Source of the DNA: Callorhinchus milii
Taxonomy: Eukaryota
Direction: 5' to 3'
Length of the DNA stretch: 64,000 nt
Assembly: GCF_018977255.1 (NCBI RefSeq)
Contig: NW_024704752.1
Location: 620,001 to 684,000 of the forward strand
Shown here: in pieces, positions 1 through 64,000 of the stretch
How positions within the stretch are numbered: position 1 is the first letter of the stretch
Layout of the letters: each line of letters begins with the position of its first letter
The notes under the pieces: model-generated
What the model saw: only the letters and a program-made list of their open reading frames with translations
Told to the model about the DNA's origin: nothing
Databases searched by the model: none
Made by a program: the position numbers and the translations under genes

Positions 1-342
1 ACAAACGAGAGGACCTGGGTTCGATTCCCGGGCAAGGTGAAGCGTTGGGCAAATTTCCTTATCCTACACACCTCTTTACCCAGCAGTAAGTAGAAACCCG
101 GTTGTTAGTCAATTGGTGAAATGCTTTTCCGGCGATAATAATCCCTTCACAAAAAAAAATTAAAAAATACTAATAATAATTTTGTCATAACTTTGTCAAT
201 CCACAACTGTTTGTGGGACACTGCTGTGTGGGATTAGCTGCAACGTTTTGCCTACAAAATATCCAGTCAATTCACTTTACAGTATATTTTGTGAAGCGCT
301 TTGAAGACGTGATAATGCAAGGATTATAAGGATTATTATAAC
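1..342 (+). mobile_element. tRNA-derived Deu-type SINE (head cut by window start)
   Basis: B box ggttcgattcc, core tgtgggacactgctgtg, tail gtgaagcgctttga...gcaaggattat. Confidence 0.85.
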
Positions 343-429
343 TGTATCTTAAACAGATCCTGCTGTCCTGCCCTCAACTACCCTTCCTAGAGCCCACCTC
401 TAACTGTTAATTACTGTGGCCCACCTTAA

Positions 430-730
430 ATTCTAAGGCTGAGAGCTGGGCTCTGAGTGTGACAGTAACGGCTGTTTGCTCATCAGAAATTTGAGTTCAA
501 GCCCCAAGTCTGGACTTGAGCTCACAGTTCAGGCTGACACTTTAATGTAGCACTAGGGATGTTCTGGCTTGTTAGTGATTCCACGCTTTAGATGAGACAC
601 TAAACCAAGTGTTTCCAGGTAGATGTTGTAGCAGTTGCCTACAAAAACAGTTACTGCATATCGCTGTAATTTTCTGGAAACATTTTTAAGTGCTTTAAAG
701 TGATAAGACACTGCAAATGCAAGTCTTTCT
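430..730 (+). mobile_element. Old SacSINE1-like SINE relic
   Basis: gagttcaagcccc...gacttgagc...caggctgacac...tagatgagacactaaacc...aaatgcaagtctttct resembles the shark SacSINE1 layout as recalled; similar relics at about 23635-23900 and 28120-28415. Confidence 0.6.
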
Positions 731-1451
731 AGGCATAATTACTGAATTCAGGTGAAATACTTCATGACTGATTATGGCACATTTTGTTAGTAAGTGAACT
801 GCCTCATTTGAAACATTCAAACACTTTGAAACATTCTCCTGACATGAAACGCACCATACCAAAGGCAAGTTTAATTTAAGATTTAAATTATTAACGCAAT
901 CGGTTGCCGTGTTTCGCCCACAAAATATACAGTTAATTCACTTTGCAACATATTCTTGAGACGTTCAGAATATGTGAAGATTTGCTATATCAAATGCAAG
1001 GATTATTATTATTAAACAATTTATTTTCATACAGTACTTTCAAGTGTTTGCTTTTCTGTACAATTTGCTATGTTGCCAATAGATGGCGATGTTCAGCTAT
1101 TTCGAACAGGAATCTGCTTTTTATAATCACTGAAAATCCAAAACATTTTAGGTTATAACAATACAGGATGCATTTAGAAAAAAGTGTCACTACACGTTAC
1201 AGTCAATCATGTGAAGCACTTTGAAACATTCTCCTGACATGAAAAATGCCACATCAAATGCAAGTTTAATTTAAGAATTCAATTATTAATTAAATAATAA
1301 GAAGAATTAAAGGGAAGAATTAAAAGCAGATTTGTTTGAAATGATTTTGCATTCATAATTAATGTATTTTACTCAGCTATCCAAAACTAGAAATGTTTCA
1401 TCCAGTTTATCAGGCAATGTACCTATTTACATATTATATTATTTGACATGT

Positions 1452-1805
1452 GGAGTCCTGTAGCTCAGTGGTTAGAGCACTCGAGAGGCCCTGGGTTTGA
1501 TTCCCGGGCAGGGCAAAACTTTAGGTAAGTTTCCTTACTCCACACGCTTCTGTTTACCTAGCAGTAAGTAGGAACCTGGTTGTTAGTCGTTTGGCTGATC
1601 GCTTTTCCAGGGGTAATAATCCCTTAAAAAAATTATTTGGTGACTCAATCCACGACTGTTTGTGGGACGCTGCTGTGCGCAATTGGCTGCCGCGTTTGTC
1701 CCACAAAATATACAGTCAATCCACTTTACAGTATATTCTGTGCAGCGCATTGAGACGCTAGAAGACGTGGTAAGGCCCTGTATCAAATGCAGGATTATTA
1801 TTATT
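1452..1805 (+). mobile_element. Full-length tRNA-derived Deu-type SINE
   Basis: A box tagctcagtgg, B box ggtttgattcc, core tgtgggacgctgctgtgcgcaattggctgccgcgttt, L2-like tail and (TTA)n end. Confidence 0.9.
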
Positions 1806-2099
1806 GAACAATTGCTTTTTGTACAGTGCTTTTAAAAATGTTTGCCTTTCTGTACAATTTGCTCTGTTGCTGATGGTGATGATCAGCTAATTCAAACAGG
1901 AATCAGCATTTTATCCTTACTGAAAATCATTTTAGTTTATAATATGTTTCTATAATTTTAAAACTAAATAAATGCAAATATTACAGGTGCATTTAGAAAA
2001 AAATGTCAATTAAGCATCTTCACACTGTGATAGATTATACCAGAAAGTATTTTCTGTGGTTTAACACAATACAAATTTACATTGATTGACCAAATTTTT

Positions 2100-2281
2100 T
2101 TTGTGGGTTTATTACCCCCTAGAAAATGAACTACCAATCAACTAACAACCGGGTTCCTACTTACTGTTAGGTGAACAGAGGTGTGTGGAGTAAGGAAACT
2201 TGCCTAAGGTTTCACTCTGCCCGGGAATCGAACCTGGGTCCTCTCATTTGGGAGGCGAGTGCTCTAAAACTATCGGACTCC
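2100..2281 (-). mobile_element. SINE, 5' half
   Basis: Reverse complement of the SINE head and body (gggaatcgaacctggg...gagtgctctaa). Confidence 0.8.
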
Positions 2282-3929
2282 ACAGTGAAATGAAGGAGCA
2301 TTAGTGGAGAAATGCTAAGTAATTAAGACGACAGGATCCTAAGAAATTCAGAGGAGGAAGGCCCTTCAGTTCATTTCATCTCAGAATACAGAAATTGACT
2401 GCCACGTTTCCCCCACAAAATATACAGTCAATTCACTTTACAGTATATTCTGTGTAGCCATTTGAGACGTCTCGAAGATGTGATAAGGCGATATCAAATG
2501 CAAGGATTATTATTATTATTTTATTATCAATACCCATTTTGGAATTTTCCCATCAAATAATTAAGCTAAAGCAATGTCACTTTGCTGTTGCTCCCATTCC
2601 CATCACTTTCAAAATGTGAAGTCAAATTCAGAACCTCTGGGAAATGCTGTAAATTTATCTCCCGTGTTTTTCGATGTGAGGACAATGATGGGCTGGACAC
2701 TTTGCTGACATAACCTCGTTATTACAAACAGCACATCAGATTGCAATCACATGCTCAGCCAAGCAGACACATTCGATTAGAAAGAGCAGAGAGGGTTGGC
2801 GTCTCTCAAATCAATTACACCACCACACCTGAGGGAGGTTCCCTTAATGTATTATTGAACTGTTTACTGAGTTTCCTCTTCCTTTTTTTCATTCTTGTTG
2901 ATTAATGTTGTTAAAGATTGAAACTCACAGCTGTTCTGACAGTACATCATTTATTCTTTCCTCCAGCTCTAAGATTTAATTAAGACACTCTTCTGATTTA
3001 ATTTCCAATGTATTCTCAGGATAATTTGCATGAAGGGTTTGTATATTGCAAGTTATTTCATTTTTATGCTACAAAATGACATAAATAACTTTTATTTTAT
3101 TTTATATATTGTGGCTTTGTTTCTGTTGGCAAGTGTGGCAACTAATTTACACCAACAACACCCCCCTCCCCACTCACAGAATTGAGATAAATGAACATTC
3201 AGTTTAGGTTTAGGTGAATGGTGGGATGAGGGAAAAACTCCTTTCTCTTTTCCGTGCATGTTATTCATCCTTAATACTCTTTTAAACAAGTAGATGGAAC
3301 CTCAGAATCTCAGTTCAGTGTTTCAGCTGAACAGCAGCTCCAACAATCATAATAATCATAATAATAATAATAATCCCTGCATTTGATATAGCTCATTCTC
3401 AGGCCACGTCAATGTGGTTGGGCTTTCGGTGCTTCCCCTGATCGCTGTTGACTTGCTCACATGTTGACACTATCACATTAAATTGCTTGGCTATTTCAGC
3501 TCAGTAGAAAAAATGACAGAGCAATAAAACACATAGCTATGATTATTTTACAGTCATAAATCTAGGATCTCCCACAGTGCCTGGCACCACCAATGGTGTG
3601 ACGTGTAATGCTGCATGGAATTTATACCCCATCATTTTAAAACCTCACAAGGTGCTGCACAGGTAATTTGCTGTCAAGTGTAATGACTATACATTTACAG
3701 CAAACACTTAAATAAAAACTAAAATAATCGGTGGAGTCTGGGTCCTTTAACTAACTTTAACCCTACATTTTTATACCTTTTCTGAACAAAATTACATGTA
3801 AGATTGCATTCCTCAAGTTGTGACATTTACTGCAGGTTGGAGTTTAGGTTGTCAGGAGGCTTTCTCCAGCTACACAGAACTTTGCTCGTATCACATTTGG
3901 TGTACTGTGTAAATGCAGAGAAGGGCAAT

Positions 3930-4320
3930 TAAGGCTGAACCTCAATATAAGAGGGATGATTTATGAGGAACAACTAGATACCCGTGTGAGTCTACAGCCT
4001 GGAACTCTTTAAATAACTCCTCCGTTGTGTAAGATGATAATGGGATAGAGAAATAAATCCAGAACACTATATTAAGTAAATATGAAAAGGAGGTACATAA
4101 TAAGGTGCAGATTGTGAAGTGAAATTTTAGTATAAATATCAGAAAGGGTTTCTCTATATATTACTGAAGAACTGTAATGGATTAGCAGACTGAGTAGTTA
4201 AGGCCCGAACAATATGAACTTTGTAACATAGTTTGGAGCTGTAATGAGAAGTGGTGATGGTTGGTATTCTGGAAGGATTAGATCAAGTAAGCCACAGGAC
4301 CTTGTTCTTTCAATTTTCTT
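3930..4320 (+). mobile_element. Old CR1 LINE 3' remnant
   Basis: Degenerate gggatgatttatgaggaacaactaga...ctacagcctgga pattern of the CR1 RT C-terminus. Confidence 0.5.
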
Positions 4321-5130
4321 CCATGAAGTATTCAATACCAATACATTTGACACAAGGCCTTAATCTCTGCTGTAAACAAATCTAATAATCTAATGCACTG
4401 AATTAGTCAAGAGATGAATAATGTATAAATGGTATATTAAATCTAACCAACACAAACTGCCCTCATACACACTTGACGTTTTATTAGAGCAACAACAACA
4501 ACAAAACTACATTTGTTTAGAGCCTTTCACGTCGGGAAAGGGCTGGAGGTTCATACAATGGCAGGGTTGGAGATTCCTTTGGTAAATAAAGGGACTCTGG
4601 ATCTTATAAATTGGAATAATTAAGGAAGTCGAACATGGTATAAAGGAGAGGGCAAGGCCGATTACCAAAAGAAGGAACCAATAATCTGGTTCTCTAAAAT
4701 TTAACAAAACAATTCTATTGCCCTCCTTCAATGCTTTCTGAGAGTAGTTATAGCTGTTAATTGAGTATGTAATCTCCAGTTACATATTATAATATGTTTG
4801 GTGTTAACACTTAACACCCAGAGGCAAATGGAATAATTTTTTTCACAAAAATTTCTCCAGCTGCAATGCATACATAATACTATCCAGTCACATTGACCAA
4901 AAATACTGGATGTTGAATCTTCGGATACAGGGTATGTTGTGGTTATGACCCACAAATTGTCAGGTTTCTTACTCACAGAGAAATATGGATAAATGTGGTC
5001 TATCTTATGTAAGGTTCGTTCTCTGGAGGCGGAATTTATTTCCAAATTGTTTTCTTTGGAATTGTTCCAATTGTTCTGTGTTGTAATCCATTCACTGCAG
5101 TCCTAGCCAACTTCATGGACCCATGTGGGG

Positions 5131-5139
5131 TATATAAAA
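5131..5139 (+). promoter_or_regulatory. Candidate TATA box of G1
   Basis: tatataaaa about 60 nt upstream of the ATG; comparable TATA-like runs precede G2-G8. Confidence 0.5.
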
Positions 5140-5193
5140 CGCAATCACTCATGGTAGATCAACATTTGCCACCGGCTACCTTATAGTACAACA

Positions 5194-8100
5194 ATGTATT
5201 ATGCTCTATTGATGGTGCAACTCATATTTATCCCTGCGATGGCGAATAATGATTCACTTTGCAGACGGCGAGGGCAGTTTAATTTACCTGGAATATCAAA
5301 GGATGGTGACTTTGTCCTGGGTGGAATCTTTAATATTCACTACTATCGAGAGGAGCAGGTTCTGAATTTTACGTCTCAGCCAGCACGACCAGTGTGTAAA
5401 AGGTTAGTCAATCCTTGTAGCTGGAGACGCTTGAGTAAAGCTACATTTCAAGCTTGTGGTTCTAAATCAACTTTACTTCATAAGGTTACAGCTTTAAAAA
5501 TGTTTCGCAAAAGCTTTACTTAAAAATATCAGGGTGAATTTATGAGATAAGATCAACTTCATTAGCAGGGAATGAAAACCAAAGGAAACTGTGCAATGGG
5601 TGAAATCATGTTTTTTGGAGACTGTTCATTCTTAGCTTTATTTTGGAGCTTTTGGGGAAAAAAAGCATTTTCACTTTCATAGGCTCTGCAGTTTGTCATC
5701 ATCTCCACCATGTAAATAGACAGGGGTTCACTCTGATGATTCTAGCATTCAAAATTCATCATTGTACCAACAGGAACCACTCTGCTCATGCCATGTAATG
5801 CAGAGAACCTATTATAACCAAACTGATGGCATACGCTTTCCTGCTGCTTGTCCAGCTAGGACAATCCTACCCATTAGGACTTTGTCTTGCAGGATTAACA
5901 GGAGCTGAGTGGGAAGAGTCTCTATCCTCAGTGACTGGTCTGCACTTCCAAGACCTGCAATGAGCCAGGCCCTGGAATACTGCATCGCTCAGGAACCGGA
6001 CCGCTATAGAGGGCTGGCTCAATTCCGACACTCCTTTGTCACTCACATCTCCTTAGAGCTCATTCAACTTGAACTATAATATATGATTATGTGCAATTTT
6101 AGGCCTCCACATATGTATCTGAAGTCACCTCAAAACGTTTCTATCTTGCAATGTTAGTTTGAAATATTAAGTGCGTTAGTGGATCTTGCCCCGAGGCTCC
6201 GGAACTCCCTTCCTCACTCCCTTTGTCTCACTCCCTCTCTTCCCATTTTCAGGTCTCTGCTGAAGACCTTTCTTTTCGACTGCGCCTTTGGTCACCTTCA
6301 CCGACCTCCCCCTCCCCCTGGCTCCTCCCCTCCCCCTGGCTCCCCCCCTCCCCCTGGCTCCCCCCCTCCACCTGGCTCCCCCCCTCCCCCTGGCTCCCCC
6401 CCTCCACCTGGCTCCCCCCCTCCACCTGGCTCCCCCCCTCCCCCTGGCTCCCCCCCTCCCCCTGGCTCCCCCCTCCCCCTGGCTCCCCCTCTCCCCCTGG
6501 CTCCCCGCCTCCCCCTGGCTCCTCCCCCTCCCCCTGGCTCCTCCCCCTCCCCCTGGCTCCTCCCCTTCCCCTGGCTCCTCCCCCTCCCCCTGGCTCGGCC
6601 ATGGGATCCGTTACTGTAAAGCGCTCTGAGACGCTGTCCAGCGTGGGGGGCACTATATAAATCCAAGTTGTTGTTGTTGTTGTAAATCTGTCGTTTCATC
6701 CCCCAGTTTTGATCTGACACAATTCCAGTTTGCTCAGACCATGATCTACACCATCGAGGAAATAAATAGTAACCAAACTTTACTTCCGAATATTAAACTG
6801 GGCTACAAGATCCACGATAGCTGTGGTGATCCAGCTATGACTACCAAGGTGACCACCATGCTTATCACTGGGCAGGAAGAGACGCTAGCTGAAACAAAGT
6901 GTAATACAATCTCTGATGTCCCTGCTCTGATCGCAGATGCTGAGTCAATGCAGTCTGTAGCAGTAGCGAGGGTAATTACTCCCTTCAATATTTCAATGGT
7001 AAGCCAACTTCCTGCATCATTATGCTATCACCGTGTCTGCCGCTCCATTCAAATAATGTTAGAAACCGAACTTGATTATAGTAACAGTAATAAATGAAGA
7101 AGACTTGAGTACACACTCAAAAACATTAAATGTGTATTAATTGAACTCTGATAGATTTCATTTTATAATATGCATTTACGTATTTCCTAAACATATATTC
7201 AGTTCGTAATAATAATAATCCTTGCATTTGATATAGCGCCATGTCATGTCTTCGAGAGGTCTCAAAGCGCTTCACAGAATATACTGTAAAGTGAATTGAT
7301 TGTATATTTTATTGGTGAGATGCGGCAGCCAATTGTGCACAGCAGCGTCCTACAAACAGTCCTCCTCCTAGTCCTACCAGTGAGCCAGATTAGCTGGTCT
7401 GTCATCAGTAATGCCCTGGAGTATGGTGGACATACCTAGCTCGGACCACCAAGGACGGCCACAGAGAGTGGACTCAACTCCAACCTTCTATTGCCAAGCA
7501 TGTCCACCTGAAATTGGATGGACTTGGTTCCAATAGCCATTTGCAGTAATGTGACGGCAGGAATCAAACAAAACCCTAATCACAAGAACACACATTAATT
7601 CTTATTGGTACATTTTTTGGGGGGGTTATGTGAAAGGTTCACTTTTGAACTAATGAAATAGTTGCAATAGGTCGCATCTTCACATAATGGCCGCTTTGGT
7701 AGACAAAAAAACACCAAGGTCCATCTAGTTCGACTTCTACCACCCAGGCAGTCGCATGCACATATGTCTCCATTCCCCCAGCACCTCTCCAGTGTTCAGT
7801 GATTTTTGAAAGATTTCTGCTAGCATTTCTGCGACTTCCTCCCTTAGTTCCTTAAGGATGCAATTTATCCGGCCCCTGAGATTTATTTACCTTAAGTTTA
7901 CACAACCGTTTGGCAACCATGCTGGTAGTGATATGAATAACGTTACAACTTTTTTCTGCGATATCCTTGAGTTCTCTTTCCAGATCAGATAGGTTGCCCG
8001 TCTACTCCTTGGTAAGGACTGATGCAAAGAACTTATTTAGTACTATTGCAACCTGTGCAGGATTATTTGGCATGTTGTTTCCTGAACCTGCCTTCATTGG

Positions 8101-11100
8101 CCCTATTCCTTTGCTTGTTTTTCTCCTACCCTTAATGTAACGACGAGGAGTCGTGGATTGAGTGACCAAATTTTTTTTTTAATGTTGTATTTATAATCCA
8201 ATTTCTAACTATCCACATGCCTTTTAATAAGCCCTCAAGAGAAAAAAGCGATAATAAAAATTGGTCACTTCAATCCATGACTGCTGTGCGCAATTGGCTG
8301 CCGCGTTTTGCCCACAAAATATGCAGTCAATTCATTTTACAGTGCATCCTGTGAAGCGTTTTGAGACATCTTGAAGACGTGAAAAAGTGCTACATCAAAA
8401 GTGCAAGGATTATTATTTTAGGGTTATTATCCCTTACTATCTATCCACCTCAGTCTTGAAAATGTGAATGGATCCCCCAACCCCAGCTCGGGTCCGAAAT
8501 GCTGTACACTGTCCAGCACCTTGGGACATCCTCCCGACGTGAAAGGCGCTATACAAATGTAAACTTGTTGTTGTTTTTGTTGTATATCACTGTTTGTTTC
8601 CAAATCCCGACAGGTCAGTTATTCCGCTGCGTATGACTACCTCAATAATATGTACGAATTCCCTACATTTTTCCGAACGATTCCCAATGATTACCATCAG
8701 GTGGAGGCTTTGGCTCGGATTATCAAATACTTTGGCTGGAACTGGATTGGTACAATCAGGAGTAATTCCACCTATGGCGCTCTGGCCATGGATGAGATTA
8801 TAGAAGGAGTCCAGAAACTCGATATCTGTGTTGCCTTCTCAGAGGTGATTCACAAAACGGACTCCAGAGAGAGACTGATGGAAATTATCAATGTGATAGA
8901 ACAGGCAACCACAAAGATTATTGTTGCTTTTGTTGCTCAGGCGGATATCGCGGTTTTACTAAAAGAAATTGTTCGTAATAACGTAACCGGTATTCAATGG
9001 ATCGGCAGTGAATCTTGGATTACAATGCCCAATCTCTCTCCGAAAGAGCATGCAAGATTTCTTGTGGGGACATTGGGATTTGCTGTGCCCAGAGCAACGT
9101 TACCAGGATTGAAGGAATTTCTTCTGCAAATTCACCCATCGAAGTATCCTGGGAATGAATTTGTTAATGAATGTTGGGAAAAAACATTCGATTGCACCAT
9201 GACAGAGCCTGAAAATCTAAACCCATTCGACCCCAAATCACAACTCAAACAATGTACTGGTCAAGAGCGTTTGGAAGATGTAGATAATCAATACACTGAT
9301 ACCTCACAACTGAGGATAGCCTACAATGTGTACAAAGCGGTGTACGCTGTAGCTCATTCACTCCACAATATGCTTTCCAAACAAAACGATTCCTTCACTA
9401 CTCTTGACCTATGGGAGGTAGGGAGAATGTAGAGTTTTAATAGTAAATTAAAATGAGTGCACTTTTAGAAATTATATTTTTTGGATGTGGATCATTTATT
9501 GGAAAAAACAAGGTTGGTAACTCTTAAAGAATGCAATTGTCTCAAAAATAGTTAATAATAATAATCCTTGCATTTGATATCGCGCCTTAGCATGTCTTCG
9601 AGACATCTCAAAGCGCATCACAGAATATACTGCAAATTGTTTTAGCAATAATAGGCAATATGTTGTTTTAACAAGTTTTTACACAATTTATTGGTTAAGT
9701 GATTTATTCTGAGATAAGTTCAATATTTTACATCCATATGTTCCAAATGATAACGGTTAGTATGGACTCAAAGGGCAAAAAAGTCCAAGCGAATGATTCT
9801 TTCTCTCTCTCCCTTTCCCAGTTGTTACATCACATGTATGCAATAAATTTCACTGCTAAGAATGGAGAAAGTATCTACTTCGACCAAAATTTGGATACAG
9901 TCCCACTATACGAATTGGTAAACTGGCAAATGAACTCAGAAGGTATAGCGCATGTTGTGACAGTGGGGCATTATGATGGACTTGTACATCCCGATAAAAG
10001 GCTGTTTATCAACAAAGACGATATTGTCTGGATAGGTGGGGGAAAGGAGGTAAGTTCACTTGGAAACTACATTACCTATTTTACCTGTTTGTTAGTTGAT
10101 TGACGATTGCTTTACAGGGGCGATAATCCCCTCAAAAATTGATAATAATAACAATGTAGTCACTCAATCCACGACTGTGTGTAGGACACTGCTGTGCGCA
10201 ATTGGCTGCCATGATTCGCCCACAAAACACACAGTTGCTACACTTTACAGTGTATCCTGTGAAGCGCTTTGAGACGTCTCGAAGATGTGATAAGGCGCTG
10301 TATCAAATGTAAGGATAATTATTATTATTCTGTGAAATACTTTGAGACATCTCGAAGATGTAATAATGCGTTACATCAAATGCAAGTATTATTATTATAC
10401 AGTATTTTAATTTTTTGTTCAAAGCTAGCAACAAAAAGTAAAAACTAATTTTTTTTTGAGTCGTTCCTAATAATAATAATCCTTGCATTTGATATAGTGC
10501 CTTATTACTTCATCAAGACATCTCAGAGCTCCTCACAGAATATACTGTAAAGTGAATTGACTTTATATTTGTGGACGAAACGCGGCAGCCAATTGCAGCA
10601 GCCAAATGGGCCAATCAGCTTCAAATCAATAAATCCTTAATCTGATCAATTTGGGTTATCTGGATTTCTGTAGCTCAGTGATTAGAGCACTCGCTTTGCA
10701 AGCGAGAGTCCCGAGCTCAATTCCAGGCAGTGCGAAACTTTGGGCAAGTTTCCTTACTCCACACAGAGCCTAATAATAATCCCTCCAAAAAACCCAAAAC
10801 AATAATAAATTGGTCATTTTTGTGGGACATTGCTGTGCGCAATTGGCTGCCGCGTTCTCCCACAAATATACAGTCAATTCACTTTACAGTGTGTTCTGTA
10901 AAGCGTTTTGGGATGTCCTCCCGACGTGAAAAGCGCTATATCAAATGCAAGAGTTATTATTATAAACAGTAGTTGTCGTGTGCACACCTATGCAACATGG
11001 TAACAGTCTGCTCTTGGTGCTTCACTTCAGATGATATGCTAAACTGATGTCCTGTCTACTAGTTCAGGTGGATATTAAATACTCAATGGTACAAAGCAGA

Positions 11101-12995
11101 AGAACATGGAGTTCTCCTGTGTTCTGACCTCCTTTATCCAATTGCTCCCAAATGGTAGTTCATCTCATTGCCCTGTGTGACGTTTTGCTGGTGTATTGTG
11201 CCAATTTTTCTGCATAACAACATTAATTTCAAATAGCTTAGGTTTAGGATATGAAACACATTGATCTTGTTTTAATTTGACTTGTCAGGTGCTGGATCGA
11301 ATGTACATAATACTTTCTCCTTCTCTTTACACTTCTCTGAAACTCAGGCCCCTCGCGGAGTGTGTTCTGACAGCTGTCCTCCTGGTACATGGAAAACAGT
11401 GAAAAAGGAGGAGCCTGTGTGTTGTTTTAGCTGTGTGCAGTGTGCGGATGGCCAAATCACAAACATAACAGGTATTCACATTTTGACACACACGGAAACC
11501 CATCACCGTTGCTTAAGAGCATCCAAACCAAGCTGAGAATTCCATGCATCCCACCTACACATGGAAATCCCAGAGATAGATGGTTGGAATGGGATGCGCT
11601 CTCTCCCCAGAAGGACACACCCTGCTCACCTATTTCCAGAAACTATTAGGCGCAGCTTGGCAAGGCTTGTGGAGCCAGCAATGTATGTTGGGGTAACTGC
11701 TGGAATCTAACCAGCTATAAATGGTTTAGCTTGCCATTGATATTGATGGCTGGCAATTTTCCCGCTGCTTGCACAGCTGGGACCATCCTACCTGTTAGGG
11801 CTTTGGCTTGCGGGATTAAGAACAACTGAATGGGATGACTCCATGCCCCCAATACCCTGGAATACTGCGGCCGGACCGTCACAGAGTGTGGGCTCGATTC
11901 TGACATTCCATTGCCAAATGTTACCTTGGAGCCAGTTCAGCTCCAAGGAGATCCCACTTATTCACGTACTGTATTCAAAAATTACTCTCCAGGGGTCCGA
12001 AATCCCACTTAGTTTTAGTATGTAGGACTGATTTGATTCTTTTCTGCAGTGGCATTTCTCTAGAAATATGTGATTTATGTTATTACTTTCACTCAGATGC
12101 ATTATCTTGCTTGAAATGCTCCTCGGAATACTGGTCCAATCAGTTCAACAACCGCTGCTTGCCTAAGGAAATCGAGTTTCTCTCCTTTGATGATCAAATG
12201 GGGAAGTCACTGGTCATTCTGGCAGTGGTTGGAGCAGGGTTAACATTAGCCACAGCTGGAATATTTTATAAATTCAGAAGCACTCCCCTGGTTAAAGCTA
12301 ATAATTCTGATCTAAGCTTCCTCCTACTTTTTGCACTAATCCTGTGCTTTCTGTGCTCACTTACATTCATCGATAAACCATCCCGGTGGTCCTGCATGTT
12401 ACGACACACAATATTCAGTATTAGTTTTGTTCTCTGTCTCTCTTGTATCCTGGGAAAGACAATTGTTGTGCTGATGGCATTCAAGACAACAATGCCCAAT
12501 AGCAAGAAGAAGATCAAGTGGTTTAGTCCCATACGTCAAAGAATAAACGTTTTCATCCTTACATTTATCCAGACTTTACTATGTATCCTCTGGCTTACCA
12601 CCTCCCCTCCTTTCCCTGTGAAAAACACTTCATACTACAAGTCTATAATCATTCTAGAATGTAATGTGGGCTCCATGGCGTACTTTTGCTGTGTGTTTGG
12701 TTATATTGGTGCTTTGTCATGCGTGTGTTTTGTACTTGCATTTTTAGCTAGAAAACTACCGAATAATTTCAATGAAGCTACATTTATAACCTTTAGCATG
12801 CTCATCTTTTGTGCAGTTTGGATAACTTTCATCCCAGCTTATGTCAGCTCTCCTGGGAAATACACAGTGGCTGTAGAAGTATTTGCTATTTTAGCATCTA
12901 GCTTTGGTCTCTTAGTCTGTATTTTTGTTCCCAAATGTTACATTATAATTTTTAAACCTGAAAAGAATACAAAGAAATATTTAATGAAGAAATAA
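5194..12995 (+). CDS. G1: V2R/OlfC-family class C GPCR, divergent paralog, 6 exons, 851 aa
   Basis: Exons 5194-5402, 6707-6998, 8614-9417, 9822-10049, 11348-11471, 12097-12995, all GT-AG; sum 2556 nt, open frame. Signal peptide, [30 protein letters not shown], cysteine-rich domain (VCSDSCPPG...CCFSCVQC), 7TM with VKANNSDLS and [12 protein letters not shown]. Confidence 0.95.
6188..6682 (+). mobile_element. L2 LINE 3' end containing an expanded minisatellite
   Basis: [12 protein letters not shown]...[14 protein letters not shown], then ctgtaaagcgctctgaga...ctatataaatccaag(ttg)n tail. Confidence 0.88.
6305..6594. repeat. 18-bp C-rich minisatellite (cctccccctggctccccc), about 16 copies
   Basis: Directly visible tandem array; explains the PPPPGS / LPLAPP ORFs. 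Confidence 0.95.
7700..8140 (-). mobile_element. CR1 LINE fragment
   Basis: Tail ccaaggtccatctagttc is the reverse complement of the 14283-14300 tail; upstream-of-RT CR1 motifs on the minus strand. Confidence 0.7.
10662..10962 (+). mobile_element. tRNA-derived Deu-type SINE (internally deleted)
   Basis: A/B boxes, core and tail; further partial copies at 7207-7360(-), 8250-8420(+), 9555-9635(-), 10085-10400(+), 10468-10600(-). Confidence 0.88.
11485..11950 (+). repeat. Unclassified ~500-bp interspersed repeat
   Basis: Homologous segments at about 5830-6070, 15410-15635(-), 37270-37330, 38010-38165 + 38540-38630, 57165-57920. Confidence 0.7.
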
Positions 12996-13134
12996 AATAC
13001 ATTCAGAAAATTCTTTCTATATGTAGTTGCAATGAATTGTGACAGACTCAATATTTGTATAGATTACTATATGATGTACATCAATAAAATAATGAAAGAT
13101 TTAATCTAAAAATCTAGGAATGTTCTCTTATTAT

Positions 13135-13505
13135 GGAGTCTTGTAGTTCAGTGGTTAGATCACTCGCCTCACAAGCATGATACCCAGGTTCGATTCCCGG
13201 GCAGGGCGAAATGTTGGGCAAGTTTCCTTGCTCCACATGCCTCTGTTTACCAAGCAGTAAGTAGGAACCTGGTTATTAGTCGATTGATGGATCACTTTTC
13301 CTGTGGTAATAATTCCTTCAAACAAAAAAATAAAAATTGGTCACTTCAATCCACGACTGTTTATAGGGCACTGCTGTGCTACCACATTTCGCCCACAAAT
13401 ATACAGTCGATTCACTTTACAGTATATTCTGTGAAGCTGTTTGAGACGTCTCGAAGACGTGATAAGGCGCTGTATCAAATGCAAGGATTATTATTATTAT
13501 ATTAT
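13135..13505 (+). mobile_element. Full-length tRNA-derived Deu-type SINE
   Basis: A/B boxes, body, tail caaatgcaagga(tta)n. Confidence 0.9.
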
Positions 13506-13707
13506 ATCAAAGCTTGGACCACAATTATTAGAGTCAATAGGTGGAGGTGGGAGGATGACCCAAGGCATGATCGAAGAGGAAGGTCTTGAGATGCACTTGA
13601 AGAAGGCAATCGAGGTGGCGAGGTGAAGGGGCTCCAGGCTGGAATTCCAGAGGGATGGGGCAGAAAGCCAGAAGGTGCAATCTCTGTTGGTGAAGCACAT
13701 GGTGATT

Positions 13708-13800
13708 AGCATCCACCTGATGGGAATCATTGGGAATCATTCGGAAAAATGTAGGGAATTGGACATAGTCATTATTGAGATAGTCATACGCAATGGAATA
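13708..13800 (-). pseudogene. Inverted ~90-bp copy of the start of G1 exon 3
   Basis: Reverse complement reads YSIAYDYLNNDYVQFPTFFRMIPNDSHQVDA versus G1 [30 protein letters not shown] (8620-8710). Confidence 0.9.
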
Positions 13801-14330
13801 CCATGTGCAGTCCTGGTCACCGCAATATAAAAAGGATATTGCAGCGATTGAGAGGTTACAGAGGAGGGCAACCAAAATGATTGCGGGGATGGAGGGATTG
13901 AACTGCGAGGAACGATTAGATAAACTGGCCATGTTCACACTAGAAAGGAGAAGGTTGAGGGGAGATATGATTATAGTCTTTAAGATCCTGAAAGGAATAG
14001 ATAATGATAAGCTGTTTTATCTTGTACTGAACAGTAGAACCAGAGGACACGGCCTGCGATCGAAGGGGAGTAAATTCAGAACAAATCTGCTTAGACATTA
14101 CTTCAGTGAGACAGTAGTAAACTTATGGAACAGGCTTCCTAGGGAGACAGACGGTGGAAGCAGAAAATGTAATTTGTTTCAAGAACAAATTAGATAGATT
14201 TCTGCTGGAAAATAATATCTCGGGATACAGTGTATTATTTGGGACACGACATGTCAAGTGACTGCCAGGGTGATGGAAGGTGAACGAGATGGACCTTGGT
14301 CTTCTTTCATCAACAAATTCTTATGTTCGT
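13793..14330 (+). mobile_element. 5'-truncated CR1 LINE (RT C-terminus and 3' UTR)
   Basis: ORF EYHVQSWSPQYKKDI..IERLQRRATKMI..LERRRLRGDMI..RTRGH..VVNLWNRLP, typical of CR1 ORF2. Confidence 0.93.
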
Positions 14331-14546
14331 ATAAGGCTCTGTACCCACCAGCACAGAATTGGAGAGTTAGGCTAAACTACCTGAGTTTGAAGTCTAGACA
14401 ACAATAACAACAACAAATTACATTTATATAGCACCTTTCATGTCAGAAGGACATCCCAAAGCACTGGACGTGGGACTCAAACCCATAATATCCTGACTCA
14501 GTGGTTAGAGTGCTCCCTGTCGAGCCAGGATGGAACTACAGCTATG

Positions 14547-14745
14547 TAATAATAATAATAATAATAATAATAATCCTTGCATTTGATATAGCGCTTTTCA
14601 CATCTTCTAGACGTCCCAAAGCGCTTCACAGAATATACTGTAAAGTGAACTGACTGTATATTTGTGGGCGAACGCGGCAGCCAATTGCGCACAGGAATGT
14701 GCCACAAACAGTCATGGATTGAAAATGACCAATTTATTATTGTTT
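14547..14745 (-). mobile_element. SINE 3' half with long (AAT)n tail
   Basis: Reverse complement of the SINE core and tail. Confidence 0.85.
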
Positions 14746-16049
14746 TTTTTAACCTAAGTGTTCACAGATCAAGTTGGTACAGATTAATTTTAAGCTCTTT
14801 AAATACTCAGGGGAAGATTTAAAAATCAAACTGTAACAAGTTTGCAGATTCCGACTTTATTCCAAAGAATTAGAATTGTTACTTCCTTCACAGGAAGTGC
14901 TGCTGATATTACTTTGTGAAGGAAGTGAAGTCAGCGGCATTTCCTGTGCACAGTGCGCAGGAAGTGATGTCGCTGTGCTACCTGCACACAGTACACAACA
15001 CACAGGAAGTGGCATCGTCAGCTGTGACCCAACGAGCCAAAATTAGACAGTTTTCTCGCTTACGATATAACAACGCAACAACTTGAATTTATACAGCACC
15101 CTTCACCCCGAACAGCGTTCAATGGCAACAACTTATGTAGCATAACGTCTCAGAGCGCTTTACAGTGACGGAGTCCGACACTGAGCAAACGAGATATTGA
15201 ACCCAGTCACTCACATTATAATGGTACTGCCCTTTAATAACTGGAAACAGGAAACCCAGCTCATTTTACCTGTTCCCCAGTTTAAGATTACTGAAGCTAA
15301 TTGTAGCATTTCTACTGCTTCCTAAATGAGATCATTAAGGTCTTAAGGTTGAAAATCTTAAGGTTGAAAATCGAGAATACATCTAGCATTTTGACAGGTC
15401 AAAGCATACCCTGGGGTCCCCACGTTTTGGCTCTTGCCAACCTGGGTCTACTCTCCAGAATTATTTAACTCGAGTGTCTTTACCCTGGGAGAGAGAGTGT
15501 GCGTTCTATTCCAGAGATCGGAAAATGTCTATGTACATGTGGCATACGTTTATGGAACTCTCAGTCTTTGGAAAGGTGATTAACAGACTCTTGGAGACTC
15601 TTAAGCATGGTGATGAATTTCTGGATGAGTCTGACCAAGAATAGTTTGTCGATTTAAAAACGAGAATAGACAGGATTGAAACACAGATTTGTGTTTTTTA
15701 TGACATTACAAATAATCAATTTTATTGTTAAATATAGGGCTTATATTAAGGAATGCTCATGTTAAAAACAGATACATTCAAGTCAAATTGGAAAATTTGC
15801 TTGCTGCTGCTTCTGACATAAATATTTCAATATGCTCTGAGGGAATTATTTTAGTTTCCGGAGTCAGTGTATTGTGGATTGTTTTCCACTGGGATTTTCA
15901 CTGTATGAAATCTTGAGCATAACACGTATTTCTAGGGGAATTATCCGAAACAACGTTGGTGGTAGGATCCATTATATATACACATATATAATTAACTGCA
16001 TGTATTCATGTTGAGAAAGAATAGATAGCTGTAACTGAAAATCGCTGTG

Positions 16050-19000
16050 ATGTATTATTTATTATTTGGGGTACTACTTGCTGGTTCTTTGCGGAAATCA
16101 AATGAAGAGAGCTGCAAACTTCGAGGGAATTTCAATTTGCCTGGAATATCTAGAGCTGGAGATATCATTCTGGGAGGAATCTTTAATGTACACGCTGATC
16201 GCTTTGAGCAAATCAATTTGTTTCGGAATGCGCCAGAAGTAACAAAATGCAAAAGGTGAGCTGAATATGTGACAAATGATCCTTAACATCTGACTCTCCT
16301 GATGGGGATGCGATTAATAACTTCCACTGCTATATGGCTGGATGTTCTATACTTAATATTTATTTAATAAATTTGGATTTAAAATGCATAGGAAACATTT
16401 GGAACCTCCAGGTATTCCGATATGTTTAAATATTTCACACTTTCTTGCCAAGAATAGTTAATTCACATTTGTTTTAACAGAAGATTGAAAATATTGTTAA
16501 CAAGAATATTGGCCTTCAAGAAGGAACTAGACAAACACCATAATGAACACCATAAAAAAGTCAGCTCCAGAGATGTAGGGAAAGGGGAATGAAAGCTTTA
16601 ATAAAGGTGTTCAAAATTCTGAGGGGTTTTGATGGAGTAGAGAGGGAGAAATAGTTTCCTCTGGCGGGTGGATCAATAACTGGAGGTCACAGATTTAAGA
16701 TGGTTGGCAAAAAAAACAGAGGGGAGATGAGGAGAAATGTTTTTACCCAGGGAGCTGTTATGGTATGGAATGTATTGCCTGAAAGGGTGGTTGAAGCAGA
16801 TTCGATAATAGCTTTCAATGAGGAATGAGATAAATACTCAGAAAGAAAAAAATTGCAGGGTTATGGGGTAAGAATTGGGGGAGTGGGACCAGTTGGTAGC
16901 TCTTTCAAAGAGCCGGCACAGCTGAATAGCCTCCTTCTGTGCTGTAAAATTATATGATTCTGTGAAAGGATTGCTCTTGAACCAGCATGCACAGACTTAT
17001 TCTGCCCATTGGCTGAATGGCCTTCTTTTGTGCCCTACATTTCTATGGTTCTGAGATACGCAAATCTTGATTGTTTGCCCTTTTTAAAGAAAGGGGAAAG
17101 ACACAAACATTTCCATGCTTAATATTTTGAACATATTTTGCTACGTTCCTTTTGGAAAAGTTTCTTTCATTCACCTTCATTCGAGGTCAGATGTTAATAA
17201 GTGACAAACATCTGGAGTGGGTGCTATGAAGCGTGGCAGTACAATGTAAGAGTGTAATAATAATATTTTTATTAACCTAAATGATCTGAGTTTGTTGCTC
17301 AGTTTTGATTTCAGAGAGTTTCGCCTGGTAAATGCCATGATATTTGCAATCGAGGAAATAAACCGGAATCAGACGTTACTCCCAGATGTTACGCTGGGAT
17401 ATAACATTTTTGATGACTGCGCTTCCGCTAGCATTGCCACCAAAGTCGCCCTGGGTCTCGTCAATGGCCAAGTGGAAGAAGAAAGCGATCCTCAGTGTGA
17501 AGGGCCTCCCCGTGTCCCTGCTCTTGTTGGTGGTGACGGATCATCAGAGTCTATAGCTGTAGCAAGGTCCATAGGTCCATTCAAAATCCCAATGGTAAGT
17601 TAAATCACGGTACCTTTCCCTTCCAGAAAAATATTGGTACCCAAATATATTATCCTAGCTGTACCTGTTGCAGCTTCGCTTACAACCAAAGGATCCAATA
17701 TGGAATGTAGATTGACACACAGACAGACACACAGACTGACATTTCGTCTTTATCTATACTCAGCTGGGAGGACTCCTGTGGGAGGACTCAATGGGCGAAA
17801 TCCTTTAATATATTTTCTCTCCCAGTCTCTATCTCTCTCTCAATCTCTCTCTCTCAATCTCACTCTCCCATTCTCTCTCTCTCTCACACACAGTCTCTCT
17901 CTTTCAGTCTGTCTGTCTGGCAGTCTTTCTCTGTTTCTCCCACAAAACACACAGTCACTACACTTTATAATATATTCTCTCACAGCCTATCCCACATGGG
18001 AGGACTCCAGCTCCCATGACAACTAGAAAAAGTGCCAGACATTTGTTGCAGAATATAGATGTATCTCTCTGAACCATGTGTGCTTTTGTCTGTCATGACA
18101 CAGTTGCAGAATAAGATGCATACCTCATATTTTACGGCTTAATTAAAGCATTTTTTAATATAGCTCATGAACGCTAGGAAATTCCCCCCCCAGAAAATAT
18201 GCCCATGACGCTGCCAGCTGCAAGACATTTCTGATGAGGGATATAAATCATGTCTGTATGTCAATCGGTTATTGCGTGATTGTCGGATACACTGACACAC
18301 AGACAGACATTATCGTTTTATTAGTATAGAAGAAGATTCTCTCCCACAGTCTGACAGATGTTTTGTCTGTAAGTCGGTATTATATACTGTATATCACAAT
18401 GGACATGATGACACAATGGATGATGTCACAACCGATTGTTGTAGGATACCTCATATTTTGGGGCTTAATTTTTAATATAGCTCATCAATGCACATCAAAA
18501 ATATGCCCATGACAGTGTCAGATGCAATCCCTTTCCGATGAGCTGTAAATCATGTTTCTATGTCAATCGGTTATTGCGTGATTGTCAGACACACTGACAG
18601 ACAGACAGACAGACATTGTTGTTTTATGAGTATAGATTATGCATAATATGTACTCAAAGAAACAAAATCAAAATGTGATAAAAATATTGAAGGAAAATAA
18701 ATGTTCAAGGTCAAGAGTTTTATTTTGCATTGAGAAATCAACAGCAAAGTACATTGAATAATTAATCCTAATACATTGGTGGGGGACCTAGTAAACTTGT
18801 GATAGTTTAATATTTTAGGTTATGGGTATGTGTGACACAATTAATCAAAGTGAACTTTTGGAGTTTCTATAGTTATTTTCATTCATCAAACGTATTCCCA
18901 GTATAGAATATTCTCATTCAAATCAGATAATGTCTCAGCACCTTGGATGGTCCTCCTGACATGAAAGGCGCTATATAAATGTAATTTTGTATTGTATAAT

Positions 19001-21657
19001 GTAATAACAAAACTGATTTTATGAATCACAGGTCAGCTACTTTTCCACATGTGCCTGTCTCAGTGATAGGAAAGAATATCCCACGTTTTACAGAACCATA
19101 CCCAGTGACTACCATCAGTCCAAGGCTTTAGCTCAAATCATTAAGAAGTTTGGATGGACGTGGATTGGGACTATCAGAAGCAACAATGACTATGGTAACT
19201 TTGGAATGCAGGCATTTGTAGACATTGCGCAGGAACTTGGCATTTGCATTGCCTTCTCGGAATCATTTTATAGAACTGATTCTCATGACAAGATAAGGAA
19301 AATTGTAAATATAATCAAAATATCAACCACAAAAGTCATCGTGGCGTTCACTGCCAAAAGAGAAATGCGGATATTACTCAAAGAAATGATACGTCAAAAT
19401 GTCACTGGAATTCAGTGGATAGGAACTGAATCATGGATAACAGCACAAATTATTTCTCCAGCCGAAGTCACTCGATTTCTCACTGGGGCAATTGGACCTT
19501 CAATTCCTTCGTTAGAAGTGAAAGGATTGCGAGAATTTCTGCTTAAAATCCATCCTTCTGGGTTTCCCGGAAACAGTTTAGTGAAGGAGTTTTGGGAAAC
19601 TGCGTTCAACTGTACTTTCTGGTCAGGAAACACAAGCCAAATAACTGCATACACATTGCAGCAATGCACCGGCAATGAAGATGTAACAGAAATACATAAT
19701 GCATATTCTGATGTATCTATGGATGGAAGTTCCTACAATGTATATAAAGCAGTGTACGCTGTGGCTCATGCACTTCACAATATGTTTTTGTGTGAGAAAG
19801 GAAAAGGACCATTTATAAACAACACCTGTGCACACTCATCAAATTTTCAACCATGGCAGGTTAGAGAATATAGATTCAATGAAATTATAATATAAATTGA
19901 CTAGTTATTTGTGGAACTTAATTTGGATCAAATTAACATGATTTGAAACCGTTTGACACATTATAACATTGTTGGTTTCTATTCTTGCAAAGCTTCTTCA
20001 TTACTTAGAGTCAGTAAATTTCACAACTAAATCAGGTGACACAGTTAATTTTGACGAAAATGGAGACTCAGTAGCAACGTACGACTTGGTAAACTGGCGA
20101 ATCAACTCGAAAGGCACTGCTGAAATTGGCACTATTGGCTTCTATGATGGTTCGGCATCTCTGGGTAATGAGTTAGTGGTGGATGAAGAGGTCATTGTAT
20201 GGAACGATGGTCAGAATGAGGTACAGTATTTTACCAGCTTGCATTGTGCTAAGATGAAACAAGGTTAATAATTTTAATACGGGTTAAAAATTAACTAATC
20301 TTCAACAGAAATTATGAACAGAACTTGTAAATACAAGAATAAATAAAACAACAATCATTGCATTTCACAACAGTGTCTTGTCACTTTGTCCGAAGCCATT
20401 GGATTTTCCTTGAAGTCTAAATGGTTGCCATTTTGTAGATGAATGGTGGAGAAAACTTTGCCCAAGGCAATATCCCACAAGCAGCCATAAAGTTAATGGC
20501 CAATTTAATTTTTATGTTGGAAGATGCCACGTGCTGTTTGCAGTGAGAGCTGTATTCCTGGGACAAGAAAAGTTGCCAGAAAAGGCCAACCCGTGTGTTG
20601 CTTTGACTGTACAGAATGTGCTGAGGGAGAAATCAGCAACATCACAGGTGAGTGTGAAATTCCTCTTCCTATTTAACGCTTCTCTTTCAAAAACTCCCTT
20701 TAGTAATATTCATGCCATACTTACTGAATTATCGCACCTTTCCCAGATTCCACAGACTGCATTAAATGCCCTGAACAATATTGGCCCAATCAGCAGAGAG
20801 ATCGTTGCCGACCAAAGGAAATAGAGTTCCTCTCCTTTACCGAAATGCTGGGAGGTGTATTGCTGACATTGGCTCTGGTGGGAGTGAGCACCACAATAAG
20901 TATTGCCATTGTCTTCTTCACACACAGAGACACTCCTATTGTTAAAGCCAACAATTCGGAGCTCAACTATCTGCTTCTCTTTGCATTAACGCTGTGTTTT
21001 CTGTGCTCAGTGACTTTCATTGGCGAGCCCTCAGTCTGGGCTTGCATGTTGTGCCACACAGCATTCGCTATCGCTTTCGTTCTCTGTATTTCCTGTATTT
21101 TGATTAAAACAATCCTTGTGATTCTGGCGTTTAAGGCAACTCTTCCAAACAACAACATGGCCAAATTGTTCGGGCCTGCTCAGCAGCGTTGGAGTGTATT
21201 CCTCCTTACCTCTGTTCAGTGCCTGATATGTACTCTCTGGTTAACTATATCACACCCATTTCCCATGAGAAACACAGAATATTACAGAGAGATTATCATT
21301 CTGGAATGTGACCTGGGCTCTGTGAGCGCCTTTTATTCTATGGCGGGATATATTGCTTTCCTGGCCGGAGTGAGCTTTGTGCTGGCGTTTCTAGCTCGGA
21401 AATTACCTGATAACTTTAATGAGGCTCAATGTATAACCTTTAGCATGCTCATCTTTTGTGCTGTTTGGATCACTTTTATACCAGTTTACATCAGCTCTCC
21501 TGGGAAATACACCGTTGCTGTCGAAGTCTTTGCTATTTTAGCCTCGAGTTTTGGGTTATTGTTTTGTATTTTTGTTCCTAAATGTTACATTATTTTGATA
21601 AAACCTGAAATGAATACCAAAAAACACTTGATGGGCAAAGTACCTGTAAATAAATAA
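16050..21657 (+). CDS. G2: V2R/OlfC-family class C GPCR, 6 exons, 862 aa
   Basis: Exons 16050-16255, 17303-17594, 19032-19859, 19993-20220, 20524-20647, 20747-21657; sum 2589 nt, in frame; VFT + CRD + 7TM motifs; C-terminus GKVPVNK. Confidence 0.95.
16590..16962 (+). mobile_element. CR1 LINE 3' end
   Basis: aggtgttcaaaattctgaggggttttgat...tggaatgtattgcctgaaagggtggttgaagcag...gcctccttctgtgctgtaa. Confidence 0.85.
17652..18638 (+). mobile_element. Tandem Helentron/HINE-like non-autonomous units
   Basis: Start ctagctgtacc...gcttcgct; three ends of the form (acag)n-acatt-cgttttat-agtataga (17760, 18330, 18638); 18115-18330 and 18450-18638 are direct repeats. Confidence 0.55.
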
Positions 21658-22893
21658 TCACTGCCCATTACAGGTGTACTTTGGGAGGAACAATAATGTA
21701 AACACTTGTTTGTTTCTTCATTAAAGACAAAAAGAAAAAAACATGTAAAATGTTTCATATGTATTATTGCATTGTTTATTGTCGCATTTTCACATAATTA
21801 AGTAATATTTTAACATGTCAAGTTTAATGTTGAAATTGAGCCGAATGTAATCAAACACAATTAAACATGTTCATATAATCAAATAATGGGAACCTTGATA
21901 TGTCACATTTAATGATGCGTTCGAGCTAAAAGTAATACAACGCTTTGCATTTAAGTCTTGGGTTATTGCTTTATTGGCTGCCAATTTGGTGTCAGCCTGT
22001 CTCTGTTGTTCTCAAGATATTAAACCGAGGATCAATCCACCCTTTCAGAAGGATGTCAAGCACCATTCCAAAAGATGAAGAGGTAACTCCCAAAATGTCC
22101 CATAAAGTGGTCAACAATCCCCAAACAAAATTGGTTACTCACTTCATGCGTATTTGTGGGAAGGTTTCCTGTCACATTTCCTTACAAATAGATAGTTATT
22201 GCACAAAGTAAAAATCCCGGGATGTGCTGTGAGAACCTTCAAGCACATGATAAGGTTCTATATCAGGTAACGTACTGATTTGTTCTCTTATGGATGATTA
22301 TTCCTTTCTCTTTTGGAATAGCACCATGGGATTGTCAAGATCCACCAGCATGGGGAGGTAGGACCTCGGTTTACCTATCATCTGAAGAATGGCATCTCCA
22401 TTCAAGGTGGCAGTCTCCCATTACTGCATCGGGATATTCTTAGACAATGATAGTAACCCCCAGAGACATTTAATTCATATTAATTATTTCATTTGTTCAC
22501 GTCACTGAATATTTTTGAAAGAATATTGCTTCTTATAACTGTCAAAATTGTCTTAAAAATACCTTTGTAGCAGAGAAGAGGATAGCCACATGTTAGGGAT
22601 TTTCCATATTAAAGGCAGATCAGTACAGGTGGAATATTTGCATGTTGTTATACAAAAAATGCAATCATGATACACAGAAGCTGTTGTATTTATTTATGTT
22701 TCCATATGCAAGTGGATGATTGCCCCTTGGGCTCTTACGGTGTACTTACACTTTATATTCTAAAACTGAAAGTGGGCATGTCTCACAAGTGGATATTGGT
22801 TTGATGAACTATATATACACACAGATGTACAGGCACACGTGTAATACACAGCACAGATTCACAATGCCAAGGAATCAACAGAGAAGCTCTGTG

Positions 22894-25800
22894 ATGTTCA
22901 GCCCATATGTGTGGCTGCTCATTGCTTGTTGTGTTTGGGGATCCCAGGGAAAGCATTGCAGGCTCCAAGGCAAGTTCAATCTATCGGAAATATCCAAAGA
23001 TGGCGATATCGTTCTAGGAGGTATCTTTGATGTACACGTTGATCACTTTGAACAAATGAATACGTTTCATACTTCCCCGGAAGAAACTAAATGCAAAAGG
23101 TGAGCTCAGTAATGTTAGGGACCATCATATGATCTGAACTGGATAATCACTTGAGTAAAACAATACATACTGGAATATAGCTCGAAGGTGGAATAACAGT
23201 AAATATGAGCAGGGATAACAGGAATTAGGATGACAGAGATCTCACAGATACCATGGGAATAAACTGTACCTTTAGATTCTATTCATTCATGTGCCGCATT
23301 TATCAAATTTCTTTCTATTTTATAAATGTTGATAAGTACCATAAATCTATACAGCACAATATTTAGTCATCTTCCAGAAGGCTGATGCCTTCATCTGTCT
23401 TTACTTCATGTAATTCATGGAAAATTAATACTGTATACTGTTGTCAACTTAATTAATGAGTTAATCCCAGCCCTCTGAGTTGCTCCCTTCTTGAAGGATG
23501 CTAAAGAAATGAAATATTAGTACTGTTCATGTTGTTGTAATGATGCGCAGTGCATTGCACATGAAGGTACTTGGTTAGTTATTGTGCATTTTATCATTCA
23601 GCGGAATCTTATTACAATGTAAATTGTAACCTGGTAGGAAGTCTGGCTCAATTGGCAGCACTCGTGCTGTATTTCAGAAGGCTGTGTGTTCATTCCTCTA
23701 CTTTAGGATTTGGATCTTACAGCCTAGACTGAAAGTGCAATGAAGTGCTGAGGGGACGTATTGCATTGCGAGAGGTGTCCTGATTCGGATAAAATGTTAT
23801 AAACCAAGGTCTTATTTGCATGTTCATGTGAATATTAAAGGTGGACGGAGAATTTTAATAGACTTGAGAGTTTCTCACATTTTCTGGCCAACAATCATTC
23901 AGTTCAAGGCTATTCCCAACAGCCGTGGAACCCAATAATTTATTATTGCTATTGAGTGCATTCCGTCTAATGGAAATAATATTACTTACATTTGAGAAAG
24001 TGTCTTTCACCTCGAGAGGAACATCTCGAAGCGCTCATTGTGTTCCCTGCAAACTGGTTTTGTTGGCCCATTATTGTTATAAAGCACATATTGTTAAAAC
24101 TGCCATGGAATGTAAGGGATTCTGAAATATATTTATATTCTACATAAATTATGGATTTATCACCCAGTTTCGATTTTAGAGCCTTCCGTTTTGTTAATAC
24201 AATGGTATTTGCAACAGAAGAAATAAACCAGAACCCGGCACTGCTTCCTGATATTACTCTGGGATATAAGATTTATGATGCCTGTGGATCTTCCAATATT
24301 GCCACTAAAGTAGCACTGAGCTTTGTGAACGGTCAAGGAGCAACAGAGGATGACCATAACTGTGAAGGGCCTCCTAATGTCCCAGCTCTTGTTGGTGGTG
24401 ATGGTTCCTCAGTTTCTATAGCTGTTGCAAGGTCAATTGGTCCATTCAAAATCCCAATGGTACGTTATCATTTTCATATACATAGTTGGTAATTCTCCTC
24501 AAAAATTAACATTTACCCAAATACTTAAATATCAAAACGTTAAAACCTGGAATAAAAATATACAGTTAAATATTCATGTATTTTGTTTATTGTTCGTAAG
24601 AGATCGAAATTGTTCTATTATAATAATAACATTGTTTGGGTTCCAAGCAAAAAAGTTGAAGGCTCCTTACCTAGCCTTATGTGATTGGTAGCTATTCAAG
24701 TATTGTTAATATTGTAAAAAATTATATTCATCAAATGTAAATAAAATACAAACTGTTTTTATTCTGATCCTGACTATTTTCTGTCAAAATCTCTAATCAA
24801 CTGAAGGTCAGTTACTTCTCCACCTGCGTCTGTCTCAGTGACAGGAACGAATATCCCACATTTTACAGAACTATACCCAGTGACTACCATCAGTCCAAGG
24901 CTTTAGCTCAAATCATTAAGAAGTTTGGATGGACGTGGATTGGGACTATCAGAAGCAACAATGACTATGGTAACTTTGGAATGCAGGCATTTGTAGACAT
25001 TGCGCAGGAACTTGGCATTTGCATTGCCTTCTCGGAATCATTTTCCAGAACTGATTCTCATGAAAAGATAAGAAACATTGTAAATATAATTAAATTGTCG
25101 ACCACAAAAGTTGTGGTGGCTTTTGCTGCCCCGAGGGAAATCCAGTTATTACTCAAAGAAGTAATACGACAAAACCTCACTGGAATACAGTGGGTGGGAA
25201 CTGAAGCCTGGATAACAGCCCAACCTATTGCCCCAAATGAAAGTGCGAGATTTCTTATTGGAGCAATTGGCCCAGCGATTCCTTCAGCAGAAGTAAAGGG
25301 ATTGCAGGAATTCCTTCTGAAAATTCATCCGTCTAAGTTTCCCGGAAATAGTTTAGTAAAGGAGTTTTGGGAAACTGCGTTCCAATGTAGTTTCTGGTCA
25401 GGAAACACAAGCCAAACAAACACAACATCCACATTGCAGCAATGCACCGGCAAAGAAGATGTAACAGAAATACACAATGGATATTCTGATGTAACTATGG
25501 ATGGAATTTCCTACAACGTATACAAAGCGGTGTACGCTTTAGCTCATGCACTTCACAATCTGCTTTTGTGTGAGAGAGGAAAAGGACCATTTATGAACAA
25601 CACCTGTGCACACACATCAAATTTTCAGCCATGGCAGGTAAGGAAACATTCGTACATAAAACATATCTGTATTGGTAACCAATGCTCTGTGTATTTTTTG
25701 AATTGTGTCAACCTACTGACGATTGTTAAGTTACTAACCATCTCATATAATAAACATTATCGTTCATGTAATGTGACGTTATGATTCCTCAATGCTGCCT

Positions 25801-27860
25801 TACATTTGATCATATTCTTTGATATTGTTGTACAGATTCTCCATTACCTACAGTCAGTAAATTTTACATCTAAATCCGGTGACAGAATTTATTTTGATGA
25901 AAACGGTGACCCCGTGGCCAAATATGACTTGATAAACTGGCAAAAGAATTTGAAAGGCGTTGCTGAAACTCGTGTAATTGGCTTCTACGATGGTTCCGCA
26001 TCTCCAAGCCGGGAGCTTACGGTGAATGAGGAGGCTATCGTGTGGAGCAATGGTCAAACTGAGGTGTTTATCTGTCTGCTTTAGAAAATAAACAATTACC
26101 ATGAAGGAGAATGTCAAACAATTCTGAAGTAGGAACCCAATTGTTAGTCGATTGGTGGATCACTCTTCGGGGAGTAAAAATTCCTTCAAAAAATATAATA
26201 AATTTACTATTTGTTCACTCCATCCACGACTGTTTGTGGGACGCTGCTGCGCGCAATTGGCTGCTGCATTTTGCCCAGAAAACATGCAGTCAATTCACTT
26301 TACAGCATATTCTGTGAAGAGCTTTGAGACATCTCAAAGGCATGATAAGGCACTATATCAATGCAAGGATTATACTTTTATGATTATAAAACATTAAAGC
26401 AAATTGTATTGATATCGTGCCCTTCACATACCATAGCGACTTTGAGTGTTTACAGTGGAGGCACTGAGGTGGGGGAATGAGGGAGGGGGGAGGTTACTGT
26501 CGGTGAGGAAGGTTCTGACATTCAACTTGAAGACCAACAAAGGGGGTGAGATTGAGGTGTGCATGGAGGCAGTTTCAGAGTTCAGGTGTAGAATTAAACA
26601 GCTTTGAGACAATACATCTTTATAATCAGTTCATTTGTGTTGTTTTGAAAATATGCATTGACTAAAGCCATTACTGATTGATTCATCTGCATCATTTTAT
26701 TTGACAAGTTTTATTTTTATTCTGAGATCCCACGTGCGGTTTGCAGTGAGAGCTGTATTCCTGGAACAAGAAAAGTTGCCAGAAAAGGCCAACCCGTGTG
26801 TTGCTTTGACTGTACAGAATGTGCTGAGGGAGAAATCAGCAACATCACAGGTGAGTGTAAAATTCCTCTTCCTATTTAACGCTTCTCTTTCAAAAACTCC
26901 CTTTAGTAATATTCATGCCATACTTACTGAATTATCGTACCTTTCCCAGATTCCACAGACTGCATTAAATGCCCTGAACAATATTGGCCCAATCAGCAGA
27001 GAGATCGTTGCCTACCAAAGGAAATAGAGTTCCTCTCCTTTACCGAAATGCTGGGAGGTGTATTGCTGACATTGGCTCTGGTGGGAGTGAGCACCACAAT
27101 AAGTATTGCCATTGTCTTCTTCACACACAGAGACACTCCTATTGTTAAAGCCAACAATTCTGAGCTCAGCTATCTGCTTCTCTTTGCATTAACGCTGTGT
27201 TTTCTGTGCTCAGTGACTTTCATTGGCGAGCCCTCAGTCTGGGCTTGCATGTTGTGCCACACAGCATTCGCTATCGCTTTCGTTCTCTGTATTTCCTGTA
27301 TTTTGATTAAAACAATCCTTGTGATTCTGGCGTTTAAGGCAACTCTTCCAAACAACAACATGGCCAAATTGTTCGGGCCTGCTCAGCAGCGTTGGAGTGT
27401 ATTCCTCCTTACCTCTGTTCAGTGCCTGATATGTACTCTCTGGTTAACTATATCACACCCATTTCCCATGAGAAACACAGAATATTACAGAGAGATTATC
27501 ATTCTGGAATGTGACCTGGGCTCTGTGAGCGCCTTTTATTCTATGGCGGGATATATTGCTTTCCTGGCCGGAGTGAGCTTTGTGCTGGCGTTTCTAGCTC
27601 GGAAATTACCTGATAACTTTAATGAGGCTCAGTGTATAACCTTTAGCATGCTCATCTTTTGTGCTGTTTGGATCACTTTTATACCAGTTTACATCAGCTC
27701 TCCTGGGAAATACACCGTTGCTGTCGAAGTCTTTGCTATTTTAGCCTCGAGTTTTGGGTTATTGTTTTGTATTTTTGTTCCTAAATGTTACATTATTTTG
27801 ATAAAACCTGAAATGAATACCAAAAAACACTTGATGGGCAAAGTACCTGTAAATAAATAA
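22894..27860 (+). CDS. G3: V2R/OlfC-family class C GPCR, 6 exons, 863 aa
   Basis: Exons 22894-23099 (alternative in-frame ATG 22864), 24168-24459, 24807-25637, 25836-26063, 26727-26850, 26950-27860; sum 2592 nt; C-terminus GKVPVNK. Confidence 0.95.
26128..26375 (+). mobile_element. Headless SINE shared in intron 4 of G3/G4/G5/G6
   Basis: Same position in the paralogs: 33648-33890, 41598-41805, 54037-54270. Confidence 0.85.
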
Positions 27861-29514
27861 TCACTGCCCATTACAGGTGTACTTTGAGAGGAACAATAAT
27901 GTTCACACTTTTTACGCCTTCATTAAAAGCAAAAATAAAATAACCACATAAACTGTGTCATATATCATGTGTTATATGTTTAATGGGATTTATATGATGA
28001 TTTGTGCTTAGTAGCATTTTCACATAATCTAGTAATGGCAGGCTAATATATTATGCTTAATGCTGCTTTTGAGCTAAAAGTAATACAATACTTTCATTGT
28101 AATCTTGGGTTATTGCTGTAGAGGGCGGCCAATTTGGTGTCAGCCTGCCACAGATGTCATCAAGATGTTAAACCAAGGTCCAGTATACCCGTTCAAGAAG
28201 TTGTTAAAGATCCAATTACACCATTCGAATAGTACCTCTCGTATCATGGCAACAATCCCTCATATAAAATCGATAACTCACTTCATGTCTGTCTGTGAAA
28301 TATTGTTTGGTGCAATTGGCTGCCGTGTTTCCCTACATATAGATAGCCTTCAGACCTCACAATTAATTCATGTGTTCTGTTCTGAGAGCTCTCGACGACA
28401 TGATAAGGCACCATGCTGATATGTTCACTTATGGACAAAACTGTAATTGTCGAATTGTTATGAATGTTTTGCTGTTTTGGTTGACTATTCTCAGGCCAAC
28501 CATTTTTGCAGTGATTTCAACACAATATCAATGTTGATATATTTGTGGCTGACTGGAATACTCTTATCCATTCAAAGGAGAAATTGATATTTTCTTCACA
28601 TGATTCTTATTTTCGTGAATTTGAGATAAAAGCTTGCACATATTTAAAGATGTGGCAGCTCATTCTCTTCGTTTTCATATTAAATTCACTTTAAGGATAA
28701 TTGGACGATTTAAGAAATTGACAATCGCTTCCTTAGAACAGAATCTGGGTTTGCTCTGAACTCCAGCGATGCTGTACATGAAATGTTACAAGGGTAATGC
28801 TAATCCGAATATTAATAAATGTATTAAATGTAAAAGGTTACCAGTGGAGAATTAGATGCCTCACGTAATTACCTGTTCTATGGCTACCAGGTATATAGAG
28901 ATAAAGGATTACAGAAAAATTCTAAGACTCCACTTATTGTTCCTCCTAATTATCCTTCTGAGTGCAGTCATAATACACTTTTGATGAGAACATAAGTATT
29001 GCTATACGTAAGAGGATCCAGGCTCATCCAACTCACCTTCCACCATCCTGGCAGTTACAAGCACATGTCACGTCCCAAACTACATACTGTATATACATTT
29101 GAACAGCGTTATTCAGTTTTGATTTGATGTTCTGTATGTGGATTTGAAAGTTTGTGCAACGTGACCTAATAATCCAAGTGATCCTTGCATTTGATATCGC
29201 CCCTTTCACTTCAGGAGGACGGTCAACTTTCTTCACACCATTTTGCTATACAGTGCAGCTACTTGTATTTTGTAGTGAATGTCTCGTGTCTGGGAGTGCT
29301 TTGCGGAAATATAACGTTATAGGATTGCGCATTCCACTAATCCTTGTGTGAAATATCCTGACCTTTGAATATTTCACATTTTTATGATACTAATGCATAA
29401 GGCATAGAGAGACTTAATTCACATTAATTAGTTGGTTGCTTATGTCACGTATTTTATTTAACAAGAGTATTGCTTATCATAACGGTCTATGGTGCTGTTA
29501 GTTGGTGCCAAACA

Positions 29515-29745
29515 AGACGATAGCCACACATTAGGGACTTCACCGTATTAAAGGCAGAAGTGTGCAGGTGGAATATGTTCGGAAGCCCCAATCATGGCTA
29601 CAGGAGCTGAGGGATTAGTTACTGTTTCCATACTCAGGTCCGTTATTGCCCCTGGGATTCCCACAATGTATTTACACTTTTATTTGGGATCAGAAAGGGA
29701 GCTAATCCCACAAGTGGTTACTGTTTGATACACTATATATACAAA
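29515..29745 (+). promoter_or_regulatory. Conserved proximal promoter block of G3/G4/G6/G8
   Basis: gatagccaca..ttagggat..attaaaggcaga..caggtggaatat..ttgcccctggga..cacaagtgg..ctatatatac recurs at about 22580-22820, 49895-50125, 60900-61130; contains E-box, TAATCC, O/E(EBF)-like and TATA-like motifs. Confidence 0.5.
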
Positions 29746-29824
29746 CAGATGCAGCGACACATACAATATACAGCACAGTTTCATGATGACAAGGGATCAG
29801 CAGCGGTTACCGAGAAGCTCTGTG

Positions 29825-32800
29825 ATGTTCAGCCCATATGTGTGGCTGCTCATTGCTTGTTGTGTTTGGGGATCCCAGGGAAAGCATTGCAGGCTCCAAG
29901 GCAAGTTCAATCTATCGGAAATATCCAAAGATGGCGATATCGTTCTAGGAGGTATCTTTCATATACACGTTGACCGTTTTGAACAAATGAATACGTTTGT
30001 TACTGCTCCAGAAGAAACAAAATGCAAAAGGTGAGCTCAGTAATGTTAGGGACCATCGTATGATCAGAATTTAATAATAATAATGAGCCTTGCATTTGAT
30101 ACAGCGCCTTATCACATCTTCGAGACGTCTCAAAGCGGTTCACAAAATATACTGTAAAGTGAATTCACTGCATATTGTGTGGGTGAAACGCGGCATCACA
30201 GCAGCACGTGACTGGCAACAGTCATGGATTGAAGTGACCAATTTATTCTCATTATCTTTTTTGAAGGTTTTATTATTCCCGGAAAGCGATCCACCAATCG
30301 AACAACAACTCAGTTCCTACTTACTGCCAGGTAAACAGAGGCCTGTGGAGTAAGGAAACTTGCCCAAGGTTTCGCCCTGCCCAGGAATCGAACCCAGGTC
30401 TCTCACTTGCAAGGCAAGTGCTCTAACCACTGAGCTACAAGATTCCTGTTTCAGGATTCACAGTATTAATACTAGTAATAATAATCCTTGCATTTGATAT
30501 TGCACTTTTCACATCTTCGAGACGTCTCAAAGCGCTTCACCGCATATGCTGTAAAGTGAATTGAACATATATTTGTGGGCAAAACACGTCAGCTAATTGC
30601 ACACAGCACCGTTCCACAAACAGTAATGGATTGAAGTGACCAATTTATTATTGCTTTTTTTCTTGAGGGTTTATTAATAGGCGTGTGAATTAAGGAAACT
30701 TTTGCAAGGTTTGGCCCTGCCGGGAATCAAACTCAGGACTCTCGCTTTTGAGGTGAGTGCTCTAACCACTGAGCTACAGGACTGTAAGTGCAGTTGACAA
30801 AACCTACCAGGTCTATTTTAATGAAAATTGTATATTTATTAAAATGGAACCCCATTCCTGTGTGAATGATTTATCATTAAAGACTATTGAGAATTGTTCA
30901 ACAATTATACACAACATTTGTTGCCTAGAAATGTTTCACATTTATTTTAACTGCTATCCAAAATAAGATTTAGGAAATAATTATATGGATGGTTTTCCGT
31001 TTCCTGTTATAGTAAAAATACACTGACCTCACAGGTTTATTATTGTGTTATCCACTAAAACAACAACAGCTTGCATTACCGAGAAGCTCCGTGATGGACA
31101 GCCTATATGTGGGACTGCTCATTGCTTATTGTTTGTGGGGATCATAGGGTAGTGTCTTGAAGCACTTATTAATGGCTTAGTGGGACCCTTTGCTGGGAGA
31201 TAAGCTGTTAATTCTAGACTCTATCTGCTTGCTCAGGTGGACATGAAAGATTTCCTGGTTGTTTTAGAAAAGAGAATTGAGATTCTCCCCATGTTCTCGC
31301 CAGTATTGATTGGCTTCAGGGCTGCCTCAAATGTCCTGATCATCTGTAACCGTAATCGCTGCACATCTCCTAACTTTGTAAACAAATGATTTCAAATGTT
31401 CTTTATGTCACATGGGCTATGTCAAATGCCGGGCTGATTATTATTGCTATTATTGAATGCATTTGGCCCAATGGAAAGTAACATTAGTTACATTTAAAAC
31501 AGCGTCTTTCACCTCGAGAGTACGACTCAAAGTGCTTCACAGGATTTACTGAAAAGTGTAGTGATTCTATTCAAAAAGCACCTTATTGAAGCTGACATAC
31601 AATATACAGGACTCTGATATACCTGCAACATTAATGGTGGATTTCTCATGCAGTTTGGATTTTAGAGCCTTCCGTCTGGTCAATACGATGATGTTTGCAA
31701 TAGAGGAAATAAACCAGAACCCGGCACTGCTTCCTGATATTACTCTGGGATATAAGATTTATGATGACTGCAGTGTTTCCAATATTGCCACAAAAGTAGC
31801 ACTGAGCCTTGTGAACGGTCAAGGAGCAACAGAGGATGACCATAATAACTGTGAAGGGCCTCCTAATGTCCCAGCTCTTGTTGGTGGTGATGGATCCTCA
31901 GCGTCCATAGCTGTTGCAAGGTCAATTGGTCCATTCGGAATCCCAATGGTACGTTATCACGATAATATTGGTACAAAATCAGTTACCCTCCTAAAAGAAA
32001 ATAAATATTGAACATTTACCCAAATATTTCAACCTAAACGCAATACGAATATTGTGGATTAAATATATAAGTGAAGTATTCACGTCTTTTTTTTCAATTG
32101 TAGGAACAAATGGTAATTGTCTTATTATTCTTAATTGCTTATACATTGTTGGGTCTCCACCCCTCCGCACACCCCAAAATAATTCTTATTTAAGGAAGCC
32201 TTAGTGGATGATTAACTACAATGGAATTATTGAGATTGGAAACAATTATATTTATCAAACGAATGTAAAACAAAATGTTTTTATTCAAATGCTGACTGTT
32301 TTCTGTCTATATCTCTAATCAACTGCAGGTCAGTTATTTCTCGACCTGCGTCTGTCTCAGTGACAGAAATGAATTTCCCACATTTTACAGAACCATACCC
32401 AGTGACTACCATCAGTCCAAGGCTTTAGCTCAAATCATTAAGAAGTTTGGATGGACGTGGATTGGGACTATCAGAAGCAACAATGACTATGGTAACTTTG
32501 GAATGCAGGCATTTGTAGACATTGCGCAGGAACTTGGCATTTGCATTGCCTTCTCGGAATCATTTTATAGAACAGATCCACTTGAAAAGATAAGAAACAT
32601 TGTAAATATAATTAAGTTATCGACCACAAAAGTTGTGGTGGCTTTTGCTGTCCGTTCCGAAATGAAGTTCTTATTCAAAGAAGTAATACGACAAAACTTC
32701 ACTGGAATACAGTGGGTGGGAACTGAAGCCTGGATAACAGCCCAACTTATTGCCCCAAATGAAAGTGCGAGATTTCTTATTGGAGCAATTGGCCCAGCGA

Positions 32801-35800
32801 TTCCTTCAGCAGAAGTAAAGGGATTGCAGGAATTCCTTCTGAAAATTCATCCGTCTAAGTTTCCCGGAAATAGTTTAGTTCAGGAGTTTTGGGAAACTGC
32901 GTTCCAATGTAGTTTCTGGTCAGGAAACACAAGCCAAACAAACACAACATCCACATTGCAGCAATGCACCGGCAAAGAAGATGTAACAGAAATACACAAT
33001 GGATATTCTGATGTAACTATGGATGGAATTTCCTACAACGTATACAAAGCGGTGTACGCTTTAGCTCATGCACTTCACAATCTGCTTTTGTGTGAGACAG
33101 GAAAAGGACCATTTATGAACAACACCTGTGCACACACATCAAATTTTCAGCCATGGCAGGTAAGGAAACATTCGTACATAAAACATATCTGTATTGGTAA
33201 CCAATGCTTTGTGTAATTTTTGAATTATGTCAACCTACTGACGATTGTTAAGTTACTAACCATCTCATATAATAAACATTATCGTTCATGTAATGTGACG
33301 TTATGATTCCTCAATGCTGCCTTACATTTGATCATATTCTTTGATATTGTTGTACAGATTCTCCATTACCTACAGTCAGTAAATTTTACATCAAAATCCG
33401 GTGACAGAATTTATTTTGATGAAAACGGTGACCCCGTGGCCAAGTATGACCTGATAAACTGGCAAAAGAATTTGAAAGGCGTTGCTGAAACTCGTGTAAT
33501 TGGCTTCTACGATGGTTCCGCACCTCCAAGCCGGGAGCTTACGGTGAATGAGGAGGCTATCGTGTGGAGCAATGGTCAAACTGAGGTGTTTATCTGTCTG
33601 CTTTAGAAAATAAACAATTACCATGAAGGAGAATGTCAAACAGTTCTTAAGTAGGAACCCAATTGTTAGTCGACTGGTGGATCACTCTTCAGGGGGTAAA
33701 AATTCCTTCAAAAATATAATAATTTGGTCACTCCATGCACGACTGTTTGTGGGACGCTGCTGCGCGCAATTGGCTGCTACATTTTGCCCAGAAAACATGC
33801 AGTCAATTCACTTTACAGTATATTCTGTGAAGAGCTTTGAGACATCTCAAAGGCATGATAAGGCACTGTATCAAATGTAAGGATTATTAGTTTATGATTA
33901 TAAAACATTAAAGCAAATTATATTGATATCGTGCCCTTCACATACCATAGCGACTTTGAGTGTTTACAGTGGTGGCACTGAGTTGGGGGAATGAGGGAGG
34001 GGGGAGGTTACTGTCGCTGAGATTCAACTTGAATACCAAGCAATAGAATGCGTTTAAGATAATGGAGGGAGAGTTTCAAAGTTCAGGTGTAGAATTAAAC
34101 AGCTTTGGAACAATACTTATTTCCAATTAGTTGATTTGTGTTGTTTTGAAAACTTGCATTGACTAAAACCATTACTGATTACTTCATCTGTGTCATTTTA
34201 TTTGACAAGTTTTATTTTTATTCTGAGATCCCACGTGCGGTTTGCAGTGAGAGCTGTATTCCTGGAACAAGAAAAGTTGCCAGAAAAGGCCAACCCGTGT
34301 GTTGCTTTGACTGCACAGAATGTGCAGAGGGAGAAATCAGCAACATCACAGGTGAGTGTGAAATTCCTCTTCCTATTTACAACAACCATTTGCCCTCCAC
34401 ACAGGGTAGCATCTCAGAGCGCTTAACTGTGGCGGAGACTGACTCTGAGCCGGGGGGAGGGCGGAGATAGCTATCAGCACTGGCGAACATGAAAGAGGGG
34501 AGAGAGGGGGTGAGGCGGAAGGATTGAGGAAGAGTGTTCCAGAGTTCAGGGGAGTAGCAGCTGAAAGCACAACATCCAATGGTGGGGCAGTGGGTGTGGG
34601 GGTTGAGCAGGAAGCTGGTGCCAGTCGATTTGGGAGTGAAGGGGTCGGAAGTGTAAGGATTTGCCAGGGAGTGAATGGATATGAACACGAGAGTGAGATC
34701 TTGACATTGATCCGTTCGGTGATGGGGAGCCAGTGGAGCCTGGGCCACAACTGGTGAGATGTGGAGATTGGTCGGGATCCGTATGCGGGCGGCAGAGTTT
34801 TGAATCAGCTGATCTTGTGAATGGTGGAGCTGGGGAGACAGGAGAAGTGTTTTGGAGCAATCCAACCTGGAAGTGACAAACACGTGCACGAGGATTTTGG
34901 CTGCATTTCGGTAAGGTACGGTCGGAAGTGGGCAATATGGCAGAGGTGGAAGCAAACGGTTTTGATCAGGGACCTGATGTTGGGCAGGATGGACATTTGG
35001 GGGTTGAACTGGATGCCGAGGTTGCGCACTGGTACAGTGAGTCTGAGTCCAGGAAGGCTGAGGAGTTGAGATCCACAGGAGAATGTCGAAAACTCCCTTT
35101 AGTAATATTCATGCCATACTTACTGAATTATCGCACCTTTCCCAGATTCCACAGACTGCATTAAATGCCCTGAACAATATTGGCCCAATCAGCAGAGAGA
35201 TCGTTGCCTACCAAAGGAAATAGAGTTCCTCTCCTTTACCGAAATGCTGGGAGGTGTATTGCTGACATTGGCTCTGGTGGGAGTGAGCACCACAATAAGT
35301 ATTGCCATTGTCTTCTTCACACACAGAGACACTCCTATTGTTAAAGCCAACAATTCTGAGCTCAGCTATCTGCTTCTCTTTGCATTAACGCTGTGTTTTC
35401 TGTGCTCAGTGACTTTCATTGGCGAGCCCTCAGTCTGGGCTTGCATGTTGTGCCACACAGCATTCGCTATCGCTTTCGTTCTCTGTATTTCCTGTATTTT
35501 GATTAAAACAATCCTTGTGATTCTGGCGTTTAAGGCAACTCTTCCAAACAACAACATGGCCAAATTGTTCGGGCCTGCTCAGCAGCGTTGGAGTGTATTC
35601 CTCCTTACCTCTGTTCAGTGCCTGATATGTACTCTCTGGTTAACTATATCACACCCATTTCCCATGAGAAACACAGAATATTACAGAGAGATTATCATTC
35701 TGGAATGTGACCTGGGCTCTGTGAGCGCCTTTTATTCTATGGCGGGATATATTGCTTTCCTGGCCGGAGTGAGCTTTGTGCTGGCGTTTCTAGCTCGGAA

Positions 35801-36050
35801 ATTACCTGATAACTTTAATGAGGCTCAATGTATAACCTTTAGCATGCTCATCTTTTGTGCTGTTTGGATCACTTTTATACCAGTTTACATCAGCTCTCCT
35901 GGGAAATACACCGTTGCTGTCGAAGTTTTTGCTATTTTAGCCTCGAGTTTTGGGTTATTGTTTTGTATTTTTGTTCCTAAATGTTACATTATTTTGATAA
36001 AACCTGAAATGAATACCAAAAAACACTTGATGGGCAAAGTGTCCAACTGA
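29825..36050 (+). CDS. G4: V2R/OlfC-family class C GPCR, 6 exons, 862 aa
   Basis: Exons 29825-30030 (alternative in-frame ATG 29783), 31654-31948, 32329-33159, 33358-33585, 34228-34351, 35146-36050; sum 2589 nt; L2 insertion in intron 5; C-terminus GKVSN. Confidence 0.94.
30073..30445 (-). mobile_element. Full-length SINE, shared by G4/G6/G8 intron 1
   Basis: Same insertion point at 50452-50832 and 61454-61835; absent in G3. Confidence 0.9.
30476..30783 (-). mobile_element. SINE (G4-specific)
   Basis: A/B boxes and tail on the minus strand; not at the paralogous site in G6. Confidence 0.88.
31076..31149 (+). pseudogene. Relic exon-1 fragment in G4 intron 1
   Basis: ttaccgagaagctccgtgatggacagcctatatgtgggactgctcattgct... 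matches the G4 exon 1 start (29807-29880). Confidence 0.8.
34379..35087 (-). mobile_element. L2 LINE 3' fragment inserted in G4 intron 5
   Basis: [12 protein letters not shown]..., [16 protein letters not shown]...[29 protein letters not shown]; the empty 99-nt intron is seen in G2/G3/G6. Confidence 0.93.
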
Positions 36051-36879
36051 AAAACTAGCTGCCTAGATATGTAAGCTGCAACATAATGTAAATGCACATT
36101 AGTTTTCATGAAATGTATCAAGAAACTAACTGCTGTACATGTAAACTGTCTAATGTTTACTCGTATTGTGTATGGTGACATGGATTATTTAAGTGTGACT
36201 TTGTATGTTTTATATACACTGCCAATAAATTATTTATGTTCAACATTTCTACCTGGTTTTATTCTTATCTGATGCAACTAGTTCATTTACAGATGTTATA
36301 CTTGTATTGCTGTAATCAAGCTTCCCTCTTCTTTATTCTCTTCCTTTCAAACCACATTCTTCTCATTTGCCGATTTCTCCAACCACTGGAAAATCCACCT
36401 CAACTCTCTCAAATCCTCCTCACATGCATTTGCCAATGCAGCCAATATGAATCGATAGATATTATAAGCAACTAATACATAAGCAATTAATACATACATA
36501 AATACATACAAAAATAAATAAATAAAGAAATAAATAACTAAGAGAAATGATAGACCACTTTCTGAATGATCCTTAAAAATTTGTGCACGTAGGTTAGGAA
36601 GGCGCACAATCCACGAATAAGCATAGTTGTTTCGGCTGTGGTGGGTGGGGGGTTGGAGAAAAAAAATGATCATTACTTCTACTTGTTCTCCAAATTAACC
36701 AAATTTGCTCTATCCAGGACCTGTGACAGAGGTCTCAAATCATTGTCACGTGTTACAAAGGGCTATTTCAGAAACAAAACTATATGGCTGTCCTATGGCC
36801 AACAACAAACTCATGGAATAAAAGCCGTTGTGGTGGAACATTCAGAGATAAAACAGTAAGCTCCAGTCTTTGCATGCAC

Positions 36880-37330
36880 CTCTCAATTCCCAGAAAGCCG
36901 CGCTTTAATACAATATAAAACACACATACGTGTATATATTGGACAATTGAATTTGTCTCACGGATAACTGCAACTTCTGATTCGACAGTAACGGTGTATT
37001 TCCCTGTTTTACTTTTTCCTGTTAGAATTACTCAGACTTGAGGCTGGATGGGGAAGCGGTGAATATAGTTGTAAACTTCAAGGTAAGGACGGAGACATCA
37101 TTCTGGGGGGACTTTTTAACTTGCACATGGACAGGGTTGAGAATGTGCATTCCTTTCCTGTCCGGCCAAAAGCAGAACAATGCAAACGGTGAGTGGATTC
37201 TCAGAGTAATTTATAATGTTCTACAAAAATCTATAGTTAAGTATGTAGTAAATGTATATGAGTGTCTGACACATGTGGAAACCCATCGACATGCCTGCGA
37301 GTATCCAAACCAAGCTGAGATTTCCATGCT
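36880..37330 (+). pseudogene. Degenerate duplicate of the G5 promoter, exon 1 and start of intron 1
   Basis: Matches about 37600-38070. Start ATGs lost; about 25 nt deleted between cttcaagg and aaggacggagac (frameshift); donor aaacg|gtgagt retained at 37188. Confidence 0.85.
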
Positions 37331-37717
37331 TTCATCATCTTTTAATGACTACAAATTAGAATTAGGCAAATAAGAATAATGTTGATTAAAGCAATTTAAC
37401 CCACATGATATGAAGGATAATTTTAAAAAGTTGCTTCCATGATTATGCAGAGGGGAAATCCCTGATGAGATACACTGAGATACTTGGCCACAATCGTTAC
37501 AGCTGACAGTTAATTTTCCAGAGGCACATAGGAAATTATATTCTACTGGGATTTTAAATAATCTCCAAATTACCTTCCACTGAATTGCATCAAAGGCGGC
37601 AATTCCCAGAAAGCCCCACTGTAGTACAATATAAAACACACATACGGCGACGTATATATTGGACAATTGAACTTGTCTGCTCGGATAACTGCAACTTCTG
37701 ATTGACGTAAATAGTAA

Positions 37718-40700
37718 ATGTATGTGGGAAATATGTTTTACTTTTTCCTGTTAGAATTACTCAGACTTGAGGCCGGATGGGGAAGCGGTGAATATAGTTG
37801 TAAACTTCAAGGGAAGTTCGATTTACCTGAACTGTCAAAGGATGGAGACGTCATTCTGGGGGGACTTTTTAACTTGCACATGGACAGGGTTGAGAATGTG
37901 CATTCCTTTACTGTCCGGCCAAAAGCAGAACAGTGCAAACGGTGAGTGGATTCTCAGAGTAATTTATAAAAAGCTATAGTTAAGTGTATAGTAAATGTAT
38001 ATGGGTGTCTGACACATGTGGAAACCCATCGACATGCCTTCGAGTATCCTAACAAAGCTGAGATTTCCATGCTTACACATGGAAATTCCAGAGATAGATT
38101 GTTGAATGGAATGCGCACTCTCTCCGTGAAGGGTGACATCCTGCTCACCTAATTCTGAAAAGTATTAATAATAATCCTCGCATTTTATAGAGTGCCTTAT
38201 CACATCTTTGAGATGTCTCAATGTGCCTCACAGAATATTCTGTAAAGTGAATTGACTGTATATTTTATGGGCAAAATGCGGCAGCCAATTGCGCACAACA
38301 GTGTCACACAAACAGCCATGGATAAGTGACCAATTTATTATTATTATTTTTTTGAAGGAATTACTTCCCCCAGAAAAGCAATCTGCCATTCTACTTACAA
38401 CCAGGTTGCTTCTTACTGCTAGGTAAACAGAGGCGCGTGGAGTAATGAAACTTGTCCAATGTTTTGCTCTGCCGGGATTCAAACCCAGATTTCTCTCCTG
38501 CAAGACAAATGCACTTTAACCACTGAGCTACAGGACTGGAACACTGCAGATCTGTCTGGCTCAGGAACTGGACTACTGAGACCACCACAGAGGGCTGGCT
38601 CAATTCCAACTTTCCATTGCCAGGCATGCCACGCTGAAGATAGCCCAGCAGGAAACCCCGCTTAGTGCTCCCGTTCCCCCCCACCCCGGAGGATAGTCAC
38701 TAGTAGGTTGTTCCACATTCGACAACTCACTATGTGGAAGGAATTCCCTGGAAGTTTCCCAGTGGGCAAAACATCTCATCTTGAAATGATAACAGATAAA
38801 CAATAAAAGATAACTGACAGGAAGATGCAATTGATTATAAGCCCTGAGAATGCAAATCCAATTGGTTATTGCAATAAAGGGTAAACCACTGAACAACCAA
38901 CTTGCAACAAGCTGTGTCTTTACATAAATGGCTAATGACTGTAGTAGGATTCATATTTTGTCGTAGAAATAATTTTTGCAATATAATAAAAACATTCAAT
39001 CTCATTCCATGATGCTAATAATTTGTGTAACTCCAAAGGTTTGATTTCAGAGGCTTTCGCTTGGCTCAGACCATGATCTTTGCCATTGAAGAAATCAACG
39101 GAAATCACCTCCTGTTGCCAAATGTCACACTGGGATTCAGGATCCACGATGATTGTGCGTCATCCAAGATCGTGACAAAAGCGGCCTTAGCTCTTGTTAA
39201 TGGGCAGGAAGAAACCGGTTTGGGTTATTCTTGCACAGGACAATCTAATGTCATCGGGTTTGTCGGGACAGAAGGATCCTCTGAGTCTATTGCAGTAGCA
39301 AGAGTTATTGGTCCTTTTCAAGTTCCAATGGTAATGTTGTCAAATCCAAATCATTCAGAACTCTGCTGCCCGCATACTTACCCTGACCAAACTCCGTCTA
39401 ACCATCTAAGCCCATCTAACCATTCAGCCACTTTGTCTTGAAAATCTGGACCAATCTCCTTCAATCCCTCCGCCTTGCCCATCTCTCCCCTTTATCAAGT
39501 CCTGCCTGAAAACCTTCCTTTTTGACGGTGATTACAGTCGCCTCCCCTCCACCCCCTCCTCCCCTCCCACCTGGCTCGAAGTCAGGCTCCGCCACTCTTA
39601 AGCGTTCTGAGATGCTACCTTGCATGGAGGGCACAATATGGTCTATTGCCGATAATGTTTTTTGCTTAAATAAAATATACCGTTATTAAATTAGACCAAA
39701 GATTAATTTTACCTTTATGAAAACTTGTTTATCTGGAAAACAGTGAAGGCACTTTTCCCCTTCCTGATGGAAATCAGTCTGGTATAAATATGATCACTAC
39801 ACACGCGCACACACAAACACACACACACACACACACACAAGCACACATACATACACACTCCATTATCATTACATATATTTTTCTGCACGTTACTATTATT
39901 TTGTTCATGATTCTCAGAATCCATAGCCCTGGAAAAAATCATTTGATCTCTTTTCAAATTACAGAACTGTACAAATTGATGAGCATGTGTTTAAATTCCT
40001 TATGTACCCACAAAACAACAAAATAAAAAAGCCCAAAGACTATACTGTATTGGAAATACATAGTTAAACGATCACTGTAATGGAAATTGTTATTACTGTC
40101 AATTAAACCATATTCTACTAATTCTCATTCACACGACTTGGAATTTTACACAAGTGATGAATCTATATTTTAAGCTACATTAAGTTAAGTAAAACTTCAG
40201 CAATTTATGGGTTTTGCCTTCAGAGACCAGATATATTAATGATATTCTAAATGTCTTTTATCAATCACAGGTCAGCTACTTTTCCACTTGTGTTTGTCTC
40301 AGCAATAGGAACGAATACCCCATGTTTTATAGAACTATACCCAGTGACTACCATCAGTCCAAGGCTTTAGCTGAAATCATTAAGAAGTTTGGATGGACGT
40401 GGATTGGGACTATCAGAAGCAACAATGACTATGGTAACTTTGGAATGCAGGCATTTGTAGACATTGCGCAGGAACTTGGCATTTGCATTGCCTTCTCGGA
40501 ATCATTTTATAGAACAGATCCACTTGAAAAGATAAGAAACATTGTAAATATAATTAAGTTATCGACCACAAAAGTTGTGGTGGCTTTTTCTGCCCCGAGG
40601 GAAATGCAGTTATTACTCAAAGAAGTAATACGACAAAACCTCACTGGAATACAGTGGGTGGGAACTGAAGCCTGGATAACAGCCCAACTTATTGCCCCAA

Positions 40701-43700
40701 ATGAAAGTGCGAGATTTCTTATTGGAGCAATTGGCCCAGCGATTCCTTCAGCAGAAGTAAAGGGATTGCAGGAATTCCTTCTGAAAATTCATCCGTCTAA
40801 GTTTCCCGGAAATAGTTTAGTAAAGGAGTTTTGGGAAACTGCGTTCCAATGTAGTTTCTGGTCAGGAAACACAAGCCAAACAAACACAACATCCACATTG
40901 CAGCAATGCACCGGCAAAGAAGATGTAACAGAAATACACAATGGATATTCTGATGTAACTATGGATGGAATTTCCTACAACGTATACAAAGCGGTGTACG
41001 CTTTAGCTCATGCACTTCACAATCTGCTTTTGTGTGAGAGAGGAAAAGGACCATTTATGAACAACACCTGTGCACACACATCAAATTTTCAGCCATGGCA
41101 GGTAAGGAAACATTCGTACATAAAACATATCTGTATTGGTAACCAATGCTCTGTGTATTTTTTGAAATATGTCAACCTACTGACGATTGTTAAGTTACTA
41201 ACCATCTCATATAATAAACATTATCGTTCATGTAATGTGACGTTATGATTCCTCAATGCTGCCTTACATTTGATCATATTCTTTGATATTGTTGTACAGA
41301 TTCTCCATTACCTACAGTCAGTAAATTTTACATCTAAATCCGGTGACAGAATTTATTTTGATGAAAACGGTGACCCCGTGGCCAAGTATGACTTGATAAA
41401 CTGGCAAAAGAATTTGAAAGGCGTTGCTGAAACTCGTGTAATTGGCTTCTACGATGGTTCCGCACCTCCAAGCCGGGAGCTTACGGTGAATGAGGAGGCT
41501 ATCGTGTGGAGCAATGGTCAAACTGAGGTAGTTATTTATTTGCTTTAGAAAAAAACTTGAATTTCAATTGCCATGAAGGACAATGTCAAACAATACTTAA
41601 GTAGGAACCCATTTGTTAGTCGATTGGTGGATCACTCTTCCGGGGGTAAAAATTCCTTCAAAAAAAATAATAGTAATTTGGTCACTCAATCCACAACTTC
41701 TTGGCGGATACTGCTGTCGCATTTCTCCCTTAAAAAATGCATCAACTCACTTTACAGAATATTCTGTGAAGTGGTTTGAGACGTCTTGAAGATAAGGCGC
41801 TGTATTGAATCATAGAATGATGGTCTGTGTCGGCTCTTTGAAAGGAGCTATCCAATTCAACCCCACTCCCCCACTCTCTCCCCATAGCCCTGCAAACTTG
41901 TCCTCCCCAAATAATTATCAACTTCTCTCTTAGAAATTTGTAATCGAATCGGCTTCCACCAGCCTTTTAGACAATGCATTCAAGTTCCATACAACCCACA
42001 GTGTGAAAACATTTCTCCTCACCCCCACCCTGTTTCATTTAACAATTATTTTAAATCGGTGCCCTTGGGTTGCCGGCCAACCCGCCAACAGAATTAGTTT
42101 CTCCATCTATTAAGTCTCCTCCTAACCTTCTCTGCCCTAAAGAGAATAATCTTAGCTTCTCTGGCCTCTCCTGATAACTGAAGTCCCTCATTCTTGGGAC
42201 CTCATTCTTTGCAGTTCCTTGACATTCTTCCTAAACTATGGTGCCCAGAAATGAACACAGTACTACATATCAAATGCAACAATTATTATTTTATGATTAT
42301 AAAATATTAAAGCAAATTGTATTCATATTGTGGCCTTCACATATCATAGCGACTTGGAGTGCTTTACAGTGGAAGAGCCGATTTGGGAGAATCAGTGAGA
42401 AGCGAGGTGACTGTTGGTTTGGTGGGTTGTGAGATTCAACTTGAAGACGCAGACATAGGATGAGATTGAGGTATGGAGGGAGGGAGTTTCAGAGTTAGAG
42501 AACTTTGAGGCAATACTTATTTCTAGTTAGTTCATTTGTGTTGTTTTGACAAATATGCATTGACTAAAACCATTACTGATAACATCATACGTGTCGTTTT
42601 ACTTTACAAGTTTTATTTTTATTCTGAGATCCCACGTGCGGTTTGCAGTGAGAGCTGTATTCCTGGAACAAGAAAAGTTGCCAGAAAAGGCCAACCCGTG
42701 TGTTGCTTTGACTGTACAGAATGTGCAGAGGGAGAAATCAGTAACTTCACAGGTGTGTTCATACCTGTCTACACTATTTGAACAAACCTCTTTAGTAATG
42801 TTCATGGAGAAATTTAATTATCGTACCTTTCCCAGATTCCACAGACTGCATTAAATGCCCTGAACAATATTGGCCCAATCAGCAGAGAGATCGTTGCCTA
42901 CCAAAGGAAATAGAGTTCCTCTCCTTTACCGAAATGCTGGGAGGTGTATTGCTGACATTGGCTCTGGTGGGAGTGAGCACCACAATAAGTATTGCCATTG
43001 TCTTCTTCACACACAGAGACACTCCTGTTGTTAAAGCCAACAATTCTGAGCTCAGCTATCTGCTTCTCTTTGCATTAACGCTGTGTTTTCTGTGCTCAGT
43101 GACTTTCATTGGCGAGCCCTCAGTCTGGGCTTGCACGTTGTGCCACACAGCATTCGCTATCGCTTTCGTTCTCTGTATTTCCTGTATTTTGATTAAAACA
43201 ATCCTTGTGATTCTGGCGTTTAAGGCAACTCTTCCAAACAACAACATGGCCAAATTGTTCGGGCCTGCTCAGCAGCGTTGGAGTGTATTCCTCCTTACCT
43301 CTGTTCAGTGCCTGATATGTACTCTCTGGTTAACTATATCACACCCATTTCCCATGAGAAACACAGAATATTACAGAGAGATTATCATTCTGGAATGTGA
43401 CCTGGGCTCTGTGAGCGCCTTTTATTCTATGGCGGGATATATTGCTTTCCTGGCCGGAGTGAGCTTTGTGCTGGCGTTTCTAGCTCGGAAATTACCTGAT
43501 AACTTTAATGAGGCTCAATGTATAACCTTTAGCATGCTCATCTTTTGTGCTGTTTGGATCACTTTTATACCAGTTTACATCAGCTCTCCTGGGAAATACA
43601 CCGTTGCTGTCGAAGTCTTTGCTATTTTAGCCTCGAGTTGTGGGTTATTGTTTTGTATTTTTGTTCCTAAATGTTACATTATTTTGGTAAAACCTGAAAT

Positions 43701-43746
43701 GAATACCAAAAAACACTTGATGGGCAAAGTGCCTGTAAATAAATAG
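37718..43746 (+). CDS. G5: V2R/OlfC-family class C GPCR, mosaic gene (divergent exons 1-2, shared exons 3-6), 869 aa
   Basis: Exons 37718-37941 (alternative ATG 37733), 39039-39330, 40271-41101, 41300-41527, 42629-42752, 42836-43746; sum 2610 nt, in frame; C-terminus GKVPVNK. Confidence 0.94.
38166..38537 (-). mobile_element. Full-length SINE in G5 intron 1
   Basis: A/B boxes, core and tail on the minus strand. Confidence 0.9.
39410..39640 (+). mobile_element. L2 3' end fragment
   Basis: ctgaaaaccttcctttttgac...aagcgttctgagatgctacc...ggagggcac. Confidence 0.7.
39798..39858. repeat. (CA)n microsatellite, imperfect
   Basis: Visible in sequence. Confidence 0.9.
41808..42265 (-). mobile_element. 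CR1 LINE 3' end in G5 intron 4
   Basis: Starts at tail gaatcatagaatg; reverse complement of the CR1 3' region; absent from the paralogous introns. Confidence 0.85.
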
Positions 43747-43869
43747 GCACTGCCCATTACAGGTGTACTTTGGGAGGAATAATAATGTAAACACTTTTTA
43801 TGCTTTCATTAAATGCAAAAATAAAACAACCACATAAACAATGTGTCATATTTGTAATGGAATTGATAA

Positions 43870-45205
43870 GATGTGAAACCTACTTTATGCCCTTTTAATT
43901 TTTTGTCTGTCTCTCCTTGTCTGGCTTCCCATTTGTGCTTGATGTTATCCTTTGAACGTTCAACAGAGCCTCAAATCTCTCCTTTTTCTGACTCAACCAA
44001 TAATTTCCGTTATTAAGATTATTCCATGGAGCTTCTCCAGATAGTCATCCCCCAGGTCTCCTTGCCCAACATTCGTAGACATAATGTTCAGTTTTCCCGC
44101 AATTATAACACGTTCCTGGTCTTTTCCCTGGACCCTGTCCTTGTCCCTTTCGAGGAGGGGGTCCCTCCACTGCGACTACCGGCCGTGGAATGTGAGAGGG
44201 CACGGGGTACGATCATGGGGTGTCAAATCCCAATCGCATACTACAGCTTCTAAAATATTGTCCCATAGCAGAGTTTTATTCGCTGGGGAAGCAGATGCCA
44301 TCTTTAGTTCGGGAGGGATTTCGCTGTTTTAAAAACAAATCCTTGATTGTTGGAGGAGGAATAGTGGGGATCAACACTTGGGGCTGAGGAGGGACAGCTG
44401 GATTGCTAACCTGCACTGCTACTTGCTGCGCTTGTCTGATCTGCTCTGTTGTAGCTCTTCTCGCATCTAACTCTGCTTGCAATCCCAAGCGACAAGCATT
44501 AAACAATCGTGGTGCAAAAGCCCAAGGGTATTTGTGGGGAGCCTGTACCATAAGTTAAAAGGATTTGGTGATCCATCCCCAGGGCCTGAAGAATATCCCT
44601 CGGCACCACGCATTATGGAGATCTGCCCGTAACCCTTGTCTCACTGATGAATCACATGCAGAAGCCAAAACCTGACCAATATCAGCACCTTCCAATTCCA
44701 GATGCCGTAACCTGAAATTGATCATCCGCTGCTTGACATCAGCCGGATCTGATCTCCAATTAAGAGATCCCAACTTGCGCACCAGGCCCCGGACCTCAGC
44801 TCCTAACAGTGGACTGTTCTGTTGAGTGTACCCTGTCTGTACTAAGGGATTAGCGTTGTCATAATGGACGGTTCATGTCATTAATGCTGCCGGTGTAGGT
44901 GTTGTTGGTTCCCCATAAGGCTCTGGTGGGCCGCATGGGTCATCCTCATGATAATGTGTTGCCTCATTGTCCGGAGAGAACCAATCTATGTCATCATCAT
45001 CTAAATCATTATTCTTCCCAATTCTTAGTTCGTAGTGAATTACTGAGACTGCCCATTACATTTATTTTCTCCTGTTTATCTCTGACAGTTCTTGCTGGAT
45101 ACATTCTTCTTTCTCTTCATTTCTCTCCGCACAATAATGCGCGACACACACCAACAACTGTCTGGATTTCTTCTCTTTAATCCAACCTTCATAAACTTCT
45201 TTATA
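43870..45205 (-). mobile_element. Degenerate gag-like remnant of an LTR retroelement/ERV
   Basis: Minus strand encodes PGTCYNCGKTEHYVYECWARR (CX2CX4HX4C knuckle, 44110-44069), preceded by broken Pro-rich and capsid-sized ORFs (44276-44782). Confidence 0.75.
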
Positions 45206-45207
45206 CA

Positions 45208-45612
45208 TTAGAATATACAGAACAGAAACACGCCATTCAGCCTATCTAGTCTATGCGGGTGTTCATGCTCCACATGAGCCTTCCGCAACTAAGCCTTCAA
45301 GTATAACCTACTCAGTTCTCCCCAATGTACTTATCGAGCTTTCCCATAATACATCTATGCTATTTGCCTCAACAACTCCTTATGGTAGCATGTTCCACAT
45401 TCCCACTACTCTCTGTGTGAAGAAATTTCTTTGAACTGCCCTATTTGATCTATTTGTGACGATTTTATATTGATGACCCCTGGTTTTGGTCTCCCCCACA
45501 AGTGGAAACATCTTCCCTATCAAAACCTTTCATCATTTTAAAGACCTCTATCAGGACACCCCTTACCCTCCTCTTTTGAAGAGAAAAGAGTCCAAGTATG
45601 TTCAGCCTTTCC
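45208..45612 (-). mobile_element. CR1 LINE 3' end
   Basis: Reverse complement of CR1 RT end and 3' UTR (cttttctcttcaaaagaggagggtaagggg..., tggaacatgctacca). Confidence 0.85.
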
Positions 45613-46637
45613 TGAGGAGGAAACCGAGTGATGAGGGAACCGAGTGAGGAGGAACCAAGTAAAAGGCGAAGGAAAAAACCTTGTAAACTTAAAATAAAAT
45701 TTAAATTTCTCTGGTCTCGAGCAGAAAGCTCAGCAGTGCAAGGATGGAACAGTGTGGGAATTCTGTGCAGGAAGTTGGGGAGAGTGGGAATTTGGTGCAG
45801 ATTTCAGAAGGATGAGGTCGCCTACCACCACCCTCATTCCATCTCCCTCACCCACCCCGCCCTCAGCTACTACCACACCCCCCATCCTACATTCATTTGC
45901 CCCCATCTCTCCTTCTTCCCTCTCATCCACCATCACCCCAATGAAACCCACCACCTGCTGCCTTGACCCCCTCCCACTGTTATATTGTGCATGCAACAGT
46001 TCTCAGCTGTCCTGCCATATTCCCAGACATGTTTCATATTAGTTTAATACAAATATTATATATTTTATAATTATGCACCTCTTTTATCCCCCTCTGCACC
46101 GAATTCCCACTCTCACCAAATTCCTGCATAGAATTCCCACAATGTTCCATTCTTGCACTGTTAGGCTCTCTGCTCGAGACCATAGAAATTTAATTCTTAA
46201 AAAAAATTTATAAGGTTTCTTCCTTCACCTTTTATTTGTTTTTAGTTTATTTTCCCCTTGATCTATTTTACTGTTAACAATTTTAGGGTAAATAGGTGAA
46301 GAAGTAATTTCATACCAAAACACAAAATACTGCTGGAAATCTGAAACAAAAATGGAAGTTGCTGGGAACACAGGTCAGGCAGCATCTACGGAGAAAGGAA
46401 AGTTAGTCAACGTTCCGGGTCCCTTTTGTCTCTTGCTTACACACCTTAGTAATTAACACAAACTTTACACCTACTTCCCCAGGAATGTATATGAGAAAAT
46501 CTGTACCTTTTCCCCACTTTCACCAAATTCCTTAACAGAAATCTCACTCCTCCTCACTTGGTTCCCGTCTCACTCGGTTCCTTCCTCACTCGATTTTCTC
46601 CTCACTCGGTTCCCTCCTCACTCGGTTCCCTCCTCAC
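45613..46637. repeat. Inverted-repeat (fold-back) structure with 17-bp tandem units at both ends
   Basis: 45657-45802 is the reverse complement of 46094-46238; gagtgaggagggaacc units at 45613-45660 are the reverse complement of cactcggttccctcct units at 46552-46637. Confidence 0.85.
46318..46422. mobile_element. Possible Penelope-type terminal repeat fragment
   Basis: aaaatactgctggaaatctgaaacaaaa...gctggga...caggtcaggcagcatct...aacgttccgggtc resembles a common chondrichthyan repeat as recalled; not verified. Confidence 0.45.
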
Positions 46638-46639
46638 AA

Positions 46640-48890
46640 TGCACAATACTCGTTGACACAAAGCCATGGCCATCCCCTCGACCTCGTCTTCACACATGGC
46701 CTTGACATTTCCAACCTGTGCATTTTGGACAAGGCCATCTCGGACCACTTATTCATCTCCTTCTCCTCTCGCGTCCCTCCCTCCTCCATCAAGCCCTCAA
46801 CCATTCTTTTCCACCCACGGAAAAGACTTTACCCCAAAGACCCTCACAAAGACCCTCTCATCCTCAGACTTTGTATTCCTATGGCCTTCCACCTACAGTG
46901 ACCCTGAAGCAGCCGTCAAGCTGCTCCATGATAACCTCTCCTCCACCTTCAACTCCCTCATTCCCCTGAAATCCAGGACTGTCTCCAAATCCATCCACTC
47001 CCCCTCATTACAACAGCCATCTGCTCTGTAAAATCGAGCACAGGTGGCAGAAAACCAGCCTCACGATTCACAACCAGCTGTGGCTGGAGCACCTACCACC
47101 ACTCCCTGTCACAAGAAAAAACTGCACACTACTCAACCATCATACTGGAGGCCAACAATAACTCCAAAATCCTATTCTACACTGCCAAGCACCTCCTGCA
47201 TGCACCCCTTCAAGGACCCTCAATCATCACATTTAACGTCAAGTGCGAAGAGGTCATGGGTTTCTTATCCCTAAAATTGACAACATCCCCTTGGTTTCTT
47301 CATCCTTCTGCCCCATGTCACCTACCACCACCCCTATTCCATCTCCCTCGCACACTTCACCCTCAGCTCCACGGCCGTGATGCTACATTCATTCTCTCCT
47401 TCCTCCCTCTCATCCATCATCAATAACAGCAACTTGGATTTATATAGCGCCCTCCAGGCCGGACAGCATCTCAGAGCGCTTCACAGTAACGAATTCCAGG
47501 GCCGAGCCAGGGGGAAAGGGAGGAAGGTGACCAAAGGCGCGGCCGAAAAGAAAGGTCTTCAGTAGGGACCTGAAAATAGGAAGAAAGGGAGTGAGAAAGG
47601 GAATTCCAGAGCCTCGGGGCATAATGGCTGAAGGCACGACCACCAAGGGTGGAGCGGAGGACTCGGGGATGAGGAGGAGGCCAGACCCGGAGGAAAGAAG
47701 GCATCATCACAATGAAACCCACCACCTGCTTCCTCGACCTCCATCCCCACCCAACTGCTGATCATCCAGCTCCCCCTCCTCTACCCACTCCTGGCAGACA
47801 ATATTAATGAGTCTCTCACCTCAGGATCAGTACAACTCTCCCTCAATACCGCTGTCATTACTGCCCTATTTGAAAAACCTACCCTTGATCCCTCCAATCT
47901 CGGTCACTACCGCCTTATCTCAAACTTGCCCTTCCTTACCAAAGCTCTAGAAATTCGATGTTGCCAACCAACTTCGCGCACAACTCTCCCTCCACACCGT
48001 ACTCAAACCCCTCCAGTCCAGTTTCCACCCTGCCTACAGTACAGAGGCAGTGCTCAAGAAAGTCACAAATGATATCCTCTCTATCTGTGACCAAGGCTTC
48101 CTCTGCCTCCTCATCCTCCTGGACCTCTCCACCACATTTGACACAGTCGATAACGCCATCCTACTCCACCACCTGTCTTCCATGATCCCTCAGTGGGACC
48201 CCACTCGCTTGGTTTGAGTCCTAATTTATAAACTGCCAGCACTATGTTTCTACAAATGGCTTCCTTCTCACTTCCATCTGGTCACCTGCAGGGTAGCCCA
48301 AGCATCCATCCTTGGCCCTGTTCTTTTCCTCATCTATATGCTCACTCTTGTCATCTACAGACACGGGGTTAACTTCCACATGTATGCGGATGACACTCAA
48401 CTCTACTTTTCCACCTTCAGCTGCGACCCCCAGACACCTGATGTTCTATCAGCTTGTCTGTCGGACATCAAGAGCTGGATGAGTGCAAATTTCCTGCAGT
48501 TAAACAAGACAGAAGCCATACGCTTTGGCTCCCTTTGATATTGTCTGTCCCACAGTTCCAACCTACCTGACTTGTCCTTAAAACTCTCCAAACCCGTGCG
48601 CAAGTTAGGCATCATTTCGATCCCCAGTTATCCTTCCTCCCCCTTATCCGGTTCCTGACCAGCACCGCTTTCTTCCACCTCCACCACATTGCCTACCTCC
48701 ATCAATAAGTCACCCTAACTTGCCCCCTCCTTTCCCATCTTCAGGTCTCACCTGAAAACCTTCCTCTTTGACTGCAGCTATGGTCACCTTCCCCCTCCCT
48801 CTGGCTTGCCCTTGGACTCCACCATTGCTAAGCTCTCTGAGATGCCACTCGGTGTGGAGGGCGCTATATAAATGCAAGTTGTTGTTATTA
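46640..48890 (+). mobile_element. Degenerate L2 LINE (EN end, RT, 3' tail)
   Basis: HGHPLDLVFTHG...ISDH (endonuclease end), YRLISNLPFL, FHMYADDTQLY, IKSWMSANFLQLN-KTE, tail ggagggcgctatataaatgcaag(ttg)n. Confidence 0.92.
47423..47701 (-). mobile_element. Younger L2 3' end nested in the older L2, with 8-bp TSD
   Basis: GGRAFSHYAPRLWNSL; direct repeat catcatca at 47415-47422 and 47702-47709. Confidence 0.9.
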
Positions 48891-49730
48891 TGTCATATGG
48901 GAACTCCAAGATGCTTTGTGTGCCATAGGCAAACACGTGTGTAGCAAGTACCTCCGGCTGCTCAAACTGGAGCTCAGGGTTTCTGAGCTCGAAGAGGGAC
49001 TGGTGTCACTATATAGCATTTGGGAGGCTGAAGAGTTCATGAATCAAATATTTCAGGATGTGGTTACCCTACATTTGCAGAGGGTTCAGAAGGAGAGTGG
49101 GTGACCACCTGGCTTGGTTGGAAGAGGGGCCAGGCAGTGCAGAAGTCCCCTGAGAGAGTGGCATTCACAAACTGCTTCTCTGAATTGAATACGTGTGAGG
49201 TTGATGACATCTCAGGGCAAGGAATAAAGTCAAATGGATGCACAATGCGGACACATTGAAGAGTGTCAATCCAATTGTCATTGTGGACACAACGGTGAAA
49301 GGTGTAGATGGGCATTTCTGCAACCAAGAGAAGCTGGGATTATTCTCCTTGGAGTAGAGAAGGTTAAGAGGAGATTTAATAGGAGTTTTCAAAATTAGGA
49401 GGGGATTCGATAGGGTGAACAAGGAGAAACTACTTCCACTGGCGATCGGGTGGGTTGGTAACCTAAGGACACTGATTTAAAATAGTTGTTAAACAAAACA
49501 GAGGTGAGGTGAGGAGAAATGTTTTCACATTGCGAGTTGTTGGGATGCAATGCCTGAAAGGCTGGTGGAAGACGATTTGATAACAACTTTTAAGAGAGGA
49601 GTCGATAATTATTTGGGGAGGACAAGTTTACAGGGCTATAGGGAGAGAGCGGGGGAGTGGGATCGATTTTGATAGCTCTTTTAAAACAGACAGCACAGAA
49701 ACGTGACGCCAGATGGCCTCCTTCACATCA
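48890..49730 (+). mobile_element. Internally deleted CR1 (ORF1 remnant joined to ORF2 3' end)
   Basis: HVCSKYLRLLKLELRVSELE (ORF1-like zinc finger/leucine zipper) followed at about 49328 by gagaagctgggattattctccttggagtagagaaggttaagaggagat. Confidence 0.75.
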
Positions 49731-50205
49731 TTTTACTGTAAAGGGCAGCTCCACGTATTTTTATGATGCTAATGCACAAGGCATGGAGAGACTTAATTCA
49801 TATTAATTAGTTTGATTGTTTATGCCATGGATTTTATTTAACAAGAGTATTCCTTATCATAACGGTCTACGGTGCTGTTAGTTGGTGCCAAACAAGATGA
49901 TAGCCACAGATTAGGGATTTCAACGTATTAAAGGCCGAAGAGTGCAGGTGGAATATGGTTGAAAGCCCCAATCATGGCTACAGGAGCTGAGGGATTAGTT
50001 ACTGTTTCCATACTCAGGTCCGTTATTGCCCCTGGGATTCTCACAATGTATTTACACTTTATATTTGGGATCAGAAAGGGAGCTAATCCCACAAGTGGTT
50101 ACTGTTTGATACACTATATATACAAACAGATTCAGCCCCACGTACAATATGCAGCACAGTTTCATGCTGACAAGGGATCAGCAGAGGTTACCGAGAAGCT
50201 CTGTG

Positions 50206-53200
50206 ATGTTCAGCCCATATGTGTGGCTGCTCATTGCTTGTTGTGTTTGGGGATCCCAGGGAAAGCATTGCAGGCTCCAAGGCAAGTTCAATCTATCGGA
50301 AATATCCAAAGATGGAGATATCGTTCTAGGAGGTATCTTTGATGTACACGTTGACCGTTTTGAACAAATGAATACATTCGTTACTGCTCCAGAAGAAACA
50401 AAATGCAAAAGGTGAGCTCAGTAATGTTAGGGACCATCGTATGATCAGAATTTAATAATAATAATGATCCTTGCATTTGATACAGCGCCTTATCACATCT
50501 TCGAGACGTCTCAAAGCGGTTCACAAGTTATACTGTAAAGTGAATTGACTGCATATTTAGTGGGCAAAAGGCTTCAGCCAATTGTGCACAGCAGCGTCCC
50601 ACAAACTGTCGTGGATTGAAATGACCAAATTATTATCATTACAATTTTTGAAGGAAATCTTACTCCCAGAAAAGCGATCTGCCAATCGACTAATGACCAG
50701 GTTCCTATTTAGTGCTGGTAAACAGAGGAGTGTGGGGTAAGGAAACTTGCCCAACGTTTCGCCCTGCTCACGAGTTAATCCAACGTCACTCACTTGCAAG
50801 TCAAGTGCTCTAACTACTGAGCTGCAAAACTACAATTACAGCATTAATGTAAGTGGAGGTGATCAATCCTCCCAGGTCTATTTTAGTAAAAGTTATATAT
50901 TTAATAATGTTGAACCCCATTAGTTTGTGAGTGATTTATTATTCAAAATAATTCTGAAGTGTTCAACACCATTTGTTGGCTTTAAAATAACACATTTATT
51001 CAGACTGCAAGCCAAAATAAGATTCAGCAAAGAATTACATGGACAGTTTTCCGTTTCCTATTTTCGTAAAAATTCACTGTCCTGATAGGCGTATTATCAT
51101 GTTCTTATCAACTAAAACAAAAACTTGCATTACCAAGAAGCTCTGTGATGTATAGGCTCTATGTGGTGCTGCTCAGTGCCTGTTGTGTGTGGCAAAGTAA
51201 CAGGGAAAGGATTTGAGGCTGGAACGGAAATTCAATCTATCCGAAATATCCATATTTCCGGCAGGGCAGTGTCTTGAAGAGCTTAACGGTGACTTAGTGT
51301 GAGCCCTTTTGCTTGGGAGATGAGTTATTAAACTAAGACCTTGTCTGCTTGCTGAATAATAATAATAATAGTAATAATAATCCTTGCATTTGATATAGCG
51401 CTTTTCACGTCTTCTCTATGTCTCAAAGCGCTTCACAGAATATACTGTAAAGTGAATTGACTGTATATTTGTGGGCGAACGCGGCCGCCAATTGCGCACA
51501 GCAGCGTCCTACAAACAGTCCAGGAATGAAAATGACCAATTTATTATTGTTTTTTGTTTTTTGGAGGGATTATTATTAGATTAGATTATTAGATTAAGGA
51601 AATTTGCCCAAGGTTTCGCAATGCCTAGAATTGAACTCAGGTCTCTCACTTGCAAAGCAAGTGTTCTAACCACTGAGCTATAGGACTGAAGTGGGCATGA
51701 AAGATTTGCTGGGATTTTTGTAAAAGAGAAATGCTTTCAGACCTTCTTTATGTCACAGGCGCTATCACAAACATTAGGTTTATTATTGCCTTCGTGGAAT
51801 GCATTTGGCCCAATGAAAAGTAACATTACTTACGTTTACAACAGCGCCTTTCACCTCGAGAGGACATCTAAAGGTGCACCACTGGGTTTTCTGTGCAAAG
51901 CAGTGATTGTGGTCTCACAGGCCCATTCTATTCAAAAAGCACCTTATTGAAGCTGTAATACAATATACAGGACTCTGATATACCTGTAACATTAATGGTG
52001 GATTTCTCGTGCAGTTTGGATTTTAGAGCCTTCCGACTGGTGAATACGATGATATTTGCAATAGAGGAAATAAACCAGAACCCTGCACTGCTTCCTGATA
52101 TTACTCTGGGATATAAGATTTATGATGACTGCGGATCTTCCAATATTGCCACTAAAGTAGCACTGAGCCTTGTGAACGGTCAAGGAGCAACAGAGGATGA
52201 CCATAACTGTGAAGGGCCTCCTAATGTCCCAGCTCTTGTTGGTGGTGATGGATCCTCGGAGTCCATAGCTGTTGCAAGGTCAATTGGTCCATTCAGAATC
52301 CCAATGGTACGTTATCACATTCATATTGGTGCAAAGTCAGTTACTCTCTGAACAGAAAATAAATATTTAACATTTCACAAACATTTAAATCTAAAACCAA
52401 TACAAATATTGTGGATTAAATATATAATGATGTATTCACGTCTGTTATATGTTAAACATTGTAGTAATAAATGGAAATTGTTCCATTCTTCTTAATTTAT
52501 CTTATTTATTGTTGCGTCTCTAACACTCCACACCTCCCCTCCCTCCAAAAACAATGACAGCGTCTTACTTAAGGACACCTTAGTTGATGATTAACTATAC
52601 TGGAATGTTTGAGATTGGAAACTGTAATACTCATCAAACGTGTGTAAAACAAAAATGTTTCTATTCAGATCCGAACTGTTTTCTGTCTAAATCTCTAATC
52701 AACTGCAGGTCAGTTACTTCTCCACCTGCGTCTGTCTCAGTGACAGGAACGAATATCCCACCTTTTACAGAACCATACCCAGTGACTACCATCAGTCCAA
52801 GGCTTTAGCTCAAATCATTAAGAAGTTTGGATGGACGTGGATTGGGACTATCAGAAGCAACAATGACTATGGTAACTTTGGAATGCAGGCATTTGTAGAC
52901 ATTGCGCAGGAACTTGGCATTTGCATTGCCTTCTCGGAATCATTTTATAGAACAGATCCACTTGAAAAGATAAGCAACATTGTAAATATAATTAAGTTAT
53001 CGAACACAAAAGTTGTGGTGGCTTTTGCTGCCCGTATCGAAATGCAATTATTACTCAAAGAAGTAATACGACAAAACCTCACTGGAATACAGTGGGTGGG
53101 AACTGAAGCCTGGATAACAGCCCAACTTATTGCCCCAAATGAAAGTGCGAGATTTCTTATTGGAGCAATTGGCCCAGCGATTCCTTCAGCAGAAGTAAAG

Positions 53201-55757
53201 GGATTGCAGGAATTCCTTCTGAAAATTCATCCGTCTAAGTTTCCCGGAAATAGTTTAGTTCAGGAGTTTTGGGAAACTGCGTTCCAATGTAGTTTCTGGT
53301 CAGGAAACACAAGCCAAACAAACACAACATCCACATTGCAGCAATGCACCGGCAAAGAAGATGTAACAGAAATACACAATGGATATTCTGATGTAACTAT
53401 GGATGGAATTTCCTACAACGTATACAAAGCGGTGTACGCTTTAGCTCATGCACTTCACAATCTGCTTTTGTGTGAGAGAGGAAAAGGACCATTTATGAAC
53501 AACACCTGTGCACACTCATCAAATTTTCAGCCATGGCAGGTAAGGAAACATTCGTACATAAAACATATCTGTATTGGTAACCAATGCTCTGTGTATTTTT
53601 TGAATTGTGTCAACCTACTGACGATTGTTGTTACTAACCATCTCATATAATAAACATTATCGTTCATGTAATGTGACGTTATGATTCCTCAATGCTGCCT
53701 TACATTTGATCATATTCTTTGATATTGTTGTACAGATTCTCCATTACCTACAGTCAGTAAATTTTACATCTAAATCCGGTGACAGAATTTATTTTGATGA
53801 AAACGGTGACCCCGTGGCCAAATATGACTTGATAAACTGGCAAAAGAATTTGAAAGGCGTTGCTGAAACTCGTGTAATTGGCTTCTACGATGGTTCCGCA
53901 TCTCCAAGCCGGGAGCTTACGGTGAATGAGGAGGCTATCGTGTGGAGCAATGGTCAAACTGAGGTGTTTATCTGTCTGCTTTAGAAAAAAAATGGAATTT
54001 CAATTGCTATGAAGGACAATGTCAAACAATACTTTCGTAGGAACTCAGTTGTTAATCGATTGGTGGATCACTCTTCTGGGTGTAATAATTCCTTCAAAAA
54101 AATAAATAATTTGGGCACTCCATCCACGACTGTTTGTGGGACGCTGCTGTGCGCAATTTTGCTCAGAAACTTGCAGTCAATTCAATTTACAGTATATTCT
54201 GTGAGGCACATTGAGACATCTCAAACATATGATAAGGCACTATATAAAATGGCGCTATATCTGATGCAAGCATCATTAGTTTATGATTATAAAACATGAA
54301 AGCAAATTGTATTGATATCGTGGCCTTCACATACCATTGCGACTTTGAGTGTTTACAGTGGAGGCACTGAATTGGGGGAATGAGGGAGGGGGGAGGTTAC
54401 TGTCGGTGAGGAAGGTTCTGACATTCAACTTGAAGACCAACAAAGGGGGTGAGATTGAGGTGTGCATGGAGGCAGTTACAGAGTTTAGGTGTAGAATTAA
54501 GCAGCTTTGAGACAATACATCTTTATAATCAGATCATTTGTGTTGTTTTGAAAACATGCATTGACTAAAGCCATTACTGATTAGTTCATCTGCATCATTT
54601 TATGTGATAAGTTTTATTTTTATTCTGAGATCCCACGTGCGGTTTGCAGTGAGAGCTGTATTCCTGGAACAAGAAAAGTTGCCAGAAAAGGCCAACCCGT
54701 GTGTTGCTTTGACTGTACAGAATGTGCTGAGGGAGAAATCAGCAACATCACAGGTGAGTGTGAAATTCCTCTTCCTATTTAATGCTTCTCTTTCAAAAAC
54801 TCCCTTTAGTAATATTCATGCCATACTTACTGAATTATCGTACCTTTCCCAGATTCCACAGACTGCATTAAATGCCCTGAACAATATTGGCCCAATCAGC
54901 AGAGAGATCGTTGCCGACCAAAGGAAATAGAGTTCCTCTCCTTTACCGAAATGCTGGGAGGTGTATTGCTGACATTGGCTCTGGTGGGAGTGAGCACCAC
55001 AATAAGTATTGCCATTGTCTTCTTCACACACAGAGACACTCCTATTGTTAAAGCCAACAATTCTGAGCTCAGCTATCTGCTTCTCTTTGCATTAACGCTG
55101 TGTTTTCTGTGCTCAGTGACTTTCATTGGCGAGCCCTCAGTCTGGGCTTGCATGTTGTGCCACACAGCATTCGCTATCGCTTTCGTTCTCTGTATTTCCT
55201 GTATTTTGATTAAAACAATCCTTGTGATTCTGGCGTTTAAGGCAACTCTTCCAAACAACAACATGGCCAAATTGTTCGGGCCTGCTCAGCAGCGTTGGAG
55301 TGTATTCCTCCTTACCTCTGTTCAGTGCCTGATATGTACTCTCTGGTTAACTATATCACACCCATTTCCCATGAGAAACACAGAATATTACAGAGAGATT
55401 ATCATTCTGGAATGTGACCTGGGCTCTGTGAGCGCCTTTTATTCTATGGCGGGATATATTGCTTTCCTGGCCGGAGTGAGCTTTGTGCTGGCGTTTCTAG
55501 CTCGGAAATTACCTGATAACTTTAATGAGGCTCAATGTATAACCTTTAGCATGCTCATCTTTTGTGCTGTTTGGATCACTTTTATACCAGTTTACATCAG
55601 CTCTCCTGGGAAATACACCGTTGCTGTCGAAGTCTTTGCTATTTTAGCCTCGAGTTTTGGGTTATTGTTTTGTATTTTTGTTCCTAAGTGTTACATTATT
55701 TTGATAAAACCTGAAATGAATACCAAAAAACACTTGATGGGCAAAGTGTCCAACTGA
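50206..55757 (+). CDS. G6: V2R/OlfC-family class C GPCR, 6 exons, 861 aa
   Basis: Exons 50206-50411, 52015-52306, 52709-53539, 53736-53963, 54630-54753, 54853-55757; sum 2586 nt; C-terminus GKVSN; flanks paralogous to G4. Confidence 0.95.
50452..50832 (-). mobile_element. Full-length SINE in G6 intron 1
   Basis: Orthologous position to 30073-30445. Confidence 0.9.
51130..51253 (+). pseudogene. Relic exon-1 fragment in G6 intron 1
   Basis: [22 protein letters not shown] followed by ttcaatctatccgaaatatcca, homologous to exon 1; a shorter piece is in G8 at about 61853-61902. Confidence 0.8.
51356..51687 (-). mobile_element. SINE (G6-specific)
   Basis: Empty site cttgctgaagtgggcatg is present in G8 (about 61998-62016); ctgaa is duplicated at both ends in G6. 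Confidence 0.9.
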
Positions 55758-56872
55758 AAAACTAGCTGCCTAGATATGTAAGCTGCAGCTAAAAGTGAAC
55801 ATAATTTAAGTGCAGGTTAGTTTTACTGAAATGTAACAGGAAACTAACTAAAGTACATGTAAACTGTCTAATGTTTAGTCGTTTTGTGCATGGTGACATG
55901 GAATTTTTAAGTGTCACTTTACATGTTTTATATTCTCTGCCAATAAATTATTTATGTTCAACATTGATACCTGATGTTATTGTTATCTGATGCAATTAAT
56001 TTATTTACAGATGTTACACTTGTATTGCTGCAATCAAACTTCCCTTTGATTTATTCTCTTAATTTCCAATAGCATTGTTGTCCTTTACTGATTCCCCCCA
56101 ACACTGGACACAATCCACCTCAACTCTCTCAATTCCTTCTCACATGCATTTGCCATTGTAACCAATAATCCACGACACTATAGACACTATAAGCAATTAA
56201 GCAGTAAGTAAATAAATAAATGAATAAGTAAATAATTCAGAGAAATGATAGACAATGAATCTGTAAACTGAATGATTCTGAACCATTTGTGAGTGTAGGT
56301 TAGGAAGGAGGACAATCGTGAATAAATGTTGTTGTGGCTGCAGTGGTGGAGGGAGAACAAATAATTATTACTTCTACGTTCTCTCCAAATTAACCAAATT
56401 TGCTCGATCTGTGACAGAGGTCTCAAATCATTGTCACGTGTTACAAAGGACTACTTCAGTAACAACACTGTGTGGCTGTCCTACAGCACGATAAAGAATT
56501 GCCAACAACAAACTTGCGGAATAAAAGCCATTGTGGTGGAACATTCAGAAATAAAATGGTAAAATGTAGACGAGAGGCGGAAACTCGTCTTTGCAGCTCT
56601 CAATGAATGCACTGTGTTCCATCATCTTCAAACGATTACAAATTAGAATGAGGCAAATAAGAATAATATTGTTTAAGGAATTTAACCATCACAATGCCAC
56701 ATGATATTTTAAATAATCTCCAAATTACCTTCCACTGAATTGCATCAAAGGCGGCAATTCCCAGAAAGCCCCGCTTTAGTACAATATAAAGCACACATAC
56801 GGTGACGCATATATTGGACAATTGAACTTGTCTGCTCGGATAACTGCAACTTCTGATTGACGTAAATAGTAA

Positions 56873-58203
56873 ATGTATGTGGGAAATATGTTTTACTTTT
56901 TTCTGTTAGAATTGCTCAGACTTGAGGCTGGATGGGAAAGCGGTGAATATAGTTGTAAACTTCAAGGGAAGTTCGATTTACCTGAACTGTCAAAGGACGG
57001 AGACATCATTCTGGGGGGACTTTTTAACTTGCACATGGACAGGGTTGAGAATGTGCATTCCTTTACTGTCCGGCCAAAAGCAGAACAGTGCAAACGGTGA
57101 GTGGATTCTCAGAGTAATTTATAAAAAGCTATAGTTAAGTGTATAGTAAATGTATATGGGTGTCTGACACATGTGGAAACCCATCGACATGCCTTCGAGT
57201 ATCCAAACCAAGCTGAGATTTCCATGCATTCTGCCTACAAGTCCTGTAGCTCAGTGGTTGGAGCACTCGCCTCGCAAGTGAGAGACCTTGGCTCGATTCC
57301 TGGCTGGGTGAAATGTTGGTCAAGTTTCTTTACTCCACATGCCTCTGTTTACCTTGCAGTAAGGAGAAACAGGGTTAATAGGCGATTGTCAGATCAGTTT
57401 ACTGGGAGTAATAATTGCTTTAAAAAAAATGGGTCACTTGAATGCACGACTGTGGAGGGACGCTGCTCTGCGCAATTAGCTGCCGCTTTTCACCCACAAA
57501 ATATGCAGTCAATTTACCTTGCAGTATATTCTGTGAAGCGCTTTGAGACGTCTCGAAGACGTGAGAAGGTGCTATATCAAATGCAAGGATTATTTACAAA
57601 TGGGAATCCCAGCACTAGATTGTTGGAATGGAATGCGGGCTCTCTCCCTGGAGGGAAGCATCCTGCCTACCTAATTCCGGAAAGTATTAAGCGAAGATTA
57701 GCAAGAGCCAAGGGTTGGAGAGCCCAGAGGGTGCGTTCGGTTACTGCTGGAGTCTAACCAGTTAAAACCACATAGCTCACCATTGGTATTAATGTCCGGC
57801 AAACTTTCCCGCTACTTGTCCAGTGAGGAGCACCCTATCCGTTAGTGCTTTGGCTGCAGTGTTACCAGGAGTTGAGTGAGATGACTCCCTGCCCCAGTGA
57901 CTGGTCTGCTCTTCCAGGTCCTGGTTTGTGCTGGCGTTTCTTGCTCGGAAATTACCTGATAAGTTTAATGAGGCTCAGTGTATAACCTTTAGCATGCTCA
58001 TCTTTTGTGCTGTTTGGGTCACTTTTATACCAGTTTACATCAGCTCTACTGGGAAATACACCGTTGCTGTCAAAGTCTTTGCTATTTTAGCCTCGAGTTT
58101 CGGGTTATTGTTTTGTATTTTTGTTCCTAAATGTTACATTATTTTGATAAAACCTGAAATGAATACCAAAAAAGCACTTGATGAGCAAAGTACCTGTAAA
58201 TGA
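56873..58203 (+). pseudogene. G7: internally deleted V2R (intact G5-type exon 1 plus only the 3' third of the 7TM exon)
   Basis: Exon 1 56873-57096 is nearly identical to G5 exon 1. Intron 1 sequence runs into the exon-6 fragment at about 57925 ([17 protein letters not shown]). Exons 2-5 are absent. Substitutions N>K, I>V, P>T, E>K and a +1 insertion near the C-terminus. Confidence 0.88.
57241..57594 (+). mobile_element. Full-length SINE in G7 intron 1
   Basis: A/B boxes, core, tail; flanked by tacaa on both sides; absent from the equivalent G5 site. Confidence 0.9.
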
Positions 58204-58541
58204 ATAAGCACTGCACATTACAGGTATATGATCATGTGTAACAGAATGTAAACATATCATGTCTTCATTAAATGCAAAAAAGAAAATAACTGAGTTGAAT
58301 ATCACATATATTTAATATTTCATATGTATAATGGGATTATGCTTGTTAGCATTTTCACATAATCAGTAATAGGATCCCTAATCTGTCACAATTAATGTGC
58401 TTTTCAGGTAAAAGAATGTATTTGAGTCCAGGGTTATTGCTGTGGAGTGCATAGAATGGGCAAAACTACAGTTGTCTATTGTGTAAGTTTTGCTGTTTGA
58501 CTATTGTCGGCCAAAGTCTATGGGAGTAATTTCAACACAGT

Positions 58542-58995
58542 CAACAACGACCTGCATTTATATGGGGCCCTTCATGCGGGTTAGTGTCCCAGTGCGCTTG
58601 ACAGTGGCGGAGTCTCACAATGAGCATTTCTGCTGTGTTGTTTGTTAGGTAATGGATGGAAGTGGGCAATGTGGCGGAACTGGAATAAAGTGGTCCTGGT
58701 CAGCGATCGGATTTGTGGTAGAAAGCGAAGCTGGGGATCGCACCTGATGCCTGCATTGCCCACAAGTTCACAGAGGTCCAGCAGGATGAGGAGGCTGAGA
58801 GGGCCGTGGTTACACAGAGAGAGGACATCATTTGTTACTTTGACAAGCGCTGTCTCTGTGCTGTGGGCTGGAAACTGAACTGGAGGGGTTCGAGTAGTGA
58901 GTGGATGGTGAGGTGAGAGCGAAGCTTGTTTACAACAATGCGTTCCAGGGCTTTGGCCAGGAAAGGCAGGTTTGAAATGGGAAGGGTAGTGCAGG
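58542..58995 (-). mobile_element. L2 fragments
   Basis: Tail plus PISNLPFLAKALERIVVNKLRSHL...LLEPLQ on the minus strand. Confidence 0.85.
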
Positions 58996-58999
58996 ACGC

Positions 59000-60110
59000 T
59001 GAAGGGAACGTGATATATTCAAGGACTGAACATCTACAGACCTTTGGAGTAGGGAATTCCATAAATTCACTACCCTCTGAGTGAAGAAGTTTTTCCTCAA
59101 CTCAGTGCGAAAGGGCTTACCCTTAATTTTAAGACTGTGACCCCTGATTATAGTTTCTCCAACCAAGGGAAAACGTCTCCCACTATCTATTCTGTCGTGC
59201 CCCTTAATAATCTTATAGGTTTCTATAAGATCACCTCTCATTCTTCTATATTCTAGAGAATATAGGCCTAAATTGCTCAACCTATTCTCATAACTCATCC
59301 GCCTCATCCCAGGTACCAACCTAGTGACTCTACGTTGTACCCCTCCAAGGCGAGTACATCCTTTCTTAAATAAGGAGACCAAAACTGCACACAATACTCT
59401 AGGTGCGGCCTCACCAGGGCCCTATACATTTGAAGGAACCGTTCCAGAATCCAACGAATTTTGGAAGATCAGACACAAGGCCTCCACTATCTCATGAGCT
59501 TCCTCTTTTAAAACCTCGGATGCAAACCATCAGGTCCAGGGGACTCGTCACTTTTTAATGCCAACAATTTCCCGAGCACCAATTCTTTGCTGATGTAAAT
59601 TTCCCTAAGTTGCTCCTTTGTTCATCTCTATTTCTGGTAAACTTCTTGTGTCTTCTAACGTGAAGACAGAAGAAAAGTATTTATTTATGGACTCTGCCAT
59701 ATCCTTATACCCCATTATTATTCCTCCTGTGTCTGCCTGTAATGGACCCACATTTACTTTTGCAAGCCTATTCCTCTGAATGTATTTATAAAACCTCTTA
59801 CAATCTGCCTTAATGTCCCTCGCTAGCTTGCCCTCATAATCCATTTTCTCACTCTTAATGACCTTTTTGGTTTTCTTTGTTTGTCCCTAAAACACACCCA
59901 GTCCTCAGTTTGCTTCCCTTTTGACAGTTTTATAGGCCTTTTCTTTTAGTTTTATACTTTCTCTAACTGCTCTAGTTCACCACGGATGAACTGCTTTCCC
60001 TGAGAGGGAATATGTGACCGCTGAGAATTTTGCACTACATCTTTAAACGTTTGCCACTGTTGGCCTATTGTCATATCCATTAATCTAATTCCCCAGTCTA
60101 TTTTAGCTAA
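59000..60110 (-). mobile_element. CR1 LINE ORF2 fragments
   Basis: [44 protein letters not shown]...FFTQRVVNLWNSL and DYEGKLARDIKADCKRFYKYI...INKYFSSVFT. Confidence 0.93.
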
Positions 60111-60111
60111 A

Positions 60112-60785
60112 AGGAGGGTCTTGAGATGAGTCCTGACAGTGGCGATGAGGGGGCGAGGTGGCGGGACTGTGGGATGGAGTACCAGAGGGTAGGGGCAGAG
60201 TGGCAGAAGGCCCGATCGCCAATAGTAGGGCGAGCAAGGCAGGGGACATACAGCAGGCTGGAGCCCACTGGGCGGAGGGAGCGAGTAGGATGGTAAGGGA
60301 TTAGGAGATCACAGAAGTAGGGGGGAGCAAGACCTTGGAGGGCTTTGAAGGTGAGGACCAGGATCTTGAATGTATCCCCTGTGAGACGGGAAGCCAGCGG
60401 AGCTGGGCAAGGATGGTGGTGATAGGGTTGTGAAGTTTACTGTGGGCGAGGACACAGGCTGCAGAGTTCTGGATGATATGCAGCCGACAGTGGGAGGTGT
60501 TGGGGAAGCCAACAAGCAGTGATTTTGCACAGTCGAGCTTTGATGTAATGAAAGCGTGTATCAGGGTTTCAGTGGCCTGTGGTGTGAGACAGTGGCTGAG
60601 CTGAGCGGGTCATGGCACAGATGAGGGGCAGAAAGGACAGTTGAAGGTCAAACAAGATGCTAAGGTCCCGGAGTGGCTTCGCAAGGTGGGATGTGCAACC
60701 ATGGATGGAGATGCTGTCAGCGCCTGAGGTGAGGGGGCGCTAATGGGATCCAATCAGGAGAGCTCGGTCTTGTTGTGGATAAGTT
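60112..60785 (-). mobile_element. L2 LINE 3' ORF2 fragment
   Basis: Reverse complement of L2 C-terminal motifs (ETLIHAFITSKLDC, FKILVLTFKAL). Confidence 0.82.
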
Positions 60786-61207
60786 ATAGAGAGACTTCAT
60801 TCATATTAATTAGTTGGCTGCTCATGTCACATATCTTATTTAACAAGAGTATTGCTTATCATAACGGTCTACGGTGCTGTTAGTTGGTGCCAAACAAGAC
60901 GATAGCCACACATTAGGGATTTCACCGTATTAAAGGCAGAAGTGTGCAGGTGGAATATGTTTGAAAGCCCCAATCATGGCTACAGGAGCTGAGGGATTAG
61001 TTACTGTTTCCATACTCAGGTCCGTTATTGCCCCTGGGATTCTCACAATGTATTTACACTTTATATTTGGGATCAGAAAGGGAGCTAATCCCACAAGTGA
61101 TTACTGTTTGATACACTATATATACAAACAGATTCAGCCCCACGTACAATATACAGCACAGTTTCATGCTGACAAGGGATCAGCAGAGGTTACCGAGAAG
61201 CTCTGTG

Positions 61208-64000
61208 ATGTTCAGCCCATATGTGTGGCTGCTCATTGCTTGTTGTGTTTGGGGATCCCAGGGAAAGCATTGCAGGCTCCAAGGCAAGTTCAATCTATCG
61301 GAAATATCCAAAGATGGCGATATTGTTTTAGGAGGTATCTTTGATGTACACGTTCATCCCTTTGAACAAATGAATACGTTCGTTACTGCTCCAGAAGAAA
61401 CAAAATGTAAAAGGTGAGCTCAGTAATGTTAGGGACCATCGTATGATCAGAATTTAATAATAATAATGATCCTTGCATTTGATACAGCGCCTTATCACAT
61501 CTTCGAGACGTCTCAAAGCGGTTCACAAGATATACTGTAAAGTGAATTGACTGCATATTTTGTGGGCGAAATGCGTCAGCCAATTGTGTACAGCAGTGTC
61601 CCACAAACTGTCATGGATTGAAATGACCAAATTATTATTATTACTATTGTGTTGAAGGAAATCTTACGCCCAGAAAGCGATCTGCCAATCGACTAATGAC
61701 CAGGTTCCTATTTAGTGCTGATAAACAGAGGAGTGTGGGGTAAGGAAACTTGCCCAACGTTTCGCCCTGCTCGCTAGTTCAACCAACGTCACTCGCTTGC
61801 AAGTCAAGTGCTCTAACTATTGAGCTGCAAAACTACAATAACAGCATTAACTGGGAAAGGATTTGAGGCTCAAATGGAAATTCAATCTATCCGAAATATC
61901 CATATTTCCGGCAGGGCAGTGTCTTGAAGGGCTTAACGGTAACTTATTGTGAGCCCTTTTGCTTGGGAGATGAGTTATTAAACCAAGACCTTGTCTGCTT
62001 GCTGAAGTGGGCATGAAAGATTTGCTGGGATTTTTGTAAAAGAGAAATGCTTTCAGACCTTCTTTACGTCACAGGCGCTATCACAAATACTAGGTTTATT
62101 ATTGTTCTTTTTGCCACATGGGCTATGTCAAATGCCAGATTAATTATTATTATTATTATTGTTGAATGCATTTGGTCCAATGAAAAGTAACATTACTTAC
62201 ATTTACAACAGCCCCTTTCACCTCGAGAGGACGTCTCAAAGTGATTCACTAGGTTTTCTGTGAAGTGTAGTGATTGTGGTCTCACAGGCCCATTGTTTTT
62301 AGAAAGCACCTTATTGAAGCTGACATACAATATACTGGACTCTGATATACCTGTAACATTAATGGTGGATTTCTCTTTCAGTTTCAATTTTAGAGCCTTC
62401 CGTCTGGTCAATACGATGATGTTTGCAATAGAGGAAATAAACCAGAACCCGGCACTGCTTCCTGATATTACTCTGGGATATAAGATTTATGATGATTGCG
62501 GATCTTCCAATATTGCCACTAAAGTAGCACTGAGCCTTGTGAACGGTCAAGGAGCAACAGAGGATGACCATAACTGTGAAGGACCTCCTAATGTCCCAGC
62601 TGTTGTTGGTGTTGCTGGATCCTCGGAGTCCATAGCTGTTGCAAGGTCAATTGGTCCATTCAGAATCCCAATGGTACGTTATCACATTCATATTGGTGCA
62701 AAGTCAGTTACCCTCCGAATAGAAAATAAATATTTAACATTTCACAAACATTTAAATCTAAAACCAATACAAATATTGTGGATTAAATAAATAAATTATG
62801 TATTCACCTCTGTTTTCTTTTATTTAATTGTAGCAAAAATAGAAATTGTTCTATTCTTCTTCAATTACTTACACATAGTTTGGTCTCTATCACTCCACCC
62901 TTTCTCCAAAAACAATGATGGCATCTTACTTAAGGAAGCCTCGTTGGTGATTAACTATAATGGAATGGTTGAGAATGGAATATTCATCAACAACAACCAC
63001 AACAAAATGACATTTATAGAGCGCCTTTCAGGTCGGGAGGACGTGCCAAAGTGCTGAAGAGTCAGGTGTCGGGGCCCAAGCATGGGGGAGGTGTGGAGTC
63101 GGGGTGAGGGAAGGCAGAGAGGTGGGAGGGAGACCTAAGGCATGGTCAAAGAGCAGGCTCTTGAGACTGGCCTTGAAGGAGGCAAGGGATGGCCTTCAAG
63201 GTGAGGACGAGGATCTTGAACTCGATCCTCTGACGGATGGGGAGAGAGGGTGGGACTGATGGGGTTACAGAGCCTGGTGCGTGAAAGTACATGAGCTTCA
63301 GTGTTTTGGATGATCTGCAGCTTGTGAAGGGAAGTATATGCAAAAAAAAATTTTCTAAATATTCTGATCCTAACTGTTTTCCGTCTAAATCTCTACTCAA
63401 CTGAAGGTCAGTTACTTATCCACATGCGTCTGTCTCAGTGACAGGAACGAATATCCCACCTTTTACAGAACCATACCCAGTGACTACCATCAGTCCAAGG
63501 CTTTAGCTCAAATCATTAAGAAGTTTGGATGGACGTGGATTGGGACTATCAGAAGCAACAATGACTATGGTAACTTTGGAATGCAGGCATTTGTAGACAT
63601 TGCGCAGGAACTTGGCATTTGCATTGCCTTCTCGGAATCATTTTATAGAACAGATCCACTTGAAAAGATAAGCAACATTGTAAATATAATTAAGTTATCG
63701 AACACAAAAGTTGTGGTGGCCTTTGCTGCCCGTACTGAAATGCAATTATTACTCAAAGAAGTAATACGACAAAACCTCACTGGAATACAGTGGGTGGGAA
63801 CTGAAGCCTGGATAACAGCCCAACTTATTGCCCCAAATGAAAGTGCGAGATTTCTTATTGGAGCAATTGGCCCAGCGATTCCTTCAGCAGAAGTAAAGGG
63901 ATTGCAGGAATTCCTTCTGAAAATTCATCCGTCTAAGTTTCCCGGAAATAGTTTAGTTAAGGAGTTTTGGGAAACTGCGTTCCAATGTAGTTTCTGGTCA
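61208..64000 (+). CDS. G8: V2R/OlfC-family class C GPCR, 5' part (runs off window)
   Basis: Exons 61208-61413, 62382-62673, 63407 to window end; open frame so far; paralog of G4/G6. Confidence 0.92.
61454..61835 (-). mobile_element. Full-length SINE in G8 intron 1
   Basis: Orthologous position to the G4/G6 copies. Confidence 0.9.
62988..63335 (-). mobile_element. L2 3' fragment in G8 intron 2
   Basis: [19 protein letters not shown] and a (ttg)n tail; absent from G4/G6 intron 2. Confidence 0.85.

Follow-up and report, generated by a model that had tools for sequence, protein, structure and literature searches.

In the protocadherin and UGT1A variable-first-exon clusters, a single set of constant exons is used by all the variable exons via splicing. 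Whole-protein or 7TM-weighted trees are the usual source for the history of the V2R/OlfC genes, which is interpreted as birth-and-death with species-specific expansions. In fugu, protocadherin paralogs with divergent 5′ parts are described as >99% identical in their 3′ regions (PMC1852091), and in the zebrafish NLR-B30.2 family conversion is described as acting differently on two domains (PMC4852459). For the catfish OlfC genes, GENECONV matches were reported and concerted evolution was invoked for species-specific clades (PMC6588630). The elephant shark has V2R/OlfC subclades of up to 12 genes (Sharma et al., PMC6368271), and the term "conversion" has 0 occurrences in the accessible text of that paper.

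The window that we analysed, the whole stretch of 64,000 nt, holds 6-exon V2R/OlfC genes arranged in tandem on the + strand (G1–G8). G1–G6 look intact, only a remnant is left of G7, and the window end truncates G8. In G3, the Pfam domains follow the exons in the order ANF_receptor (exons 2–4; E-values of 2.4e-13, 2.5e-51 and 3.6e-05, exon 4 alone being below the Pfam cut-off), NCD3G (exon 5; 1.4e-16) and 7tm_3 (exon 6; 8.2e-80). CaSR is the nearest solved class C receptor (exon 3, 3e-67 versus ~1e-31 to 1e-33 for mGluR and T1R), and the best homologs, with an identity of ≤71%, carry the names CaSR-like or vomeronasal type-2 receptor. By this domain order, the proximity to CaSR and the six intact coding exons, G1–G6 are predicted to be V2R/OlfC class C GPCRs. 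No RNA run containing the stretch was present among the runs listed.

We used G1 as the internal outgroup and G3 as the reference copy. Exons 1–2 (the heads) fall into three distinct types, as had been predicted: A (G3, G4, G6 and G8), B (G2) and C (G5 and exon 1 of G7). The 3′ flanks are of the VPVNK type in G2, G3, G5 and the G7 fragment, and of the VSN type in G4 and G6. The genes are as follows.

5194..12995, + strand: G1, 6-exon V2R/OlfC gene, intact and not part of the homogenised group (exons 5194-5402, 6707-6998, 8614-9417, 9822-10049, 11348-11471, 12097-12995)
16050..21657, + strand: G2, type-B head (head exons 16050-16255, 17303-17594, 19032-19859, 19993-20220) with a putatively converted exon 5–intron 5–exon 6 (exons 20524-20647, 20747-21657)
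22894..27860, + strand: G3, type-A head, VPVNK tail (exons 22894-23099, 24168-24459, 24807-25637, 25836-26063, 26727-26850, 26950-27860)
29825..36050, + strand: G4, type-A head, VSN tail; intron 5 interrupted by an insertion of ~706 bp (~34380-35085)
37718..43746, + strand: G5, type-C head (exons 37718-37941, 39039-39330) followed by a type-A body (exons 40271-41101, 41300-41527, 42629-42752, 42836-43746)
50206..55757, + strand: G6, type-A head, VSN tail
56873..58414, + strand: G7 remnant, type-C exon 1 (56873-57096), then a 3′ fragment of exon 6 (57925-~58200) and a VPVNK-type flank
61208..64000, + strand: G8, type-A head (exons 61208-61413, 62382-62673); exon 3 from 63407 is cut by the window end

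Splice sites and frame were checked exon by exon in G1–G6; AG/GT was found at every junction with no internal stops, and the window has 0 N letters. The original prediction had likened the array to a variable/constant cassette system. In the sense of protocadherins or UGT1 this is not the case, as each gene owns its exons 3–6, its AG/GT splice sites and its stop codon.

We observed that synonymous divergence is non-uniform along the gene pairs, as had been anticipated. Between G2 and G3 it was 0.50, 0.60 and 0.51 in exons 1, 2 and 4, versus 0.077 in exon 5 and 0.010 in exon 6; between G3 and G5 the values were 0.81 in both exons 1 and 2, 0.02 in exon 4 and 0.010 in exon 6. When exons 1+2 were compared with exon 6, Fisher's test gave p = 7e-33 (G2–G3) and 2e-55. 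The outgroup was without such unevenness across exons (control G1–G3, p = 0.28), the pS of G1 to G2–G6 being 0.58–0.90 across all exons and 0.71 in exon 6. The runs of identity also exceed chance in a Sawyer-type permutation on 1404 polymorphic sites, where none of the 5000 permutations reached the observed run in 7 of the 10 pairs, and 2, 3 and 47 of 5000 did so in the remaining three.

These genes could alternatively be recent whole-gene duplicates with heads that diverged fast under positive selection. Chemoreceptor binding domains are often fast-evolving, and at nt 241–360 of exon 3, nonsynonymous change exceeds synonymous change in the pair G4–G6 (8/94 versus 1/26). However, positive selection does not lift synonymous divergence to 0.5–0.8, nor does it render introns and promoters unalignable; even in the closest pair, G4–G6, introns 1, 2 and 4 are 76–81% identical, whereas exon 6 has 3 differences in 903 nt. 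We consider this explanation extremely unlikely.

The unevenness resolves into discrete blocks. One of them, exon 5–intron 5–exon 6, codes for the cysteine-rich and 7TM domains. Here, G2–G6 differ at 0–6 of 123 nt in exon 5 and at 3–12 of 903–909 nt in exon 6 (exon-6 pS of 0.010–0.020), with just 11 variable columns in the first 896 nt of the latter. The shared identity stops at ...ATGGGCAAAGT, beyond which two unrelated 3′ flanks follow, so that the near-identity of exon 5 and the 7TM exon, its abrupt end and the two flank types are all as originally described. Intron 5 is 97–99% identical in G2, G3, G4 and G6, and 74–78% in G5; the proposed co-conversion of introns 3 and 5 thus stands for intron 3 in G3–G6 and for intron 5 in these four genes, but not for intron 5 of G5. 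A second block comprises exon 3 from nt 361 to its end (pS of 0–0.010 among G3–G6), intron 3 (196–198 nt) and exon 4. It is 97–100% identical in G3–G6, whereas in G2 exon 4 is only 74–75% identical and intron 3 (133 nt) is unalignable, which agrees with the divergence of G2 claimed earlier. The tracts identified are given below.

22894..23025, + strand: exon-1 5′ tract (G3 copy), identical in G3, G4, G6 and G8; the longest G3–G4 run
19098-19269 (G2), 24873-25044 (G3), 32395-32566 (G4), 40337-40508 (G5, 1 difference), 52775-52946 (G6) and 63473-63644 (G8), + strand: copies of the 172-nt exon-3 block
25167..26100 (G3) and about 32690-33642 (G4), 40607-41529 (G5) and 53048-53988 (G6), + strand: exon 3 3′ part–intron 3–exon 4 block
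20505..21683, + strand: G2 conversion tract (~1.1–1.2 kb), from ~20 nt 5′ of exon 5 to ~26 nt 3′ of the stop codon, with intron 5 and exon 6 included

The tracts are ~130 nt to 1.2 kb long, and they end within introns or flanks, at the limits of homology. In exon 1 the first variable column is 129, and over the 400 nt further upstream, the identity of G3 to G4, G6 and G8 is only 70–72%. The G2 tail tract consists of perfect runs shared with G3 across 20563–21683, interrupted by 5 single differences; it is bordered on the left by an unalignable intron 4 and on the right by a 3′ flank that is 79% identical. As the introns are co-homogenised and the tract borders sit 20–40 nt within introns, we concluded that the copying took place at the DNA level. 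RNA- or cDNA-mediated conversion was rejected on these grounds, the edges of the tracts not being at exon boundaries. A signature of GC-biased conversion was absent from the exon-6 GC3 values (0.46–0.47 versus 0.41 in G1) and from the GC content of the converted intron 3 (0.31–0.32). Such a signature is frequent in converted tracts, but not obligatory.

The start of exon 3 was claimed to be near-identical over about 190 nt in G2–G6 and G8. This was borne out, and the length proved slightly generous: nt 67–238 form a 172-nt block with perfect identity in G2, G3, G4, G6 and G8 and 1 difference in G5 (1 variable column in 172). In G2 it is an island, 19098–19269, with diverged sequence on both sides. 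The left edge of the block, at nt 60–67 of exon 3, is equally sharp in G2 and G5, which could be taken as a sign that the identity is maintained by selection acting directly on the nucleotide sequence, such as on an exonic regulatory or RNA element. However, the pS of the block against G1 is 0.82 (29.2/35), and therefore it is not a constrained element; exon 6 is likewise saturated at synonymous sites against G1. Selection of this kind also does not fit with the inclusion of introns 3 and 5, nor with the exon-6 fragment of the G7 pseudogene, which is still 96–97% identical (9/276 differences to G3 and 10/267 to G4). We regard this explanation as very improbable. The G7 fragment is thus less homogenised than the intact genes.

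G5 requires an additional event. Its intron 4 aligns with the type-A intron 4 over the full length (74–93%), whereas its introns 1–2 are unalignable; hence its body would descend from type A, with a swapped head. The switch point lies between nt 60 and 67 of exon 3 (about 40330–40337). In the per-segment trees, G5 is placed outside for the head exons 1 and 2, but inside for exons 3 and 4. The AU test upheld the expected conflict between exon trees in one direction, as it rejected the head topology on exon 3 (p = 0.032) and exon 4 (p = 0.025), and did not do so in the other, the alternative being tolerated on the short head exons 1 (p = 0.06) and 2 (p = 0.116). The tracts of exon 5 and exon 6 are also separate in G5. 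Conversion alone, as originally put forward, does not explain this gene; a head swap is needed and intron 5 was not co-converted.

This raises the question of whether all the mosaics came from the breakpoints of unequal crossing-over or intragenic duplication (exon-block shuffling and chimeric genes) with no gene conversion. The chimera-like G5 speaks for it, as do the four combinations of head and 3′-flank types that occur and the resemblance of [G4,G5] and [G6,G7] to a duplicated two-gene unit (non-coding identity of ~89%). A single crossover, however, would leave everything downstream donor-like, yet diverged sequence lies on either side of the G2 tail tract, and likewise of the 172-nt block. 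Moreover, G5 is nearly identical to the other genes in exons 5 and 6, yet its intron 5 is at 74–78% with a 13-nt deletion, and intron 3 of G3–G6 (97–99%) lies between introns at 74–89% (intron 2, 74–79%; intron 4, 78–89%). An origin by crossing-over only is thus improbable.

Near-identical repeats of ~1 kb are a classic source of error, and the identical blocks could be an artefact of assembly or polishing in which copies were collapsed or corrected to a consensus. We compared the window with contigs assembled separately from the short reads of four samples. In all four, the 7TM region was a single unbranched contig of 742–892 nt with a depth of 137–212, versus ~8–11 for the G2-specific contigs. 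This is ~14–20× single-copy depth (depth is not a copy number), as expected only if many copies share those 31-mers. A 165-nt contig of run X4 begins exactly at 19098, with a depth of 105.6 versus ~7.6 for single-copy pieces, and contig ends coincide exactly with the block edges 19098 and 21661. G2-specific contigs (19820/19894–20574) cross the left edge of the G2 tail tract and reach 70 nt into the shared block in three of the four runs; for its right edge, a bridging contig was absent among the contig records listed. At four G2-private positions in exon 6 the contigs carry the majority letter, so these private variants are unconfirmed, and short-read contigs cannot tie a given head to its own tail across the ~900-nt identical block. 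The sequencing runs of other organisms contain 6–9% of the words of the stretch. Taking the depth, the crossing contigs, the coinciding ends and the N-free window together, we find an artefact very unlikely.

The array is a case of region-restricted concerted evolution of tandem V2R/OlfC genes, and the pattern is real and strong. The heads (exons 1–2, and in G2 also most of exons 3–4) are old paralog lineages, and the exon-1 part, the 172-nt exon-3 piece and the blocks from the 3′ part of exon 3 to exon 4 and from exon 5 to exon 6 have been overwritten between copies at the DNA level. Repeated region-restricted interlocus gene conversion, together with at least one old head swap (G5), is probably the best explanation (probability of about 0.8). 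There is good support for the original proposal that DNA-level conversion preserves a single signalling module while the heads stay divergent; it comes from the dS contrast, the co-homogenised introns, the tract edges, the permutation and Fisher's test. The donor, direction and timing of conversion and the role of selection are matters that we infer. Ectopic conversion would occur as misaligned tandem copies recombine or undergo repair, and at least one older unequal exchange may have joined a type-C head to the type-A body of G5. The process could be self-reinforcing, with the slowly evolving 7TM half remaining similar enough for further conversion and the ligand-binding parts escaping it, either because they had already diverged or because they were selected to differ. 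As a result, numerous receptors that differ in their binding heads would feed into one common signalling/dimerisation module.

As the G5 head/body switch sits at the left edge of the 172-nt block, this block might even serve as a shared homology hinge, recombining old heads onto a common homogenised body in a germline mix-and-match system; we offer this only tentatively and hold it to be rather doubtful. If it were true, the large V2R clades reported as species-specific in cartilaginous fish would mostly be an artefact of homogenised tails, with heads descending from lineages far older than the published trees suggest. If half of each gene is homogenised over perhaps 14–20 copies, whole-protein or 7TM-weighted trees would be biased for this array, making the heads seem too young and recent duplication too frequent, and trees would be better built from the unconverted head exons, as done for protocadherins (PMC1852091). 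The array is also a clean natural example for telling the parts of a class C chemoreceptor that can be homogenised (the CRD, the 7TM domain and the lobe-1 core) from those in which differences are retained (exons 1–2 and a patch in exon 3).

The block-wise extent was thought to be unusual. It is not, since the fugu protocadherins (PMC1852091) and the zebrafish NLR genes (PMC4852459) are comparable, and the process is already known from other receptor clusters. The protocadherins of fugu, zebrafish and human are likewise tandem receptors with 3′ parts homogenised down to synonymous sites, for which repeated region-limited conversion was inferred; there, however, the homogenised region is inside one large variable exon onto which a shared constant region is spliced (PMC1852091). 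The tracts in our array, in contrast, extend over multiple exons and introns, and each of the complete 6-exon genes owns its "constant" exons. The zebrafish NLR-B30.2 genes are likewise a large tandem family of receptors in which synonymous divergence is domain-specific and conversion affects part of the gene, but they are an immune family with other domains, and conversion was also proposed to spread variation of the recognition domain (PMC4852459), whereas here the recognition head mostly escapes conversion. The catfish OlfC genes belong to the same V2R/OlfC family; the account in the main text is without domain or block structure, or 7TM-specific homogenisation behind old heads (PMC6588630). 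In the TLR1/TLR6 and CEACAM paired receptors, conversion is similarly reported to limit the divergence of part of neighbouring genes, although these are two-gene or small families rather than a long array (PMC2077338, PMC7042247). Finally, the array resembles the protocadherin and UGT1A cassettes in presenting many N-terminal parts on one C-terminal module, but it does so without a single shared set of constant exons.

By translation, splice-site inspection and alignment of the window, which contains no N, we observed class C chemoreceptor genes of the V2R/OlfC type arranged in tandem on the plus strand. They are numbered G1 to G8 along the window; G1 served as outgroup and G3 as the reference copy. 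G1–G6 are complete six-exon models with AG/GT at all junctions and without internal stops, G7 is a remnant in which an exon 1 is followed by a 3′ piece of exon 6, and G8 is truncated by the window end. The spliced models were examined and searched exon by exon. Pfam assigned ANF_receptor to exons 2–4, NCD3G to exon 5 and 7tm_3 to exon 6; two long non-V2R ORFs of the window gave no Pfam match, and the G5–G6 spacer held no notable ORF. The genes, and the repeats and gene fragments lying among them, are as follows.

16050–21657, plus strand, gene G2
22894–27860, plus strand, gene G3
29825–36050, plus strand, gene G4
37718–43746, plus strand, gene G5
50206–55757, plus strand, gene G6
56873–58414, plus strand, remnant G7
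36950–37190, degenerate second G5-type exon 1, ~700 nt upstream of the real exon 1, without ATG and with 7 codons missing
31061–31150 (G4 intron 1) and 51136–51251 (G6 intron 1), short exon-1-like fragments found by tblastn
34380–35085, insertion of ~706 bp (GC 0.53) in G4 intron 5, dividing the homogenised exon 5–exon 6 block
6308–6596, C-rich tandem repeat in G1 intron 1, 18-bp unit, ~16 copies
1451–1805, 13134–13500, 30074–30446, 38163–38537, 50455–50834, 57240–57594 and 61457–61837, plus shorter copies, SINE-like repeats of ~370 bp

The 192-aa minus-strand ORF inside the G4 insertion has no Pfam match. The SINE-like copies are 72–88% alike and are placed in introns and spacers; several start with a tRNA-like head (ARAGORN: 13138, 30373, 30712, 57240), and the read depth of the family runs to thousands.

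We compared the genes by sliding identity against G3, by a feature-by-feature identity table and by Nei-Gojobori counts per exon. From these comparisons, we observed that exons 1–2, the ligand-binding head, fall into three types: A (G3, G4, G6 and G8), B (G2) and C (G5, together with exon 1 of G7). Synonymous divergence (pS) of the heads is 0.50–0.60 between B and A and 0.74–0.88 between C and A, the latter being as high as against the outgroup gene G1. In G2–G6, exon 6 shows 3–12 differences in 903–909 nt (pS 0.010–0.020; 11 variable columns in its first 896 nt) and exon 5 shows 0–6 differences in 123 nt. The exon-6 identity stops abruptly at ...ATGGGCAAAGT, after which two unrelated 3′ flanks follow. 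Nucleotides 67–238 of exon 3 form a 172-nt perfect match in G2, G3, G4 and G6; G8 is identical and G5 has 1 difference. Among G3–G6, identity is 97–100% across the segment that starts at exon-3 nt 361 and takes in intron 3 and exon 4, whereas G2 exon 4 is only 74–75% identical to theirs and G2 intron 3 is unalignable. The original prediction had described this same layout, namely a near-identical start of exon 3, a 3′ part of exon 3 to exon 4 shared by G3–G6 but not by G2, near-identical exons 5 and 6 with an abrupt end, and three types of exons 1–2; the measurements bear it out. Its statement that introns 3 and 5 are co-converted holds for intron 3 in G3–G6 and for intron 5 in G2, G3, G4 and G6, but not for intron 5 of G5, which is only 74–78% identical and carries a 13-nt deletion. 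The G7 fragment differs from the intact genes by 3–4%, that is, it is less homogenised, which fits either shorter homology or no selection.

Among the type-A genes, differences persist in the 3′ half of exon 1, in exon 2 and at exon-3 residues 80–116. The last of these is a variable patch within the homogenised exon 3, seen at 25047–25166 in G3 (exon-3 nt 241–360) and likewise in G4, G5, G6 and G8, and is densest at residues 108–116. Nonsynonymous changes outweigh synonymous ones in it (8/94 against 1/26 for G4–G6 and 8.5/93 against 1.5/27 for G4–G5), a hint of diversifying selection or of escape from conversion.

Alignment to CaSR, the nearest solved relative of exon 3 (3e-67), places residue 1 of exon 3 at CaSR 165 and the invariant block at CaSR 187–243. 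Within the block lie the counterparts of D190 and Y218, which have a role in ligand binding in CaSR. The homogenised exon 5–6 block corresponds to the entire cysteine-rich plus 7TM module.

The contrast between heads and exon 6 could reflect slow evolution of the latter. Comparing synonymous differences in exons 1+2 with those in exon 6, Fisher's test gave p = 7e-33 for G2–G3 and p = 2e-55 for G3–G5, whereas the G1–G3 control gave p = 0.28; exon 6 is therefore not intrinsically slow at silent sites. The 172-nt exon-3 block likewise has a pS of 0.82 against G1. A Sawyer-type permutation over 1404 polymorphic sites matched the observed value in 0 of 5000 replicates for 7 of the 10 pairs, and in 2, 3 and 47 of 5000 for the other three. 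The per-exon trees and synonymous comparison proposed in the original prediction showed divergence that is uneven along the genes and a G5 whose position shifts between blocks: it lies outside (G2, type A) for exons 1–2 and inside type A for exons 3–4. In AU tests, the head topology was rejected by the data of exon 3 (p = 0.032) and of exon 4 (p = 0.025); the converse topology was not rejected for exons 1 and 2, which are short (p = 0.06 and 0.116).

Identical blocks could also be produced by collapse or over-polishing of the assembly. We therefore looked at Logan contigs from four samples, all belonging to one study; the runs carry no record of library type, and their evenly covered introns and flanks suggest genomic DNA. 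G2-specific DNA was covered at a depth of ~5–18. The 7TM block appeared as one unbranched contig (20690–21581, or 20727/20690–21468) at depths of 212, 187, 137 and 151, which is ~14–20 times the single-copy depth, although contig depth in these data is not a copy number. A 165-nt contig at depth 106 starts at 19098, precisely where the exon-3 block begins; G2-specific contigs enter the shared tail block (exon 5–intron 5–exon 6) by 70 nt in three of the four runs and by 18 nt in the fourth, and the G2 3′-flank contig begins at 21661. Given these depths, contig ends at block edges and G2 junction contigs, an assembly artefact is unlikely. Many copies truly carry the identical block letters. Contigs of this kind cannot join a head to its tail across the identical block. 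The four exon-6 letters private to G2 were absent from the contigs of the four samples. Of the words sampled from the G2 stretch, 6–9% were present in runs X9–X20, which are labelled as other organisms (B–F).

Read depth is the basis for the genome-wide extent of tail sharing. At ≤71% identity, CaSR-like/V2R proteins from bowfin, reedfish, gar and sharks are the database entries most similar to exon 6. The exon-6 protein search for same-species V2R proteins sharing the tail, limited to a length range that does not take in full-length proteins, returned no match above 71% identity, and among representative proteins the best match was ≤73%; the 10 representatives inspected bear bony-fish names where an organism is given.

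The near-identical exon 5 of G5, lying between two diverged introns, suggested cDNA-mediated conversion. However, tract edges reach 20–40 nt into introns, and intron 3 and intron 5 have been converted along with the exons in other genes; these two findings exclude a spliced RNA template. In G2, the tail tract (~20505–21683) is flanked by an unalignable intron 4 on the left and a 79%-identical 3′ flank on the right, and the exon-3 block has diverged exon sequence on either side. Being bounded on both sides, these tracts indicate conversion and not a single crossover. In G5, intron 4 is alignable end to end with type-A intron 4 (74–93%), whereas introns 1–2 are unalignable; hence, by descent, the body belongs to type A, and the head has been swapped. 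This changeover falls at exon-3 nt 60–67, on the left border of the invariant block, and exon-centred tracts were superimposed on the swap afterwards. DNA-level gene conversion, as originally predicted, thus accounts for the bounded tracts and co-converted introns but is insufficient alone for G5. The data support repeated conversion with an added head-swap component.

The stretches 29250–43900 and 49650–58450, holding [G4,G5] and [G6,G7], resemble a duplicated two-gene unit with ~89% identical non-coding DNA; the exon-1 regions of G5 and G7 are 97.5% identical over 522 nt. The ~89% figure gives the background from which exon 6, at >99%, stands out.

Such a pattern probably arose as tandem copies misaligned and then repaired or recombined with one another. 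The recipient would be overwritten by heteroduplex tracts, short to ~1.2 kb, halting where homology stops, for example at the VPVNK and VSN types of 3′ flank or at G2 intron 4. Similarity in the conserved signalling half would stay high enough for it to serve as substrate, while heads might escape through divergence past the substrate limit or through selection for difference. No signature of GC-biased conversion was seen in the converted tracts. These observations are chiefly of value in two ways: they sound a caution for V2R phylogenies, and the array offers a clean natural map of receptor parts kept alike and kept different.

In the main texts covered by our literature search, we found no account of domain-restricted (7TM-specific) V2R/OlfC homogenisation; the supplementary conversion tables of PMC6588630 may be relevant to this point. 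Work on catfish OlfC reports GENECONV-positive events (PMC6588630), and Brykczynska et al. raise V2R conversion only as a caveat (PMC3590772). In elephant shark, Sharma et al. 2019 describe V2R subclades that are species-specific and number up to 12 genes, and the word ‘conversion’ does not occur in their paper (PMC6368271), nor in Zhang et al. 2022 (PMC9018814). The block-wise extent, which the original prediction considered unusual, has counterparts: regional conversion of the same kind is documented in protocadherin paralogs (PMC1852091) and zebrafish NLR genes (PMC4852459). The likeness to a variable/constant cassette system does not hold, as the array differs from the protocadherin/UGT1 arrangement in that every gene here has its own ‘constant’ exons.

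What the first reader, a model, noticed from the sequence alone, without database searches (positions are those of the whole stretch)
25119..25145. Hypervariable island in an otherwise invariant exon 3 maps to a ligand-pocket loop
Seen: after VVVAF the paralogs read TAKREMR (G2), AAPREIQ (G3), AVRSEMK (G4, 32647), SAPREMQ (G5), AARIEMQ (G6, 53027), AARTEMQ (G8). Codons differ by multiple bases (ccg agg / cgt tcc / cgt atc / cgt act) while hundreds of neighbouring nucleotides are nearly invariant. Established: this loop aligns with CaSR VIVVFSSGPDL and mGluR1 VVVCFCEGMTV, the lobe-II selectivity region of the Venus flytrap cleft. Inference: diversifying selection tunes ligand specificity against a homogenising background, analogous to a CDR.
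Basis: partly seen in the sequence, partly recalled or inferred. Interest (0 to 1): 0.72.

Follow-up and report, generated by a model that had tools for sequence, protein, structure and literature searches.

The report
Pocket loop escaping receptor gene conversion
In a cluster of smell-receptor genes of a chimaera-type fish, old gene copies have nearly identical coding sequence, likely because they keep overwriting each other, yet three codons that align to the odour-binding cleft of solved relatives stay different between copies, probably because selection keeps receptors with different odour preferences.

Summary
The island is real. Among nine near-identical V2R/OlfC exon-3 copies (five in the window), codons 107-113 hold 18 of 86 minimal changes; the uniform null never exceeded 13. 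Codons 108, 110 and 111 align to mGlu3 R277, mGlu3 D279 (a tested selectivity residue) and CaSR D275. Two corrections. The exon is not otherwise invariant: codons 1-22 and 80-100 also vary. And excess amino-acid change is not shown: one-tree site models are significant, but not after partitioning for recombination (p 0.21), and synonymous diversity rises in the loop too. Introns differ by 14-22% while exon 3 to exon 4 is almost uniform, so the copies are old and homogenised; the loop has escaped homogenisation. Variable sites favour cleft-facing loops (10 of 14 versus 20 of 170 tolerant sites), but this enrichment failed in a second cluster. Best reading: a selection-maintained divergence peak under gene conversion, a known kind. 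Also found: 18 genes share a 99% identical membrane exon, and two are ectodomain chimeras. The scan noted similar conversion in PAR1, TLR2 and HERC pairs of this genome, not in V2Rs.

The parts
25125..25145 (+). G3 variable loop, exon-3 codons 107-113 (AAPREIQ); core codons 108-110 at 25128-25136; codon 111 (E) is acidic in all 24 genes
   Evidence: strand-to-helix junction in the model of the G8 protein, pLDDT 94-96
25044..25106 (+). Second variable patch, codons 80-100; in G3 and in g755 partly a tract matching type-B paralogs
24807..24872 (+). Exon-3 codons 1-22: mostly synonymous diversity at the edge of the homogenised tract (5 N, 19 S)
24897..25031 (+). Exon-3 codons 31-75: block nearly uniform across all 18 close genes (4-fold diversity 0.008)
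25179..26063 (+). Homogenised background of type-A copies: exon-3 codons 125-277, intron 3 (mean distance 0.022) and exon 4
26950..27860 (+). G3 exon 6 (end of cysteine-rich domain and 7TM), 98-100% identical among 18 genes; similarity ends at the stop codon
22864..27860 (+). Gene G3, six exons, intact type-A V2R/OlfC (start codon not certain)
19350..19370 (+). G2 loop TAKREMR; G2 (16050-21657) has a diverged ectodomain but the shared exon 6
32647..32667 (+). G4 loop AVRSEMK (gene 29783-36050)
40589..40609 (+). G5 loop SAPREMQ; G5 (37718-43746) is a chimera with type-C exons 1-2 and type-A exons 3-4, switch after exon-3 codon 18
53027..53047 (+). G6 loop AARIEMQ (gene about 50164-55757)
56903..58179 (+). 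G7 remnant: type-C exon 1 and the 3' part of exon 6, middle exons missing
63725..63745 (+). G8 loop AARTEMQ (gene starts 61166 and runs past the window end)
5194..12995 (+). G1, distant V2R paralog (loop VAQADIA), outside the homogenised group

Best explanation
The 27 bases are the deepest peak of difference among nine otherwise near-identical V2R/OlfC exon-3 copies, and they encode a loop that aligns to the ligand cleft of CaSR and mGlu3; the copies are likely homogenised by non-allelic gene conversion, and selection probably removes conversions that would overwrite this loop because it likely sets ligand preference. Shown: old introns beside uniform exons, a uniform neutral intron 3, the peak, its alignment to cleft residues, an intact amino-acid-binding signature. 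Inferred: conversion as the process (from the mosaic pattern), selection as the cause of the escape, and an effect on ligand choice (by analogy with mGlu3 D279). The loop need not evolve faster than neutral DNA; it only has to resist being overwritten, and linked synonymous sites are carried along.
For: Introns 1, 2 and 4 of eight type-A copies differ by 14-22% on average, intron 3 by 2.2%; 4-fold diversity is 0.006 in codons 125-277. Neutral conversion simulations reached the observed 9-base peak in 5 of 838 runs, all five in a setting whose background diversity was twice the observed. Amino-acid-variable sites lie in strand-following cleft loops: 26 of 45 versus 80 of 454 (circular-shift p 0.002); synonymous-only sites do not (10 of 45 versus 57 of 454, p 0.1); among family-wide tolerant positions 10 of 14 cleft sites vary in type A versus 20 of 170 elsewhere. 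Codons 108-110 vary in all three module types A, B and C. Cleft sites show a longer local tree (2.3-6.9 times) rather than omega above 1, as expected for a divergence peak (Fawcett and Innan, PMC3924837, passages read). Codon 110 aligns to mGlu3 D279, whose swap with mGlu2 E273 shifts agonist potency 10-15 fold; codon 108 to R277 (PMC9253128, passages read). CaSR S272 and D275 line a hinge site next to the bound tryptophan derivative (PMC4928972, passages read). The 8-residue amino-acid signature is complete in 23 of 24 genes (definition from PMC1764893 section 10). The R-S, R-I and R-T loop alleles occur at no other locus matching the pattern (3 of 4 genome hits; the fourth is non-coding), and none of the five non-PR alleles is in the other 15 genes.
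Against: No robust omega above 1 after partitioning. The cleft-loop set was defined after I had seen the variable sites, and the enrichment did not replicate in the second V2R cluster at C11:9.8 Mb: 25 of 45 versus 209 of 447 (p 0.28); M2a LRT 0.07 (3 divergent genes dropped per exon, 4 of 16 for exon 4). There the loop still ranks 8th of 268 five-codon windows. Type-B exons 1-2 show no site-model signal. Mismatch-sensitive neutral conversion does produce six or more local haplotypes in many runs (21 of 31 in the setting closest to the observed background). Four of nine copies share the same P-R loop, so the loop is not fully protected. No ligand is known for any shark V2R (PMC6368271, passages read), and I had no model coordinates to measure distances.
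Confidence: 0.6

Rival explanations
1. Classical diversifying selection: new amino-acid changes at codons 108-110 are fixed faster than the neutral rate.
For: One-tree M2a and M8 are significant and flag codons 108-110, also with multi-base hits. With the rate fixed to the tree of codons 101-124, omega for 108-110 is 5.4 (p 2e-4; that tree includes the loop). Type-B exons 3-4 also give M2a LRT 14.4 with the same codons (one tree, includes a chimera). Diversity at first and second positions of codons 109-110 is 0.48 against 0.07-0.25 at unconverted 4-fold sites.
Against: Partitioned test not significant (p 0.21); omega 0.45-0.98 for 107-113 with a free local rate; minimal counts give 11 N and 7 S in the loop; 35 of 475 intron windows are as diverse. 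This rival can hold together with the best explanation; the confidence is for it being the main cause.
Confidence: 0.2
2. Neutral ratchet: the loop tolerates change, a few multi-base mutations arose, and local mismatch then blocked conversion, so the island feeds itself without any effect on function.
For: Loop positions are among the most tolerant in fish V2Rs. Mismatch-sensitive simulations give many haplotypes, and 5 of 127 runs of one setting reach the peak. Synonymous sites vary too. Cleft enrichment failed in cluster 2.
Against: Equally tolerant segments and neutral intron 3 stay uniform: 10 of 60 high-entropy sites in exon 3 (from codon 23) and exon 4 vary in type A. The same three codons vary in three module types. 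CpG decay does not explain it: 1 of 14 CpG sites elsewhere in the exon varies.
Confidence: 0.15
3. The loop alleles are short tracts imported from diverged paralogs, or the uniform background is an assembly or polishing artefact.
For: Import from type-B genes explains part of the codon 80-100 patch in G3 and g755, and codon 109 CCG is shared with type B. Donors may have been lost or lie in unassembled DNA.
Against: No donor for the other alleles among 24 genes or in a genome-wide pattern search for three of them. Independent de Bruijn contigs of 4 of 4 runs (one study, which may include the assembly's source) show one collapsed 212-243-base contig at depth 77-109 just downstream of the loop and separate low-depth contigs with the loop alleles. 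Copies carry different introns and insertions.
Confidence: 0.05

Closest known systems
Divergence peaks under gene conversion: human red/green opsins, RHD/RHCE (Fawcett and Innan review, PMC3924837, 9 passages read; Teshima and Innan 2008 not held, known only through that review)
   Same: Old tandem copies homogenised by conversion, a uniform neighbouring intron, and a narrow peak of synonymous and nonsynonymous difference at a functional site.
   Different: Nine to eighteen copies with six local haplotypes instead of two loci with two alleles; most introns here are diverged and only the short intron 3 is uniform; function of the site untested.
Teleost OlfC distal-pocket variability (Alioto and Ngai, PMC1764893, section 10 and passages read; Yang et al., PMC6588630, 12 passages read)
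   Same: Conserved proximal amino-acid signature with variable side-chain pocket; weak or absent site-level positive selection in zebrafish; gene conversion and M8 signal reported in OlfC subfamily 9.
   Different: Those studies compare diverged paralogs; here the variation stands out against 97-99% identical exons, and conversion was mapped along the gene. Whether codons 108-110 are among their figure-defined distal sites could not be read (figures not held).
mGlu2/mGlu3 selectivity residue E273/D279 and CaSR hinge site S272/D275 (PMC9253128, PMC4928972, PMC11252437; passages read)
   Same: Same strand-to-helix loop of lobe II by alignment.
   Different: Shown there with a synthetic agonist or a bound ion or water; no ligand data for these receptors. 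Human T1R1 R277 and T1R2 D278 (PMC13034538, passages read) probably fall at codon 109, but that register is recalled, not tested.
Clustered protocadherins and receptor pairs with converted membrane cores such as CCR2/CCR5 (Noonan 2004 not held, seen only as a reference in PMC3924837; CCR2/CCR5 from an earlier scan note, paper not read)
   Same: Domain-limited conversion that keeps one part constant and leaves the specificity part diverse.
   Different: Each V2R gene keeps its own copy of the constant exon; there is no shared spliced constant region.

Membership tests
V2R/OlfC class C GPCR | ANF_receptor + nine-cysteine + 7tm_3 domains | tested here: met
   All three above Pfam cut-offs in the G5 and G8 proteins P0150, P0151
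V2R/OlfC class C GPCR | Six-exon structure with intact frame | tested here: met
   24 of 25 modelled loci in C11:610-871 kb intact; three use a GC donor
V2R/OlfC class C GPCR | Closest to, but distinct from, CaSR | tested here: met
   Best solved relatives are CaSR; a gene with the CaSR loop lies on contig C4, 39% identical; nearer hits are fish V2R-like proteins. No formal family tree was built.
V2R/OlfC class C GPCR | Eight-residue amino-acid-binding signature | tested here: met
   Complete in 23 of 24 genes; G1 has A for T
fish-type V2R cluster | Flanked by PLC-eta1 and neprilysin (PMC9018814) | tested here: inconclusive
   M13 peptidase hits at C11:2.4-5.9 Mb and a PLC at C11:18.96 Mb, same contig but not adjacent; identities not checked
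V2R/OlfC class C GPCR | Expression in olfactory neurons and activation by amino acids | not testable with these tools
   Needs tissue RNA and assays
Selection-maintained divergence peak under conversion | Old duplicates with homogenised flanks | tested here: met
Selection-maintained divergence peak under conversion | Peak deeper than neutral conversion gives | tested here: met
   5 of 838 simulation runs over seven settings of my choice
Selection-maintained divergence peak under conversion | Orthologs share the peak alleles while paralogs share the flanks | tested here: inconclusive
   Contigs of four other organisms differ at the loop, but tables were cut and orthology cannot be set
Selection-maintained divergence peak under conversion | Functional difference between alleles | not testable with these tools
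   Needs loop-swap assays
Positively selected site (omega above 1) | Significant after recombination partitioning and local synonymous rate | tested here: not met
   low power with nine sequences
Antibody CDR-like diversification | Somatic rearrangement or targeted mutation | not tested
   All differences are between germline loci in the assembly; nothing seen suggests a somatic process

The most novel reading that the evidence does not exclude
The cluster works as a germline cassette system for smell: 18 genes keep one interchangeable membrane and signalling exon, a second uniform block in exon 3 serves as a swap point that joins different N-terminal halves (types A, B, C) to different lobe-II halves, and selection guards a few cleft codons so that recombination builds new ligand pockets. 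G5 and g797 would be products of this shuffling.
Probability: 0.3. Interest if true: 0.65.

Novelty: new member of a known kind. Interest (0 to 1): 0.42.

Why it matters
No shark or chimaera V2R has a known ligand (PMC6368271). These copies are a natural set of near-isogenic receptors with the same membrane part and a handful of pocket differences, so the side-chain code of the pocket becomes directly testable by loop swaps. The case also warns on method: V2R trees built from the transmembrane region alone (as in PMC9018814, methods passages read) would read these 18 genes as a very recent burst, although their exons 1-2 differ by 37% at 4-fold sites, and one-tree site models give positive selection that does not survive partitioning.

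Tried and rejected
Omega above 1: found with one tree, lost with four partitions. Out-of-sample test of cleft enrichment in the 9.8 Mb cluster: not significant. CpG hypermutation: rejected as main cause. Donor import from extant paralogs: holds for part of codons 80-100, not for the loop; the extra pattern hit on C31 is non-coding. GC-biased conversion signal in exon 6: none (GC3 0.46 versus 0.47). Distance to the ligand: the AlphaFold model and Foldseek gave no coordinates, so cleft position rests on alignment and secondary structure. Expression: no RNA holder listed. Related organisms B-E: contigs laid (4 of 12 small-share runs), tables cut, no haplotypes readable. Human T1R register: the bridge reached a T1R1 and T1R3 chains only, so R277/D278 mapping is untested; mGluR1 numbering was not found in one paper search. 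Papers not held: Luu 2004, Noonan 2004, Teshima and Innan 2008. Literature searches for V2R conversion: 0 papers; 1 paper, teleost; 1 unrelated; the library lacks most subscription journals, so absence from print is not established. Supplements were not opened; those of PMC6588630 and PMC9018814 may list conversion tracts or gene models that bear on novelty. The exon-5 part crashed and was not used.

Full report
Setting. The window is G000:C11:620001-684000. It holds seven six-exon class C GPCR genes and one remnant, part of a tandem array of 25 modelled loci (24 intact) in C11:610-871 kb; four more V2R-like exons at 570-598 kb were not analysed. Records on a contig of the same length are labelled Callorhinchus milii, so this is very likely elephant shark. 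Domains, exon structure and the amino-acid-binding signature (23 of 24 genes) fit V2R/OlfC; a CaSR-loop gene lies elsewhere.

Observation. The peptides and coordinates are right. Nine exon-3 copies form a 96-99% identical group (type A). Their loops read AAPREIQ, AVRSEMK, SAPREMQ, AARIEMQ, AARTEMQ, AGDTEMQ, AAHTEMQ and twice AAPREMQ. Codons 107-113 carry 18 of 86 minimal changes in exons 3-4, beyond all 20,000 uniform placements. The exon is not otherwise invariant: codons 1-22 carry 24 changes (19 synonymous) and codons 80-100 carry 24, whereas codons 23-79 and 125-277 carry 3 and 7.

Position in the protein. The alignment to CaSR is gap-free: codons 108-111 are S272, G273, P274, D275. S272 and D275 coordinate a hinge-site ion or water beside the bound tryptophan derivative (PMC4928972, passages). 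Through a genomic mGluR, codon 108 is mGlu3 R277 and codon 110 is D279 (numbering checked on T174); both contact a selective agonist and the D279/E273 swap shifts potency 10-15 fold (PMC9253128, passages). In the AlphaFold model of the G8 protein the loop follows strand 258-262 and opens helix 265-277 at pLDDT 94-96; the fold matches CaSR ectodomains (TM 0.9 by target). Distances could not be measured. Codon 111 is acidic in all 24 genes. Across 148 single-unit homologs codons 109 and 110 are in the top 7% of entropy, so this is a family-wide variable site, in line with the variable distal pocket of teleost OlfC (PMC1764893).

The background is the anomaly. Among eight type-A copies (G5 left out) introns 1, 2 and 4 differ by 14-22% near the exons, intron 3 by 2.2%; diversity falls from intron 2 into exon 3 and rises again after exon 4. 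The copies are therefore old and the tract from exon 3 to exon 4 has been homogenised. Across all 18 close genes 4-fold diversity is 0.37 in exons 1-2, 0.008 in exon-3 codons 31-75, 0.22 in the rest of exons 3-4 and 0.010 in exon 6; similarity ends at the stop codon. G5 has type-C exons 1-2 and type-A exons 3-4 (switch after codon 18, before about codon 80); g797 switches from A to B between codons 84 and 96; g857 has type-C exons 1-2 on a distant body. Contigs of four runs of the same organism (one study) show a single high-depth contig over the uniform part and separate contigs for loop alleles, which argues against a polishing artefact.

Selection tests. My own codon models (F3x4, fixed relative branch lengths): one tree gives M2a over M1a LRT 14.2 and M8 over M8a 14.2, flagging codons 85, 89, 90, 108-110, 185 and others; with double and triple hits 9.9. 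With four segment trees the LRT is 3.2 (p 0.21); with a free local rate omega is 0.45-0.98 for codons 107-113 and 0.84-4.1 for 108-110, never different from 1; with the rate tied to the codon 101-124 tree it is 5.4. Type-A exons 1-2 give p 0.03, type-B exons 1-2 nothing, type-B exons 3-4 p 8e-4 with the same loop codons, all on single trees; cleft sites show longer local trees, not omega above 1. Loop diversity is 0.44 against an intron mean of 0.23; 35 of 475 intron windows reach it, 0.3% of independent nine-column draws. Accelerated change is thus hinted at but not shown.

Why it escapes. Neutral conversion simulations (seven settings, tract 30-300 bases, with and without mismatch termination) reached the peak in 5 of 838 runs. 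Amino-acid-variable sites favour the five residues after each core strand: 26 of 45 versus 80 of 454, and 10 of 14 versus 20 of 170 among tolerant sites; synonymous-only sites do not. I defined that set after seeing the data, and it failed in the less homogenised cluster at 9.8 Mb (25 of 45 versus 209 of 447; M2a not significant), although model positions 236, 141 and 264 are again among the four most changed sites and the loop ranks 8th of 268 windows. CpG decay and import from extant paralogs do not explain the loop.

Verdict. A real divergence peak at a cleft loop in a conversion-homogenised receptor array, most likely kept by selection on ligand preference (0.6), with classical positive selection (0.2), a neutral ratchet (0.15) and import or artefact (0.05) as rivals. 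The kind is known from opsins and RH genes (PMC3924837), and conversion plus positive selection was reported for teleost OlfC subfamily 9 (PMC6588630). I found no paper on conversion in chondrichthyan V2Rs ('conversion' occurs 0 times in PMC6368271 and PMC9018814), within a library that lacks most subscription journals. Earlier scan notes describe similar domain-limited conversion in other genes of this genome; none concern V2Rs.

Noticed in passing
window 26950-27860 and exon 6 of 17 other genes, C11:639-835 kb: Exon 6 is 98-100% identical among 18 genes whose flytrap domains are 70-99% identical in protein; the identity stops at the stop codon.
   Followed up: yes
window 37718-43746 (G5); L042-L043 (g797); C11:855-861 kb (g857): Intact ectodomain chimeras: G5 type C to A, g797 type A to B, g857 type-C exons 1-2 on a distant receptor body.
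   Followed up: partly
window 56903-58179: Remnant gene with a type-C exon 1 (99% to g817) and the 3' end of exon 6; a similar exon-6 piece lies at C11:750 kb.
   Followed up: partly
C11:712-723 kb (L033, L034): A rearranged pseudogene fragment with an inverted piece, followed by a frameshifted gene (g718) that still has the shared exon 6.
   Followed up: no
C11:818728, 832688, 743300: Non-canonical GC splice donors after exon 3 of g817 and g831 and exon 5 of g740.
   Followed up: no
window about 51050, 51136 and equivalents in g704, g730, g797: Partial duplicate of exon 1 inside intron 1 of several type-A genes; G5 has a second type-C exon-1-like piece at 37049.
   Followed up: no
C11:9.79-9.93 Mb (L052-L066): Second V2R array of about 19 genes, less homogenised (exon 6 mean 88%), with variable sites at the same cleft loops.
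   Followed up: partly
window 25132-25136, runs X1-X4: Depth of the contig with the R-I/R-S type allele relative to the G8 allele ranges from 0.7 to 2.4 among four samples; possibly copy-number or conversion polymorphism, but contig depth is no copy number.
   Followed up: no
window about 6180-6620: Low-complexity C-rich tandem repeat in intron 1 of G1 giving proline-rich open frames; LINE-like reverse-transcriptase fragments between genes, e.g. 13784-14194 and 47700-48535.
   Followed up: no
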